IMG/VR virus record: IMGVR_UViG_3300045988_027877
Location: 39,851 to 103,850 of that record
DNA length: 64,000 nt
From: a virus
Direction: 5' to 3' (one strand)
The notes beneath the pieces were generated by a model. It saw only the letters and a program-made list of their open reading frames with translations. It made no database searches and was not told the DNA's origin. Shown here in pieces: positions 1 to 64,000 of this stretch. Every line of letters starts with the position of its first letter. The first letter of the stretch is position 1. The position numbers and the translations under genes are program-made.

Positions 1-1184
1 ATTATACTAACTTAAAAACACTAAACGAAGAAGAACTAGCTCAAATAGATATTAGTACAAACTCTTTGTATTACTTATTATGGTTTGATTTGTCTACTCT
101 TGCAGTAGATGAAGAAGTAACTATCGAAATGCTTCCCCTGTTCGAAGGTGCCTTCGTCACCGATGGAATCAACGACCTGATTACTTCCACCAAGACCGTA
201 CAGGAGATGCTGGGAGGAAGTAATGAGATTACGGTGGTGAGTATGATTCATCAGATAAAAGAATCTATATATAATAATCGTGCTTATACTAATTATATAA
301 GTGGTACTTATGGACATATTAGGAATCAAGTAGCTGACACTAAAACAGGTATTTATGGTTATACCGTTACTGATTTAAACAACAGTTCTACAAATATTAA
401 AGGAAGTGTTATTAATAATATATTAGGTGATAAGAACGACTATCTATATGATGCAAATACTAATGTTGAGTTAGGTAATGCTAAATATTCAGTACAGAAT
501 TATATTAAAAGTGATGGTACAGTAAGTAATATTGGTTCACAACTTGCTTGGTATTGGACAATCATCGCCAACAAGGTACTGACTACCGACCAAATCAACC
601 AGGTAATCGCCTACTTCAACTTGGATAGAACTCTTAAACCTGATATACTGTGTAATACTATCAAGCAGGGAATCACCAACGAGAACCACGCAGAGTTTGG
701 CGACAGGCTGATTGACTTTTCCGGTAACGGTAGAGATATTCAGCTGAACAATATTGCATGGAAGGGGGATTCAGGTATAGGAAAGTATGAGGTTGATTTC
801 GCATCATTAAATTATAATAATACAACATCAGTATTTACAGCTACCTATAAATCATGCTCAATTAGCAAGATTATAAAAGATGGTGTTGGAAATATTTTCT
901 ATAATTGGGGACAAACTTTAGCAGCCATTAATTCCACAAAAATACAAGTGATCGGATTAGATGAAATTGGAGCTATATTAGAGTTTACGTATTTAGATGA
1001 ATCCGGTAATAGCACAACTAAACAGTATTCTACCGATGGTATTTATGATTTACCTGCTTCGGCTGCATATCAAGGTGATTCTCACAATACCAATTTTAGA
1101 TTTTCTATACGAGGATATATTGGAGACTGTGATATAACCATCACCCAGATTCCCTCCCACGCAGGTGCTCTCTGCCTTGACTGA
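1..1184 (+). CDS. tail fibre / receptor-binding-like protein, C-terminal part (gene starts upstream of window)
   Basis: The frame of listed ORF 66..1184 is open back to base 3, so the 5' end is truncated by the window. Stop is TGA at 1182-1184. It contains DFSGNGRDIQL, resembling the LamG/concanavalin-type lectin signature of the next gene. No in-frame TAG. Confidence 0.6.
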   Translation, partial: YTNLKTLNEEELAQIDISTNSLYYLLWFDLSTLAVDEEVTIEMLPLFEGAFVTDGINDLITSTKTVQEMLGGSNEITVVSMIHQIKESIYNNRAYTNYISGTYGHIRNQVADTKTGIYGYTVTDLNNSSTNIKGSVINNILGDKNDYLYDANTNVELGNAKYSVQNYIKSDGTVSNIGSQLAWYWTIIANKVLTTDQINQVIAYFNLDRTLKPDILCNTIKQGITNENHAEFGDRLIDFSGNGRDIQLNNIAWKGDSGIGKYEVDFASLNYNNTTSVFTATYKSCSISKIIKDGVGNIFYNWGQTLAAINSTKIQVIGLDEIGAILEFTYLDESGNSTTKQYSTDGIYDLPASAAYQGDSHNTNFRFSIRGYIGDCDITITQIPSHAGALCLD

Positions 1185-1211
1185 GTAAATGACTTTGGTA
1201 AGGTGACAGGG

Positions 1212-3128
1212 ATGCCGATTTACAAGGATTATACTTTCATTATAGACTATGAACGTATAAGTTATGCTTCATCTGAAAGATGGGTAGCTGGTGTTGTATC
1301 TAAATCTCATGTAGCTAATCAAGGAGCTTTTATTTTAATGACAGCTAATACAACAGTTGAGCCCTACAAACAAGCATATTCTTTTGGAGGAGTTACTTCA
1401 TTTAATAGAGATGATTTTACAAGAGCTTTAGTATATCAAAGTAAGTATAAATGTGGAGATGTCGATTTAACAGTAGGCGAAGGAGTTGATAGTAATACTC
1501 TTTGGCTAGGAACATTTAGAGATAATGACCAGAGGTTCTTCAACGGAGCTATCTACTCTCTCATGTCCTTCCCTTATAGCATGTCCAAATTCTTGATAGA
1601 GCGTCAGTTGAAGAAGCATAAGCTGGGTACGCTGTATCCGGATATGGTGGAGTTCAGACCTGTTATAAAGAGTAACGTTTTATTAGATGCTAAGCCAACA
1701 TTCGTTTTTCGTGGTACTAGTACTTATCTAAATGCAGGAGATTATGTTCCTGAAAATAGTCAAATATGGGTAAGTATTAAGATGAATAACATTGCCGATA
1801 GAATAACTAAGTTTACTGTTAATGGCAAAACTATTGATATTCCTGAAAATGCTTATAGTGAAGTCACATTGCAATATGGTTTCCCTTTTGTAATAGATAA
1901 GTCTCCACAGAAGATTACTATGACTATCGAACAGGATGAAAACTACGTCCAATGGAATCCCACTGTGGAAAGTAATGTTGAGTATGCTTCTATTAATTAT
2001 TTGCTTAGAATACCCGGTCAAGGCACAGTTACTCCTGTATCAGGTCAATATTACCCAATATTATCTACTGATACCTCTCTAGTAATATATGTTGCTACAA
2101 AAGGAGTGGATGAAGTTGCTAATCTAACTATCAATGGACAAGAGCCTACCAGTAGTTCTATTCATGTTGATGGTAGATTTAAGTTTGAATTTCCTTTCAA
2201 CAACTCCCCTCAAAAGATAAATATCACAATTGACGAGTACATCAGATACGAGGATATTGTGCAGCCGTATCCAAGTTTCGTTAAGTTAGAAAACCTAGAT
2301 AGAACTTATACTTATACTTGGGGAGATAAGCTAAAAGTAGGAGATACTATCAGGTATAATTCATCTGTAAACCTATTAGAAGGAGCTTATACTTTAAAGG
2401 GTCAATTAGAGTGCAACGGTGTATATGTATATGATAATAATCAATATATTACTGTTGCTAAAGAGATGATATTTGCTTGGACAAATAGCCCTATTTGGTC
2501 AATTGATGATAATGAACCTAAATGTATTCTATCTCCTAGACTACTACGTATTCCAAATTCTAGCTATAAGATATTGGGTTATATTCCTGATATATCAGGT
2601 CACGGTAATCATGGTAAGATAAACAATTCTGCTTATGCGGAAGGAAGTGGAGTTAATGAAGATGGTTCATACCAATTTGATGGCGTAGACGACTTTGTTA
2701 CTATTCCTACTATTGTTGGTGGTAAGCAGGTATTGATGAAGGTGAATTGGCAAAGTGATGCTGCAAAAGCTATACTATATGACCAAAGAGGTTATCCTAA
2801 TGAGTTTGCTATCTATAATGCTGATGTGGACAATAATAATCCTGTTTTTGCTTATCAGGCAAGAAATAATGGGCAAACATATATTGATGGTATTTTGAAT
2901 AAAAATATCAAAGCATCTGAATTGAGGGCTATTACTCATAATATAACTATTACAAATGAGTTAAGTTCAGGAGGAAATAATACCTATCCTATTATTGGTT
3001 CAAGCAAGGCGAATGCTAACTTTGTTAATATGGCATTATATGACTTCATGCTCTTCGATGAAATCTCAACAGATGACAAGATTTTAGAGCTGAATAAGTA
3101 TGTAGGGATAGAAGGCAATACAGAATGA
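1212..3128 (+). CDS. tail fibre-like protein with LamG/concanavalin-like lectin domain
   Basis: Listed ORF 1203..3128, first ATG at 1212, stop TGA. The C-terminal region has DISGHGNHGKINN...SYQFDGVDDFVTIP, the typical LamG-type jelly-roll signature of phage fibre modules. No in-frame TAG. Confidence 0.75.
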   Translation: MPIYKDYTFIIDYERISYASSERWVAGVVSKSHVANQGAFILMTANTTVEPYKQAYSFGGVTSFNRDDFTRALVYQSKYKCGDVDLTVGEGVDSNTLWLGTFRDNDQRFFNGAIYSLMSFPYSMSKFLIERQLKKHKLGTLYPDMVEFRPVIKSNVLLDAKPTFVFRGTSTYLNAGDYVPENSQIWVSIKMNNIADRITKFTVNGKTIDIPENAYSEVTLQYGFPFVIDKSPQKITMTIEQDENYVQWNPTVESNVEYASINYLLRIPGQGTVTPVSGQYYPILSTDTSLVIYVATKGVDEVANLTINGQEPTSSSIHVDGRFKFEFPFNNSPQKINITIDEYIRYEDIVQPYPSFVKLENLDRTYTYTWGDKLKVGDTIRYNSSVNLLEGAYTLKGQLECNGVYVYDNNQYITVAKEMIFAWTNSPIWSIDDNEPKCILSPRLLRIPNSSYKILGYIPDISGHGNHGKINNSAYAEGSGVNEDGSYQFDGVDDFVTIPTIVGGKQVLMKVNWQSDAAKAILYDQRGYPNEFAIYNADVDNNNPVFAYQARNNGQTYIDGILNKNIKASELRAITHNITITNELSSGGNNTYPIIGSSKANANFVNMALYDFMLFDEISTDDKILELNKYVGIEGNTE

Positions 3129-3174
3129 AGAAAGACGAAATAATTGATTTAAATAACAAAATATTTATACAAGA

Positions 3175-3450
3175 ATGAAATATATAGTAGTACCAGCTGA
3201 AGAGCTGATTGACATAACACAAGAAACATTAGATGAATTACATTTAGTATTTCGTTATAGTGTAGATGGAACTAAAGTAATAATGAAAGTTGCTAACTAT
3301 GAATTACTATTCCCATCAATAATGACTTTACCATTAACAGATGAAGATGAAGTTACAGAAGTAGTATATCCTTATCCTACTTATGAAGGTGACGCATTGG
3401 AAGAACTGTTAAACAGTGATGAATGGACTAATAAAGAAGAACAACTATGA
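3175..3450 (+). CDS. hypothetical small acidic protein
   Basis: Intact 91-aa ORF, co-oriented, stop TGA. Its stop overlaps the next ATG (ATGA). Confidence 0.55.
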   Translation: MKYIVVPAEELIDITQETLDELHLVFRYSVDGTKVIMKVANYELLFPSIMTLPLTDEDEVTEVVYPYPTYEGDALEELLNSDEWTNKEEQL

Positions 3451-3977
3451 GAGAAACTATAAATTTCGTACCTAGTAAGTCAACCCCCAATCACAAAGAA
3501 GTACAGTATTGGATAGACTTACAAACTGATCCATATGGTAGATGTATTAAAACATGGACTGGATCTGAATGGAGTACTATTACTGATAATGATTTGATTG
3601 AGACTATTTAGAAAGAACTAGACAGTAAAGCTAATAAAGCCACTACTCTATCTGGTTATGGTATTTCTGATGCATATACTAAAACTCAAGTAGATGCTAA
3701 AGTAGCATCAGTATATAGAGTGAAAGGTTCTGTAGCTAATTTCGAAGCACTACCTGCTACAGCTGTAGTTGGTGATGTATATAACTTAACAGATACTGGA
3801 GCTAACTATGTATGTATTGTAGCTAATCCTGCTGAATGGGATAAGTTATCTGAAACAGTAGACCTTAGTCATTGTGTAGCTTCAGATGATGTATCTAATG
3901 TAGTTGCTATGACTCAAGCTGAATATGAAGCTCTACAGACTAAAGATTCTAAAACACTTTATTTAATTCACGAATAA
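3447..3977 (+). CDS. tail-fibre-like protein (TAG read through)
   Basis: ATG at 3447 is in the same frame as listed ORF 3720..3977, through one in-frame TAG (3609-3611). Fibre-type motifs LSGYGISDAYTKTQVDAK and TLYLIHE are present. Stop TAA. Confidence 0.7.
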
Positions 3978-3978
3978 T

Positions 3979-5220
3979 ATGAAACTAGGAGATAGAAATA
4001 TTATAGCTGCATACTTAGGTGATGTGAACGTATTCACTAATTACTATGGCGTCAGCTTTCCTCTTGAACCTCAGAATACTATTCTAACTAGAACAGGTTA
4101 TATGCCTTGGCATAAAGAACTACCTATACAGTCTAAGATGAAGTCTTGCACGATTACTTCTGATGGAACAGTTAAATATCTTAGTGTTACAGATAGAACC
4201 AAGTATGAAGATGGTACTGATAGAGACATGACATTAAATACTATGGTAGAAATACCAGAGTTCTGGTATAAATGTATGAGAGATGATACTACTGTATATT
4301 TGAACTTATATCCAGCAGATCCTCATATTCCAGAAGCTGAACATGTGGAGAAGTTCTATATTTCTGCATATGAAGCATCTAATGTAGATAATGTGTTAAA
4401 ATCTATTAACAATGGATCTATTACTCCAGTAGTAAACATTAATAGAACTACTATGCAATCTAGAGCTAGGGCTAATAACTCCAGTACTACGAATTGGAAC
4501 ATGTATACTTACAGAGCTCATAGAATACTTACTGTGCTTTACTTAGTTGAATATGCATGTACCAACAGTTAGAAAGCTTTCAATGCCGAATTAACTGCAG
4601 AAGGATATCATCAAGGAGGATTAGGAGATGGAGTTACTACAGGTAATATTAAAGTAAATGGAGTTGATACATGGAGTTTTATACCTTGTGGAAGTACAGA
4701 CGAACATGGAAACTCTACTGGTATAACTTCCGTTACTGTTAATAGTACTGACGCAGAAGGTGTTGCAACTCAGAAATCTTATAATGTTCCTACTTATAGA
4801 GGTATTGAGAATCCATTTGGTCATGTATGGAAAAATTGTATAGACACACTTGTACATTTTAATGCACAAACTAATAAAAATGACGTTTATATAAATACCG
4901 ACTTAAGTACATTTGGATCTACTGATATATCTGATTATGACTATCAATGTAGTACTACTATTACTGAAGGTTATAAGAAGAAATTGGTATACAATGCAGC
5001 ATTTGACATACTTCCTCCAATAGATGAAGCATTTGGTGGTAGTACTACAACTTATTGGTGTGACTACAATTGGACTAATAATAGTACAACTGATAGGCTA
5101 ACATTAATAGGCGGTCGTGCTGGTTCTGGCGCGGCTGCTGGGTTGCTCTCTGTTTATTCTGCCGATGGGCTTGGCGCTGCTCATGCTGGTGTCGGTACTC
5201 GGTTAATCTATATACCGTAA
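3979..5220 (+). CDS. DGR target (variable) protein, putative receptor-binding protein with C-type-lectin/FGE-like C-terminus
   Basis: Listed ORFs 3979..4572 and 4984..5220 are in one frame, joined through TAG 4570-4572 with no TAA/TGA between them. Motif YRGIENPFGHVW precedes a Gly/Ala-rich C-terminal VR. Stop TAA. Confidence 0.85.
5108..5200 (+). repeat. DGR variable region (VR)
   Basis: 93-nt match to 5257-5349. It differs at 28 positions, each opposite an A in the TR. The 3' boundary is imprecise; both copies end with ..aatc..ccgtaa. Confidence 0.9.
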
Positions 5221-5256
5221 TTTAATTAAAAATATAGATAGGTTGTTCCTCATCAT

Positions 5257-5349
5257 TAAGCAGTAATGCTAGTAATAGCACGAATGCTAGGTTACTCAAT
5301 GTTAATTCTAACAATGAGCTTAGCAATGCTAATGCTAATGTCAGTACAC
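5257..5349 (+). repeat. DGR template region (TR)
   Basis: Non-coding, A-rich (AAT/AGT/AAC-type triplets) copy of the VR, lying between the target stop (5220) and the RT start (5479). Confidence 0.9.
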
Positions 5350-5478
5350 TGAATCCGTAATTAAACAAATAAAGAAATTAAGAGACTGTAGAGGGAGACC
5401 TTACCCCTTGGTAAAAGATAACATACTAATTAACTGTGTTAGTAACTTTTTTCGTGAAAACTCGGTAATGGATTACAG

Positions 5479-6504
5479 ATGAAAAGATATAATAATTTAT
5501 TTGACAAAATAGTAACTTTAGACAATTTATATCTAGCGGATAAAAGAGCTAGAAGACAAAAACAACATAGACCTGAAATAATTAATTTTGATAAGAATAG
5601 AGAAAAATTACTTTTAGATCTATAGAAGAAATTAATAGATGGTGAATATAAGACTTCTGAATATTATATATTCAAGATATATGAACCTAAAGAAAGAGAA
5701 ATATTCAAGCTTCCATACTATCCAGATAGAATAGTACATCATGCTATTATGAATATTATGGAACCTATTTGGATATCATCCTTCATTAAAGGAACTTATA
5801 GTTGTATAAAAAATCGTGGTATACATAAAGCTCTGAAAGATGTTAAGTTCGCACTGAAAGATGAAGTCAATACAAAGTACTGTCTTAAGTTAGATGTCAG
5901 AAAATTTTATCCTTCAATAGATCATGATATATTAAAATAGCTAATAAGAAGAAAAGTAAAAGATAAGAAATTATTAATTATATTAGATGAAATAATAGAT
6001 TCTGCATAGGGAGTACCAATTGGTAATTACTTATCACAATTCTTTGCTAATTTATATTTAACATATCTAGATCACTGGATTAAAGAAGAGAAACATATAA
6101 AATACTATTTCAGGTACGCAGACGATATAGTAATATTAGGAAAAGACAAAGAAGAACTACGTCAGTTGTTCAAAGACATGAAAGAGTATATTGAAACTAA
6201 ACTCAATATAAAGTTTAAAGACAATTGGCAGATATTCAAAGTAGATTCTAGAGGAATAGACTTTGTAGGATATAGAGTATATCACACTCATGTTCTTCTA
6301 AGGAAAACTATTAAGAAGAACTTCTGTAGAAAGATCAGTAAATTAAACAGAAGAGACGATCTTAGTAAGAGTGAATACAAATAGAAGATCTGTAGTTATA
6401 TAGGTTGGATTAAATATTGTAATGGTAAGAATCTTTTAAGTAAAATGACAAAACATAAAGAGCTATTGGAATACATTAATACAAGTAAACGTAAGAGAAC
6501 CTAA
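5479..6504 (+). CDS. DGR-type reverse transcriptase (TAG read through)
   Basis: One frame runs from ATG 5479 to TAA 6502-6504, with in-frame TAGs at 5623, 5938, 6007 and 6382. It joins listed ORFs 5749..5940 and 6166..6384. The DGR-RT hallmark GVPIGNYLSQ is at 6019-6039 and the catalytic YADD at 6115-6126. Confidence 0.9.
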
Positions 6505-6549
6505 TACATATAACTACGTTTTATAAGTAGTTTTCAGATTCATTGTCAG

Positions 6550-6588
6550 ATCCTAGTACATAAAGTTTGCGCTAGGATTAATTTTTTT
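6550..6588 (+). terminator. hairpin plus T-tract after the DGR RT
   Basis: atcctag ... ctaggat forms a 7-bp stem (6550-6578), followed by tta-attttttt. Confidence 0.5.
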
Positions 6589-6601
6589 AAAGATATCTCA
6601 A

Positions 6602-7225
6602 ATGTTTATAGAGTTTTTACCACAGATACTTACAGGAATAGCTTCTATCGCAGCACTCTGGTTTACTTATAATCAGTATACTAAAAATAAAATGACTGAC
6701 TATAAGATTGAGAAATGGAGAAAAGAAGAACATCAGAATAACGTAAAGAAGGCTGGTAGCATTGCTACTATATATGGTGAGTTGTGGGAGTTATTATACT
6801 TCCTCAAAGCGGATAGAGTATACCTAATTCAACCACATCCTTTGTATAGAGAGATGTTCATATCTGCTACGCTTGAAGTAAAGAAGTACGGAGTATCTTC
6901 AGTAAGAGAATCTCTATGTGATATTAAGATTGAATCAGTAGCTAACCTCGTATCAGAACTAGCAAACCAAGATTATTTGTTCATAAAAGATATTGAATCA
7001 TCTAATCTGGATAACAAGATTAAATCTATAATGACAAGTAACGGTTGTCATACTACTGCTATACGAAAGTTATCAGACGAAAAGAATAACTGGATTGGAA
7101 GTATAGTAATAGGCTACATTCATGACTTCGATGAAAATGAAGTAGATGTAGAACTAGTAGAAAAAATGTCTAGATCTAGTGCGCTAGCAATCTAGTATAT
7201 ATTACCAGAATTTAAAACAGAATAA
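6602..7225 (+). CDS. hypothetical protein with N-terminal transmembrane helix
   Basis: Listed ORF 6602..7195 is extended through TAG 7193-7195 to TAA 7223-7225. The N-terminus LPQILTGIASIAALWF is hydrophobic. Confidence 0.6.
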
Positions 7226-7226
7226 C

Positions 7227-7841
7227 ATGTTATCAGAGATTAAGAGTTATCTCAGTAAATTGGCAGTCACTATCATAATTGGTTTGGCTGCCTTTTGTTT
7301 TTATTAGAGTAAGAAGATATAGGTTCTAGATGAACGTCTAGGGCAAGTAACAAATAATTACGAATATTACCAGAGTTTGACAAGTAGATTAAGAGACGAT
7401 AATAGAACACTTCAGTTGAAGGTAGTAGATCTAAATAACTCAAATGATAGTTTACTCTAGACTGCCAAGGAAGTGTAGAAAGAATTAAAGATCAAAGACA
7501 AGAACCTCTAGTAGGTACAAGTAATCAATACAGAAATGAAGGATACTATTACTAAAATAATAACTAAAGAAGTAGACTTTAAAGAAGACTTAAAGCTAAA
7601 TCCTTTAACTACTATCACAGTAGAAAGAAAAGACTCAATCTTAACCGCCATATTAGATTTAAGGAACTCTCAAGTATTGTTCGTAGAAGAGAAAAAAGAA
7701 TATCGTAATAAGTATAAGAATGGCTTCTAGAGGTTCTTACACTTTGATTGGAAGAAAGATCGTATCAGAAAGTATCAGATATATAACAGCAATGACTTAA
7801 TTAAAGTAACAGATACTAGGATAGTTGAAGTTACGGAATAA
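7227..7841 (+). CDS. hypothetical membrane-anchored coiled-coil protein (lysis/spanin-like guess)
   Basis: ATG 7227 to TAA 7839-7841 is a single frame containing 7 in-frame TAGs, including a TAG-TAG pair. It includes listed ORF 7536..7730. The N-terminal segment LAVTIIIGLAAFCFY is a likely TM helix. Confidence 0.55.
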
Positions 7842-7874
7842 TCAAACAAAATATTAAAATTAATCAATAATAAT

Positions 7875-8474
7875 ATGCATAGAATAATCCGTACAAAAGC
7901 TTATGAAGCTAAGCATGGTCCTCACTTTGATGACGAACATGCGCGTAAAGCTGTAAGTAAGATGGAGAATGAGGACGGCTCTAAAGGTCAACACTGGTCA
8001 TTAGAGGAAACTTCTGCCTTAGCTAATCAGTATGGAATTCGTTTTGATGACAAGTTCAACAAATACGATTGGTATGTTGCATTGAATATGGTTTACTCTG
8101 ATTACTATAGAGTGATAGTTAACATGACTGGCTCTAACAACGCTAAGTACTTTGTAGAACTAGCTAAAGCTTGGTTATGTGACAAAGATATCGACGAAGG
8201 TAAGATGTGGTATTACTATATTTATATCATGTGCGACAAGATTAGAGAAGCTGAAGATGAACTCTTCGACAGAAACTACAGCAGATATGAAGATGATGAC
8301 GATGATGAAGCCTACGGTAACTTTCGTAGAGGCGGAAGAATGGGAAGATCTTCATATGGTAGACGTAGAGAATATGACAGAGAATACGACGAGAGGGACT
8401 ATGAGAAGGAGAAAATGTTTCCCTACGAAGATGAACTCAAACGTGGTCGTTCTGTGCGCTACATTAGATATTAA
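7875..8474 (+). CDS. hypothetical protein with Asp-run and Arg/Gly/Tyr-rich C-terminus
   Basis: Intact 199-aa ORF, stop TAA, no TAG. The C-terminus reads EDDDDDEAYGNFRRGGRMGRSSYGRRREYDREYDERDYEKEK. Confidence 0.7.
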   Translation: MHRIIRTKAYEAKHGPHFDDEHARKAVSKMENEDGSKGQHWSLEETSALANQYGIRFDDKFNKYDWYVALNMVYSDYYRVIVNMTGSNNAKYFVELAKAWLCDKDIDEGKMWYYYIYIMCDKIREAEDELFDRNYSRYEDDDDDEAYGNFRRGGRMGRSSYGRRREYDREYDERDYEKEKMFPYEDELKRGRSVRYIRY

Positions 8475-8509
8475 TCAAATAAAATCAATCCTAAATAAAA
8501 TCAACAATT

Positions 8510-9493
8510 ATGTTAGAAGATAAAATTATCCTTCAAGACCGCGGTTTCGACGCTGGTCTGGCTGCTTTAATGCAGAACGCAAATAAAGGTATGGACCCTG
8601 CTGCTTTGATGGCTATGATGAATAACAATGGCGGATTCGGCGGTAACGGCGGATGGTGGTGGATCTGGATTATCCTGATCTTCTTCTGCTGGGGTGGCTG
8701 GGGAGGCAATGGCTTCGGTAACAGAGGTGGCGAAGCTTCTCAACTTGCTTCTCAATTGAATACTGATGCTAATACTAGTCTGTTGATGCAGGCTATCAAT
8801 GGTAACAAAGAAGCTATCAGCAACTTGTCTAATACTCTGAATTGTGACTTTAACTCAGTATAGAGTGCATTGAATACTATTAATGCTAGTGTAAACCAGA
8901 TTGCTTGCGATACTAAGTTGTCCAGTCAGCAAGTAATAAATGCTATTACTTCAGGTAATGCATCTCTTGCTTCTGAATTGGCAAACTGCTGCTGCACCAC
9001 TTAGAGATCTATAGATGGTGTAAATCTTAACCTGACTAAGATGGGTTACGAAAACCAGTTGGCTGTATGCAATCAAACTAACAACTTGGTTAACACAATG
9101 AACAGCAATACTTTGTCTCTGCGTGATAATGGTACTGCAAATACTAATGCTATTATAGCAAAACTTGATGCTATGCAAAATCAGGCACTACTTGACAAGA
9201 TTGACTCTCTGCGTGAGAAAAACTCTACACTGGTATCTCAGTTAAGTCAAGAACATCAGACTGCTACATTTGGTACAATGATAAGTCAGGCTACTACGCC
9301 TATCGTTACTAAGTTAAATGCATTGCAATCTGACGTTGATGGTATCAAGTGCAAACTTCCTAACACTGTAAGTGTACCATATCCTCAGCTGTCTGTTTAT
9401 AATCCAGAAGTTTTCAAAGCTGCTGCGTATGGAGCTTTTGCTGGTGATACTTATGCAAACTACGGAGTAGGTTATAACAACTGTGGTTGCTAA
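8510..9493 (+). CDS. hypothetical membrane protein with Gly/Trp-rich TM segment and Asn/Gln-rich coiled region
   Basis: Listed ORFs 8510..8863 and 9041..9493 share a frame and are joined through TAGs at 8861 and 9002. One segment reads GGFGGNGGWWWIWIILIFFCWGGWGGNGFGNRGG. Stop TAA. Confidence 0.7.
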
Positions 9494-9499
9494 TAAGAA

Positions 9500-9505
9500 A
9501 GGAGG
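9500..9505 (+). promoter_or_regulatory. Shine-Dalgarno-like AGGAGG
   Basis: aggagg lies 5 nt upstream of ATG 9511. Confidence 0.5.
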
Positions 9506-9510
9506 TAATT

Positions 9511-9951
9511 ATGTTTCCTTTCTATAATACACAACAAACACTATTCCCGTTTGGTCCTTTTAATCCGTTCTTCTTCGGTAGACGTCGCAGAAGATTGAAT
9601 ACTATTTCTGGTATACCGGTACTTAGAACTACAGGTGTATCTGCTACTACTACAGAAGTAAGATATGACGTAAATCATCAGGAATTCCTTAGTTTGCCTA
9701 AAGAAGGACTGTTTTTCTTGGATGTAAGACAGGCATCTGCTACAGCTGACGCTTCTCTTCCAGTTGGTTTATCAGATGATAATGCAGAGAACAATACTAC
9801 TCAAAGCATGCTTCGTAATGCATTACAAGAAGAAGTACAAGCCAGTGACTTACAACTCAATTTCAGATATTTGATTTACTATAATAAATGTAATAACACT
9901 TATCAATTAGTAAATGCATATCCTACAAACATAGCTGCACAGGCAGCTTAA
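9511..9951 (+). CDS. hypothetical small structural-block protein
   Basis: ATG 9511 lies inside listed ORF 9487..9951 and is preceded by AGGAGG. Stop TAA, no TAG. A GC hairpin follows. Confidence 0.7.
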   Translation: MFPFYNTQQTLFPFGPFNPFFFGRRRRRLNTISGIPVLRTTGVSATTTEVRYDVNHQEFLSLPKEGLFFLDVRQASATADASLPVGLSDDNAENNTTQSMLRNALQEEVQASDLQLNFRYLIYYNKCNNTYQLVNAYPTNIAAQAA

Positions 9952-9958
9952 TATTAAC

Positions 9959-9978
9959 AAGGGCTCTTCGGAGCCCTT
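9959..9978 (+). terminator. GC hairpin with TTCG loop
   Basis: aagggctc-ttcg-gagccctt sits directly after stop 9951. The downstream T-tract is weak. Confidence 0.45.
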
Positions 9979-9993
9979 AAACAAATACTTATT

Positions 9994-10560
9994 ATGATAA
10001 CATTTTCGCAATTGAGTATAGGCGATCCTATATATGTATTAGAAATCATAGGTACATTTAAGAAGAGTACTAATTACTTTGCTGGTAATATAGTAAGTGT
10101 ATCTAAAGTGTATGACGAACCACTACCACCATAGTAGTTTCCAATGCCTAACTAGAATAGAAAGAAGTTAGTAGACATAGTTATAAGTTGTGGTGGTGAA
10201 CAAAAGAAGCTAACAGTAGAAGAAGGTAAATCATTGATTAATGATACTCAATTAGGTCTTACTGTAGCTACAGATAAACAGCATATAGTCAACATGGTTA
10301 AGTCTAGTTACAATGAATACAAAGCAAAGAAAGAAGCTGTTGCTAGGTATGATGAAGAAATGACAAAATGTGAAGCTATACTTAAGTAGTTAGACTATAC
10401 AGAGAAAGAACCTGAGAAAGAAGATCCTAGAATATAGGAACTACAAGATTAGGTTAAAGAACTTAAAGATTTAATAAAGCAAGCAAGTAATATGGTTCCA
10501 CCTTAGATGAAACAGATGTTACCATAGAATATACAGAATGCAATGAATGAGGCTAGTTAA
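9994..10560 (+). CDS. hypothetical protein visible only with TAG read-through
   Basis: ATG 9994 to TAA 10558-10560 is one frame of 188 codons with 8 in-frame TAGs and no TAA/TGA. No ORF of 60 aa or more was listed here. Confidence 0.55.
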
Positions 10561-10575
10561 TACTAGCCTTTTTTA
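10551..10575 (+). terminator. rho-independent terminator
   Basis: ggctagt-taat-actagcc forms a 7-bp stem, followed by ttttttatttt. Confidence 0.65.
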
Positions 10576-10692
10576 TTTTAAGACGTTTAGACAAACGCTA
10601 TTATATTGGTCGATCAGTTGTACTATCCAACACACAAAAGAGCTTAGAGAAGCTTAAAATACGTTATAAGTATATTTAATAAATAATGCATT

Positions 10693-11349
10693 ATGAAATT
10701 AAATACCTTAAATACTATTATTGATGATATTCTACTTGAATTGCGCAATAGTTCTGTAGCTGAATCAGAACATATAAGTAGGATATAGATCGAACAATGG
10801 ATAGCTAATTATCGAGCTGTACTTATAAAGCAAGATATAGACAAAGGTAGAGATATTAATCCAATGTACATCTAGACTATGCCATGTATACACTTAGACA
10901 AAGTAGATACTGTAGCTGGTAAGATAGAGTATAAGAGTAATATAGAACTACCTAAACTAATAGACTTCCATTTCAGGACCGGTTTAGTATATGTCAAGGA
11001 CATGTACGGTAATCTTATTCAGCTAGGTCATGAAACTAAAATGAAATATCAAAGATACAGAAAGTATACCTGTGGTGATTACATCGCTTATATTAAGAAC
11101 AACAGGTTATATATCGAAGGTAGTGACAATCAACTAGAATGGGTAGAGATAGGAATCATAGCAGAGAATCCGGCAGACTTAAATGAATGCTTTGATCCTG
11201 ATAGTGAATATCCTGTACCTGCACATATGATACCAGTTATTAAAGATATGATCTTTAGTAAAGAGTTAAATATCATGCATCAGATGCCATCAGACGAAAC
11301 TAATAACTCTAGAGATGATATGTAGAACATTAATGTTAGATAGCAATGA
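10693..11349 (+). CDS. hypothetical virion-block protein
   Basis: ATG 10693 is in frame with listed ORF 10879..11325. Four in-frame TAGs. Ends TGA 11347-11349, overlapping the next ATG at 11346. Confidence 0.6.
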
Positions 11350-11789
11350 AGAAATCTTATACAATAAGCGACTTCTATGAGTTCTACTTATCTTATATCG
11401 AAAGGGAAACTGTATATGATGTTGATTACAAAACATACAGACAAATTGTTGAAGATTACTTTAAGTATATCGTAGAAGAGATAATGGAAAATAGTAGAGA
11501 ATTCAAACTACCATGTAGACTTGGAAATCTAAGTATAGTAAAACGATAGCCTAAGAACTTTGATAACAAGAGCTTAAGAATAGATTATCACGAAAGTAAG
11601 ATATACGGGAAGCCGATTTATTTTACTAACGAACATTCTAATTTTTTCAAATTCAGATTTTTGTGGTCTAAGAAAGATTGTCTGTTAACGAACAAGACAA
11701 AATACTAGTTTATAGCGACTCGTGCCAATAAGAGAAGGCTAGCACAAATAATAAAAAATAGAGAGCATGACTACGTGGAGATTAAGTGA
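11346..11789 (+). CDS. hypothetical protein
   Basis: Listed ORF 11346..11549 is extended through 2 TAGs to TGA 11787-11789. Confidence 0.6.
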
Positions 11790-12582
11790 TATTCAAAATA
11801 TATCAAAACAAGCTGGAGTATATCAAATTAAGAATGTTTTAAATGGGCACTCTTATATTGGTAGTACTAATAATTTTTACGATAGACTAATATAGCATCG
11901 GTCCCATTTGAGAAAGTAGAAACATCACAGCATTGCGTTGCAGAGAGCTTATGATAAATACGGAGAATCTAATTTTGAAGTAAACATATTAGAGATCTGC
12001 TCACCCATAAGAGACACTTTATTGTATTTAGAATAGAAATATTTAGATTTAAACCCTGAATACAACATAAGTAAAATAGCGAGTCATCCTTCAAACACTG
12101 GGCATAAGATGTCAGAGCGAGGTAAGAGAATATTGCATGATTTATATTATGGAAAGAAAAGAGATCCAAATATAATAGAAAAAGCAATAAAAAATAGAAT
12201 AGGAAAAGGATGTAAAAACGTATATTGTTTTAATAAGCAAGGCGAGTTTATAGGATGTTTTTTAAATTCTAAACAGGCCGTTAAACTATTAAATCTCGGT
12301 ATATCTCCTAGCATAATAAATAAATGCTGTACAGGTCTATGTAAAAGTGCAGGAGGATTTGTATGGTCTTACACTTATAAGACAATCGGATCATATAAAA
12401 AAGATAATGCAAAAAGAACTAAGATAATTAGAATTTATAAAAACGGAATGGAAAAAGTATACAGTTCTGTTGCTGAAGCAGCAAAAGATACTGGTAATAT
12501 AGATAACAGATCTGCTATATCAGACTGTCTACGCGGAAAAAGAAAAACAGCTTACGGTTCTAAATGGAGGTACTACAAATGA
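11767..12582 (+). CDS. GIY-YIG homing endonuclease (free-standing, TAG read through)
   Basis: ATG 11767 is in frame with listed ORF 12109..12582, through 3 TAGs. The N-terminus reads GVYQIKNVLNGHSYIGSTNNFYDRL...LQRAYDKYGESNFEV, which is GIY-YIG. The C-terminus has repeated GF-W-Y DNA-binding-like modules. Stop TGA. Confidence 0.8.
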
Positions 12583-13487
12583 TTGATAAACTAACAACGT
12601 CTAAAGAAATAATTGCTAAGATCATAGCCGATTATGATCTTAAAGAAGATGAAATTAAAATAACAGATATTCGAGAATGGATTGGCGAAGGTATGGAAAA
12701 AATAGGTGCGGTACAATAGTTAGAACATAAAGTAGCTAATCTGAAGATATGTGACTATCAAGCTAAACTACCGTGTGATTTGTATAGATTAAATCAAGTT
12801 GCATTCTCATTTGAGAATAGTTGTGGTTGGTTACCAATGAGAAAGGTGACTAACTCTTTTGGTATATATAAGAAGTGTGGAGAATGTGATCCTAAGATGT
12901 TGATACAAGATAATGTTTTACTTCCACTAGTAAAGAATATCTTTAACTTAGATAATGATAAGGATGCATTAGAGATACTTAATAGTGATTAGAACATTAA
13001 ACAAACTCTTAGTGCTCTAGTAAATCAGTATACCGTACCTAGTAACAATGGTAGACTTATAGTAGGTAATCCTGCTACATTCAATACTAGTTTACAGTAC
13101 TCTACTAAACCGGGTTACATTACAGTTAATGTACCGTGCGGTTGGGTTAAAGTATCTTATCACGCTATACCTACTGATGAAGATAATATGCCTATGATAC
13201 CAGACCTAACTTCTTATAAAGAAGCATTAATGTATTATATAGGTACAAAACTATTATACTCTAAATGGATAAAAGGATAGGTATCTAATGAGATATACTA
13301 TACAATAAAAAGATCTTGGAATTTTTATAGGAAACAGGCATATGCTGAAGCGATGATGCCAAGCACTGACGAAATTAGAGGTATTCAGAATTCCTGGGAC
13401 AGGTTATACCCTGAAAGAGATGAGCATAGTAGTTTTTTTGAATATCTTGGTGATCAACAACATATTTATAATTAGAATAGACCATGA
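12579..13487 (+). CDS. hypothetical virion-block protein
   Basis: ATG 12579 overlaps the previous TGA (ATGA). It is in frame with listed ORF 12780..12992. Four in-frame TAGs. TGA 13485-13487 overlaps the next ATG. Confidence 0.6.
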
Positions 13488-16400
13488 GTAATACATTACA
13501 GACAAATACATTTACAGGAGGATTGAACCTAGATGCTGACATTACTATGGTTCCTAATAACTAGTATCGTTATGCTGAGAATGTTCGCGTTATAACCGAT
13601 ACTGATGGGAGCACTGGTGTACTGTAGAACATACAGGATGTAAAGTTAGTAGAAGGAGGAGACTTTCTGTTCTATGATGAAAAGATACTAGCTACTACTA
13701 CTATAGATAAGTATGGGATTATTATTACTGTAGATGATGCTCATGTAAATAGAATTCATAGAGTAGATAACTATGATAACCCGCCTCTGAAACACACTAT
13801 AGTAGTAAAAGGTAAGCTGGGTTATACTGTAGATTCTAACATTAAGATAGTAGCTAATTACGAATCAGAAGGAATTATTAAACTATACATAGCTTGTCCA
13901 GAGTAGATCATAAAGACTCTTAACATAATGGATGATAAGTATGTATATGTATCTGGTAAAGAGAATTCATATCTTGATAGTGCAGGTAATCTGAAGAATC
14001 CTAGCCTACTAGATATACAGATTTCTGCTTTACTTACTCAACCTGAAGTAACTTCACTAGGAGGTGGATAGTTAAAAACCGGAGTTGTACAATACGCATA
14101 CCAATTGTTTAATGCTCGTGGTTCTAGTACTAATTTCTCTCCAGTAAGTAATGCCATACACTTAACCACTAGTAATGTATCAACAGGTTAGCAGTAGTAC
14201 ATGGGGGCTAATAAAGATATTAACTCTGGTAAGAGTGTTAACTTTACTGTTAAACTTAATGATATTCCCGAAGGATTATTTGATAGTATTAGACTTATAC
14301 GTATACATTACACAGACTATACAGAAGATCCTATTATCGAAGTATTTCAAGAAGCTACTATATCTACTTCTGTTAGAGAGTATAGCTTTACAGATGTAGG
14401 CGGTTCTGCTATCAATACTCTAACTATAGAGGAGTTTAACAAGACATAGGAATCATCATTTGCAGCCGCGACCATAGAAGCTAAAGATAATATTCTATTT
14501 GCAGCTAATATAACTGAAGCTACATGGAAGCCTGATTATGATGCAAGAGCTTATCGTTTTACTTCTAATGGCAGATTGATACTTAAAGGAGCTAGTTCTG
14601 ATTAGGATATAGATGTCACTCTATCTAGTTCTACTCTAAACTCTTATCTAAAAAACATACCAGAGGATCACGATTGTATAAATCCGTATAACTTGACAGA
14701 CTATGCAATGAGCGCTGCTAACGTAACCAAATATAAATTTGGTAGCAATACTCTTGGTGGTACTGGTCTTAATATAGATTATGAATTTATTACTACGGAT
14801 ATTACATTAGACGAGTAGTACCAGAATACTCTATCTATAACTACTAATGTTACTAAGGATAATACGATCAACATAAGTAAGCTAGATGGTTCTCTAATAG
14901 AAACTGTTACTTTAGGTAGCGCATCTGACAGTAGATTTAAAAACTACGCGGATCCATACTTTGCTTCTAAATATAGAAGTCATCATAGAGATGAAATATA
15001 CAGATACGGTATAGTATTCTTTAATGATAAAAACATTGCAACTCCTGTGTATTGGATAGGGGATATTAAGTTTCCACATTGCTATGAAGCGTGTCCTTGG
15101 TATGTAGACAATTAGTCATTGAAAGGAAAACCAATAGGTATTAGATTCAATGTTAGGAATTACCCAGATGGTGCACATACTTATCAGATAGTAAGATGCA
15201 AGAGAACTAAGGAAGATAGAACAGTATTAACACAAGCAATAGTATCAGCTACTGTATCGTATCCGTATCACTCTGTTAGAGATGCTGAGTATGATATAGC
15301 ATCTGAAAATACTAGACGTCCTTACACATTCTTAGGTAACTCATATCAGAAGAATGGCTTCCATGTTACTGTTACTGGTTTTGTTTATAAATGGTTGCTA
15401 GGAGAAAGAGTAGATAGTAGTATAGTAACTCTGATAAGTCCTGAAATAGACATGAACAAAGATGATATGGCTGCTAGTATTAAAGGATGTACAGGTGACT
15501 TGTGTATGTATTTGGATCCTAGAACTAACAGAGTAGTAAATGTTGGTGATAGGAATTACTATGGCGCTTATATTTCTTCCGACAGAACTCAATTAATAGT
15601 AGAGCATACGCAGGTGAGTGGAGAGATGAAATCTCAGAAGAGTGATAAGTATTAGTTTAGAGCTGGTGATTTGGTATCAAGTTCTGATGATTATAATAAC
15701 ATGTTCCTTATATCAATAGATGGTACCATGCAACTAGGACATCAGTTTAATGGTATAACTAATATGATTGGTAAGCGTTATGTAGCTCATTATACTGGTC
15801 TAAGTAATAGTGTAAGAGGTAAGTTTGACATACTTGAGGTTACTAACCCTATGATTATGCAAGCTCTAGAATGGAACGATGCTGTATCTAGACATTCATC
15901 CATTGCTGGAAAGACATACCTAAATGCTTCAGTATCACATAACCAAGATCAAGATAATGGAACTAATGCTAATAAGACTGGTTACTTTGGTAACTGCTTA
16001 GTAATAAATAGAAGTAATAACAACATAGGTGTACCTAATAATATTAGTACAGATATGTCTACTTCTAATAACTTATCTACTAAAGCTAACTCTGGAGTAG
16101 CTTCTGCTATACAGCAGTTCAACTATACTCCATTCACTACACCTGTAGTAAACATTAAGACTACTAATATACCTTATGGTGGCAATACTTATAACGCTCG
16201 TAGTAACTCTATATATATAAGTACTTACAGTAGCCACTTAATAGAGAACGAATCTAGTAGTTATATTAATGTGTTTGGTGGTGATACTTACTTAGGAGTA
16301 CTGGATAACAAGACTGTGATTTATATTCCACAGCTTACAGGAGATAAACAATGTCCAGATACTTACTGTGGTATATCTATATCAGATTACATTCCATTTG

Positions 16401-17626
16401 AAACTACTATCAATATGGCTCTAATGTATGGTCAATCAGCATCTAGAGTTGCAAGTGGCGGATTAGATTACGTTGATCCATATCTAGGTATAACCGCTGC
16501 TGGTGGATCGTATGGAGGTCATAGTCAAGAGAAACCATATTATGCATATAATGATGCATACAGTATCCAACCTGATGCATAGATGTATGCAGTAGATTCT
16601 ACTTACTCTATAAGTAATCTTAAGTCTGGTAATCGAATCAGATATTCTGGTACTAAGACAGCTAATGAAATAACAGATAGTTGGACTAGTTTCAAAGCTG
16701 CTGATTACTTAGATGTAGATTCATCTCACGGAGATATAACTAATCTAAAGAACTTCAATGATTAGTTATTATTCTGGTAGAAGGATGCTGTAGGTATAGC
16801 TGCTGTTAGAGATAGATCTTTGATTACAGATAACGATCAAGCATCACTAGTATTAGGTACTGGTGGAGTACTAGATAGATATGATTATGTAACTACTTCT
16901 AATGGTTCTGATACACCTAATGATAAGAGTATCATTGGTACTCCTAGTGGTTTGTATTGGTATGATGATAGTAAGAATGAAGTATGTTCATATACTAATC
17001 AAGTACAGAAGTTATCTAAAGCGAAGAGCGTACAATCATGGTTTAACGATAATACTAAGAAAGCTAAAGTAAGTATATACGATCCTAAGTTCAATGAAGT
17101 ACAGATGGGATTTGAGGATAAGGATCTAGTGTACAATGAATAGTTACAGCAGTTTTCATCATTCTATACACTTAATCCAGATAACTGCTTGGCATTCCCA
17201 GATAGACTCTTGTATATCAAAGACTAGATGATACAAGAAAATGCAGATTTTCCGTTAAATAAGATGCGTTCTAAGTTATAGATTATAGTTAATAAGGATC
17301 CATTACTTACTAAAACTTATGATAATGTATTCTTTAGTGGAGAGTTCGATAATGTTCAAGAGATGATGTAGGATATTAAGTTTACTACTAAGACTCAAGA
17401 AGGAACTATCTTCAAAGATGATACTGAAGTAAGTAATCCGATAGAACAAAGAGAAGATACATATAGATTTGCTGTGGGTAGAGAGAAAGAAAGTAAAGAT
17501 GATATGTCATTACCGGGTAGAATGAAAGGTAAATACATGATATGTGATTACTTAATTAACTGTGACAATCAGCGTAACTTCAAACTCCCTAATATTAACA
17601 CAACATATAGATATTCATTAGTATGA
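13484..17626 (+). CDS. large virion/tail structural protein (1380 aa)
   Basis: Listed ORFs 14201.., 15119.., 15671.., 16583.. and 16820.. are all in the frame of ATG 13484. The gaps contain only TAG (18 by my count). Stop TGA 17624-17626. Confidence 0.75.
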
Positions 17627-19251
17627 GAAAAGTAAATAAAAAGAATTGTTTTTCAGGAGGTGGTACTTCTTATAACCCACAGACACTACAGTCCCCGTAT
17701 CTATAGACGGATTTCAGTAAACAATTACCTACACAATTAACAGCTCCAGCATCTGTACAGCAATATGCACCTGGTAATTATAATCCGGGTAGTTCTGCTA
17801 ATCCATTGTTTGGTTCTAAAGTATAGAACTTGTTTGGTGGAGCTAGTGCAGGAGGTCAAGGAATAGGAGGCATAGGTCAAGCTGGAGATGCTATTAACTC
17901 TATGATAGGTAATGTAACTGCTCCTGCTACAGCTACTACTAAAGGAGAAGCTAACATGCAAACTGTAACTAATACAATCGGTGGAGCAGCTAAGGGAGCA
18001 GCAGCCGGGTTTGCAGTTGGTGGACCAGTAGGAGCAATAGTTGGCGGAGTTGCTGGTTTAGCATCTGGTATAACAGGTAATAAAGGTAAAGTAAATCTAC
18101 AATCTAATCCATACGATGATAATATTACTGTTAATTACGGTACTGGTATCAGAGGTGGAAAAAAGAATAGAAGAAAGATAGAGAGACAAAGAGACCAAGC
18201 TATAGCTAATGCTAGAAGTAATCAGGCTAGTTTAGCTATGGGTTATTAGAATGAATAGGAATTCTATCAAGACTACGATACAGATATACAGACAATGGCT
18301 TACGGAGGTACAGCTAGTAGTCTGGCGTATGTAGATGATGGAGAGGTACTCAATACTCCACAAGGAGATATAGTTAATGTACCAGAAGAAGGTAAACCAA
18401 CAGATAGTAATTTGGTTAACTTACCAGAAGGTACTAGAATACTTAGTGATAAGAGAAAAGTACCGGGAAGTAAAGAAACGTTTGCACAGATGGGTAAAAG
18501 ATTAATGTCTAAGAAAACAAGTAAGTCTAAAGATAAGTATGCAGAGAATGCAGCTATGTTAAACTAGATGCATGACTAGATGATATACGATAGACTGTTT
18601 GCTATACAAGAAGGAACTAAAAAGAAAAATGGGAAGACCAAGAAGTTTGCAAAAGGAGGAAGTGTAGGTAATTTGATCACAGATCTAACAGCTTTAGCTC
18701 CTACTATATCTAATATGTATGCAAAGCCAGAGTCTTTCAATGCAGTATACAATCCATATGAATCACAGATAAATCAGACAATGGCTAATCGTAGATTTGA
18801 CATTAGTCCAGCTAAAAGAACTATCCGTGAGAATAGAACAATTAGTAACTATAATGCAGCTAATTACAATCCTAATACTGGAGCTAATCTAGCGTATAGA
18901 ATTCAGAGTCAGGTTGCAGCTAACAAAGCTATATCCGATTTATATTCTACAGCTAGTAATGTTAATAACCAGTATAAAGCAGATTATGCTAGTACTTTGA
19001 ATAGTTTAGGACAGCAAAGAGTTAATGCTACTAACATGGCAGTAGATATGAATGCTAGAAGCAGAGCTGCTGCTAGAAACATTCAGAGAACAGCTTTGAG
19101 TCAATTGAGTCAGTACGCACAGAACAAACAACTTATGAAGAATCAGAAGTCTAGAGATATGGCTATGTTAGAAATGTATGGACCATTCTTGGAAGCTGGT
19201 TATAAGTCAGGAGATTATGCATCATTCATGAAACAATTTAGAAAGGGATAA
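17623..19251 (+). CDS. hypothetical Gly-rich virion/ejection-block protein (542 aa)
   Basis: ATG 17623 overlaps the previous stop. Listed ORFs 17830.., 18295.. and 18580.. are in the same frame, joined by 6 TAGs. Stop TAA. Confidence 0.7.
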
Positions 19252-19252
19252 T

Positions 19253-21052
19253 ATGGCAGCAAATATGTACGATCAAGCCGCGTAGGCTTAGTTTATTAAT
19301 ACTTATGTGCCTATTAATTTTGGAGAATTATATAGAATAGGTGCGGCACAAAAACAAGCAGTAGATCAAGCAGCAGAACAATTTACTACACAGTTACAGA
19401 AGTTTGGAGAATTTAGATCACCTTCCAGAGTAGATACAGAAAATTATTACAATATGACTATTGGCAGAGAAGACTTTCAGAATGCCATTAATCAAATGGT
19501 ATCTAATCCCGACTATATGAAGGACGCTAGTAATAGAGCTAAACTACAATCATTAATAAATAGTGTAGATTATGCTGCTCTGTCTCAGTTGAAGGAAAGT
19601 GCAGACTATTAGAGAATGGGTCTACAGACGAGAGCTAAGATGAAAGCAGAAGGTAGGCTCAAAGACAGCTGGGACAAGTCAGATATAGCTAACTATGATA
19701 CTCTAGGTACTGGTAAAATATTTGATGATATTACTCCAGTAGCTTATATGAATCTGAATGAACTCAGTACTCCTTACTTTAATGATCTGAAACCGGGTTT
19801 CTTAGGTACGGATTATGTGAATGGTACTAGATATGTAGTAACTGGTAATAATATGGAAGATCTTATGGCAGTAGCTACAGCTAAGTTCAATGATTTAATT
19901 GATACTCCACAAGGTCAGAAGTACTTTGAAGAGTATTTAGCTATGAATAACGGTGATGCAAATGCTGCCAAATCTCAATTCATTAATGCAGTAGCTCAAT
20001 CACAAATTGATAGAACTCGTAGACCTAAGTATGATGTAGATCCTGCTTTCATAGAACAGTTGAGATATAGTTTAAAGGCAAAGGCTGCTGGAGCTTCAGA
20101 AGCAAGTCAAGTATTGCCAGACTTATCTAGAATACTGGCTACTACTACTGTACAAAATAACTTAGCTACTCTTGGAGGTTTAACTCCTGAAGAGAGATCC
20201 GCAGTTGCTAGTGGACAAGCTAATTCTGAAGTATATCAGAAAGCAAGTAGAAATATGAGCAACAATCTCAAGACAGCATGGAATAGCTTGAGTAAAGCTT
20301 CTGGAATAAACAGTGCTTCTAGAAAACTATTAGACATGATCAGTCAGCCTTTATCTAAAGAAGTAGACACTAGCCTACTTGTAGAAGGTGGTGGAGAAGC
20401 TCTGGGTAAAGATGCAAAGCTTACTAATAGTACAGCTAATATGACACTTGGCGCAGATATGACGTTTGGATTACTTGGATATGAGAATGGAGCTCTAGGT
20501 TATGCAATGAGTAATATGCAGAATGCTTCAGATGAAAAACAAAAAAAAGCATGGAAAGATAGATCTGTGGCAATGGCTACTATTCAACAAGCTTGGTACA
20601 ACGATCAATTCAGAGATGTTATTGTTAAAGGATCTGGTCAAGTACTTAGTGATAATAATGAAGTATATCACAAACGTAAAGTATATATACCTATAGATCA
20701 GTTAAGAAACATTGGTTTCGAATCAATTAGTAAAGGAGACTTCTCTAAGTTAATAGGTAGTAAAGTAGTATCTCTGGGAGATATTATAGATAAACAATAG
20801 ATAGAGATCACACAAGAATATGATCCAAAAACTGGAGAGGTACTAAAAGGAGAAACTACTAAGAAGTTAACTAGAAAGAAACTAGATGATTCCGATCTGT
20901 ATGTAGAGTTTGATGCTACTTATCCTCTACAGATAGGTAATAATGAAGCTACTATTACCAGAAATGCCAATTACGAACGACAAGTCAGAACACTTGGAAC
21001 TAAAGAAAAATATTCATAGGCAGAAGATTCAGCTAACAGATATCTAAGATAA
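19253..21052 (+). CDS. hypothetical virion/ejection-block protein (599 aa)
   Basis: ATG 19253. Listed ORFs 19307.. and 19616.. are in the same frame. Five TAGs. Stop TAA 21050-21052. Confidence 0.7.
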
Positions 21053-21053
21053 T

Positions 21054-24000
21054 ATGGAAGATAACAAATTCATGGTAGGCGCTCCCAAAATGAACGCCAT
21101 GACTTATGGTTCTATGGATACCGTACAAAATATACCTACTACTTCTGAGAGGAAATAGTAGGTATAGGAGTATGATTATGATATACCTTCTAACTTAGCA
21201 GATATATATACTAGAAAAGGCAGTACTGAGACTCCAGAAGAGAAAAGCAACGACTATAACTGGTCTAAGATACTTAACGTTGCTACAGGTATTGCCTTTA
21301 CTCCTAATGCGGGTATTGCAATAAAAGGAGGTTACGATATATATAATAGCCAGTTAGGTCAATCTGTTGTAGAGAAAGCAGTAGAAACAAATATCAGATC
21401 CTTAGAAGGTGATTTAGCCAGAAAAGAACTACGTACTATGCAAAGTATAGAGTTCTTGAAAGACTATGAAGAGAAACTACAAAGATTAAATCAGATACAA
21501 AGTACAGGAGAAGGTGATCCATAGGAAGCAACTCAGTTATAGACGTATTTGGATCAGAATGCTTAGACTTATGAGTTACTGATAAGAGGTAACAGTAAGT
21601 TAGCTCCTCTGTACTACGATGGATTTGAAACAAACAGTATTACTGGAGAGAAAACAACTTCCATAGGATTGCAAGTAGATCCTAAGAAAGTACCATTATG
21701 GGATAGACTTATGCTTAGTATATCTACTATGTTTGATAACAAAGCTGAGGCATACGAGGAGTACGTTAAAACTGGTTATGGTGATGCTGTATTAAATATC
21801 AAGCCTAAAGAAAGTGTATGGAATAATCCTGATAGAACTGGTATTATAAACAGTTTGTAGAAGTTATATGATGATAGTATAACATCTCAAGAACTTAAGG
21901 TACAAAAGATTAAAGACAGACAAGGTATCTTAAAAGAAGGTAGCTGGTTCTTTGATCCTAATCAAATATCTCCAGAGTTTAGAGAAAGAGTAAACAATAA
22001 TGAGTTTGCTTGGGGAGATCTAGAATCTTATCCTTACGCAATACCGCAGTTAGGTTCTTCTTTAGGAGAAATTGCTTCTACTGTAGAAACTGCTACTCTT
22101 GGTAGACTAGTAAGTATGGCTGCAAAAACTGCCGCTAAGAGAGGAAATCCCTATTCAGCTGCTTTGTTAGCTATCGGGGAGTTTGGTTTAAATGCAGCTA
22201 ACAGTTATTATCAGCGTACTCAAGAAACCAATGCTGAAGTATTTGATGCTTACTTGAATAACATAGTAAATCAAATGGATTCAGGTAATCTGGATGTAGA
22301 TAGAATATTAGATCAAGGTATCGAGAAACTACAGGCTAGAGGGATTAATACAGATGAAATGACCATGCCATAGATTCTTGAAGATATGCTTCTGTACAAT
22401 ATCAAAACAGATGATCCTAACTTTGAGAATATAAAACTTAGTGCATACAATGGTCTGGATAATATCTTTACTTCTAACATGGCTTTAGGAGTATGGGATG
22501 CCATGGATATAGCTTTATACTCTTATGGAGGTAAGCTTGCTGTGAAATCAGCAAAAGAGTTACTCAAGCAGGGAGGTAAAGGTTTAGCTAAAGCCACTGG
22601 ACTTACTAAGGTTGCGGATATAGCCGATAAGTTTATAGATAACAGAATAAACAAAGCTCTATACAGAATGGCTTCTAAAGACGTATTTAAAGCCAATAAG
22701 TATAGAGATGTACTTAATACTGTGGTAGGTTTAGGTACTAAACTTGGAGTAACCGCATTCGGAGAGGGTACAGAAGAAGGACAGCAGTACTTAATTCAAA
22801 GAGATTACGAATTAAGTTCTAAGTATGATCCTAAGAAGATGACATTGCTGGATGCATTCTTTAAGAACTTCCAATATGGTGCAGAAGCCAACATGGCTCT
22901 GATGGGTTTACATCCTGATGAAGCTTTGAACAATGACAAAGAACTAGAGCAGAACATGAAAGTTGGTGCTCTTATAGGTTTGTTAATGGGTGGTGCTGGT
23001 ACTACTATATCTGATGGTCATCAACTTATTAGAGATGTGAAATCTAATAAGATGTTACGTAACATGGCTGCTTATGACATTAGTAATAAAGAAGAAGATA
23101 TTAAAGTAGACAGATGGTATAATGCAGTAAAGAAGGGTTATACCCAAGATGTGATTCAGAATCTTCAAGACATTAGAGATAGATTTACTCCAGAAGGTCT
23201 TACTCAAGAAGATATAGATGAAGATATTAAAAAAGCTAGACAATTAGAGAGTATATACTATAATCCTAATGTATCTGAGAACTTAGAACAATTAGGAATT
23301 AAAGTAGGCAGTGAGGAGCATAAGACGTTTGCTAAGAATGCAATGAAAGCGTATGACTTAGAACGCGTGTTTAACTCTCAAGCTAAGGAAGCCAACAAGA
23401 AACTTGCTGAAAAAGTAAATCAAATATATAGTTCTGATGAGTTTAGAAACTCAGTGGATGAGTATTGGGATAATTTGTCTGATGCAGAAAGAGAAGCATG
23501 GGGAGTTAAAGAGAACCTAATTAGTATAGTAAGAGATGCTCAGTAGACATTCACTACTCTTAATGTTCTGAATAAGCTGAAGAGACAGCTCAAAGACATG
23601 CAATCCTTTATTGCTCAAGCAAAGAAGAACGGTCTGGATGTTAGTGACGAGAATATAGCTTCTGTAGTATATCACATTAATCGTAAACAGAAATAGTTAG
23701 AAGATGCTACTAAGAAGGATAAGAAGATGTTCAAATAGCTTAAAGATATATTTGGAATCAATACTGATCCAGAACTAGAGCAATTAATAGCAGATGAAAA
23801 TATACTTGTTGGATTACTTAGTAAGGCTGTAAACCGACGTGCTGCATATTAGAACGGAGTAGTACTCAGAACTGATATGAACAGACGTGCTGACTTCAAC
23901 ATTCGTAACTGGTCACAATTATCAGAACAAGAACAACAAGAAGTACGTGATAGATATACAAAAGAAGCACAAGACAACGGTCAAGAAGCTCCTAGCGATA

Positions 24001-27000
24001 GATCTATAATTGCTAGATACAATAGAGATGTACAGCAAAATGATATTATAGACGAGTCTGTAAATGCTGCTAGAAAGTATGCTAATGATATTATTAAGGC
24101 AGATCTTGATAGATATACTTAGAATGACAGATCTTATAGTGAAGTAAGCGAAATAGAAGATGCTCAGAATGAGGATACACAAGATACTCAGATGATATCA
24201 GAAGAAGAGCCTGACTTTACTCCAACTGGAGAAGGAGATAACTCTGGATCTCAAATAGCATCAACTGACTTAGATGTTAAGCAGAGAGAAGAAGAAACTA
24301 GTCTGGTAGAGGATGTATACACTGAATCTGAAGAAGATAAGTTAATTGCTAAGGATGAAGAGACTGGAGACATAGAAGAGATGGATATAAGTGATCTAGT
24401 TACTGTAGCAGATGATGCTGAAGATGTATCAAACGAAAGAACTGTTGATGATATAACTGAAGAGGAGATAACTAGAGATACTAAAGACGATACACAAGAT
24501 AAGATAGATATGGAAAATCTTATGGATGCATCTAACTTTAGAGATCCTGACGATGACTTTGGTTTAACATCTGATGATAATCCTTTCTTAGATCCTCAAA
24601 CAGAACCCGAGATTCCAGATGCTATAAAAGCTACTATGATAGAAGATCAACCAGAAGAACTTCCTTTCATTGATCCTGTAGCTCTAGAAAGATCAGCAAA
24701 TAAAGCATTTCCTGATGCAGAGGACTACTTTATAGATAATCAAGGTAGAATGTTCTTGAATGGTAAAGAGGTTACTAAAGAACAGATTGAGAAAGAGAAT
24801 CTAGCTGAACAATACTCTGATGATTCTACTAAGACCCTATCGGAAAAAGCTAATGAACAGGAGAAGGAAAAGGGTATAGTACCGGGTCTTTCGTCTTCTA
24901 CTAGCATAATGAATAGTTGGTTAGTAGGAAGAACATTATTTTATAGACCAGATGCTACTAAGCCTATGGATCTTCCATTCAAAGTAAAAGGAGCAAAGAA
25001 TATACACTCAGGAAAGGAGTTAGGAGAGGCTATGGGTGATCCTAATTTCTTATCTGATGCTAAGGTATACTTTGTTCCGGGACCCACTATGTCTTCAAAT
25101 GAAGCTGCTTTTGATCCTAATGATCCAACTACATATAGAAATGCAGCTGTCTACATGATTATAGACAAGAATGGAGAGATATATGCTGCGGCATATAGAA
25201 GCAACGCTAAAGCTGCAATCGACTATCAACACAGACTAGGTAGTGTACCTAAAGAGTCTAAAGCTGCCGAAGACTTAAATACTCTTGCTGCTCAAAAAGA
25301 AAAGATAGTATCTTTCTACTTATAGAAATGTAAGAAGGACAAGAATGGAAAATACGTACTACCAGAAGAAGGACTTACTCATGTAGTACCTACTCAAGTA
25401 AATGTATCTAATGGTACATTTAATAACCAAAAAGATGGTAATAAACCTATCTTCAGAAAGTTATCTGAATGTAAAACATTCCAGATTCCTTTGGATCCTA
25501 ATAAAATATTGACTGAATGTACATTTGGTTATGGAGTCGGTGGTATTCAAGTAGGTTATAAAGCGGATCCGTTTGCTATTAAACAGTTAGGTACTGATGA
25601 AGTATTAGCTAGTAGTGGAGGATTTGCCGGTAAGATGGCTATATTTCCAAAGCCTTCTGCTACTCCGAGAGGTAGATATACTGTTCCAGTATACTTGAGC
25701 GAAAAATTCTTTAGAGACGAAAGTATTAAGAAGCCTTCTGACATTAAGTTGAGAAGTCACGATGAAGCTGGAAATCCTACTCCTAATGGATCATATTCTA
25801 ACTTTATGGAATATGTACTTGATTTGATTACAGATGGTGATCCGTATGGAGTACTACCGTTGATAGTTAATCAAGGTGAGAAAACACGTTTATCAGCTAA
25901 GAAACAGGAAGAAGTACAGTTCCTAGCTAAAAAGCAATTAGGCTTTGATCCTGAAACAGAATTGTTCTACTTTGCTAGTCCTAGAAGTGATAGAAATGGT
26001 CTATACTTTAGAACTGATGTACCATTAAGTGAAGTAAAGACTAACCCGATGGCTAGAAAGGCTATCTTGTGGTATATGATGTAGAACTATCACTGGAACA
26101 TGGATAAGAATGTTCTTAGTCAATCTTTACCAGAAAGACTTAGAGATCTTGCAATTCGCGTACTTGAACCGGGAGATGAAAAATTAGTGCTGTATCCCGG
26201 AGAGCTTGAATTTACTTTAGCTGAATTAGGTATTTCAGAGAAAGAAGGCAAACTAGTAAAAGACAAAGTTGCTCCACCGGCAATAGCTTGGGCGGTTAAT
26301 AGTGGTAAATTGTTAACCGATATGGGAGACTATGCCTTTAGAGACGGTTTTATATACGCAGAAGACATAACTGTGAATGAAGCTCAAACTCCAGTATCAG
26401 TATCTACTGAACCGATTAGTGTAGCACAACCTGTTGAGACTAAACCAGAGCCAGTAAAAGAACCAGAAGTACAGCCTGAGAAACCAGTAGAGGAAAAGGT
26501 AGAAGAACAACCTAAAGTAAAACCTACTTCTGAAAATCGTCAAAGTAGAAGAGCTAAGGCTCAAGAGCTAGTAAAATCTCTTAACCAACCTGATGCTAGT
26601 GCACCTAAAGTAGCTAGATATATGACTAGTGAGGAACGTGAACAATTTGCTGCTTCTCTTGGTTAGAAGGTATCTAAGGAAAACTTCGTATATCTATATG
26701 ATTTGGATGGTAAACCTCAGATGTTCATAAAATCTATGTTAGAAAAGGTATTCAAAGAAGTTGGGTTAGAACCTACTTTCTATGTTACTGGTATGTATTC
26801 TACTGAGGAAAATGAAGTAAATAGAATATCTCAAGACTTACGTGAAGCTAAATCTTGGTTGATGGATAAACTAGGTCTATCTGTAGACCAAGTAATGGTA
26901 TTCAACGGAGTAATGAGATCTGCTTCTAATGGTCCTAGAGTATATGGTGTTACTAGATTAGCTGCTAACGGAATAGGTAATATTATCCTTGGACAAGGTG

Positions 27001-30000
27001 CTGGGAAAGGTATTCAGTATCATGAAGCTTGGCATTATATAAACCTACTTGTACATTCTCCTAGAGAAAGACAGATCGTATACGATGATTATGTAAAACA
27101 TCATCCTGAATATAAGAATGCTTCTATAAATGAAGTAGAGGAAGCTATGGCAGAAGACTTCCGTAGCTGGGCTATTGTTCAGAATGCTAAGTGGTATAAT
27201 CTTGGTTACTAGACTATTAAGCTATTTAGAGCCATAAAAGACTTTGTTAAGTCTATGTTCAATATATCTGATAGTCTCTATACTACTATATATAAAGGTA
27301 TAAACAAGGGAAGATATTCTCAATATGAACTGAACTCTGTATCTATGGAGGAATTCCATAAGGCATTTACAGACAATGGTACATTCTTCTCTATACCGGG
27401 AGTACCTCAAGACAGATTGAAGAACATGCCTTCTATCATTAATCCAGATGTATTTTATAATGTATTAGACTCACTTACTAGTACATTGTTATCTGTGTTT
27501 AATGTTAGACAAGCATCTGATATATCTAAGTTAACAGAGAATCTAGATTATATTCCTTCTATTATAGAGGGAAATATGATGGCTGGTCTTACTCCTGAAG
27601 AGAATGAACAACTTATTGAAGAAGTACTTGATAACTGGGATATCTTCAGAAAAGAAATGGCAGAGCAACTATCTACTCTGAATATCAAAGCTGAGGAAGT
27701 AGAGGTAGATAAAAATGGTGATACAGAAGGACAGAATAATAATGAGAGATATGATAGAGTTGCTTTTGAATTCTCAAAGAAGCTCAATATGTCTTTCAAC
27801 GCTAAGCTATTCTTTTACTCTATTCCTAAAATGGAATATGATAAGAATAAAGAACTAGTGCCTGTAGTAGATCCTATCTTTGGACTCAATATGACTGAAT
27901 CCTTTGATGTGTCTTGGAATAAAATAATGGAAAACCTATGGGATATCGAAAGATGGGAAGATCTAGAATCTAGATGTTTAAGACTTGGTAATGCCGATCC
28001 TTTCTTTAAATCTCTATATAACTACATTAGTGGAGATAATAAACCAGATGAAAACACTTGTACTCAAATACTTACTACTATTAAAAGTGCTAAAAACGAG
28101 ATGACTTCTATAGAATTTAAGGAAGCGTTCGAAAAAGCAAACAGTAGAATACAAGATGAGGATTTAGTATTGGATGTAAAAACATCAATGAGAGCTAAAG
28201 CTGGTAAATGGCGAATCCTGGATTCCTCTTTACTTAGATTATAGAATAAATATCCTAGACAATGGGGTAAACTATTCTATGTGTCCGGTATGATAGACAA
28301 GAGTAATCCTAATAAGTTTGAAATAGACTAGGACAAACTTGAGGATTTGAATGTCGACTTTATGCTAATAAAAGAGAAGATAGACGAAATAGCTGCTCCA
28401 TTTACTTCTAAGAGACCCAAAGCCATTACATTCACAGAAGATGATATCCGCAAGGCTAGTGTTACAGCAAAAGAGGAATTAGTGAACTGGTTGAACGGAA
28501 TAGGTATAGACGTAGATATTAAGTCTATAGACTACTTATTATACGGTATGAAGTCAATGAATCCTAAACTACCTACTATTGAAGGATTCGATAAAATGTA
28601 CACTTTACTTAATGACTCTAGTAAAGGAAATATTCGTAACCAGATATTAGGCAACTTAGATGCATTATCTAAGGGAGAAACAAAACTATTAAAGCTAAAT
28701 AATCCATTCCCGGTAACAGAAGACAGTTTTATATAGAAACTGGCTATTGCTCATGGTAAGTCTCACCCAAATCCATCAGAATTTAGTGTAACTGGTCCTA
28801 ATAATACTACAGTATACCCAATAACCTAGAATAACTATATGTCTGATAGAATTAGATGGTTTAATACAGATCCTTCAGAAGTATCAAAAACTAGGAAGGC
28901 TGTGTATAATCGTCACTCTATACTGTTGCAGGCACTAGAAGACGGATCTAAATTAAGTTTAAGTACCTTTATTGCAGTTCGTAACGAAGATAATAGAACT
29001 AGTAGAGATTACTTCTAGATATCTCCAGTAGAGGACTATATATCTAAAATGGTGCTTGCTCATAACGATAGAATACTATTACCTACTATGGCAGATAAGA
29101 AGACATGGTATTCTATTAGTGGAGTTAAACTGTTCCACGATATGTTGTCTAAATCTAGATTAACTGAAAGACAGACAGATACGGGTATACAGGTTCAATA
29201 TGTTGATGATCAGATGTATCATTATTCTGATGATACACTACAGACATTTGCAGATTATTTCCTTGATGAATTTAATGCTATAGAACAGTATTACGCAGAT
29301 AAATCACAAGTAGAATAGAATCCTAATCTTGCTATTGATAATTACCACGGTAAAATAAAGAATGGTAAGATGGATAATATGGGTAATGGAGGGTATTTCA
29401 GATACTTCTCTTCCATCAGAATGAGAGGAGAAGATGGAAACTATAAATACATGCCTTTGAACCAGATGATTTATGCTTGGTCAAAATTTGATTATGATAA
29501 TAATCAAAATCAAATGCCAACCAGACTTAAACAACTTAAAAATACTTTGTTTAGTAATAGAGAAGTATTATTTGATATGATAAATGCAACTCTACAAGAT
29601 AAGGTATAGGAAGAACTTGATTTCTTAGTGGATAAAGGTATAATCAAAAAGTATGCCAATGGTGAATATGAGAACTTGTTAATACCATCTAACATGCTAG
29701 ACGATTATCATGAACGTTCTCGTTCACTTCCTAATGGAGATTCTTCTAAGAGAAGTAAGCCTGCTGCACTTTATTCATTAATTGCAAACCATGTAGCTAA
29801 CTAGATGGTTTCTATTATAGAAGTAGAGAAAGCATTTGTTGGGGATCCAGCTTACTATAAATGGAAACGCGATAAGAAACAACCATGGATAATAGTAGAA
29901 AGATCTGTAGACAAAATTAAACGTCTTGGTTCTGTATTGTCTACTGGAGATAACCTTAGAACTTATTGGGGAGACGGAGATCCTAGAAATAACTCTAAGT

Positions 30001-33000
30001 TTACAGTATTACATATGAGTGATAATGAGGTAGGATCTATCAAGTTTGACGAGTACAAAAAGATGTTTACCGCTGCTGAAGTGATGAAACATATTCAAAG
30101 AACTAACCCAAATATAGACCAGAAACGACTGGTTAATATGGTTAGTAAAGAGAATATTAACAACACTATGAAAACTCTTAATGCTAAAGTAAAGAAAGCT
30201 ATAGAGGATTCAGTAGCTAGACAGATTGCTGCATATGGTATTGATGAAAACGGTAGGGGTAGGATAAACCAAGCCGATGCTGCTGTGTACATTAGACCTG
30301 CATTGTATAAGAGAATTGTCCAAGCAGTAGGAGAATGGTCACCAGAAGTAGAAAGAGCGTTTGATCTATTAGAGAGTCCTGATGAATCATGGTTGTCAGA
30401 TCCTAAACTATACGCACAAGCTATAGAGACTCTTATCAAACCATTAAAGATGGTATACTTTGGTAATCATGAACTCACTAAGTTAGGATTGAATGTACCG
30501 GTATTTGACAAGATGGCTATCTTCCCGATGTTCAGAGTGATGGCAAAAGCAGATAACTATCATCTGTACAATCGTATGAACAATGAAGAACTAGGTGCTA
30601 TTGATATGCTTACTTTTGAATCTGCGGTTAAAGTAGGTGGTAGAAAGAAATTCAAACCATATAAAGATGCATAGAACAGTAGATTTAACTTAGAAGATCT
30701 GAATAAACCGTCCACTTCTATAGTAAATGGTGAGACTAACTTCGAAGGTTTAGATTCTGACAATTCTAAATTGCCTACGTATATTCAAGATTTGCGTAAT
30801 CTTAGATTACAGATGAATACAGATCCACACGAACATACTGATAGATCGTTAGGTACTCAGTTTGCTAAAGTAGCACTAAGTAACTTGGTCAAGAGTAGAC
30901 CGTATGGATTAAATAAAGGAGTAGAATACACTGGTAGATAGATTATAGATAATGTATTTAACTCTATTAATAGGTTATCAGATCTAGGAGCACAGAAGAT
31001 ATACGATGAATTTACTGATGATGGTACGTTATCTACTAGAAAGTTATCTAACTTCTTAATACGTCAAGCTAAAGATAGTGGACTATCCAGAGATGTGGTG
31101 TCTTCTTTCGAAATTGATGAATCCACAGGTCAAATGCGTGTTCCTCTGTCAGCATAGAGTAATAGAAGATTTATCGAAAGTAGGATTATATCACAAGTAG
31201 GAAAGAGAGCTATTGATATCAATACTCCGGGTGGTTCTGCTATCCAACACGCGTTCTTTGGATTTAAGAATACAACTATAACAGATCAAGAATTTGTAGG
31301 TAGAGCATTCAATGATGGTAAAGATCTGAGTCCTTTGAATGAAGACGGTAGTATGGACTGTATGCTTAGCACCAATTTCTTCAGACATGTAGTACCTGCT
31401 TCAGTAAGAAAACAAGGTTATACAGCTATCAGAGAATGGTTAATAGAGAAGAATATAATTGGTCAGAATGCTAAGCCGTATGCATTAGGTTATCGTATTC
31501 CAACGCAGGGTTTATCATCTACAGCATCTCTTAAAGTAACAGATGTACTTCCAGAGTCTATGGGTGATGTTATTGTAGTTCCTAATGACTTTACTGCAAT
31601 GACTGGTTCTGACTTTGATATTGACAAGTTGTATATAGTTACTGGTTACTATGATAAAGATGGTAATTATTTAGAATGTAATTGGGATGATATAGATAGT
31701 AACTCTGAACAACAATTAGTGAATGGATTAATTGATATGTATCGTATTGCTATATCTGACGATACTAACATAGATCAAACTAAAGCTCCTCTTGATAACC
31801 TTACTGAAAAGGTAAAATCAAACATTCTTCCACTAGTAATGGGTACTGCCAAAAATGAAGCTAAACCAATGTATGAATTACTTCCTTCTTATCAGTTGTT
31901 TAAAAAGTTTGAATATACCGGTGGTAAAGATGGTATTGCTCCATTTGCTCTAGCTTCTACTAATCATGCGCTTACTCAAGCACTGAATCTTAGAATGGAT
32001 TTGGGTGAAGTAGCCGATTTATACGACTTAGGTAATATAAATGATATAACTTCTCAGGATGGTGAAAGAATACTTGACTGGCTATCTGCCATGATTAACG
32101 CTCACGTGGACGTTGCTAAAGATCCTTACATCATTAACTTGAATGTTAACTCTGTTACTTATAGTATGACTGAGTTCTTGCTTAGAACAGGTAAGGGAGA
32201 AGCTACATTCTACTTCTTATCACAGCCTATTTTGAAAGATTTTGCTAACATGATTATCAAACTGAATGGTCAATATGGTGTAGATCCTCAAGACGTTTCT
32301 TATAGCCAGTTAATAGATGATACGTTATCTGGTTTAAAGAAACAGTATATGAGAGAGTTTGCCAACTTTGTTGACTCACAATCTGATGAAAATATTAAAA
32401 AGAAATTAAATCAAGAATGGGCAGGTCTATTAGATTTTGAAAGAAGCCCAGATACTCCTAGACGAGCAGTAGATGTAGAGTTACTTAAAAAAGCACTTAC
32501 TTCTAATATAGAGGGAAATAGAGATTTAAACTTCTATCTACAACAAGTATTAGTTGCTACAGCCTATCAAGACATGTTACCATATGCAGAAAGACTAACA
32601 AAATTAGTTAGATTATCGCAAATTGATACTAAGAAATATGGTAATACTTTAGCTCAGTAGGCTAACTATAGTAAATCAGTATTTGATTTTATCAGGAATG
32701 ATGGTGAATTATTCTATCAAACTGATGATAAAGGTGTGAAAATAGAAGATGAAAATCAAAACGCTCTGCTTAACTATTACTCTAATAGCTTCTTGATGAA
32801 GAAATTAAAAAATGCGGTAGATATTCCTAGATTTATATTACATCAAGATTTTATTCAAGCTACTGATATGTATGGTGGTTTGTTTAATAATATGATAAAC
32901 TCTATGATAGGAGAACGAAGTGGAATAAACAAACAATTAGCCATGAAGTTGGATTCCATTGTAGATAGTGTAATTAGAGCTAGAATTGCTAACAGTACTC

Positions 33001-34448
33001 CAGCTATGCATTTAGAGTAGGGAGAACTAAAGGAAATGGTAATGGGTAATAGAACTGTTCCTAAGAGATTACATCAACTTAAGTATGCCATATATAGAAA
33101 TATAAATGGTAGATACGATAACTTGCTTAATGGAGATGGATCAATAAGTAATGCTTTCTTAAATTACCTAATTCCAACTCTAGCTACAGACAGTACAGAA
33201 GGTGGTATTGATGCAATGTCTTTACTTAATAGTTCTATGGCTAACAGTTCTAATTTTGAGAATAGATTAATTGCATACTTTAGTGACTTGATGTCCAGTG
33301 AAGATGCAGCTGTAAGACAATTTGCAAATAGATTAGCATTGTATGCTTACTATACATCTTATGACAATAAGGCTCCAAATACGTTCTCACATTTGATATC
33401 TAGTCAGTTTAGAGTTGATTCAGGTTATGCAGATAATATAAGACAAGCTATAGGTGATATGAATACTGGACAATGGTTAGGAAATGTGTTTAATGAAACT
33501 ATAGACGAACCTACGTTAAGCTCATATCCTTCTATCGCATTAAATATTGCTAGAAACAATGCTTAGGATTCTGAAGTAGTTAAGAATGTAGTTAAACCTA
33601 AATCCAATAGATATAATAGTAAGTCGTTTATATATGCTCCATCCCCGTGGACCGATGGTACAGGTACATACCTTATGTCATTCAGTACTAAACCTAGAAA
33701 AGACGAAAGAGATTTCTTATCTATTGATTATCCTGTTTACGGAAAGAGAAATACTGTATTATATGTCAAAATAGGTAGACTTGAAGTATACGACAAGGAG
33801 AAAGGTAAAAAACTAGGATAGGCTGGACAGACAATATATGCTGCTGTACCTAGATTAGGAATACAGTCCGGATCAAATACAGTAAATGAGTATTATAAAG
33901 ACGCTTATTCTCTATCTGACTTTGATGAAAATAATATAAGTGTGTTATCCTACAAGTATTTAAATGACTTCTTTAATGATCAATCTAAGTATAAGATGTG
34001 GGTTAAAGGAGTAGACAGCAAAAATATAGATATATCACTTATACCAAGTCAATATTTCAACGAACAGTTCAATGCTCATGGATTAGACAGATTAACAGAA
34101 GATGTAGATCTATCAGAGAATTCTGCTGATAACATTATCAGTCAAGAAGTAAATGACGAGAAGCCTACTCAACAGAGTGAGAAACCTAAATCTAAAGCAA
34201 TGGAAACTAAAGAGTTAGATAGAGATATAGCAGCAGAAGCAGGTTTGTTAGATAAAGGTAATTTAATGACTAAAGTAAACCAACAATTACTAATGACAGA
34301 AGCAATGATGGAAGCAGTTCCTTATGAAGATCCTAATGCTGGAGTAGAATCATCTGGTGAAGATATATCAGACATGTTTACTTCTGAAGATGATCTTAAT
34401 GAGGATAATTTCTCAGACGATGCTTATAATAACTGTAAAGGTAAATAA
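21054..34448 (+). CDS. giant multidomain protein (4464 codons) including crAss-type virion RNA polymerase module
   Basis: Eighteen listed ORFs from 21669 to 33942 all sit in the frame of ATG 21054. I translated every gap and found only TAG (about 32), no TAA/TGA. GSDFDIDK is at 31611-31625 and HEAWH at 27021-27035. Stop TAA 34446-34448. Confidence 0.8.
27021..27035 (+). other. HExxH (HEAWH) zincin-like metallopeptidase motif inside giant ORF
   Basis: cat gaa gct tgg cat, in the context GKGIQYHEAWHYINLLVH. Confidence 0.4.
31611..31625 (+). other. DFDID putative catalytic Asp triad of crAss-type RNA polymerase
   Basis: gac ttt gat att gac, in the context FTAMTGSDFDIDKLYIV. Confidence 0.6.
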
Positions 34449-34450
34449 TT

Positions 34451-37400
34451 ATGGCAAAAGGAATATGCCCAAACTTAAGTGATCCGCAGATTAAAGCGGA
34501 GTTTGATGAGATGGTAGCTGCTCTTGGAGAAAAACAAGCATATGCTATCTGGGACATGAATAATGGTTATAGTTTAGATAAGGCTCCGAATGGGGAGCCT
34601 TCTGTACTATTCGCTAGACTATTAGAATATAATAATGATAATAGACAAGCTGCAATACAGGATAAAGCTAAAATATACACCAATTCATTTATAGAGAGAT
34701 ATGGTAATTGGATAGAAGGAGAGAAGTCTGACAAATTCTCTTATGTAGAAGGAGAACCTATTGTTAGTAAGGAATCCTTAAACATATTTGATAAACAAGA
34801 CTCTCCACTTCAGCAACAATCTATGTCTCAAATAGATGAAGCTATGAAGAAATTTAGAGCTGAACGATATGATTTTGATAAGACATTAGATACGTTAAGA
34901 CAACTAATAACTAATGCTGTACAAGCACGTATTAAGTCTATTTAGAATCGTAAGATAGCTAACAAGACTGCTTTATTAGTTCCTTTAGAGCAATAGCTAT
35001 CTGCCCTCAAGAATCCGAATATCGACTCATTACAGACCATAGTATACTGTTTATCGGATATAAAAAGAACTATGACTCGTCCAGTTAATGCCATACTTAC
35101 TGCTCAAAAGAATCTTAGAGAAGGTAGAGATAGTGGATTTAGTAATCTAGCACTAATACAACTTCAATAGGATTATTTTGGTATGTATAATAACGTGCTA
35201 GAGGAAATTGCTAGAAATGTATTTGATTCTGACATTTATAAAGACATACTTGGAGCATAGAGTTTCGATCAGATGAAGACTATGATATCCAATATGCGTA
35301 CTCAATTTGCAGCAGCTAGGCAAGGACTTATCGAACTTACTACAGACTTAGCATAGAAGACTATGTTAAAGTATGGTATCAAGGATGAACAAAGCAGAAC
35401 AGAACTGGAATAGTATGTAGGAGAAGATCTTATTACTACTGAAAATGACGTTAGTTCTCTAATGAGATGGATAGGGTCTGGAGATAAAATGAACGATAAG
35501 GCTGCTAGAGTTATGTTCGATATGATAGCAAACACTAATAATAAGACTCGTTTCGCTACTCATAAGTTCGGTAACAAGTTGTTACGTCTATAGAAACAAA
35601 TATCTCTAGGAGATCAAATGAGACTATTTGAATATGATTCAGATGGTAAAAAAACTGGTTACTTTATTAGAGACAGAAAGTATGGAGAGTTTCTTAATAA
35701 TCTTGAGAAAGAACGCAAACGCTTAAAAACTAAGTATAATGTTCCGGAAGGATAGAACATGCCTTTAGAGAAGGAAGCTAGAACTGCTTTCAATAAGGAG
35801 ATGAACGATTGGTTAAGTAAGCATTGCGAACGTAGATATACTAAGAAATATTATGATGCATTTAACTCACTTAGTCAAGAAGCCAGAGATGCACGAGACG
35901 CAATACAATTTAAGATATACAAACTACTAGATGATGTAAGAGATAGTAGAGGAAAAGTACATCTTGAGAATCTAGATGCTAAACAATGGGCACAATATGA
36001 GAACTATAATATACAGAAGAAGCAGTTGATGTCCATGTATTATGAAGATGGTACTCCTAAGACTGATTTAGATAAGTAGATAGCAGAGGAACTTACTGAA
36101 TTGAATAAAATGCTTCATGAAGGAATGCATTATGTTACCAATGAAGAGAAGTTCAACGAAGCTAAACGCGAAGCAAAGGAAAATCTTACTCCAGAACAGT
36201 ATGAAGCATGGAAAAAGAGATATACCAGAGTATAGATTAGTGATGAATTCTATAAACAACTATCTTAGATAGAGAAGAAAGAATACGGGGATAGGTATAT
36301 TGAGTTAAAGAAGATAAGGGAAGAGCTTACTAAACCGTATAGAAATGAGTATACTGGAGGTATTGATGTACAGTATATGTCATCTACTCTGCTGCATACT
36401 CTAAATAGTCTGGATAGAGAAATGCGTAAAGAGAGGAAGAACGCTCGTAAATCCAAATCTAAGAAAGAAGAAGAGTCTATAGAAGGACTTAAATTCGAAG
36501 ATATTGCAGAATCAGTTCCTACTGAACAATATAAAAGAGATAAGTAGGCAGCTATAAACAGAGGTATAGAGTTCTATGAACTATGGGAGAATCAGCACCA
36601 TATCAAGTACTATATAGGTGAAAAAGAAGTAATAGTTCCAAAATGGTACTATACTAAGATAGTTCCAAAGGACGAAAGACTTATAAATTATGAAGCACCT
36701 ACTAGAGAGTTTAGTGAAATAGATCCTAATTCAGAGTATTTCAATAGTAAATTCGATGTAAATATTGACGAGTACTATCAACCTAAAGAATCTCTTTACA
36801 AGAATAAAGAGTATGATAATTTATTTAAAGTAAAGAAGGATAAGAACGGTAATGAAGTAGCTACTAGAAATATACCTCTGTGGAACTTATATAAAGAGTT
36901 ACTCAATGGTATGGAAACATCTAATGATAAACTTACTTTCTTGACCAGAAATAATCCATATAAGTTACCACAAATGAGTGGTAGTATGTATCAATATGCT
37001 AAAGGAGATGGTATTATAAAAGGATTCTTACAATATACCAGACAAGGTATAGTAAAAGACGTAGATGATGTAGGTTACGTTGATGCTCCTACAAGTAGAC
37101 CAGATGGATCTGCTTAGAGAATGATTCCTACTTATTATATAAACAAGTTAGACGATCCTAATAAGATTACAAATGACTTAGTTGGTTCTGTTATAGCTTA
37201 CTTCAAGATGGCTGAAAACTTCAAGAATAAGACAGAGATACAACCAGACCTAGAAGTAATAAAGATGTAGATGGCTAATCGTGCATATACTGGAAAACCT
37301 ATAGGATTAGATGCTCTCAAAAGAAAGATATTTAAGCAGAGTGATAAGAAAGTAGGTGCTGATACTAATACTTATAAGTTTATAAGTAGGTTTATGGATA

Positions 37401-38773
37401 TGCAATTATATGGAGAAGAATCTAAATCTATACTTAAGAAATTTGCAGAGGATAGTAAGATAGGTAAATTCTTTGGATTAGCAGGTAAAGAAGTAAACTT
37501 CTCTAAAGTAATCCACAGTATTAAGAACTATGGTCAATTACTTGGATTAGGTCTCAACTTAGCTGTTGGAGCTACAGGTATGGCTACAGCTTTTTTGGCT
37601 CAGCTAGGTATGGCCGCTAATGGTAGATATTTCGATTTTTCTTCTTTTTCCAAGGCATATTTCAATATGGTAAGTAACTTGTTTGGTATAGTATAGTATG
37701 CAAAAGATACTACCACTAACAACAAGTATGTGGCATTGATGCAGAGATTCGAAATAGGCACAGAATTCTAGAATGCTTTTAGAAACTCTAATAGAATTGG
37801 TATAATAAACACGATAAGTAGGAACTGGGCGTTCGGAATTTTTTCATTTTCTGATTTTGTAATCAAAGGTACTATACTAAATTCGATTATGAATAACTAT
37901 AGATACTACAATGGAAGATTCTATAATAGTCAATAGTTCAATTAGTTATTCTCTAACAAAGAAGATGCAAAAAATATCTGGAGAACTCTATAGAGTACTT
38001 ATGATATAATTGAAATAGAAAATGGAAATATTGTAATTAGAGATAAAGCATAGGCTAAAGCTTTTGCTGAAGTATAGAATGAAATTAGTAATAGTGCTAG
38101 AGCTCTTTCTGCTACAGCTGATGGACAGTTAACAGAAGAATAGAAAGCACAATTTGCTTCTAATGCTTTTGGTTCACTTATAATGATGTTCCGTAACTAT
38201 ATACCAAATATTATTAGTGAGAGAATCACTATGAAAAAATAGTATGATTATAATTTAGGTATGGAACGTGAAGCTTTATTAAGAACTATAGGTAGAGTAG
38301 TACCTATGTTAATAAAAGATTGGAATAGTCGTAAACAACTAGATGCATCTGATATAGGGAATATTAGACAGTTTGGTTACGAAATGACTATGATTGCTCT
38401 ATTATCATTTGTAGTTAAACCTCTATTAGTTGAAGCTGCTGATGATGATCGAGATAATTGGGTTAAGAATTTCTTAGCTCTTCTAGTAACTAGAACTGGA
38501 TTTGAGTACGGTAATCAATATAATCCTCTAGACTTACTTAATACTATTACTTCAGTAAGTTCTATATTTGATATAATGAATCCGTTCACTAATCTTTTAT
38601 CACTTAGCGAAATGTGGGAAGTTGCTATTAATAATAAGAAAATTAAGTATGGAGCCTATAAAGGTGATACTAAATTAGAAAGATGGTTATGGAAAATGAC
38701 TCCATTTAAGAATGTTAAAGAGATTCAAGATCCGGCAATCAAACGAAAGTATTACGAACAATTATACAAATAA
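34451..38773 (+). CDS. very large hypothetical protein (1440 aa), last gene of + block
   Basis: Listed ORFs 34451.., 35759.., 36911.., 37271.. and 38261.. share one frame. The gaps contain only TAG (23 by my count). A hydrophobic segment GLGLNLAVGATGMATAFLAQLGMAANG is present. Stop TAA. Confidence 0.75.
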
Positions 38774-38777
38774 AAAT

Positions 38778-38803
38778 AAAGGCTACTATTTCTAGTAGCC
38801 TTT
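38778..38803. terminator. bidirectional hairpin between the convergent gene blocks
   Basis: aaaggctacta-tttc-tagtagccttt lies between + stop 38773 and - stop 38826. Confidence 0.65.
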
Positions 38804-38825
38804 ATCGTTTGAAGTGCCTTGGAGG

Positions 38826-39329
38826 TTAGCACTCTTCTGGCATGTCTTCGAAGGGATCTTCGATAACATCACCAAAAGGGATGACGGATTTTATTTCGTG
38901 AAATTCATTAGTAAACAATACACTTGGCAAATTAGTACGAATACCATTAAATAGCTCAAGTGTCTTACTCATTTCGGATTTACTTAGTTCTGCGGGTCCA
39001 CCGCTGATTAGTATATCTCTACGAGTTTTAATTTCTTTAGGTAAAGTAAATACAGCTATTTCATACCACTGGTCATTTATTCGAATCTGACGTAGACTAT
39101 GAAAATACTTATTCTTTCTTAGCTCGTATTGAAGATTCAACAATGCTTTTATTGTTGTTTCTCTATACATTACAAATAAGTTATCACAGAAATAAGGTTC
39201 ATCTGGATAATCTGTATATACATTTACAAGATTTTCGTTTACTAACTTCTTATTGTCTATCACTAAGTGCAACAAACAAGCTGTTGCTTCATTTAAGTTC
39301 TTCAGTTCCATTATTCTCGTAATATTCAC
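38826..39329 (-). CDS. hypothetical protein with acidic C-terminus
   Basis: Intact 167-aa ORF, stop TAA. It overlaps the upstream gene by 41 nt. Confidence 0.6.
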   Translation of the reverse strand: MNITRIMELKNLNEATACLLHLVIDNKKLVNENLVNVYTDYPDEPYFCDNLFVMYRETTIKALLNLQYELRKNKYFHSLRQIRINDQWYEIAVFTLPKEIKTRRDILISGGPAELSKSEMSKTLELFNGIRTNLPSVLFTNEFHEIKSVIPFGDVIEDPFEDMPEEC

Positions 39330-40263
39330 GAGTATGGTCCCAATTTCCTGTCTGATAATGATATGATATTTCTGTCAACGCTTCTGATATTAGGTCTTTA
39401 CGGGCCAATAACTCTTGTTCGTTTAACATGTTAAATACGCGTATCTCATTATTACCATTACTTTGGATAGCAATGATATACGCTTCAAGATCATAGTCTT
39501 CTATATCGTAACCTTCCTCTTTCATATACCAAGTAAGAGCAAGTATATAGAAGGCTATTTGTCTATAATAATCATACTCTTCTACAGAGTGTTTGAAGTT
39601 ATAGACATCAGCAGTTGTTTTCAGGTCAATGAGTACAATTTTACGTTCTGCATGATCAATTTTAACTCTATCTAGCAGTGATTTACACATGACCTGTTGT
39701 TTCTCGGCTTCCCAGTTGATATGAAATTCATTATGGCATTCAATACCAGGCTGGTTTTCAAGCAACTCTTTTGCTTTAATGTGATTATATATATTCTCTT
39801 TAATGCGTTTTAGCATTGTAAGATCTGCGAATGATATAATCTTATACGTTTGATTCTTATCTAAGAACTCAATGTATTCAGCAAATTTGAGTTGTAATTC
39901 TTTTGCTTTTTTCAGTATAGCATCTTTTGACATATTATTGCCAGAGTAAGATGCTTTGTACGCATTTATAAGTTTATCTTCTTCTAGTATTTCAGTAGAA
40001 TTGAAGTAAGCTTCACAGAAAGCTAACTGTTGAGTTGTCTTGGGTTTCTCATAATCAATTATCATATAATTCTCCCAAAACTCTTCAGGTTGAAGTAGAT
40101 ACATGTGAATCATAGTTCCCTTATCAAGATACTTACCACTAATACCTTCTTCTTTACCATCAAGCATATCCTTGAGGTATCGCGGTCCTTTCTTTAAGAA
40201 CCACCCGATTGCTGAATTTGATATTCGCGTGTTATCTTCATAATACGGAATCTCTATTTTCAT
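39289..40263 (-). CDS. PD-(D/E)XK family nuclease (RecB/Cas4-like exonuclease)
   Basis: Motifs VLIDLKTT and EYDYYRQIAFY fit the PD-(D/E)XK D..(D/E)xK plus Y..Q..Y pattern. Stop TGA. Confidence 0.65.
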   Translation of the reverse strand: MKIEIPYYEDNTRISNSAIGWFLKKGPRYLKDMLDGKEEGISGKYLDKGTMIHMYLLQPEEFWENYMIIDYEKPKTTQQLAFCEAYFNSTEILEEDKLINAYKASYSGNNMSKDAILKKAKELQLKFAEYIEFLDKNQTYKIISFADLTMLKRIKENIYNHIKAKELLENQPGIECHNEFHINWEAEKQQVMCKSLLDRVKIDHAERKIVLIDLKTTADVYNFKHSVEEYDYYRQIAFYILALTWYMKEEGYDIEDYDLEAYIIAIQSNGNNEIRVFNMLNEQELLARKDLISEALTEISYHYQTGNWDHTREYYENNGTEELK

Positions 40264-40367
40264 GCTGCTAAATATAAATCGGTTTCAACTTCCATGTTTG
40301 TATTCCATGGGATCTCGTCTTCTATATCCTGACGGATATGTTTAGACATCTTGTATATGACTATCAT
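40260..40367 (-). CDS. possible 35-aa ORF
   Basis: ATG at 40367. Its TGA overlaps ATG 40263 of the next gene (ATGA). It fills an otherwise empty gap. Confidence 0.25.
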   Translation of the reverse strand: MIVIYKMSKHIRQDIEDEIPWNTNMEVETDLYLAA

Positions 40368-40384
40368 TAGAAATAAAATCATAA

Positions 40385-41269
40385 TTAAAGTGGATTCAAA
40401 ATCTTATTCTCCATTATTTCGATACATACTTCATCCATATCAGATGACTGTGTATCATCCTGAGTAGATACTTTGTTCTCTTCTTTTATTTTTTCAGTAG
40501 AAATATTCATATCTTTAACTATTTGAGTTAAAGGCATGTCTTCAAAGAGAACAACTTCATCTAAGAATGCAGAAATATTATCAAATGATTTTACTTTCAT
40601 ATATTCGTTAATGAAGTTCACAACTTCATCTATATTCTTAACTCCCTTATCTTCTGCCATATAGCGTACAAATACCGAGTTAGAATTAGCTTCATACTGT
40701 TTGAAATAACGAACACGTGAGCATCTATCGAAGAAGTTTTCGTCTATCTTTTCTGCTCTATTACAAGTCATTAATACAAGTTTCTTTGCTGTTGACTCTA
40801 CTCCATCTAAGAATCCTAATAGATCCTTAGTTTCCCACCAATAATCGTTCTTCTCAATCTCATCAAACATGATTACTACAGGAGTAGTAAAGTTTTTGAA
40901 GAACGCACTTAGTTTATCAGCAGGATAGTCAGTTGCAACAACAATAATAGGTAGATTACTTTCTAAGGCAATACGTTTAGAGAGCATTGTTTTGCCTGTA
41001 CCTTTAGTACCAGCAAGTAATACACCTGTTGTTTGGTTAGAACTTTCAGAATTGAAATAAGTAAGCACACGGTTAATAAAGTTATTATCCTCATCTAGCT
41101 TATACAGTTTCTTTGGCATATTCAAATCACCATTTTCTACTAAATAAGATTTTCCTTCCATACGATTGTACTTCAGATCATATACTTTACCTTTAATAAG
41201 TTCATATGCTAATCCTTCTAACTTTGGTTTAACTGTGATCTCATTACCTACTTTAATAAATTCTGCCAT
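40385..41269 (-). CDS. AAA+ ATPase
   Basis: Walker A LAGTKGTGKT and Walker B VVIMFDEIEK. Confidence 0.75.
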   Translation of the reverse strand: MAEFIKVGNEITVKPKLEGLAYELIKGKVYDLKYNRMEGKSYLVENGDLNMPKKLYKLDEDNNFINRVLTYFNSESSNQTTGVLLAGTKGTGKTMLSKRIALESNLPIIVVATDYPADKLSAFFKNFTTPVVIMFDEIEKNDYWWETKDLLGFLDGVESTAKKLVLMTCNRAEKIDENFFDRCSRVRYFKQYEANSNSVFVRYMAEDKGVKNIDEVVNFINEYMKVKSFDNISAFLDEVVLFEDMPLTQIVKDMNISTEKIKEENKVSTQDDTQSSDMDEVCIEIMENKILNPL

Positions 41270-41280
41270 AACTTCTGTTT

Positions 41281-41658
41281 TTATGTTTTTAGTTTGTCGA
41301 TTAACTCATCGACTTGTTTCTACGTATGTACAACATAGAACGCTGTTTTAGGTTCATGTGTGTACAAATAATAGTTAAATAACTTTTCACGCAAAGGCCA
41401 CGCCTCATTAGGGAAGCCTTTACATTCAATCACGAAACCTTTACCAACAAAGTCTGGTAAATAGGTCATCGGTCTGTATCTTTTGTTTCCAAAAGTAAAA
41501 GCTGGAAGAAGTTCGTATCTGTGCTGCTCATAGTCTGCCTAGATCTTTGCTTCTTTCAGCTTTTTATATGTATAAGTTTCCAGTTTACTTCGGAATTTTA
41601 TTCCATCGTATTCATTAGGAGTTGCGTTTCTTACTTTTCCAGTCTTCTATTTTTTCAT
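41281..41658 (-). CDS. DUF1064-like endonuclease (Holliday-junction-resolvase-like), TAG read through
   Basis: Not in the ORF track. ATG 41658 to TAA 41281 spans 126 codons with 3 in-frame TAGs, the first at codon 4. Translation: MKK(TAG)KTGKVRNATPNEYDGIKFRSKLE...YLPDFVGKGFVIECKG. Confidence 0.6.
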
Positions 41659-41965
41659 AAAAGAATTCTTTAATATAAAATATTATATTATCTATTTTCC
41701 ACCATAACTTCTTATAAAAAGGAGTTTTACGTAAGTCATCTTCGATGCGCTTATAATATTCTTCTTCTGAAAAAGTAAGTAATGCTATATACATGTCGTC
41801 CCGTTCACTACTACATGTAGTGCACCAGTCGATAATATCTTTCTCTTCCCACATATCTTGACGAATCACGACATCTGGGTCCTTTTCATCTTCTTCTAAG
41901 AAACGATTATTTTGAAATTCTTCTCTATAATTTTCAAGAAGTTCGATAAGTTTAGATAACTTCAT
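41615..41965 (-). CDS. hypothetical protein
   Basis: Intact 116-aa ORF. It overlaps the recoded gene 41281..41658 by 44 nt. Confidence 0.55.
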   Translation of the reverse strand: MKLSKLIELLENYREEFQNNRFLEEDEKDPDVVIRQDMWEEKDIIDWCTTCSSERDDMYIALLTFSEEEYYKRIEDDLRKTPFYKKLWWKIDNIIFYIKEFFYEKIEDWKSKKRNS

Positions 41966-41966
41966 G

Positions 41967-42932
41967 CTATAATTGTTTTGTTAACCAGTTCTTTACTTTT
42001 TCAAATCCATTAGCTTTAATAGCATCAGATATATCTTTTGCTTTAAATCTTTTATGGACTAGCATACCTTCTAAGCCTGTTTTTTGGCTCATTTTACGGA
42101 GATATTTCACTCCAGCTTCATCTCTATCAAACATTATAATAATACGTTTAAAGCGCTTCTTTAGGTGCTCTAAGACATCATTCGGAATAAATGTTGATTC
42201 AGATGAAGGTGAAATGGCAGGTATTCCCATTTCATATAGACACATGACATCCTTCATACTCTTAGTAATTATTAGGATATCACCTTTCTTTGGTAGTTGC
42301 TTATAACCTTGAATATCATATTCAGTAAGGTTATTACGCCACTTTGTATATTTATCTGCTAAAGGTTTATATATCTTAAAATGATTATAAACCTTATAAG
42401 CATACATTGGATTATCTTCTTTATAAATGCTTTTTACTATGCCATTACATAGGTAGTACTTTATACTACTTACTCCAAATTTTTTTAGAGTTTCTACCGT
42501 AATATTAAACTGCTTCCAGTAATTGATATCAGTTTCAGTGAATTCCTGACGTACAACACCAATTACTGTTTCAGTTGACGGTATGTGTTGCTTAGAGCTA
42601 ACTAATTGCGTATCATTAGTAATCTTAAGTCTACTTACTATATCTTTAAGTATATCTGAATAGTTAGTAATGCCTGTGTAAAGCTCTATGAACTTTATTA
42701 CATTACCACATTCTCCAGTGCCATGATCTTTGAAGAGTAATTGCTTAGTCTTCCTACTATAAAAACAACCAAATGATGGTGTTTTATCTTTCCTTAAAGG
42801 AGAGTTATAGATCATGCCTACTTTAAAATTACCTATATACGCAGCATATATATCATATTCTGTTACTCTAGCTAATATCCATTCTAGAGTAATACCAAAA
42901 TTGTCTTTTACTTTACTTGTATCGTAAACCAT
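41967..42932 (-). CDS. DNA primase (Toprim/DnaG-like)
   Basis: Toprim motifs ILIITKSMKDVMCLYEMGIPAISPSSE and IIIMFDRDEAG. The ORF ends in TAG, followed 4 codons later by an in-frame TAA. Confidence 0.7.
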   Translation of the reverse strand: MVYDTSKVKDNFGITLEWILARVTEYDIYAAYIGNFKVGMIYNSPLRKDKTPSFGCFYSRKTKQLLFKDHGTGECGNVIKFIELYTGITNYSDILKDIVSRLKITNDTQLVSSKQHIPSTETVIGVVRQEFTETDINYWKQFNITVETLKKFGVSSIKYYLCNGIVKSIYKEDNPMYAYKVYNHFKIYKPLADKYTKWRNNLTEYDIQGYKQLPKKGDILIITKSMKDVMCLYEMGIPAISPSSESTFIPNDVLEHLKKRFKRIIIMFDRDEAGVKYLRKMSQKTGLEGMLVHKRFKAKDISDAIKANGFEKVKNWLTKQL

Positions 42933-42948
42933 GATATATAATTATTTG

Positions 42949-43006
42949 TGAAGGGAGTCAGATTCGAACTGACATCTGTAACTTCTCCTACAAGCTACTG
43001 TATTAG
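42949..43006 (-). ncRNA. tRNA-like 3' portion (anticodon-arm-like hairpin, T arm, acceptor 3' strand)
   Basis: AGCTT-GTAGGAG-AAGTT-ACAGAT-GTCAG-TTCGAAT-CTGAC-TCCCTTC-A. I found no matching 5' acceptor strand or D arm. Confidence 0.3.
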
Positions 43007-43054
43007 ACCTAGATAAGGGCGCCCCTATCGTGTTATACTATCCCAACTTATCAA

Positions 43055-43092
43055 ACGTGAGTACTTTCGTTAGACTCTACTTGTACTCACGT
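43055..43092 (-). terminator. 10-bp perfect hairpin downstream of SSB gene
   Basis: acgtgagtac paired with gtactcacgt, 18-nt loop. Confidence 0.4.
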
Positions 43093-43134
43093 ATTCCTAG
43101 CTTAAGCCCTAGGTGGCAGCTGTTTTAAGTACGA

Positions 43135-43761
43135 TTAGAACGGCAGATCGTCTGCTGGATCATTACCTACAGACAATTCATCTACTTTAGTCTCTTTATC
43201 GGCAATTACTGGTTTAGTAAACATGTCGATAGAGAGTTTCGTAATCATACTTTTATTTTCTGGATTTGTCTCTTTATCATAGAACCCTTCTGGAATATCC
43301 ATAGGTTCAATTACTGCATAAGAAACATATGAAGGTAAGGTTGTGTAACCTTTCTCATTATAAGTAACCTTCAATTTCAACAAGATATTCTTATTAGCAG
43401 CATTTAGCATAGCAATAGCCCAATCGGAGAACTCCTTATAGCTATTACCATTGAAGTTAATCAATTCTTTTGGATAGAAACATTTCAGTACACGCATAAT
43501 ACGTGTTACCTGATTAGTAATCTTACTTTGACTTTGTTCTTCAGTCTCTTCAGGTTTAATGTTTGGTTCCCATTCAGTATGTAACAATTCCTTTCCGTCT
43601 TTTTCAAAACGGAGCTCCATAAAGTTTTTACCAGTAGGAGAGGTCGCAGCTCTCGCACCAGTGAATTTCACATTATCGTGTATACCAGCTTCGAGAAACT
43701 TGCTATTCTTGTTACTATCTGTTATTACTATCTTGCTTGCTAATTCTGTACTGTAAATCAT
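43135..43761 (-). CDS. single-stranded DNA-binding protein
   Basis: Start taken at MIYSTEL (ATG 43761), 19 nt after the upstream stop. The acidic C-terminal tail GNDPADDLPF is typical of SSB tails. Confidence 0.6.
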   Translation of the reverse strand: MIYSTELASKIVITDSNKNSKFLEAGIHDNVKFTGARAATSPTGKNFMELRFEKDGKELLHTEWEPNIKPEETEEQSQSKITNQVTRIMRVLKCFYPKELINFNGNSYKEFSDWAIAMLNAANKNILLKLKVTYNEKGYTTLPSYVSYAVIEPMDIPEGFYDKETNPENKSMITKLSIDMFTKPVIADKETKVDELSVGNDPADDLPF

Positions 43762-43780
43762 AATTTCTTTGTTTTGTATG

Positions 43781-44524
43781 TTATTCTTCAGGTAAGAAAA
43801 TACGATCCATATGGAACGTAATATTGTTATCTTCGTCACTTTCAGCAACGACTATGTTCTTACCTCTTAGATGTGGTGCTCTTGCTTCTCTTACTATGTT
43901 ACTACCACCTTCAAATGAAATGATAGTTTCGTTTTTCTTACGATAGACATATCCAATAGCATCTGCTTCACCACAGATAATGTCTCCTAATCTACCAGTA
44001 AGATCAAGTGTCATTTCTGACATTTCTTGTCCTTCTACATTTATCTGTTTATCTCTCGTATGAGCAATCAATATAAGATGATCACTTAGATCTCTGAACA
44101 AGTCGATTACCTTCTTCACAGCCATTCTAAGCCACATATAGCCACTACCATTAGGTAGAGTACGAATGTCTGTTCCTTGATAATTTTTTCCTTGATTCGT
44201 ACTTTTATAAAGCTGTATGGCATAACCCATACATATCTCCTCTAGTCGAGTTGCATTATCTATAGTAATATACTTATACGGTTTCTTACCCGTACGACTA
44301 ATCTCTTCTTTAATTGCTGTAACAATATCTCCAAAATCCTTTACAGATCTTGCTTGAATAACTAAAGCAGATAAAGCCTGGTAACCGTTTTCCAGGTCGA
44401 TAATCAGATTGTTCTCTAGGGCTGCCATAAGACAGGATTTACCTGCCTTAGGCTTTCCATAGAAAACGGCAAACTTAGGATTACATACCTTTGCTTCGGT
44501 TTTTTCTTTTGGTAATACAATCAT
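43781..44524 (-). CDS. RecA-fold ATPase (AAA_24 / Sak4-like)
   Basis: N-terminal Walker A FYGKPKAGKS. Size and position beside the SSB fit this family. Confidence 0.6.
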   Translation of the reverse strand: MIVLPKEKTEAKVCNPKFAVFYGKPKAGKSCLMAALENNLIIDLENGYQALSALVIQARSVKDFGDIVTAIKEEISRTGKKPYKYITIDNATRLEEICMGYAIQLYKSTNQGKNYQGTDIRTLPNGSGYMWLRMAVKKVIDLFRDLSDHLILIAHTRDKQINVEGQEMSEMTLDLTGRLGDIICGEADAIGYVYRKKNETIISFEGGSNIVREARAPHLRGKNIVVAESDEDNNITFHMDRIFLPEE

Positions 44525-44604
44525 AAAGCTAATTTATTTCTTGTATTCCGCGTTTCTGGTAAACTCTGACAAATTCTGATAAGTACGGAATCTTAATATC
44601 TTAT

Positions 44605-45030
44605 TTAGAACAAACCACTATTCTTCAACTTAATTGTGATGTCGATAATGGTTTTCTTTGTTTTCGGTTTTAGGTGATTCAGAGAACCCGGTGTAATAGG
44701 AATTACATCGTAGCCAATCTGAACGAAATTATCGAAGATACGAATCGGAGTACCGAACTCGTCTTCAAAGTCATAGTCTTTAGCTGTTACACTAAGAGCG
44801 CTCATGAATTTGAAGAACTCATCCTCCAAGTCGCTAATATTAAACGGACATTTTGTTCCAGCAGGGCAAGAAATTGTATCTAGATAATAGTAATCAAAGA
44901 TCTCTTTGTCTTCTTTCTTTTTACCCAGCCAAGGATAAGCGTTCAATATTTTATCAGCAAGAATGTTCTTGTTGTTAAAAGCACTAGTATTGTTTTTCTT
45001 CGGTAATGTAAATGAATATTTTGTAATCAT
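44605..45030 (-). CDS. hypothetical protein
   Basis: Intact 141-aa ORF, stop TAA. Confidence 0.55.
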   Translation of the reverse strand: MITKYSFTLPKKNNTSAFNNKNILADKILNAYPWLGKKKEDKEIFDYYYLDTISCPAGTKCPFNISDLEDEFFKFMSALSVTAKDYDFEDEFGTPIRIFDNFVQIGYDVIPITPGSLNHLKPKTKKTIIDITIKLKNSGLF

Positions 45031-45055
45031 AATTTTCAGCCTTTAATTGTTATTA

Positions 45056-46018
45056 CTAAAACGAAATCTTCTTTGCAGGTTCCGTATTCTTTAGCGTTTC
45101 AATTAAATTATTGTATTTTAAATCATTGTCAAACTCTAGAATTGCACATTCTCCAGCATCTCTATTCTTTAAGATGTGGAGATATACCTTATTCTTAACT
45201 AGTAGACGATTTGGTCCATACTGCTGTATATTGAGCAATTCTGGTCTGTGAATACAGATAACGTAATCTGACGCGTGAAATATAGTATCCGCAGAAGAAA
45301 TATCACTACGCATTGGATAATGCATAGATGGATTGTTAATCCTATCAGGAGCCTCAATGTTTCGGTTCATCTGTGATAACTGGATTATAGTAGTATTAGG
45401 GTACTTTTTAACCCTAATAAACAGTTTCTGTAAATCCGAAATCACTTTCAGTGCAGATTCTTGACCTTCTACAAGCAAGGTATGGTCTAGGATAATAATA
45501 AATTTCTTATCCTTAGCATAATTCTCATAGAAGTAATCAATAGTAGAAGCTATTTCTCCAACCGTCCCAGGTGTATCTACATAATATATCTGGTATGATT
45601 TTATCTGTTGAGATGCTTTCTCAACTTCTGCTAATGTTTCATCTGCAAGATCTCCATTAGCGCTGTATAGCTGTGCAGTAGTTTGCCTTAACTTACTACT
45701 TAATTTTCTACCTACCTGCCTTGAACTTAACATCTCAAATGAGAAGTTAAGCACGACGACATCCTGATCTGGATTTAGGTCTATCAAATCAGTTTCTAAC
45801 GTATTAACAAATGATGATTTACCACTACCTGATATACCTACTATAGTATATATCGTATTCGGTTCAATACCACCCATACAATGTGTATTGAACTTATTCC
45901 ATCTTGTCTTAAGAGATTGAATCTGATGATTCTTTCTCTCTCTGATATACTCTACTGCTTCATTAGCAGCAGTAGAGATATGACGGAAAGTAAGTGTATT
46001 AGTAGAGTTCTGTTCCAT
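45056..46018 (-). CDS. DnaB-like replicative helicase (RecA-fold C-terminal domain)
   Basis: Walker A GISGSGKSSF and Walker B FIIILDH. The ORF ends TAG-TAA-TAA. Confidence 0.7.
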   Translation of the reverse strand: MEQNSTNTLTFRHISTAANEAVEYIRERKNHQIQSLKTRWNKFNTHCMGGIEPNTIYTIVGISGSGKSSFVNTLETDLIDLNPDQDVVVLNFSFEMLSSRQVGRKLSSKLRQTTAQLYSANGDLADETLAEVEKASQQIKSYQIYYVDTPGTVGEIASTIDYFYENYAKDKKFIIILDHTLLVEGQESALKVISDLQKLFIRVKKYPNTTIIQLSQMNRNIEAPDRINNPSMHYPMRSDISSADTIFHASDYVICIHRPELLNIQQYGPNRLLVKNKVYLHILKNRDAGECAILEFDNDLKYNNLIETLKNTEPAKKISF

Positions 46019-46565
46019 AACTATTACTAATTACAGGTTCCTCTACTTTCATTTGCTCCTCGTAGGTTTCCCACTCGTGTTGAGTGAGCCATTTCCACAT
46101 AGTTTTCATATAACCTATTTTACCGGTTAGCATTTTATTATCTATCTCGAAAGATAAACAATTCATTATATGCTGATGCATAGCTCTGCTTTTACCGACT
46201 ATTCGATTATACTCTTTCCTACATTTGTTTACATTAGCCCTTAAGAAACCTTTAGTTCCATCAGGTCTTATAACATAAACTGGAAATAGGTCATAGAATT
46301 CATCAAACATAGATTTATCTTCTTTTAGAAGTTCCTCTAGTTTTGCTGTTTTCTTTATGACTGTGGTATCGTCTACAGTGCTGGTAGCGATTAAACCACG
46401 AGATTCTAACTCTTGTATCTCTTCTTCATTAACTAGGCTGAGAAGTTTCTGAATGTCTTGATTGATGTTTTTGAAATCACTCAATACAAGTGTTAGGAAT
46501 ACTAGCTGATTAATAGATAAATTTTCAATCCTGTCAAGGATTGAGGTGTCTATTTCTAAAATCAT
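45999..46565 (-). CDS. hypothetical protein
   Basis: Intact 188-aa ORF overlapping the helicase start by 20 nt. Confidence 0.55.
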   Translation of the reverse strand: MILEIDTSILDRIENLSINQLVFLTLVLSDFKNINQDIQKLLSLVNEEEIQELESRGLIATSTVDDTTVIKKTAKLEELLKEDKSMFDEFYDLFPVYVIRPDGTKGFLRANVNKCRKEYNRIVGKSRAMHQHIMNCLSFEIDNKMLTGKIGYMKTMWKWLTQHEWETYEEQMKVEEPVISNSYGTELY

Positions 46566-46620
46566 AGTCTCATATATTATATGAGCTTACGGTTTCTGAA
46601 ATTATCTGATAAAGCCTCTG

Positions 46621-55139: not shown

Positions 55140-56672
55140 TTAGCTTTTTTTTTCTTCAGCCGGCTTGTCTTCAGTCTTTGGAGTTTCCGGATATTCTCCA
55201 ACGAGAGTAGGCAGAGGGCCTTCGAATTCAGCTATCTGATCCATTGGTTGACGATATACATTGATGATCTTACCGATTGCGAAACGAATCTGTTCGTTAG
55301 TCGGTTCAACCTTGCCTGGATAATAGTTAGCACGTACAAGACTGATAATCTTGCGAGCAGCAGCACGGGATTCCTTGATTTCCATTAACTGCTCATCTGT
55401 AGCATTTTCAGGTACAGGGCGAGTATAATCAGCCATCAATTTGTCAACATATTCCAATCCAACACTACCAACTACAGATTGAATAGCCTTATCCTCTGTA
55501 GGTTTCGGCTTTTCGGTTTTGATAACATTGCCGTTTGCGTCAATCTTATCTTCCAAGCTATAGCGATAGTTTTCCTGAATCAGTACTTTCAGCAGACTGA
55601 CAATGTCTTCTTCACTCCAGTTAGGCAATTTGCCATGCAGAATACTGTGAGCAGATACTGGAGAACCTTGCTGTTTCGTATAAAGATATACGGAACGTCC
55701 AAGACCCTTCATCAATCCTGCAATTGGAATGAGATGGAAGATTTCGTCAATCCATTCGTTAAGTGGTTTAGCATCGAGTGCAAGCTTAGCATCAGCAGAA
55801 CTTGCGTTGTTCATACACAACCCACGATACCATTCTAAGGTTTTGTCAATACAAACCGTAATATCACGGTTCTGGTGCATCAAATAGTCCAAAGCTGCAC
55901 AAATCTTTTCGTGATCTGTACCAACTTTGCCATAGTCGAGATCAGGTACAGTTTGTACCGGAGCTTTCTTATCATTCAATTCTTCGGGAACAACAGTATC
56001 CGGTGAAGTGAAATCAATAGCAAGCTGTTTTTCACCTTGCGGGCCTACAATTGCTTTTGGTGCAGCAAGAGTAATACCCAGCATTTCTGCTACTTCGTTC
56101 AAAGGCATCAGCTGATCTTCAGGTATCTTCGCAACAATCTGACCACCTGATTTCAGAGCAGCCACTTCATTACGAATATCAACCATAGCAAGCAACCACA
56201 CAACATCACATACCTGTGCAGTGTGTTTCCAAGCTTCAGGACACTTATCTTTGAACTCTTCATTGTTGATAAAGCGGTTGTAACCATAGGTTACCAACTG
56301 TGCTTTAGCATCAGTAGAAGAACGTTTGATTGCGTCCATACCTGTGTTAGATAATGGAACACCAATCTTATTGCCCAGAGCGGTAGTTTCGTCTACCTCT
56401 TCAGCAATAACTACCGGAGTCTTGTCTTTCTTCGGCTTCGGCTGTGTGTCAGCCACTTTCTGGGCGGGCTGCTTTTCAGTCTTAGCTTCAGTTTTCTTCT
56501 CCTCTTTTTTCTTAGGTTGAGGAGCCGGAGCTGCTGCTGGAGTTTCTGCTTTCGCAGTACCTTTGTTCTCTTTCTCTGTTGTTGCTTTTGTAGTATTATC
56601 TACTTTAGCTGTTTCTGCTGGTTTTGCAGCAGTTGCAGCTGCTTGAGCTGCTTGTTTCTTTTTAGATGACAT
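55140..56672 (-). CDS. protein with Ala/Lys/Pro-rich histone-H1-like N-terminus and globular C-terminal domain
   Basis: Intact 510-aa ORF. The first ~90 aa are a low-complexity AKPE-rich segment. Confidence 0.65.
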   Translation of the reverse strand: MSSKKKQAAQAAATAAKPAETAKVDNTTKATTEKENKGTAKAETPAAAPAPQPKKKEEKKTEAKTEKQPAQKVADTQPKPKKDKTPVVIAEEVDETTALGNKIGVPLSNTGMDAIKRSSTDAKAQLVTYGYNRFINNEEFKDKCPEAWKHTAQVCDVVWLLAMVDIRNEVAALKSGGQIVAKIPEDQLMPLNEVAEMLGITLAAPKAIVGPQGEKQLAIDFTSPDTVVPEELNDKKAPVQTVPDLDYGKVGTDHEKICAALDYLMHQNRDITVCIDKTLEWYRGLCMNNASSADAKLALDAKPLNEWIDEIFHLIPIAGLMKGLGRSVYLYTKQQGSPVSAHSILHGKLPNWSEEDIVSLLKVLIQENYRYSLEDKIDANGNVIKTEKPKPTEDKAIQSVVGSVGLEYVDKLMADYTRPVPENATDEQLMEIKESRAAARKIISLVRANYYPGKVEPTNEQIRFAIGKIINVYRQPMDQIAEFEGPLPTLVGEYPETPKTEDKPAEEKKS

Positions 56673-56699
56673 TTTGATAATGTTTTAAATTGTTAATAA
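56673..56699 (-). promoter_or_regulatory. conserved upstream motif TTAAC-N-ATTATCAAA-ATG (one of six copies)
   Basis: The - strand reads TTATTAACAATTTAAAACATTATCAAAATG. Similar copies occur at 63900-63923, 50059-50083, 49370-49396, 60902-60930 and 61212-61242. Confidence 0.35.
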
Positions 56700-56733
56700 A
56701 ATAGGTGAATTTAGATAGATTGTTTAATGAGGT

Positions 56734-57099
56734 TCAACTATCATCCTCAAACTCTGGTGAGTCTCTGCCCTTAGTAGTATGATTACCAACTAATGCGTCT
56801 GACAATGGTTCAACAAGGTCTATTGTGTAACCTGTTACTCCATGTGTAGCTCCTTCTGTCACTGTGACTACCGGTAACATGCACAATAGATCTACATTGT
56901 CTACGGTGTTAGTTAGTGGAGCAATAGAGGCTGTAACTTCTTTCTTTACGAAATGATTTACAGTCTCTTTGCTCAACATACCTACTAATAAGCCAGTCAT
57001 AATAGTGAATAAGAATATCCACCACATTTTAGTAGAACGCATAATACGTGCACTAATTGCTGCTACAACAAGCAGCACTAAAATCATAGATGCTGACAT
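56734..57099 (-). CDS. two-TM membrane protein directly downstream of the sigma factor (possible anti-sigma)
   Basis: Hydrophobic segments ILVLLVVAAISA and WWIFLFTIMTGLLVGML. It starts 11 nt after the sigma gene stop. Confidence 0.55.
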   Translation of the reverse strand: MSASMILVLLVVAAISARIMRSTKMWWIFLFTIMTGLLVGMLSKETVNHFVKKEVTASIAPLTNTVDNVDLLCMLPVVTVTEGATHGVTGYTIDLVEPLSDALVGNHTTKGRDSPEFEDDS

Positions 57100-57110
57100 A
57101 ATTAGTAAAT

Positions 57111-57686
57111 TTAATCTGTTAATAATTCTTTTAACTTTTCACGTGCTTTATTAAGCCGTGATTTAACTTGAGACTCTGAGAGCCCAAGTTGTTCAGAAAT
57201 CTGTTTGTAAGACAGATTCTGGATTGAGCGTAGCTCAATTATATTCCTATACTTCCAACGAAGTCGCGACAAGGCATTTTCTAAATTTACACTTTTCTCT
57301 GCGAAGATATAATCTTCTTCAGGTGAATAACCGGCCGAGTCATTCAACTGTAGAGAGTTGGCATCATCGTCAATCCAATAGTTCGCTCTTTCCTTTTTAG
57401 TATGTCGAATATAGTCTATACTACTGTTGATAGCTATTGTCTTTAACCACATCTCGAAAGATATATTATTAACATAACTATCTAGCTTACTAAAAGCCTT
57501 AGTAAATGTAACAGATAATAAATCATCTGCTGCATCTTTGTTATTCACAATATAATAAATAGTATTGTAAATAACTCTATTAAAGCGATTATAAAGCTTT
57601 GTGAAGGCAGATTGTTTGCCTTCTTTCGCCTGTTTGATCAGATCGAAAACTTGTTGTTTTTCTTCATCTGTCATATGTACGGGCAT
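57111..57686 (-). CDS. ECF-type sigma-70 family RNA polymerase sigma factor
   Basis: Region-2-like DAADDLLSVTFTKAFSKL..WLKTIAINSSIDYIRH and region-4 helix-turn-helix LSYKQISEQLGLSESQVKSRLNKAREKL. Confidence 0.75.
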   Translation of the reverse strand: MPVHMTDEEKQQVFDLIKQAKEGKQSAFTKLYNRFNRVIYNTIYYIVNNKDAADDLLSVTFTKAFSKLDSYVNNISFEMWLKTIAINSSIDYIRHTKKERANYWIDDDANSLQLNDSAGYSPEEDYIFAEKSVNLENALSRLRWKYRNIIELRSIQNLSYKQISEQLGLSESQVKSRLNKAREKLKELLTD

Positions 57687-57720
57687 TGTGCTGAACTGAT
57701 AATCATAAGAGTACAGGACG

Positions 57721-57728
57721 CAAATTTA
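57721..57728 (-). promoter_or_regulatory. Bacteroidota-type -7 promoter element (TAnnTTTG)
   Basis: The - strand reads TAAATTTG about 35 nt upstream of sigma ATG 57686, just after hairpin 57775-57800. Confidence 0.35.
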
Positions 57729-57774
57729 TGTATTATTGAAGTAACTCTTATTTGACCTGTTCAACGGTTAGTGA

Positions 57775-57800
57775 GTATAGGGCCGATCAAAGCCCTATAC
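57775..57800 (-). terminator. 9-bp hairpin after gene 57803..58186
   Basis: gtatagggc-cgatcaaa-gccctatac. Confidence 0.5.
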
Positions 57801-57802
57801 CC

Positions 57803-58186
57803 TTAAAATGGTAATCCTAGTTCGTATCTACAATGATACTCAATGTAATCTTTTGAGAACTTTTGATAAGCATCCCAAATACACTCCATAAACTCTCTTT
57901 TCATCTCCATAGATATCTTTGCAGGATTGAGTTTATTAATCATTCCGCATACTATTCTAATGCGGACATTTAGAGTAAAATTAGAATCTCTTCCTATTCT
58001 CTGGAGTATATTAGTATCAAACCAATATAATATGTGGTTTACCGGTTTATCAGCCTTAAAAGGTAATGTTTTCCTCTCTCTTTCTGCAAGACTAATATAT
58101 ACCCACCATGATGCTCTCCAGTGAAATAGATTATATCTTTTACCCCATGGAGTATATGCCCTATTTGTAATACTGTATATTACCAT
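57803..58186 (-). CDS. hypothetical protein
   Basis: Intact 127-aa ORF. Confidence 0.5.
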   Translation of the reverse strand: MVIYSITNRAYTPWGKRYNLFHWRASWWVYISLAERERKTLPFKADKPVNHILYWFDTNILQRIGRDSNFTLNVRIRIVCGMINKLNPAKISMEMKREFMECIWDAYQKFSKDYIEYHCRYELGLPF

Positions 58187-58634
58187 TTTCTTTCTTTACT
58201 TCTTTGGCTAGTTTGCAAATAACTAGTTGTGCTTGTGCAGCTGACCAACCAGTTCTATCCATAATATACATCTTAGTACTCATAGTTCCTCTTCCAGGAA
58301 TAGATGTATCATTGATGTATCTACGTTTAAATTCGTTATACTCATCATCTGTTGTGATGGGCATCTTACTGCCACGCATTGATCTTCTTTCAATGGGTAG
58401 CTGACATACTTCTGATCCTTCGTATGGATAACATACATAGCTATCTGGATGATTATATATACTCTGGATCTCATAGGATTCTTCCTTTACTTCTCTGAAT
58501 TTTGCATTCTGAAATGCTTCATTCATGATAATTGCAGATGTTATCCTCAAATAAGGAGCTTCACCAACAACTACTGCTAATAGTTCTATATTACTTCCGA
58601 CAATTTGATATACGCCGGGTCCATTTAATCTCAT
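58161..58634 (-). CDS. hypothetical protein
   Basis: Intact 157-aa ORF. It ends in TAG, with a TAA 6 codons later. Confidence 0.55.
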   Translation of the reverse strand: MRLNGPGVYQIVGSNIELLAVVVGEAPYLRITSAIIMNEAFQNAKFREVKEESYEIQSIYNHPDSYVCYPYEGSEVCQLPIERRSMRGSKMPITTDDEYNEFKRRYINDTSIPGRGTMSTKMYIMDRTGWSAAQAQLVICKLAKEVKKENGNIQYYK

Positions 58635-58819
58635 GACTTATTAATTTCTTTTTTAAAGTTATCTACTATACCAGAAGCCTGATCAAGAGTTAAGTTTGGA
58701 TATTTATCCAACACTTTATCTATTGCTTCAATATCTGATTTTGAAGAGTTTAACATTTGTTTGAACTCTCTTTCTTCCTGTTTGGAATCAAACCAAACCC
58801 ACCATGGTACTACTCGCAT
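58631..58819 (-). CDS. hypothetical small protein
   Basis: 62-aa ORF, overlap-coupled to its neighbours. Confidence 0.45.
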   Translation of the reverse strand: MRVVPWWVWFDSKQEEREFKQMLNSSKSDIEAIDKVLDKYPNLTLDQASGIVDNFKKEINKS

Positions 58820-59091
58820 TGATATTCGATTTCTTTAATTTTGTTAGTAAGTTTTTCCCATTTTACTAAGTCGATATCTGACGCTTCAACGTAGTAAACT
58901 AGCTTATCAGCCGATATGTTAAATACAGACCTAATATAACGCATTCCTTCTTTGTAATGATATCTATTTTTATAGATACGAGGAACATTAGCATGAAGTC
59001 GAGTTATTAACTCACTCTTCATTTTCATTTCAGTTGCGGCTTTCTCCCATGACTCTGGAAGATTCTGCCTAATAAAGTTAATTAATCCCAT
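58810..59091 (-). CDS. hypothetical small protein
   Basis: 93-aa ORF ending in TAG. Confidence 0.5.
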   Translation of the reverse strand: MGLINFIRQNLPESWEKAATEMKMKSELITRLHANVPRIYKNRYHYKEGMRYIRSVFNISADKLVYYVEASDIDLVKWEKLTNKIKEIEYQCE

Positions 59092-59127
59092 TTCAAATTA
59101 ATTTATTGATTAAACTTAATTTAATTG

Positions 59128-59171
59128 TAGTAAGTGGGGATTTGAACCCCTACAGTCCCGAGTCACTTACT
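59128..59171 (-). ncRNA. acceptor/T-arm minihelix-like element
   Basis: AGTAAGT-GACTCGGGACTGTA-GGGG-TTCAAAT-CCCC-ACTTACT-A. Confidence 0.3.
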
Positions 59172-59387
59172 TCCGCTTTTTACGACATTAGCTTAGCCGT
59201 TCAGACTCATCACGCTACTAAGCGTGTGTAGTCTGTTACATAACTTGTATTGCCAGTTATTCGCATTATTGACCTATTCTACTTCACATTGTTGCTGTCA
59301 AAACCGTTTAGCCCCGTGTATTTCTATTACTAGAAACAGAACTCCTCCACATTTATATGCGTTCATGGCGTATATAAATATTCTAAT

Positions 59388-59963
59388 ATGCTTAAATATA
59401 AACAAAATAGAAAATTAATCACTATTGAATGTGATTGTTGTGGAAAAGAATTTGAAAAACCTGTTTCTGAGTATAACAGGAATATTAAATTAGGTAGAGC
59501 AAATTATTGCTCACGTGCTTGTAGTGGTAAAATGTGTAATAAAAATAATAAACAAAAAGGTAATCCTTCTTCTTTAAATCCTTATGCTAGGAGAGACCAA
59601 TATACTCCATTTAGATATTATTTTAGAAACGCTAAAAAAAGATTTAAAGACTTCAATCTTACATTAGAATATCTAAAACAATTATGGGAAGAACAGGAAG
59701 GTATTTGTCCTTATACTGGTATACAATTACGTTTAGCTGAATATAAAGCTAATCATAATAATCCTATTTATACAGCTTCTTTAGATAGAATAGATTCTAC
59801 TAAAGGTTATATAATAGGTAATGTACAATTTATCTCTACAGCAATAAATTATATGAAGAATAATATGTCTCATGAAGACACAATTAAACTCTGTAATGTT
59901 ATTGCTAAACACGTAGTGGAGCTAGGGGCATACGATAGCCCCGTCCATACAACTGATTCATAG
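59388..59963 (+). CDS. HNH/beta-beta-alpha-Me-like homing endonuclease, opposite strand to its neighbours
   Basis: N-terminal Cys cluster CDCCGKEF...YCSRACSG. The C-terminus reads SLDRIDSTKGYIIGNVQFISTAINYMKNN. Ends TAG-ACC-TAA. Confidence 0.55.
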   Translation: MLKYKQNRKLITIECDCCGKEFEKPVSEYNRNIKLGRANYCSRACSGKMCNKNNKQKGNPSSLNPYARRDQYTPFRYYFRNAKKRFKDFNLTLEYLKQLWEEQEGICPYTGIQLRLAEYKANHNNPIYTASLDRIDSTKGYIIGNVQFISTAINYMKNNMSHEDTIKLCNVIAKHVVELGAYDSPVHTTDS

Positions 59964-59980
59964 ACCTAACAGTCAATTGT

Positions 59981-60010
59981 GAGTATGTAGGCGACCAAAC
60001 CTACATACTC
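59981..60010 (+). terminator. 11-bp hairpin plus T-rich tail after the HNH gene
   Basis: gagtatgtagg-cgaccaaa-cctacatactc, followed by ttggtcttttatttt. Confidence 0.6.
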
Positions 60011-60442
60011 TTGGTCTTTTATTTTATGTAACAACGTTTTGATAACTTAAACTTGGAAGTATAAGATACCTTGCGGCCCCTATACGGCATGATGTCTAGC
60101 ATCGCACGATTCCAAAATGTGCTGATTTGATATCATAAGAATGCTATTGCATAATATACTCATCGAGTATAGAATCTGTATTTATATATTGCGCAATTTA
60201 TAATTACATCCTCACGATCTTAGGCACATGATCAGTGGCACGTTGTCATACTGTCCTGCTCCGGCATCGGTCGTATTGCTACGCCTTACACTTGTTTGCA
60301 TGTGTGTTAATTCACACTAGAGTTGCTTATATAAAGATCCAATCCTAAACGATGATCCAAGATTTGCTACTTTCTCTAATCTAGACTATGTAGTCAGTAT
60401 TTCTACTGCTAGAGTACTATGATTTTGGACGATGCGTGGAAA

Positions 60443-60901
60443 TTACATGGACATACTACTGTATTTCCAATCATAGCGGGCACTTGGGTATTGATTATAC
60501 AGTTTCTTCAACTGTTCATCATACCATTGACCGACTTCACGAATCAGTTTGTTAGCCTCCTTGTAGAGCTCCTGACAATCTTTTTCGTAGTCTTCAATAG
60601 CGATACCGCCGTTTCGTAATTTGTCATCTTTTTCGGAGAACTTCTTCAGATAGTTGAGCTTGATTTCACGCTCTTTGTCTGTTTTCTTCATACTCAAGTA
60701 AGTAGATTTACGAGTATATTCACTACGTAAAGTAGTTTCAACTAGACGTTCTGTCAGTTCTTCTTTACGCTTCTTAGCAATCTTTTCGGCTGCTTCTTTA
60801 GCTGCCTCTTCAGTTACTGTAGAACCGGTGTTGATGACTTCTTCAATGTTTTCTACTGAAATTTTGGTAACATCTGCTACCGTTGTTTCTTTTCCTGCCA
60901 T
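60443..60901 (-). CDS. hypothetical charged coiled-coil protein
   Basis: Intact 152-aa ORF, preceded by the conserved upstream motif. Confidence 0.6.
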   Translation of the reverse strand: MAGKETTVADVTKISVENIEEVINTGSTVTEEAAKEAAEKIAKKRKEELTERLVETTLRSEYTRKSTYLSMKKTDKEREIKLNYLKKFSEKDDKLRNGGIAIEDYEKDCQELYKEANKLIREVGQWYDEQLKKLYNQYPSARYDWKYSSMSM

Positions 60902-60947
60902 TTTTTGATAATGTTTAGAAGTTGAACTTTATATTAATGATCTCGAG

Positions 60948-61211
60948 TTATTTACTTTTCATTGCAAGTCTACGTTCTTTGTTTAAACGTCTCTTGCGTT
61001 GTCTGTAAGACTCACGTGTACCAGCTTTTATTGCTGTACGATTTTCGTAAGATTGTTCTCTTCGCAATTTATTCTCTTGAATAATCTGCAAATAGATAGC
61101 TTCTTTAGCTAGATTAGCCTTTACTCTAGCTTCATAAGCTGCGATACGTTCCTTTGCCTTTTCTTTTCCGTATCGTTGATAAAGATTTTTTCTAATTCTT
61201 GCTTGTCCCAT
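60948..61211 (-). CDS. small highly basic protein
   Basis: 87 aa, rich in K/R (RRLNKERRLAMKSK at the C-terminus). Confidence 0.55.
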   Translation of the reverse strand: MGQARIRKNLYQRYGKEKAKERIAAYEARVKANLAKEAIYLQIIQENKLRREQSYENRTAIKAGTRESYRQRKRRLNKERRLAMKSK

Positions 61212-61416
61212 ATTTTTGATAAATTGGTTACTAATTAAAAAGAACTGCTCTGTGTATTCATATCTCTTATTTCACAGATAACCCCTATCCTTCTCTCCCT
61301 TTATCTATAGATATATAGATTGCCGTTGAATAGCCGTTACATTTAACATGTATTAGGGTTTTGGTATATTTGCAGTTCTTTGGGTTGATTGGAATCCACC
61401 ATACTAACAATTTAAG

Positions 61417-61575
61417 TTAGAAATATATAACAGCGGGTAGAGGCTCTGGCGGAACCTCTTCTTTGTTATTCGTTGCCATTCTGAGTTTACACTCAAGATC
61501 ACATTCACTACAGTTGATAATATTATCTTGTGTAGGACAATCGTTAGAAATTGAATTTGAAGTTTTCATGATCAT
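61417..61575 (-). CDS. possible small Cys-containing protein
   Basis: Start taken at MIMKTSNS. It overlaps the upstream gene end. Contains C..C.C..C spacing. Confidence 0.35.
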   Translation of the reverse strand: MIMKTSNSISNDCPTQDNIINCSECDLECKLRMATNNKEEVPPEPLPAVIYF

Positions 61576-61948
61576 CTCGACCAAATAAGTGTTTGACAAT
61601 CAATGGTTTGCATAACTTCGCAAATTCTTTTGCTGTTTCTTTGTCTTTGAATTCTAGACAAGAGCCGACATAAGCAAAGGCATCGCCAAGCTCACCGCAA
61701 GAATCAACATAGAGCAACCCAGCAGGTTTTCTCTCATCTGTATAATTCCATCCCCATACGTAATATCGTACTTCTTTGGGATCCATTACTTTGGGTTTCC
61801 AGTCTTTATTCAAAGCTTTTGCAACAGTTTCTAACTTGATGAAATTCCTAGTTTCATCTGATAATTTGTAGCTCTTATAATTAGCTACAGGACGGATGCT
61901 AAGTAATTTACAAGCATCTTCATACGGATGTTCTTTACTTATTTCCAT
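61544..61948 (-). CDS. hypothetical protein
   Basis: Intact 134-aa ORF. Confidence 0.55.
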   Translation of the reverse strand: MEISKEHPYEDACKLLSIRPVANYKSYKLSDETRNFIKLETVAKALNKDWKPKVMDPKEVRYYVWGWNYTDERKPAGLLYVDSCGELGDAFAYVGSCLEFKDKETAKEFAKLCKPLIVKHLFGRDDHENFKFNF

Positions 61949-62034
61949 GACTTTTTGCGATTGTAAGGTTCCATTTTCTTATGCTTAGGACGTTTCTTAT
62001 AGTCCTGCTTTACTTCTTTCTCCTTATTTGCCAT
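61939..62034 (-). CDS. possible 31-aa Lys-rich peptide
   Basis: MANKEKEVKQDYKKRPKHKKMEPYNRKKSWK. Its stop overlaps ATG 61948. Confidence 0.25.
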   Translation of the reverse strand: MANKEKEVKQDYKKRPKHKKMEPYNRKKSWK

Positions 62035-62036
62035 AA

Positions 62037-62516
62037 TCAAAATAAATGAATGAAATTGTTAATTTCTTTCAGATATCGTGGAAGACTTTCCATGTTCTGT
62101 TCAGTAAGTATTTTGTTTATACTTCTTTGTAATTTGCCGTCTCCGAGCAGATACTTCAATACTCTTGTATTGTGTTCTCTTATCTCTTTGTCACTGACAA
62201 GTTCTTTTGCAAGTCTCATCTTGAATACAACTTCATCTGAATCAAGAGGACTACCAAGTCTTTCGCGTAATTTGATACACAAGTCAAGTAACTCATCTTC
62301 TAATGTTGTTTTAGAAGAATGTTTAGCACTTGTGTTAACAGCATCAGCAATTAGTAGCTTAGCAATTTCAGTGTCGTCATATTCAAGTATGTCTACACAG
62401 TTTGTTCCACTACTGTTTGTTGTTTGTCCAATGATTTGAGCTATAGTAGATATAGCTTGTGCTCTAGCTTCTTCATTGACAAAGTCATTTGAAAATAAAA
62501 TTAGTACAGCTTTCAT
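62037..62516 (-). CDS. hypothetical protein
   Basis: Intact 159-aa ORF, stop TGA. Confidence 0.55.
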   Translation of the reverse strand: MKAVLILFSNDFVNEEARAQAISTIAQIIGQTTNSSGTNCVDILEYDDTEIAKLLIADAVNTSAKHSSKTTLEDELLDLCIKLRERLGSPLDSDEVVFKMRLAKELVSDKEIREHNTRVLKYLLGDGKLQRSINKILTEQNMESLPRYLKEINNFIHLF

Positions 62517-62521
62517 AATAA

Positions 62522-62770
62522 TTATTGATTAATTACTTTTATTTCGATCTCATACTCTTCTAATTCCTTCTTAATCTCATCAGTAGAGAGATTAGAATTA
62601 ATTTCTAAGTATGGAACGAATTGAATTTCTTCGCTTGGTTTACTTCTAGCTAGCCGTTTGGCATCACTAAATGTTATACCTAATATCTTAGTTAATGCTA
62701 GGATATTAGCATAGAGATGACCAGTATGTAATATCATACTAGTTATGTACCTTTTGGATTCCTTTTTCAT
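62522..62770 (-). CDS. hypothetical small protein
   Basis: Intact 82-aa ORF. Confidence 0.5.
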   Translation of the reverse strand: MKKESKRYITSMILHTGHLYANILALTKILGITFSDAKRLARSKPSEEIQFVPYLEINSNLSTDEIKKELEEYEIEIKVINQ

Positions 62771-63255
62771 TTTTACATAGGCTTTAAAATTGTTAGTTAA
62801 TAAATATGATGACGTCTGTATACAGCACTATATACAGAATAATTTACCGCAGTGCTACGGAGATTTGAGACTAATACTATAAAGCAATAGCGCTCTATTG
62901 CACATCTGTTATTAAAGAAATCATTTCCACATATTACTATGTTTAATTTAAACCCTCATATGTTTTAGGATTACTCCAGAGTACATACAGAAATAGCTGT
63001 CAAACTAAATCTTAGAACTCACCTGATTTTTACGTCCGCACGATCGTAATATTTGCAATTATCAGTACTAATTAGAGCAATTGCCACTCTTCTTCTCCCG
63101 CTTAAAAATACTACTTACGCCCCACAGGCTTGTCATCTTCTGAAGACTAGTCTATTCTCACGAACTGACTAGTTATTAAGTCGAAATTTTTAAACCATTT
63201 CTATTATGCAAAATGCTTCAAAAAACTGTAATAAATTGTTGTTAATTATTACTCT

Positions 63256-63714
63256 CTAACGCCTTAGAGAATCACGAGGATTCTTCACAGAATCCATTGG
63301 GGTAATTATATCACGCTGAATGACTGCGCCTTTAAGTACATCTTTAAAATGCTCTTTGTTTGATTCATATATATAAACAATGTCACTATTCGACAATGAT
63401 GTACCATGAGTCATAAGTATATCAATCAAAATAGCTTCAGGCATTGCTAAAAATATACTATCAATGCGCATTCCCTCTCTTACGTCTTCTCTAAATTTGA
63501 GAATTTCTTGTACCGTTGGTACATGTTCAACTGCCTTTGCAGTATCAATGCAAACTGATTCGTCTTCCGACGTAACAATCTTAGCAATAGGCTCATGACA
63601 CAGAAACACTATTACTCCAGTAGCGATTACTAATGCAATAACTACTAATATCGTCCAAAAGCATCCATTAGACGATTTTTTTACTACAGGATATTGATTA
63701 TCTTCCATACTCAA
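63256..63714 (-). CDS. hypothetical single-pass membrane protein
   Basis: TM segment FWTILVVIALVIATGVIVFL. The ORF ends in TAG. Confidence 0.55.
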   Translation of the reverse strand: MSMEDNQYPVVKKSSNGCFWTILVVIALVIATGVIVFLCHEPIAKIVTSEDESVCIDTAKAVEHVPTVQEILKFREDVREGMRIDSIFLAMPEAILIDILMTHGTSLSNSDIVYIYESNKEHFKDVLKGAVIQRDIITPMDSVKNPRDSLRR

Positions 63715-63899
63715 TCCTCCAGTTCGTCTAATAGGTTTGATACTACAGCTGGTGTTTCAATAATCTCTTCTTCCTCACCATTTATACAAATGCGAGATCC
63801 ACCATCTGGATTACCACAACAGTAATCAAATGAACGACTTGTAAACACTAACTCGAAACCGTCCGTAGTATGGACTGTAACACTTTTTTTCTTTTTCAT
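63711..63899 (-). CDS. hypothetical small protein
   Basis: 62-aa ORF, preceded by the conserved upstream motif. Confidence 0.5.
   Translation of the reverse strand: MKKKKSVTVHTTDGFELVFTSRSFDYCCGNPDGGSRICINGEEEEIIETPAVVSNLLDELED

Positions 63900-64000: not shown

Follow-up and report, generated by a model that had tools for sequence, protein, structure and literature searches.

The window, a stretch of DNA of about 64 kb that was analysed as a whole, comes from a crAss-like gut phage that, on sequence grounds, is a member of the Crassvirales and the Suoliviridae, within the genus Buchavirus or a close relative of it. Its nucleotide identity to cr52_1 (RefSeq NC_055888.1; Buchavirus copri, Loutivirinae, Suoliviridae, Crassvirales) is 93%. 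Identity to classified members, synteny and signature genes all place it in the Suoliviridae (delta group). The signature genes include a giant virion protein with an RNA polymerase domain of the phi14:2 gp66 type, tail stabilisation and tail tubular proteins, and a divergent replication block, and the gene order is colinear with that of cr113_1, cr60_1, cr53_1, cr6_1, cr1_1, cr10_1 and cr4_1. Most of the window is 87-98% identical to cr52_1 at the nucleotide level, with the genes in the same order. The two differ at the tail-fibre-like genes at 129-3128, which are strongly diverged (about 50-58% amino acid identity), at an HNH endonuclease gene (cr52_1 31765-32343) that is missing from the window between 10560 and 10693, and at 59317-59979, where the window has about 660 bp of extra sequence.

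The late block with TAG as a sense codon

When stops are limited to TAA and TGA, the dozens of fragments on the + strand between 3447 and 38773 merge into 18 contiguous, tightly packed genes. In-frame TAGs number 121 in these genes, and internal TAA or TGA is absent; at least one TAG is present in 15 of the 18, and three have none. TAG thus represents 121 of the 539 Gln-type codons in the block (about 22%), and tandem TAG-TAG pairs stand in frame at 7509, 10132 and 21156. An earlier note on this DNA, made from the sequence by eye, had described such tandems and had counted about 120 TAGs, which agrees well with the present figure. That figure uses a start for the lysis gene shifted from 7122 to the ATG at 7227, after cr52_1; the first 35 codons of the ORF called from 7122, which hold five TAGs and overlap the preceding gene, are probably non-coding. 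The earlier note had also begun the recoded block at 3447, and here it has to be corrected: the late block continues upstream, through three + strand genes that lack TAG and are compatible with the standard code (129-1184, 1212-3128 and 3175-3450), to position 1 and beyond the window. Addition of these three gives 21 + strand genes, every one of which ends in TAA or TGA, just as had been claimed.

The array begins with a tail-associated late gene of 176 aa (3447..3977, one TAG, ending in TAA), followed by a tail protein gene (phrog_5302; 3979..5220) with one TAG. The phrog_5302 match covers residues 19-413 and so runs across this TAG, at codon 198, which aligns with Q in cr60, cr53 and cr6. 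The tail protein is the target of a diversity-generating retroelement whose reverse transcriptase is encoded at 5479..6504 (phrog_1423, E 3e-119, residues 1-329); the template and variable repeats of the element were found by local alignment, having been missed by a generic repeat finder. The reverse transcriptase gene has four TAGs, 44% of its Gln-type codons. Next are a phrog_38864 protein with one TAG (6602..7225), located where relatives have their holin gene, and a LysB/spanin-like lysis protein (7227..7841), whose start was set by alignment to cr52_1 gp21. With seven TAGs in 204 codons, including the tandem at 7509, TAG makes up 54% of the Gln-type codons of this lysis gene, the densest use in the block by that measure. 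Per codon, the density is highest in the late gene at 9994..10560, to which no function was assigned (eight TAGs in 188 codons, including the tandem at 10132); it is preceded by a late gene with two TAGs (phrog_16490; 8510..9493). Further downstream are a virion structural protein (phrog_9863; 10693..11349; four TAGs), a late gene with two TAGs (phrog_12177; 11346..11789), a GIY-YIG homing endonuclease with three TAGs that are spanned by its PHROG family match (11767..12582), and a tail tubular protein with four (12564..13487). The TAGs in the reverse transcriptase and the GIY-YIG nuclease had been described as sitting inside conserved motifs; the domains that hold them are indeed conserved and the PHROG matches of both proteins run across them, but no invariant residue coincides with a TAG.

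The remainder of the block, all on the + strand, encodes large proteins. A tail stabilisation/virion structural protein of 1380 aa (13484..17626) contains 18 TAGs, all 18 of which are covered by alignments to uninterrupted genes of cr1_1 and cr10_1. It is followed by late genes of 542 aa (17623..19251; six TAGs) and 599 aa (19253..21052; five TAGs), the giant virion protein of 4464 aa (21054..34448; 32 TAGs), and a large late protein of 1440 aa that is the final gene of the block (34451..38773; 23 TAGs). The long frames that had been proposed from the ATGs at 13484, 21054 and 34451 hold: each is open to a TAA or TGA. The giant ORF, also 4464 aa in cr52_1, has a virion RNA polymerase domain with the catalytic motif TGSDFDIDK near nt 31602-31628, and this part of it matches PDB entry 6VR4 (phi14:2 gp66; E 9e-31). 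This match came from a PDB sequence search, the one informative search for the giant protein; Pfam and PHROG searches with TAG-free pieces of the ORF gave almost no matches. Chance does not account for the open frames, since the frame of the giant ORF has no TAA or TGA, whereas its other two frames have 200 and 544 per 4464 codons.

In these late genes TAG is the only interruption, and with TAG read as sense the ORFs are long and have homologues among phage proteins. Matches to PHROG families, PDB entries and orthologues run across the TAG positions, and a search for overlooked in-frame TAA or TGA in the read-through genes found none. Opposite the interrupted genes of the window, cr1_1 and cr10_1, which are not recoded, have single uninterrupted genes rather than separate short ones; their orthologues of the giant ORF are standard-code genes of 4551 and 4460 aa.

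The replication block and the decoder

The early/replication block (38826..63708, - strand) is different. Its 27 ORFs, which include a DnaB-like helicase, a DnaG-like primase, a DNA polymerase, AAA ATPases, a PD-(D/E)XK nuclease and an ECF sigma factor, fit the standard code: within 5946 codons there is no internal TAG, versus about 54 expected at the rate of the late block. Five of the 27 genes end in TAG (at 41967, 45056, 49396, 58161 and 63256). Read-through past these ends would add tails of only 1-22 codons, and the ends are kept as TAG in cr52_1, except for 41967, which the alignment does not resolve. Other features of the window are motifs of self-cleaving ribozymes and a conserved stretch of 2.1 kb that has no ORF (52075-54253); for this stretch, a repeat search, Rfam and folding-energy z-scores gave no explanation.

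The two coding regimes are best explained by late-gene TAG-to-Gln recoding (code 15), with a phage tRNA(CUA) that is expected to lie outside the window; the probability of this reading is put at about 0.93. The absence of a canonical tRNA(CUA) from the window, already remarked upon in the earlier note, holds: ARAGORN found no tRNA in the 64 kb, and with relaxed thresholds, intron mode or mitochondrial mode it returned only noise. A low-score "cta" call at 30732-30804 was rejected as a tRNA, being located within the giant ORF and having no Rfam support. Rfam detected no tRNA(CUA) in the window and a single tRNA-like element (48621..48679, - strand), which is conserved and sits upstream of the DNA polymerase gene. 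The suggestion that such an odd element might be the decoder fails, because it has no anticodon stem-loop.

Relatives of the phage support the other suggestion, that the decoder is encoded in another part of the genome. The RefSeq annotation of cr52_1 already contains read-through CDSs together with a tRNA of anticodon CUA, labelled tRNA-Gln, at 93287-93362. This tRNA immediately precedes the terminase gene, exactly where TAG use in cr52_1 starts, and is located about 7.4 kb beyond the point that corresponds to the end of the window. All four of the named Buchavirus-type relatives examined for a suppressor (cr52_1, cr56_1, cr109_1 and cr113_1) carry a tRNA(CUA). In each of 80 terminase-related IMG/VR loci the terminase gene contains 5-15 TAGs in frame, and in 60 of them a tRNA(CUA) lies on the same strand within 3 kb upstream of that gene. 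The terminal 44-mer of the window has exact matches in two IMG/VR contigs that are 89-95% identical, over its last ~4.8 kb in the case of L011/L019, where a tRNA(CUA) precedes the terminase gene by about 660 nt; short Logan contigs retrieved by an exact-protein look-up have identities of 81-95%. With identities of 89-96%, the relatives suggest that the genome of this phage also carries a tRNA(CUA).

Alternatively, TAG could be read through without a phage decoder, by a host suppressor tRNA, in a recoded host, or by a non-tRNA mechanism, in a genome that has no tRNA(CUA). Besides the missing tRNA in the window, this idea can draw on the 20 of the 80 related loci with no suppressor detectable by ARAGORN within 3 kb of the terminase gene (in four of the 20, each belonging to the first 60 loci, the upstream sequence is shorter than 1 kb). 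In addition, suppressors have been detected in only about 40% of TAG-recoded phages (Borges et al. 10.1101/2021.08.26.457843), and a recoded Crassvirales genome without tRNA(CUA) was reported in a 2026 preprint. However, the suppressor tRNAs of the four named relatives and of the contig that shares the end of the window speak against it. Furthermore, the TAG at the end of five early genes, together with its absence from the rest of the early block, argues that the host reads TAG as a stop. Read-through without a phage decoder is thus considered very unlikely.

The suppressor tRNAs themselves are diverse. A BLAST search of the phage collection with the cr52_1 tRNA matched cr52_1 itself only, so the relatives were found to use different suppressor tRNAs. 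These belong to several unrelated types: forms that resemble tRNA-Gln (75-76 nt), an 80-nt form whose variable region is enlarged, and a class II-shaped form of 91 nt. The commonest type has a 5' 19-mer that in cellular genomes is found solely within tRNA-Gln(UUG/CUG). At least five unrelated lineages of tRNA(CUA) occupy the locus upstream of the terminase gene in phages whose terminases are 74-98% identical, and the tRNA at this position has been replaced unusually often among the relatives. It is conceivable, though improbable, that the locus is a swappable cassette and that the present strain may use a non-canonical or non-Gln-type tRNA, or none. If so, near-identical phages of this lineage would differ in how they decode TAG, that is, in the charging enzyme, in efficiency and perhaps in ambiguity.

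The residue inserted at TAG

Under the favoured reading, late-gene recoding with a phage tRNA, TAG is a glutamine codon in the late genes, and alignments with relatives indicate that this is the case. Between the window and cr52_1, 94 of the 120 aligned TAGs are conserved as TAG, while 26 TAGs of the window correspond to other codons in cr52_1 and 37 TAGs of cr52_1 to other codons in the window. CAG or CAA accounts for 41 of these 63 changed codons and TAA for none; ten of the 41 are two-step exchanges between TAG and CAA. In alignments with the non-recoded cr1_1 and cr10_1, Q is found at 28% of TAG sites, close to its own conservation (30%) and far above the background (3.4%). Glutamine leads the next amino acid at these sites by 57 nats of log-likelihood. 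The alignment of homologues that had been proposed as a check on the residue thus comes out in favour of Gln.

Might TAG instead encode pyrrolysine, or a residue such as Ser, Leu or Tyr that a class II-type suppressor tRNA would deliver? The 91-nt tRNA(CUA) with its long variable arm is indeed present in some close relatives, cr113_1 and the loci L020, L055 and L066 among them. ARAGORN gives the label "Pyl" to any CUA anticodon, and the "tRNA-Gln" label in RefSeq may simply follow from the anticodon under code 15. Yet even in cr113_1, with its class II-shaped tRNA, glutamine leads by 45 nats, and S, L and Y each occupy just 2-6% of TAG sites. In the window, Gln is ahead of every other amino acid by the margin given above, the exchanges with cr52_1 are between TAG and CAG or CAA, and no pyl genes are seen among the ORFs. 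A non-Gln residue at TAG is accordingly rated as highly improbable. Finally, the notion that the TAGs are genuine stops, in pseudogenes or many short genes, or assembly or sequencing artefacts, which appeals to the dozens of ORFs into which the standard code splits the region, is refuted by the TAG pattern itself: the frames are broken by TAG and never by TAA or TGA, cr52_1, an independent assembly, keeps most TAGs and has CAG or CAA at most of the remaining sites, homology is unbroken across them, and the same pattern is present in the terminase gene of 80 of 80 related contigs.

A proposed sequence of events and known systems

In the proposed scheme of TAG-to-Gln recoding, the - strand early/replication genes, being in standard code, would be translatable at once by the host ribosome. 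The + strand late block, which encodes tail and virion proteins, the virion RNA polymerase, lysis functions and lodged mobile-element genes, would be decoded with TAG as glutamine. This would require a phage-encoded amber-suppressor tRNA with anticodon CUA, which in close relatives heads the late block, immediately before the terminase gene. It is presumably charged by the host glutaminyl-tRNA synthetase and would compete with host release factor 1 at TAG. Because TAG would be decoded against release factor 1 only with the suppressor, full-length late proteins, above all the TAG-rich spanin-like lysis protein, would appear only after the suppressor accumulates; it may have a role in timing and regulation.

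The phenomenon is already known, as the earlier note recognised: code-15 recoding of late genes has been described in crAss-like phages (Yutin et al. 2021, PMC7886860), it is established for the delta group (Suoliviridae), and cr52_1 is annotated in this way. Insertion of Gln at TAG has been proven by proteomics in two other crAss-like phages (Peters et al. 2022, PMC9523058). As in the published cases, this is a delta-group phage that confines sense TAG to its structural and lysis genes and keeps its replication genes in the standard code, its relatives encode a tRNA(CUA) suppressor, and its spanin-like gene favours TAG over CAA/CAG. Nothing essential separates it from them; the window itself lacks the decoder, and the evidence in this phage is sequence evidence. 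The Lak megaphages and Garnet, Amethyst, Agate and Jade, which are TAG- or TGA-recoded gut phages (Borges et al. 10.1101/2021.08.26.457843), likewise combine stop reassignment in late genes with standard-code hosts and suppressor tRNAs. However, they are unrelated lineages, and some of them carry "code-change modules" of release factor or aminoacyl-tRNA synthetase genes, none of which was found among the standard-code ORFs of the window. The bacterial amber suppressor supE, a tRNA-Gln derivative of anticodon CUA, also competes with release factor 1 at UAG and places Gln there, and the 5' 19-mer of the commonest suppressor among the relatives has its only cellular counterpart in tRNA-Gln. Yet supE is a cellular point mutant that gives low-level suppression, whereas the phage tRNA would be a regular decoder that serves about 22% of the late Gln-type codons.

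For annotation, the consequences are direct. Standard-code gene callers would split the 35-kb block into dozens of false short genes and would miss the 4464-aa protein with its virion RNA polymerase domain; consequently, the region must be called with code 15. The preference of the spanin-like lysis gene for TAG over CAA/CAG, published for crAss-like phages (Borges et al. 10.1101/2021.08.26.457843), is reproduced here in an independent genome. While no new principle emerges, the phage represents a further case of the published strategy, in which late and lysis translation would await a suppressor tRNA made by the phage.

TAG in the late and early gene blocks

By megablast, the nearest relative is the uncultured phage cr52_1 (NC_055888.1; Buchavirus copri, Loutivirinae, Suoliviridae, Crassvirales), with 93% identity over 13484-33484 and 87-98% across most of the remainder. 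The predicted gene content fits that of a crAss-like phage. On the + strand, PHROGs and the cr52_1 annotation identify genes for a tail protein, reverse transcriptase, virion structural protein, GIY-YIG endonuclease, and tail tubular protein, and there is also a tail stabilisation/virion structural protein. The - strand block specifies a DnaB-like helicase, a DnaG-like primase, AAA ATPases, a PD-(D/E)XK nuclease, an ECF sigma factor, and a DNA polymerase.

When the window is re-scanned for ORFs with TAA and TGA as the sole stops, the late block of virion and lysis genes (+ strand, 3447-38773) becomes a contiguous, nearly gap-free array of 18 genes, as expected from the proposal in the earlier note that TAG is sense here. 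The array holds 121 in-frame TAGs, close to the 120 or so previously counted by hand. This total uses ATG 7227 as the start of the lysis gene, which alignment to cr52_1 gp21 indicates to be the true one; with a start at 7122 instead, the ORF overlaps the gene before it. At least one TAG is present in 15 of the 18 genes, including 18 in 13484-17626 (+; 1380 aa), 32 in the giant ORF at 21054-34448 (+; 4464 aa), and 23 in 34451-38773 (+; 1440 aa). Tandem TAG-TAG, also reported in the earlier note, lies in frame at 7509, 10132, and 21156. All 18 genes terminate in TAA or TGA, and none contains an internal TAA or TGA. Together with three further + strand genes that lack TAG and end in TGA (129-1184, 1212-3128, and 3175-3450), they account for the 21 TAA or TGA gene ends originally assigned. 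Within the giant ORF, TAA/TGA occurs 200 and 544 times per 4464 codons out of frame and zero times in frame; chance is not a viable source of such open, TAG-only frames.

The early block (- strand, 38826-63708) contains 27 standard-code ORFs with no internal TAG in 5946 codons. The TAG share of Gln-type codons is 121/539 in the late block and 0/186 in the early block, and TAG usage resembles that of a minor synonymous codon. TAG density peaks in two genes, the one for the LysB/spanin-like lysis protein (7227-7841; seven TAGs, 54% of Gln-type codons) and 9994-10560 (eight TAGs, 50%). TAG is the gene end in five of the 27 - strand ORFs, including the primase and helicase. Four of these are also TAG in cr52_1 (the fifth, at 41967, is unclear in the alignment), and late read-through would add just 1-22 codons to each. 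The sign of the GC skew flips at ~38.8 kb, where the + and - blocks converge.

The tail-fibre-like genes 129-1184 and 1212-3128 have no TAG in 989 codons vs. the ~10 expected at the late-block rate, and the aligned parts of homologues of the 129-3450 genes in cr52_1 and two other crAss-like relatives, cr113_1 and cr60_1, likewise have none. The genes of this segment are the most diverged from cr52_1 (~50-58% aa identity). These features suggest an exchangeable host-range module held compatible with the standard code.

There are also mobile-element differences from cr52_1. The window is missing an HNH endonuclease gene that cr52_1 has at the place corresponding to 10560-10693; the GIY-YIG gene (11767-12582) is found in some relatives and missing from others; and 59317-59979 spans ~660 bp vs. 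~270 bp in cr52_1. This ~660-bp segment includes a + strand, 191-aa ORF (59388-59963) with no family match, and the ~270 bp of cr52_1 adjoin a region called a permuted tmRNA by ARAGORN and RefSeq.

Residues ~3378-3740 of the giant protein (nt 31158-32657, +) match gp66 of the Cellulophaga phage phi14:2, a virion-packaged RNA polymerase (PDB 6VR4, E 9e-31), and this segment contains the catalytic motif TGSDFDIDK. RefSeq labels the cr52_1 orthologue 'nuclear pore complex protein-like'.

Glutamine as the meaning of TAG

Four independent lines, one of them the codon usage described above, agree that TAG is a sense codon, read as Gln. PHROG matches extend over whole proteins, across the TAGs. In cr1_1 and cr10_1 (Boorivirinae), relatives that do not recode TAG, the orthologues of the giant ORF (4551 and 4460 aa) and of the stabilisation protein (1374 and 1338 aa) are in the standard code and have no internal stop of any kind; rather than the separate short genes that would have spoken against recoding, they are single, uninterrupted genes.

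Of the window TAGs aligned to cr52_1, 94/120 are also TAG there. TAG occurs in only one of the two genomes at 63 positions; its partner is CAG or CAA at 41 of these, ten of them TAG/CAA pairs that need two changes, and TAA at none. This points to Gln; for a stop, exchange with TAA would be the expectation. Alignment to crAss-like homologues, proposed in the earlier note as a way to find the residue, gives Q at 28% of TAG sites when cr1_1 and cr10_1 are used, compared with a Q self-conservation of 30% and a background of 3.4%. In a likelihood comparison with these two phages Q leads the next amino acid by 57 nats, and by 215 nats with all seven relatives other than cr52_1.

One TAG (13473-13475, codon 304 of the tail tubular gene 12564-13487) aligns with a TGG (Trp) conserved in cr52_1, cr113_1, cr60_1, and cr4_1. 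The TGA stop comes four codons later, and this TAG either marks a change from Trp to Gln or in effect ends the gene early.

Suppressor tRNAs of relatives and other RNA elements

In accordance with the first inspection, which had not found a canonical tRNA with anticodon CUA, ARAGORN at default settings detects no tRNA in the 64-kb window, and relaxed settings give noise alone. The standard-code ORFs of the window contain no release-factor or aminoacyl-tRNA-synthetase domain. The suggestion that the decoder lies elsewhere in the genome is supported by relatives, from which its presence in this strain is inferred. In cr52_1, a 76-nt tRNA(CUA) occupies 93287-93362, with 15 nt between it and the terminase gene that follows; this is ~7.4 kb past the position of the window end. 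TAG use in cr52_1 starts exactly at this tRNA: the twelve preceding + strand genes total one TAG, and recoding then extends from terminase (11 TAGs) and portal (10 TAGs) to the late genes through 61079. Suppressors are also present in cr113_1 (94123-94213) and in another relative, cr56_1 (92120-92199).

The terminase gene is recoded, with 5-15 in-frame TAGs, at every one of 80 IMG/VR loci whose terminase shares 74-98% identity with the cr52_1 protein. ARAGORN detects a same-strand tRNA(CUA) no more than 3 kb upstream of this gene at 60 of them. These 60 include the contig that shares the terminal 44-mer of the window (L019). The other 20 show no detectable suppressor over the 3 kb next to the gene, even though their terminase genes are recoded too. 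The terminase-adjacent tRNAs comprise at least five unrelated sequence types; one, carried by cr113_1, is 91 nt long, with the long variable arm and shape of a class II tRNA. The 5' 19-mer of the commonest type supports a tRNA-Gln origin for this type: in 185,579 cellular species genomes it is confined to genes for tRNA-Gln(UUG/CUG), apart from a few tRNA(CUA) genes, the latter probably binned phage DNA.

A tRNA-like element in the window had also been considered as a decoder. The only one found with Rfam (E ≤ 1), at 48621-48679 (-), has four nt in place of an anticodon arm and so cannot read a codon. It retains acceptor, D, and T arms and lies 20 nt ahead of the start codon of the DNA polymerase gene (ATG, 48600). 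An equivalent in the same place in cr60_1 shows compensatory changes in both its acceptor and its T stem, and in 76 of 78 polymerase relatives from IMG/VR a T arm with an acceptor stem stops 17-28 nt short of the ATG. These elements (58-137 nt) have at least 12 different acceptor stems, all fully paired, and a highly variable middle part; at one extreme they look like a canonical tRNA-Met, and in others the anticodon region is deleted, minimal, or expanded. The element looks like a conserved RNA-processing signal (an RNase P/Z site, mascRNA-like) rather than a decoder.

Intergenic gaps between small early genes contain three ribozyme-associated motifs that score above the Rfam gathering threshold, all on the - strand: Hatchet, a self-cleaving ribozyme class (63021-63147; 96 bits), RAGATH-9 (61238-61392; 120 bits), and RAGATH-20 (60216-60318; 121 bits). 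Also within the early block, ~2.1 kb (52075-54253) has no ORF of at least 60 aa (the longest on the - strand is 54 aa) and is unannotated in most relatives checked, except for an opposite-strand, 145-aa ORF in cr113_1. It is 72-94% identical across Loutivirinae and higher in GC than its flanks. Substitutions have no codon periodicity or third-position bias, many indel lengths are not divisible by three, and the segment has no repeats, no Rfam match, and unremarkable folding-energy z-scores.

Precedents and a proposed scheme for late translation through TAG

Late-gene TAG recoding in crAss-like phages has a cited precedent in Yutin et al. (PMC7886860), its late/lysis bias has been mapped by Borges et al. 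(10.1101/2021.08.26.457843), and metaproteomics has proven Gln at TAG in two such phages (Peters et al. 2022, PMC9523058). In addition, read-through genes and a suppressor tRNA are already annotated in RefSeq for cr52_1, with its 93% identity to the window. Thus, the TAG-as-Gln reading of these late genes, although correct and well interpreted, was already known.

Decoding in this strain without a phage tRNA is unlikely, given the tRNA(CUA) of its relatives. A sense meaning other than Gln is disfavoured: the class II-shaped suppressor of cr113_1 might point that way, but even there Q is still 45 nats ahead. Since only TAG interrupts the frames, and does so in independent assemblies as well, both pseudogenes and assembly artefacts can be excluded.

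The use of two codes in one phage, the reading of TAG as Gln, and the relatives' tRNA(CUA) at the head of the late block are direct observations. From these, together with established knowledge and the literature, a scheme for TAG-as-Gln decoding can be proposed. Early genes would be translated by the host in the standard code. The host glutaminyl-tRNA synthetase would charge the suppressor tRNA, which would then compete with release factor 1 at UAG and permit synthesis of full-length late proteins.

The late block also contains a complete diversity-generating retroelement (3979-6504, +), aimed at the C-terminus of the tail protein encoded by 3979-5220. The variable repeat (~5102-5196, +) lies at the 3' end of this gene and is followed by the template repeat (~5251-5345, +), an Rfam RT-17 motif (5397-5485, +), and the reverse transcriptase gene (5479-6504, +); 27 of the 29 mismatches between the repeats are at template adenines. 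Since the reverse transcriptase gene contains four TAGs, its full product would be made only once the suppressor is present.

Follow-up and report, generated by a model that had tools for sequence, protein, structure and literature searches.

A probable Avd-less diversity-generating retroelement with two targets in a TAG-recoded crAss-like phage

Does the reverse transcriptase (RT) cassette of the viral genome IMGVR_UViG_3300045988_027877 constitute a diversity-generating retroelement (DGR), and which proteins of the phage does it rewrite? We analysed a stretch of 64,000 nucleotides of this genome (hereafter, the window) and conclude, with a probability of roughly 0.93, that it carries an Avd-less, two-target DGR and belongs to a crAss-like gut phage in which TAG is recoded, either a Buchavirus (Crassvirales, Suoliviridae) or a close relative. 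The cassette includes a first target gene with its variable region (VR1), a template region (TR), and the RT gene:

3979-5220, + strand: target gene 1, a tail protein of 413 aa with a C-terminal variable domain; TAG at 4570-4572 read as Gln198
5108-5200, + strand: VR1, codons 377-407 of target 1
5191-5256, + strand: 3' end of VR1, last six codons, stop codon, AT-rich inverted repeat, and stretch to the TR
5206-5213/5232-5239, + strand: AT-rich inverted repeat downstream of VR1
5257-5349, + strand: TR, non-coding, with 33 adenines
5397-5485, + strand: structured RNA, Rfam RT-17 (RF03020), in the TR-RT spacer and overlapping the RT start codon
5479-6504, + strand: DGR reverse transcriptase, 341 aa; in-frame TAG (Gln) at 5623, 5938, 6007, and 6382

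VR1 and the TR align without gaps over 93 nt, and all 28 mismatches between them are at adenines of the TR, exactly as claimed in a preliminary description of this DNA. The substitutions are A>G in 17 cases, A>C in seven, and A>T in four; five of the 33 TR adenines are unchanged in VR1, and non-adenine positions are identical throughout (60/60). The hypergeometric probability of finding every one of the 28 mismatches at the 33 adenine positions is 5e-19. The TR adenines are distributed as 19, 11, and 3 over codon positions 1, 2, and 3, with ten AAY codons, and VR1 has ten hypervariable codons (380, 383, 386, 391, 393, 395, 396, 400, 402, and 404). At the 3' end, the last two mismatches (5194 and 5199) are constant in 15 relatives. 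Site 5194 shows rare variation in a larger set of proteins. The change at 5199 is synonymous and T in every case, and is thus probably a fixed difference between VR and TR, not a product of mutagenesis.

The evidence for activity of the element is comparative throughout. Among 15 distinct genomes with flanks at least 95% identical, nucleotide entropy is 1.12 at the VR1 positions opposite TR adenines, compared with 0.11 in the rest of VR1, 0.06 in the flanking sequence, and 0.08 in the TR (overall, 0.077 for the TR vs 0.467 for VR1). Information flows from TR to VR: 7 of the 11 variable non-adenine columns of VR1 in these genomes show the same change as the genome's own TR, and lineage-specific non-adenine changes of the TR are also found, as copies, in VR1 and in a second variable region (VR2, see below). 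At the protein level, 117 near-identical homologues of target 1 have entropies of 2.7-3.5 bits at the ten AAY positions vs 0.05 elsewhere. The search for representatives of target 1 used as query P0001, a protein 96% identical to that of the window. Around 50 loci from two collections mostly have 0-2 non-adenine VR/TR mismatches. The earlier prediction that polymorphism would be confined to positions opposite TR adenines therefore held in about 50 related genomes, in which flanks and TR are constant.

The same order of tail protein, TR, and RT is found in the RefSeq Buchavirus genomes cr52_1 (NC_055888), cr60_1 (NC_055891), and cr56_1 (NC_055890). These are 77-89% identical to the window over the region, encode a 413-aa target and an RT of 341 or 335 aa, and have 22-24 adenine-site and 1-2 non-adenine TR/VR mismatches. 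The window cassette is distinct from them, being 85-89% identical to its best full-length RefSeq matches. The Buchavirus RefSeq annotations read 'tail protein, similar to ... major tropism determinant' and 'Intron reverse transcriptase', and the retrieved stretches of the three records carry no annotation of a TR, a VR, or a second target.

The locus was originally described as having a single target. The first target stands, but a second one, at 61.7 kb, had been overlooked:

61544-61948, - strand: target gene 2, 134 aa, without TAG codons, in the early/replication block
61665-61726, - strand: VR2, internal, 62 nt, codons 75-95 plus positions 1 and 2 of codon 96; its template is TR 5283-5344, in the same codon register

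VR2 differs from the TR at 17 positions, of which 16 are TR adenines (P 1e-9). When VR2 and TR of the same contig were compared in 19 genomes, 313 of 403 adenine sites differed, against 23 of 775 non-adenine sites. The VR2 loci were collected with a more conserved pattern; an exact match to the upstream flank gave one locus only. The seven AAY codons of VR2 (80, 82, 84, 85, 89, 91, and 93) have entropies of 2.9-3.5 bits across 121 homologues. We found no third VR in the 64-kb window or in the remainder of cr52_1.

One could argue that VR2 is not a direct target but a partial copy of VR1, kept alike by VR1-to-VR2 recombination or left by an old duplication. The case for it comes from cr60_1, in which VR1 and VR2 agree at 14 of 21 adenine-site outcomes and share one non-adenine T>C change, and from VR2 lacking the sequence found after VR1 beyond GTCGG(TACT). 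We find this explanation improbable. In most genomes, the two regions agree at only 6-11 of about 21 adenine sites, five or six of which are nearly fixed as G in both, and the AAY codons of VR2 are as variable as those of VR1. VR2 follows the TR type of its own genome: its non-adenine positions match that TR, sometimes in the 3' part only, as expected for cDNA integration with 3'-to-5' polarity. Its 5' crossover points vary, and one relative (L070) has a longer TR-derived conversion tract in VR2, whose outcomes in the shared stretch are unlike those of its own VR1. We thus favour VR2 as a direct target of the element, even if the outcomes shared in cr60_1 may indicate some VR-to-VR exchange rather than independent cDNA events.

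Target 2 is conserved in Buchavirus RefSeq genomes under the annotation 'hypothetical protein', and cr52_1, cr60_1, and cr56_1 encode the same 134-aa protein. PHROG 11581 (unknown function) covers only residues 8-72, and there was no match in Pfam, NCBIfam, PADLOC, the PDB profile search, or Foldseek. A BLASTP comparison with the C-terminal half of target 1 returned a single 23-residue match, derived from the VR (E 0.08). In the AF2 model, confident helices flank residues 55-95, which are predicted with low confidence; the VR sits inside the protein, where the model is too weak to assign a lectin-like or other fold. It is conceivable, if rather doubtful, that target 2 is an early non-structural protein in which an internal loop is diversified on a scaffold with no recognisable C-type lectin fold. 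A single TR would then serve to hypermutate the receptor-binding protein of the phage and also a binder that acts inside the cell or on the host, e.g., an anti-defence or host-takeover factor.

The variability described above could also be the trace of past activity, the element of the window's genome being no longer functional. Decay of this kind is seen among relatives: cr109_1 lost the RT and most of the TR, the RT of L042 is cut at 50 aa, and L005 and L015 have adenine-depleted TRs. For the window itself, such a fossil is very unlikely. Its TR has lost none of the 33 adenines and matches exactly the TR found most often in relatives, and its RT is full length, as in nearly all relatives, with intact motifs when TAG is read as Gln. 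Besides, VR1 has changed at 28 of its 33 adenine sites and nowhere else, a pattern hardly expected had the element drifted neutrally for long after it last homed. The element of the window is thus probably still active. The repeated adenine-specific erosion of the TR in relatives looks like occasional homing into the donor.

The RT matches Pfam RVT_1 (E 3e-17) and PHROG 1423 (E 3e-121). Its best solved relative is 8ub7_A (E 1e-52, residues 2-323), which we take to be the RT of the Bordetella phage DGR, and group II intron RTs come next (1e-19). The adjacent ORF had been singled out for its DGR-RT hallmarks, and these are present in the protein starting at 5479: IGNYLSQ at residue 181 and YADD at residue 213, in line with the (I/V)GxxxSQ and YxDD patterns. 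A group II intron, retron, or defence RT (Drt/UG) next to a coincidental pair of repeats, as might be suggested by RefSeq homologues called 'Intron reverse transcriptase' and by weak NCBIfam matches to group II, Drt3a, retron, and Drt2 models, is effectively refuted, since the NCBIfam scores are far under the curated cut-offs (116 vs 300, 70 vs 200, 59 vs 235, and 46 vs 390), the DGR RT leads all other solved relatives by 33 orders of magnitude, Rfam finds neither intron RNA domains nor retron msr/msd, the protein lacks a maturase or endonuclease extension, and the adenine-specific TR/VR1 pattern speaks against coincidence.

Target 1 and the RT had been presented as ORFs, which holds when TAG is read as Gln; under the standard code, they are interrupted by one and four TAG codons. 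Read-through of TAG brings long-ORF coverage to 57.7 kb, vs 38.9 kb, and gives a 4464-aa ORF with 32 TAGs. TAG, CAG, and CAA interchange among relatives at six codons of target 1 and the RT. Codon 198 of target 1 is TAG, CAA, or CAG in relatives, and Q198 is invariant in 52 diverse homologues; RT codons 49, 187, 229, and 302 alternate between TAG and CAG/CAA, including the Q of the SQ motif. In the genome of cr52_1, a tRNA gene with a CTA anticodon immediately precedes the terminase gene. Given this gain in ORF coverage, the alternation of TAG with CAA/CAG, the invariant Q198, and the CTA tRNA of cr52_1, we see next to no chance that the two genes are unexpressed pseudogenes stopped under the standard genetic code, the reading that would follow from a table-11 ORF scan (target 1 split into 197 + 78 aa, the RT into fragments) and from the window having no tRNA, and hence no suppressor tRNA, according to ARAGORN. 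Standard-code ORF calling breaks both genes and was rejected in favour of TAG as Gln. We also rejected as a suppressor the Rfam tRNA match at 48621-48679, a 59-nt tRNA-like element without a normal anticodon arm.

The recoding also bears on the identity of the phage. In searches with two regions of the window, classified matches were all Buchavirus; identities were 77-93% for the DGR region and 86-94% for the VR2 region. Overall, the phage is 85-93% identical to the RefSeq representatives of the genus. Similarity, synteny, and TAG recoding together place the phage in Crassvirales, Suoliviridae, and the genus Buchavirus or a close relative, the genes for TerL, portal, and MCP lying outside the window.

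Target 1 matches PHROG 5302, 'tail protein' (E 1e-72). It had no match in Pfam, NCBIfam, or the PDB sequence search, and it was structure comparison alone that placed it. Its AF2 model (pLDDT 93.8) matches in Foldseek the variable protein TaqVP (5vf4, E 2e-8), Mtd (1yu0-4, probability 0.85-0.92), and TvpA, as well as tail proteins of other crAss-like phages. The predicted C-terminus resembles solved DGR variable proteins, as anticipated, and the model supports the variable-protein fold of DGR targets such as TaqVP and Mtd. YRGIENPFGHVW is found in target 1 and is largely near-invariant across the 52 diverse homologues. The proposal of a C-type-lectin/FGE-fold target is backed by Foldseek, but not by Pfam, in which there was no FGE-sulfatase match. 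The setting among tail-fibre-like genes proposed earlier comes down to one weak Pfam hit (Phage_tail_C on ORF 3447-3977) and the annotations of relatives.

The 3' end of VR1, GTCGGTACT, is a candidate initiation of mutagenic homing (IMH) site common to VR1 and most VR2 copies, and the TR has GTCAGTACA in its place. The 56 nt from the end of VR1 to the start of the TR are invariant in the 15 distinct related genomes, and the interval between target 1 and TR is without any ORF. Neither VR is followed by a GC-rich IMH, and the inverted repeats downstream of them are short and AT-rich. In DNA folding against shuffled sequences, no hairpin or cruciform was significant at either place, the inverted repeat after VR1 being no more stable than its shuffles (z -0.85 and -0.47). 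In the TR-RT spacer, the RT-17 match is barely above threshold (40.8 bits vs a gathering score of 40.4), and RT-17 occurs at the equivalent position in four relatives (L005, L007, L015, and L002). The RNA fold of TR plus spacer is not significant by itself (z -1.5). Pfam and PHROGs gave no match to Avd or HRDC for the ORFs on either side (3175-3450, 3447-3977, 6602-7225, and 7875-8474). The description of the element as complete is accordingly right for a DGR of the Avd-less type, but no Avd or HRDC gene is part of it. The missing Avd does not exclude the cassette from the DGRs, because lineage 3 of these elements is devoid of Avd (PMC5758913).

These elements suggest the following mechanism. 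The TR would be transcribed together with the downstream structured spacer (RT-17), which may prime cDNA synthesis. The RT would copy the TR RNA into cDNA, misincorporating opposite template adenines, and the cDNA would replace homologous DNA at two recipient sites, VR1 and VR2. At VR1, this would rewrite the last 31 codons of the variable domain, which presumably form a lectin-like receptor-binding surface; the ten AAY codons would allow about 1e18 proteins. At VR2, about 56 kb away and on the opposite strand, it would rewrite an internal 62-nt stretch with seven AAY codons. The frames of target 1 and the RT are open because TAG is read as Gln, and since both carry TAG, they would be made only when a phage suppressor tRNA decodes it as such. 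In recoded phages, decoding of TAG as Gln is thought to take place late in infection, which would place the expression of both proteins at that stage.

The reference system, Bordetella phage BPP-1 (Mtd, Avd, TR, and bRT), shares with the window the adenine-specific rewriting of a tail receptor-binding protein in its lectin-like C-terminal domain, a homologous RT (E 1e-52), and a structured RNA between TR and RT, which in BPP-1 is RT-10 at the same position (PMC5737381). In contrast with BPP-1, the window has no Avd, no GC-rich IMH or hairpin, an AT-rich context, two targets, an RT and a target that need TAG suppression, and a phage of the podovirus-like crAss lineage. Closer parallels are found within crAss-like phages. 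DGRs were described in crAssphage LMMB and other genus I Intestiviridae (PMC7290462), in epsilon and zeta crAss-like phages, the latter with reported amber codons inside RT genes (PMC11054128, PMC12386605), and, as complete or incomplete cassettes, in Suoliviridae (PMC11054128). The terms DGR and reverse transcriptase are absent from the text of Yutin et al. 2021 (PMC7886860). The elements of LMMB/Intestiviridae, epsilon, and zeta phages resemble that of the window in lacking Avd, in having a tail protein as target, and in belonging to crAss-like phages, but the family differs (here, Suoliviridae).

In a limited check of the literature, we found no crAss-like phage described as having a second VR that is internal, distant from the cassette, and located in a small protein other than a tail protein. 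Elsewhere, non-adjacent or multiple targets are known in Treponema denticola and in phage-associated cases (Wu et al. 2018, PMC5758913); VRs in internal positions are known but uncommon, and phage-associated DGR targets lie 'within 50 kb' (PMC5758913). As in the window, these cases have one TR serving an adjacent and a distant target of the same genome, with variable 5' conversion boundaries. Counted along the window, the distant target is 56 kb off; in the opposite direction around the genome (about 100 kb), the distance is about 44-47 kb, which puts it at the upper end of 'within 50 kb'. It differs from the published cases in being on the opposite strand, in the early-gene block, and without a detectable lectin fold.

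The core element adds little that is new, because DGRs are common in gut phages, already reported in several crAss-like families, Suoliviridae included, and homologous cassettes are present in RefSeq Buchavirus. Potential novelty is confined to two points, the second target and the erosion, specifically at adenines, that the TR has undergone in some relatives. What the locus provides is a clean natural data set of more than 100 near-identical genomes whose differences are almost confined to 10 + 7 programmed codons, with a directly visible flow from TR to VR and with the RT and main target both gated by stop-codon recoding. The erosion of the TR suggests a built-in route to the death of DGRs. 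Target 2, if it is not a virion protein, would widen the known uses of phage DGRs; were it indeed an early, host-directed binder, it would open a new functional class among phage DGR targets, perhaps with a new scaffold for variable regions.

The variable repeat VR1 and the TR align without gaps over 93 nt, with 28 mismatches, all 28 at TR adenines (A>G 17, A>C 7, A>T 4). Our re-alignment thus confirms the pairing put forward in the preliminary description, and the A-specific difference between the repeats is real. Five of the 33 TR adenines are kept in VR1 and the non-A positions are identical at 60 of 60; with 33 A in 93 positions, the probability that 28 of 28 differences fall on adenines by chance is 5e-19. 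VR1 is in frame with its gene (codons 377-407 of 413), and codon positions 1, 2, and 3 hold 19, 11, and 3 TR adenines, with 10 AAY codons. An AAY-rich TR is the classic design of diversity-generating retroelements (DGRs), in which stop codons are avoided. The theoretical repertoire of VR1 is ~7e19 DNA or ~2e18 protein sequences. The ORF scan showed no frame of at least 50 aa overlapping the TR. These and the other data support the DGR interpretation with three amendments: the genes are recoded, there is no Avd, and there is a second target.

Components of the DGR cassette
3979-5220, plus strand: target 1
5108-5200: VR1, the variable C-terminal end of target 1
5257-5349: TR
5397-5485: Rfam motif RT-17, between TR and RT
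5479-6504, plus strand: reverse transcriptase (RT)

The RT matches Pfam RVT_1 (E 3e-17) and PHROG 1423 (E 3e-121), and carries both previously noted hallmarks, IGNYLSQ and YADD. Among solved structures its closest relative is 8ub7_A (reverse transcriptase, 328 aa), by our identification the DGR RT of a Bordetella phage (E 1e-52, residues 2-323 aligned), followed by group II intron RTs (1e-19). An assignment to group II, retron, or Drt RTs was rejected, as NCBIfam scores are far under the family cut-offs. Nearly all relatives encode a full-length RT (341 or 335 aa) with YADD. Target 1 has no match in Pfam or in a PDB sequence search and is close to PHROG 5302 'tail protein' (1e-72); at 50% identity, 1619 clusters contain its module of ~400 residues, which mostly forms the C-terminal portion of a longer protein. 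An AF2 model built with 52 diverse homologues (pLDDT 93.8) has DGR variable proteins as best solved neighbours, namely TaqVP (5vf4, E 2e-8), Mtd (1yu0-4, probability 0.85-0.92), and TvpA (2y3c), which answers the earlier call for a structure prediction. A comparison with predicted viral structures linked the model to tail proteins from many crAss-like phages and to 'tail collar fibre' proteins.

The RT-17 motif scores 40.8 bits, just over the gathering score of 40.4, and recurs at the equivalent place in 4 related loci (L005, L007, L015, and L002). In phage BPP-1 this position is held by RT-10, suggested to be part of the DGR in the paper defining RT motifs (PMC5737381). The T-run of the RT-17 hairpin loop, between AAC and CGTG (5450-5456), has 6 T in the window and 5-9 T among otherwise near-identical spacers; in spacers of the type found in the crAss-like phage genome cr60_1, the first stem shows a compensatory replacement of U-A by C-G (TTACC/GGTAA vs TTGCC/GGCAA). 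We found no convincing hairpin downstream of VR. Pfam and PHROG searches revealed no Avd or HRDC gene in the cassette or flanking ORFs, which fits the crAssphage LMMB DGR (PMC7290462) and lineage 3, an Avd-less group known from Bacteroides and its relatives (PMC5758913).

The preliminary description gave 3979-5220 as a gene but overlooked recoding: the frame stands when TAG is read through and fails under table 11, where TAG at 4570-4572 interrupts it. The RT frame starts with ATG at 5479 and has four TAGs (5623, 5938, 6007, and 6382). In close relatives TAG interchanges with CAG/CAA at target 1 codons 32 and 198 and RT codons 49, 187, 229, and 302; RT codon 187 encodes the Q in the SQ motif, and all 52 homologues (31-56% identity) have Q at target 1 residue 198. 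Judged from these sequences, both reading frames depend on TAG being read as Gln. ORFs of at least 150 aa span 57.7 kb of the window with TAA and TGA as only stops vs 38.9 kb with three stops. Recoding is sharply partitioned by strand and module: plus-strand genes are TAG-rich and the minus-strand block (38.8-63.7 kb) is almost TAG-free.

Giant TAG-readthrough ORFs
13484-17626, plus strand: 1380 aa, 18 TAGs
21054-34448, plus strand: 4464 aa, 32 TAGs
34451-38773, plus strand: 1440 aa, 23 TAGs

ARAGORN detected no tRNA in the window. In the crAss-like genome cr52_1, a tRNA with anticodon CTA (NC_055888 93287-93362; 8288-8363 of locus L089) immediately precedes the large terminase gene, where the late block begins; RefSeq labels it tRNA-Gln and ARAGORN, from the anticodon, Pyl. 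This tRNA adds to the evidence that TAG means Gln. Synteny with cr52_1 predicts a suppressor tRNA outside the window. A tRNA-like element of 59 nt just downstream of the DNA polymerase gene (48621-48679, minus strand; Rfam tRNA 35.4 bits) has an acceptor stem and T arm and is not called by ARAGORN; it was rejected as the amber suppressor because it has no normal anticodon arm.

Over its full length, the DGR region is 85% identical to cr52_1, 89% to cr60_1, and 77% to cr56_1, and the target 1 gene is 93% identical to cr109_1. These four genomes, from human faeces, are classed in Crassvirales, Suoliviridae, Loutivirinae, genus Buchavirus. The first three share the tail protein-TR-RT arrangement of the window, whereas cr109_1 has lost the RT and all of the TR except its 3' end (L004, 5850-5900). 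RefSeq labels the homologous genes 'tail protein; similar to sulfatase, major tropism determinant' and 'Intron reverse transcriptase'. The gene after the RT (6602-7225, plus strand; 207 aa, PHROG 38864, unknown function) is common to the window and cr52_1, and a holin-annotated gene replaces it in cr60_1, cr56_1, and cr109_1, which points to the downstream junction of the cassette as a recombination point.

We gathered 28 viral and 24 metagenomic related loci by exact-match scans with the conserved sequence just 3' of VR1, and computed mean column entropies in the 15 distinct genomes whose flanks match the window at 95% identity or more. As the preliminary description had predicted, variation concentrates opposite TR adenines.

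Mean column entropy (15 genomes)
Flank 5' of VR1 (300 nt): 0.06
VR1 sites facing TR adenines: 1.12
VR1 sites facing other TR bases: 0.11
VR1-TR interval (56 nt): 0.00
TR: 0.08

Seven of the 11 variable non-A columns of VR1 have the same substitution in their own genome's TR, directly showing sequence flow from TR to VR, and in most of the ~50 loci the TR and VR of the same locus agree at every non-A position. Hypervariability is confined to programmed codons: 117 proteins 92-96% identical to target 1 vary almost only at the ten AAY codons (2.7-3.5 bits each vs 0.05 elsewhere). The AGY codons of TR are nearly always GGY in VRs; glycine is selected there, which accounts for the A>G excess.

A scan of the whole window with the TR, adenines ignored, gave a single match besides VR1, within a small minus-strand gene.

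Second target and neighbouring RNA elements
60216-60318, minus strand: RAGATH-20 (Rfam 121 bits)
61238-61392, minus strand: RAGATH-9 (120 bits)
61544-61948, minus strand: target 2, 134 aa, no TAG codon
61665-61726, minus strand: VR2, residues 75-96 of target 2
63021-63147, minus strand: Hatchet ribozyme (96 bits)

VR2 aligns to TR 5283-5344 and keeps its codon register; 16 of the 17 mismatches are at adenines (P 1e-9). It is internal, being followed by 38 residues. The gene is conserved in cr52_1, cr60_1, cr56_1, and cr109_1; in the crAss-like genome cr113_1, whose DGR-region match to the window is 47 nt only, the VR segment is deleted. TR sequence flows to VR2 as well: VR2 tracks its own genome's TR at sites that differ between lineages (GCTAGG/TCAGGC/TCCAGT, GTT/CTG/TTG, GAGCTT/GCTCTC/ACACTT, GCT/GCC). 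In 19 genomes with both loci on one contig, leaving out L005 with its eroded TR, VR2 and TR differ at 313 of 403 A sites and 23 of 775 non-A sites. In several genomes VR2 matches the resident TR type in its 3' part only, and in locus L070 the converted tract reaches further 5', as expected of cDNA integration from the 3' end with a variable 5' crossover, described for DGRs (PMC5758913). Among 121 homologues of target 2, seven AAY codons hold 2.9-3.5 bits vs 0.29 in the remaining protein. We found no third VR in the window or cr52_1. In cr60_1, VR1 (L002, about 4705-4797) and VR2 (L060) agree in 14 of 21 A-site outcomes and have a non-A T>C change (GCCC) in common, which suggests either the same cDNA pool for both or VR-to-VR gene conversion.

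The N-terminal half of target 2 matches PHROG 11581 (unknown function); Pfam, NCBIfam, PADLOC, and PDB gave no match. Its AF2 model has confident helices either side of a low-confidence region (residues 55-95) and no fold match. The gene lies among small genes between RAGATH-9 and the Hatchet ribozyme, in a minus-strand block that also encodes a DNA polymerase, an exonuclease, a Sak4-like annealing protein, and a sigma-like factor; from these surroundings we infer that an early, non-structural role is plausible. The three RNA elements, all well over their gathering scores, cluster among small minus-strand genes and flank target 2.

By analogy with the BPP-1 paradigm, copying from TR to VR would pass through an RNA intermediate primed by the spacer RNA, targets would be recognised via a short common 3' element (GTCGGTACT in VRs vs GTCAGTACA in TR), and target 1 would bind the receptor. 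Recoding biology suggests that RT and target 1 may be made only once suppressor tRNA is available.

In some relatives the TR itself (~59 or 54 nt downstream of the VR1 3' motif) is eroded at adenines. All changes are at A in loci L035 (9) and L046 (5); L010 and L042 have a single A>G each, and L032 one A>G and one G>A. Two TRs are massively altered, that of L015 (27 A-site and 8 other changes, 5 A remaining) and that of L005 (G-rich, almost no A remaining); in both, G replaces A in the GTCAGTACA element, and spacer and full-length RT are intact. The eroded TRs are not copies of the resident VR1. From the sequences, the erosion resembles mutagenic homing that now and then hits the donor, a runaway self-mutagenesis, with an assembly artefact as a possible alternative. 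Homing into the donor TR, if true, would kill the DGR.

DGRs are frequent in gut phages (PMC8241571) and have been described in crAss-like genus I Intestiviridae (PMC7290462), in zeta crAss-like phages, with amber codons noted in RT genes (PMC12386605), and in epsilon crAss-like phages, in a paper that also mentions earlier finds of complete or incomplete cassettes in Suoliviridae (PMC11054128). Rare internal VRs, Avd-less lineages, and, for phage-associated DGRs, non-adjacent targets are documented as well (PMC5758913). Given these precedents, the cassette is a well-formed example of a known system. Our literature search, too limited to prove novelty, returned no description of the 134-aa second target or of TR erosion in this phage group. 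The cassette will not surprise a specialist; the second target and the erosion of the TR merit a closer look.
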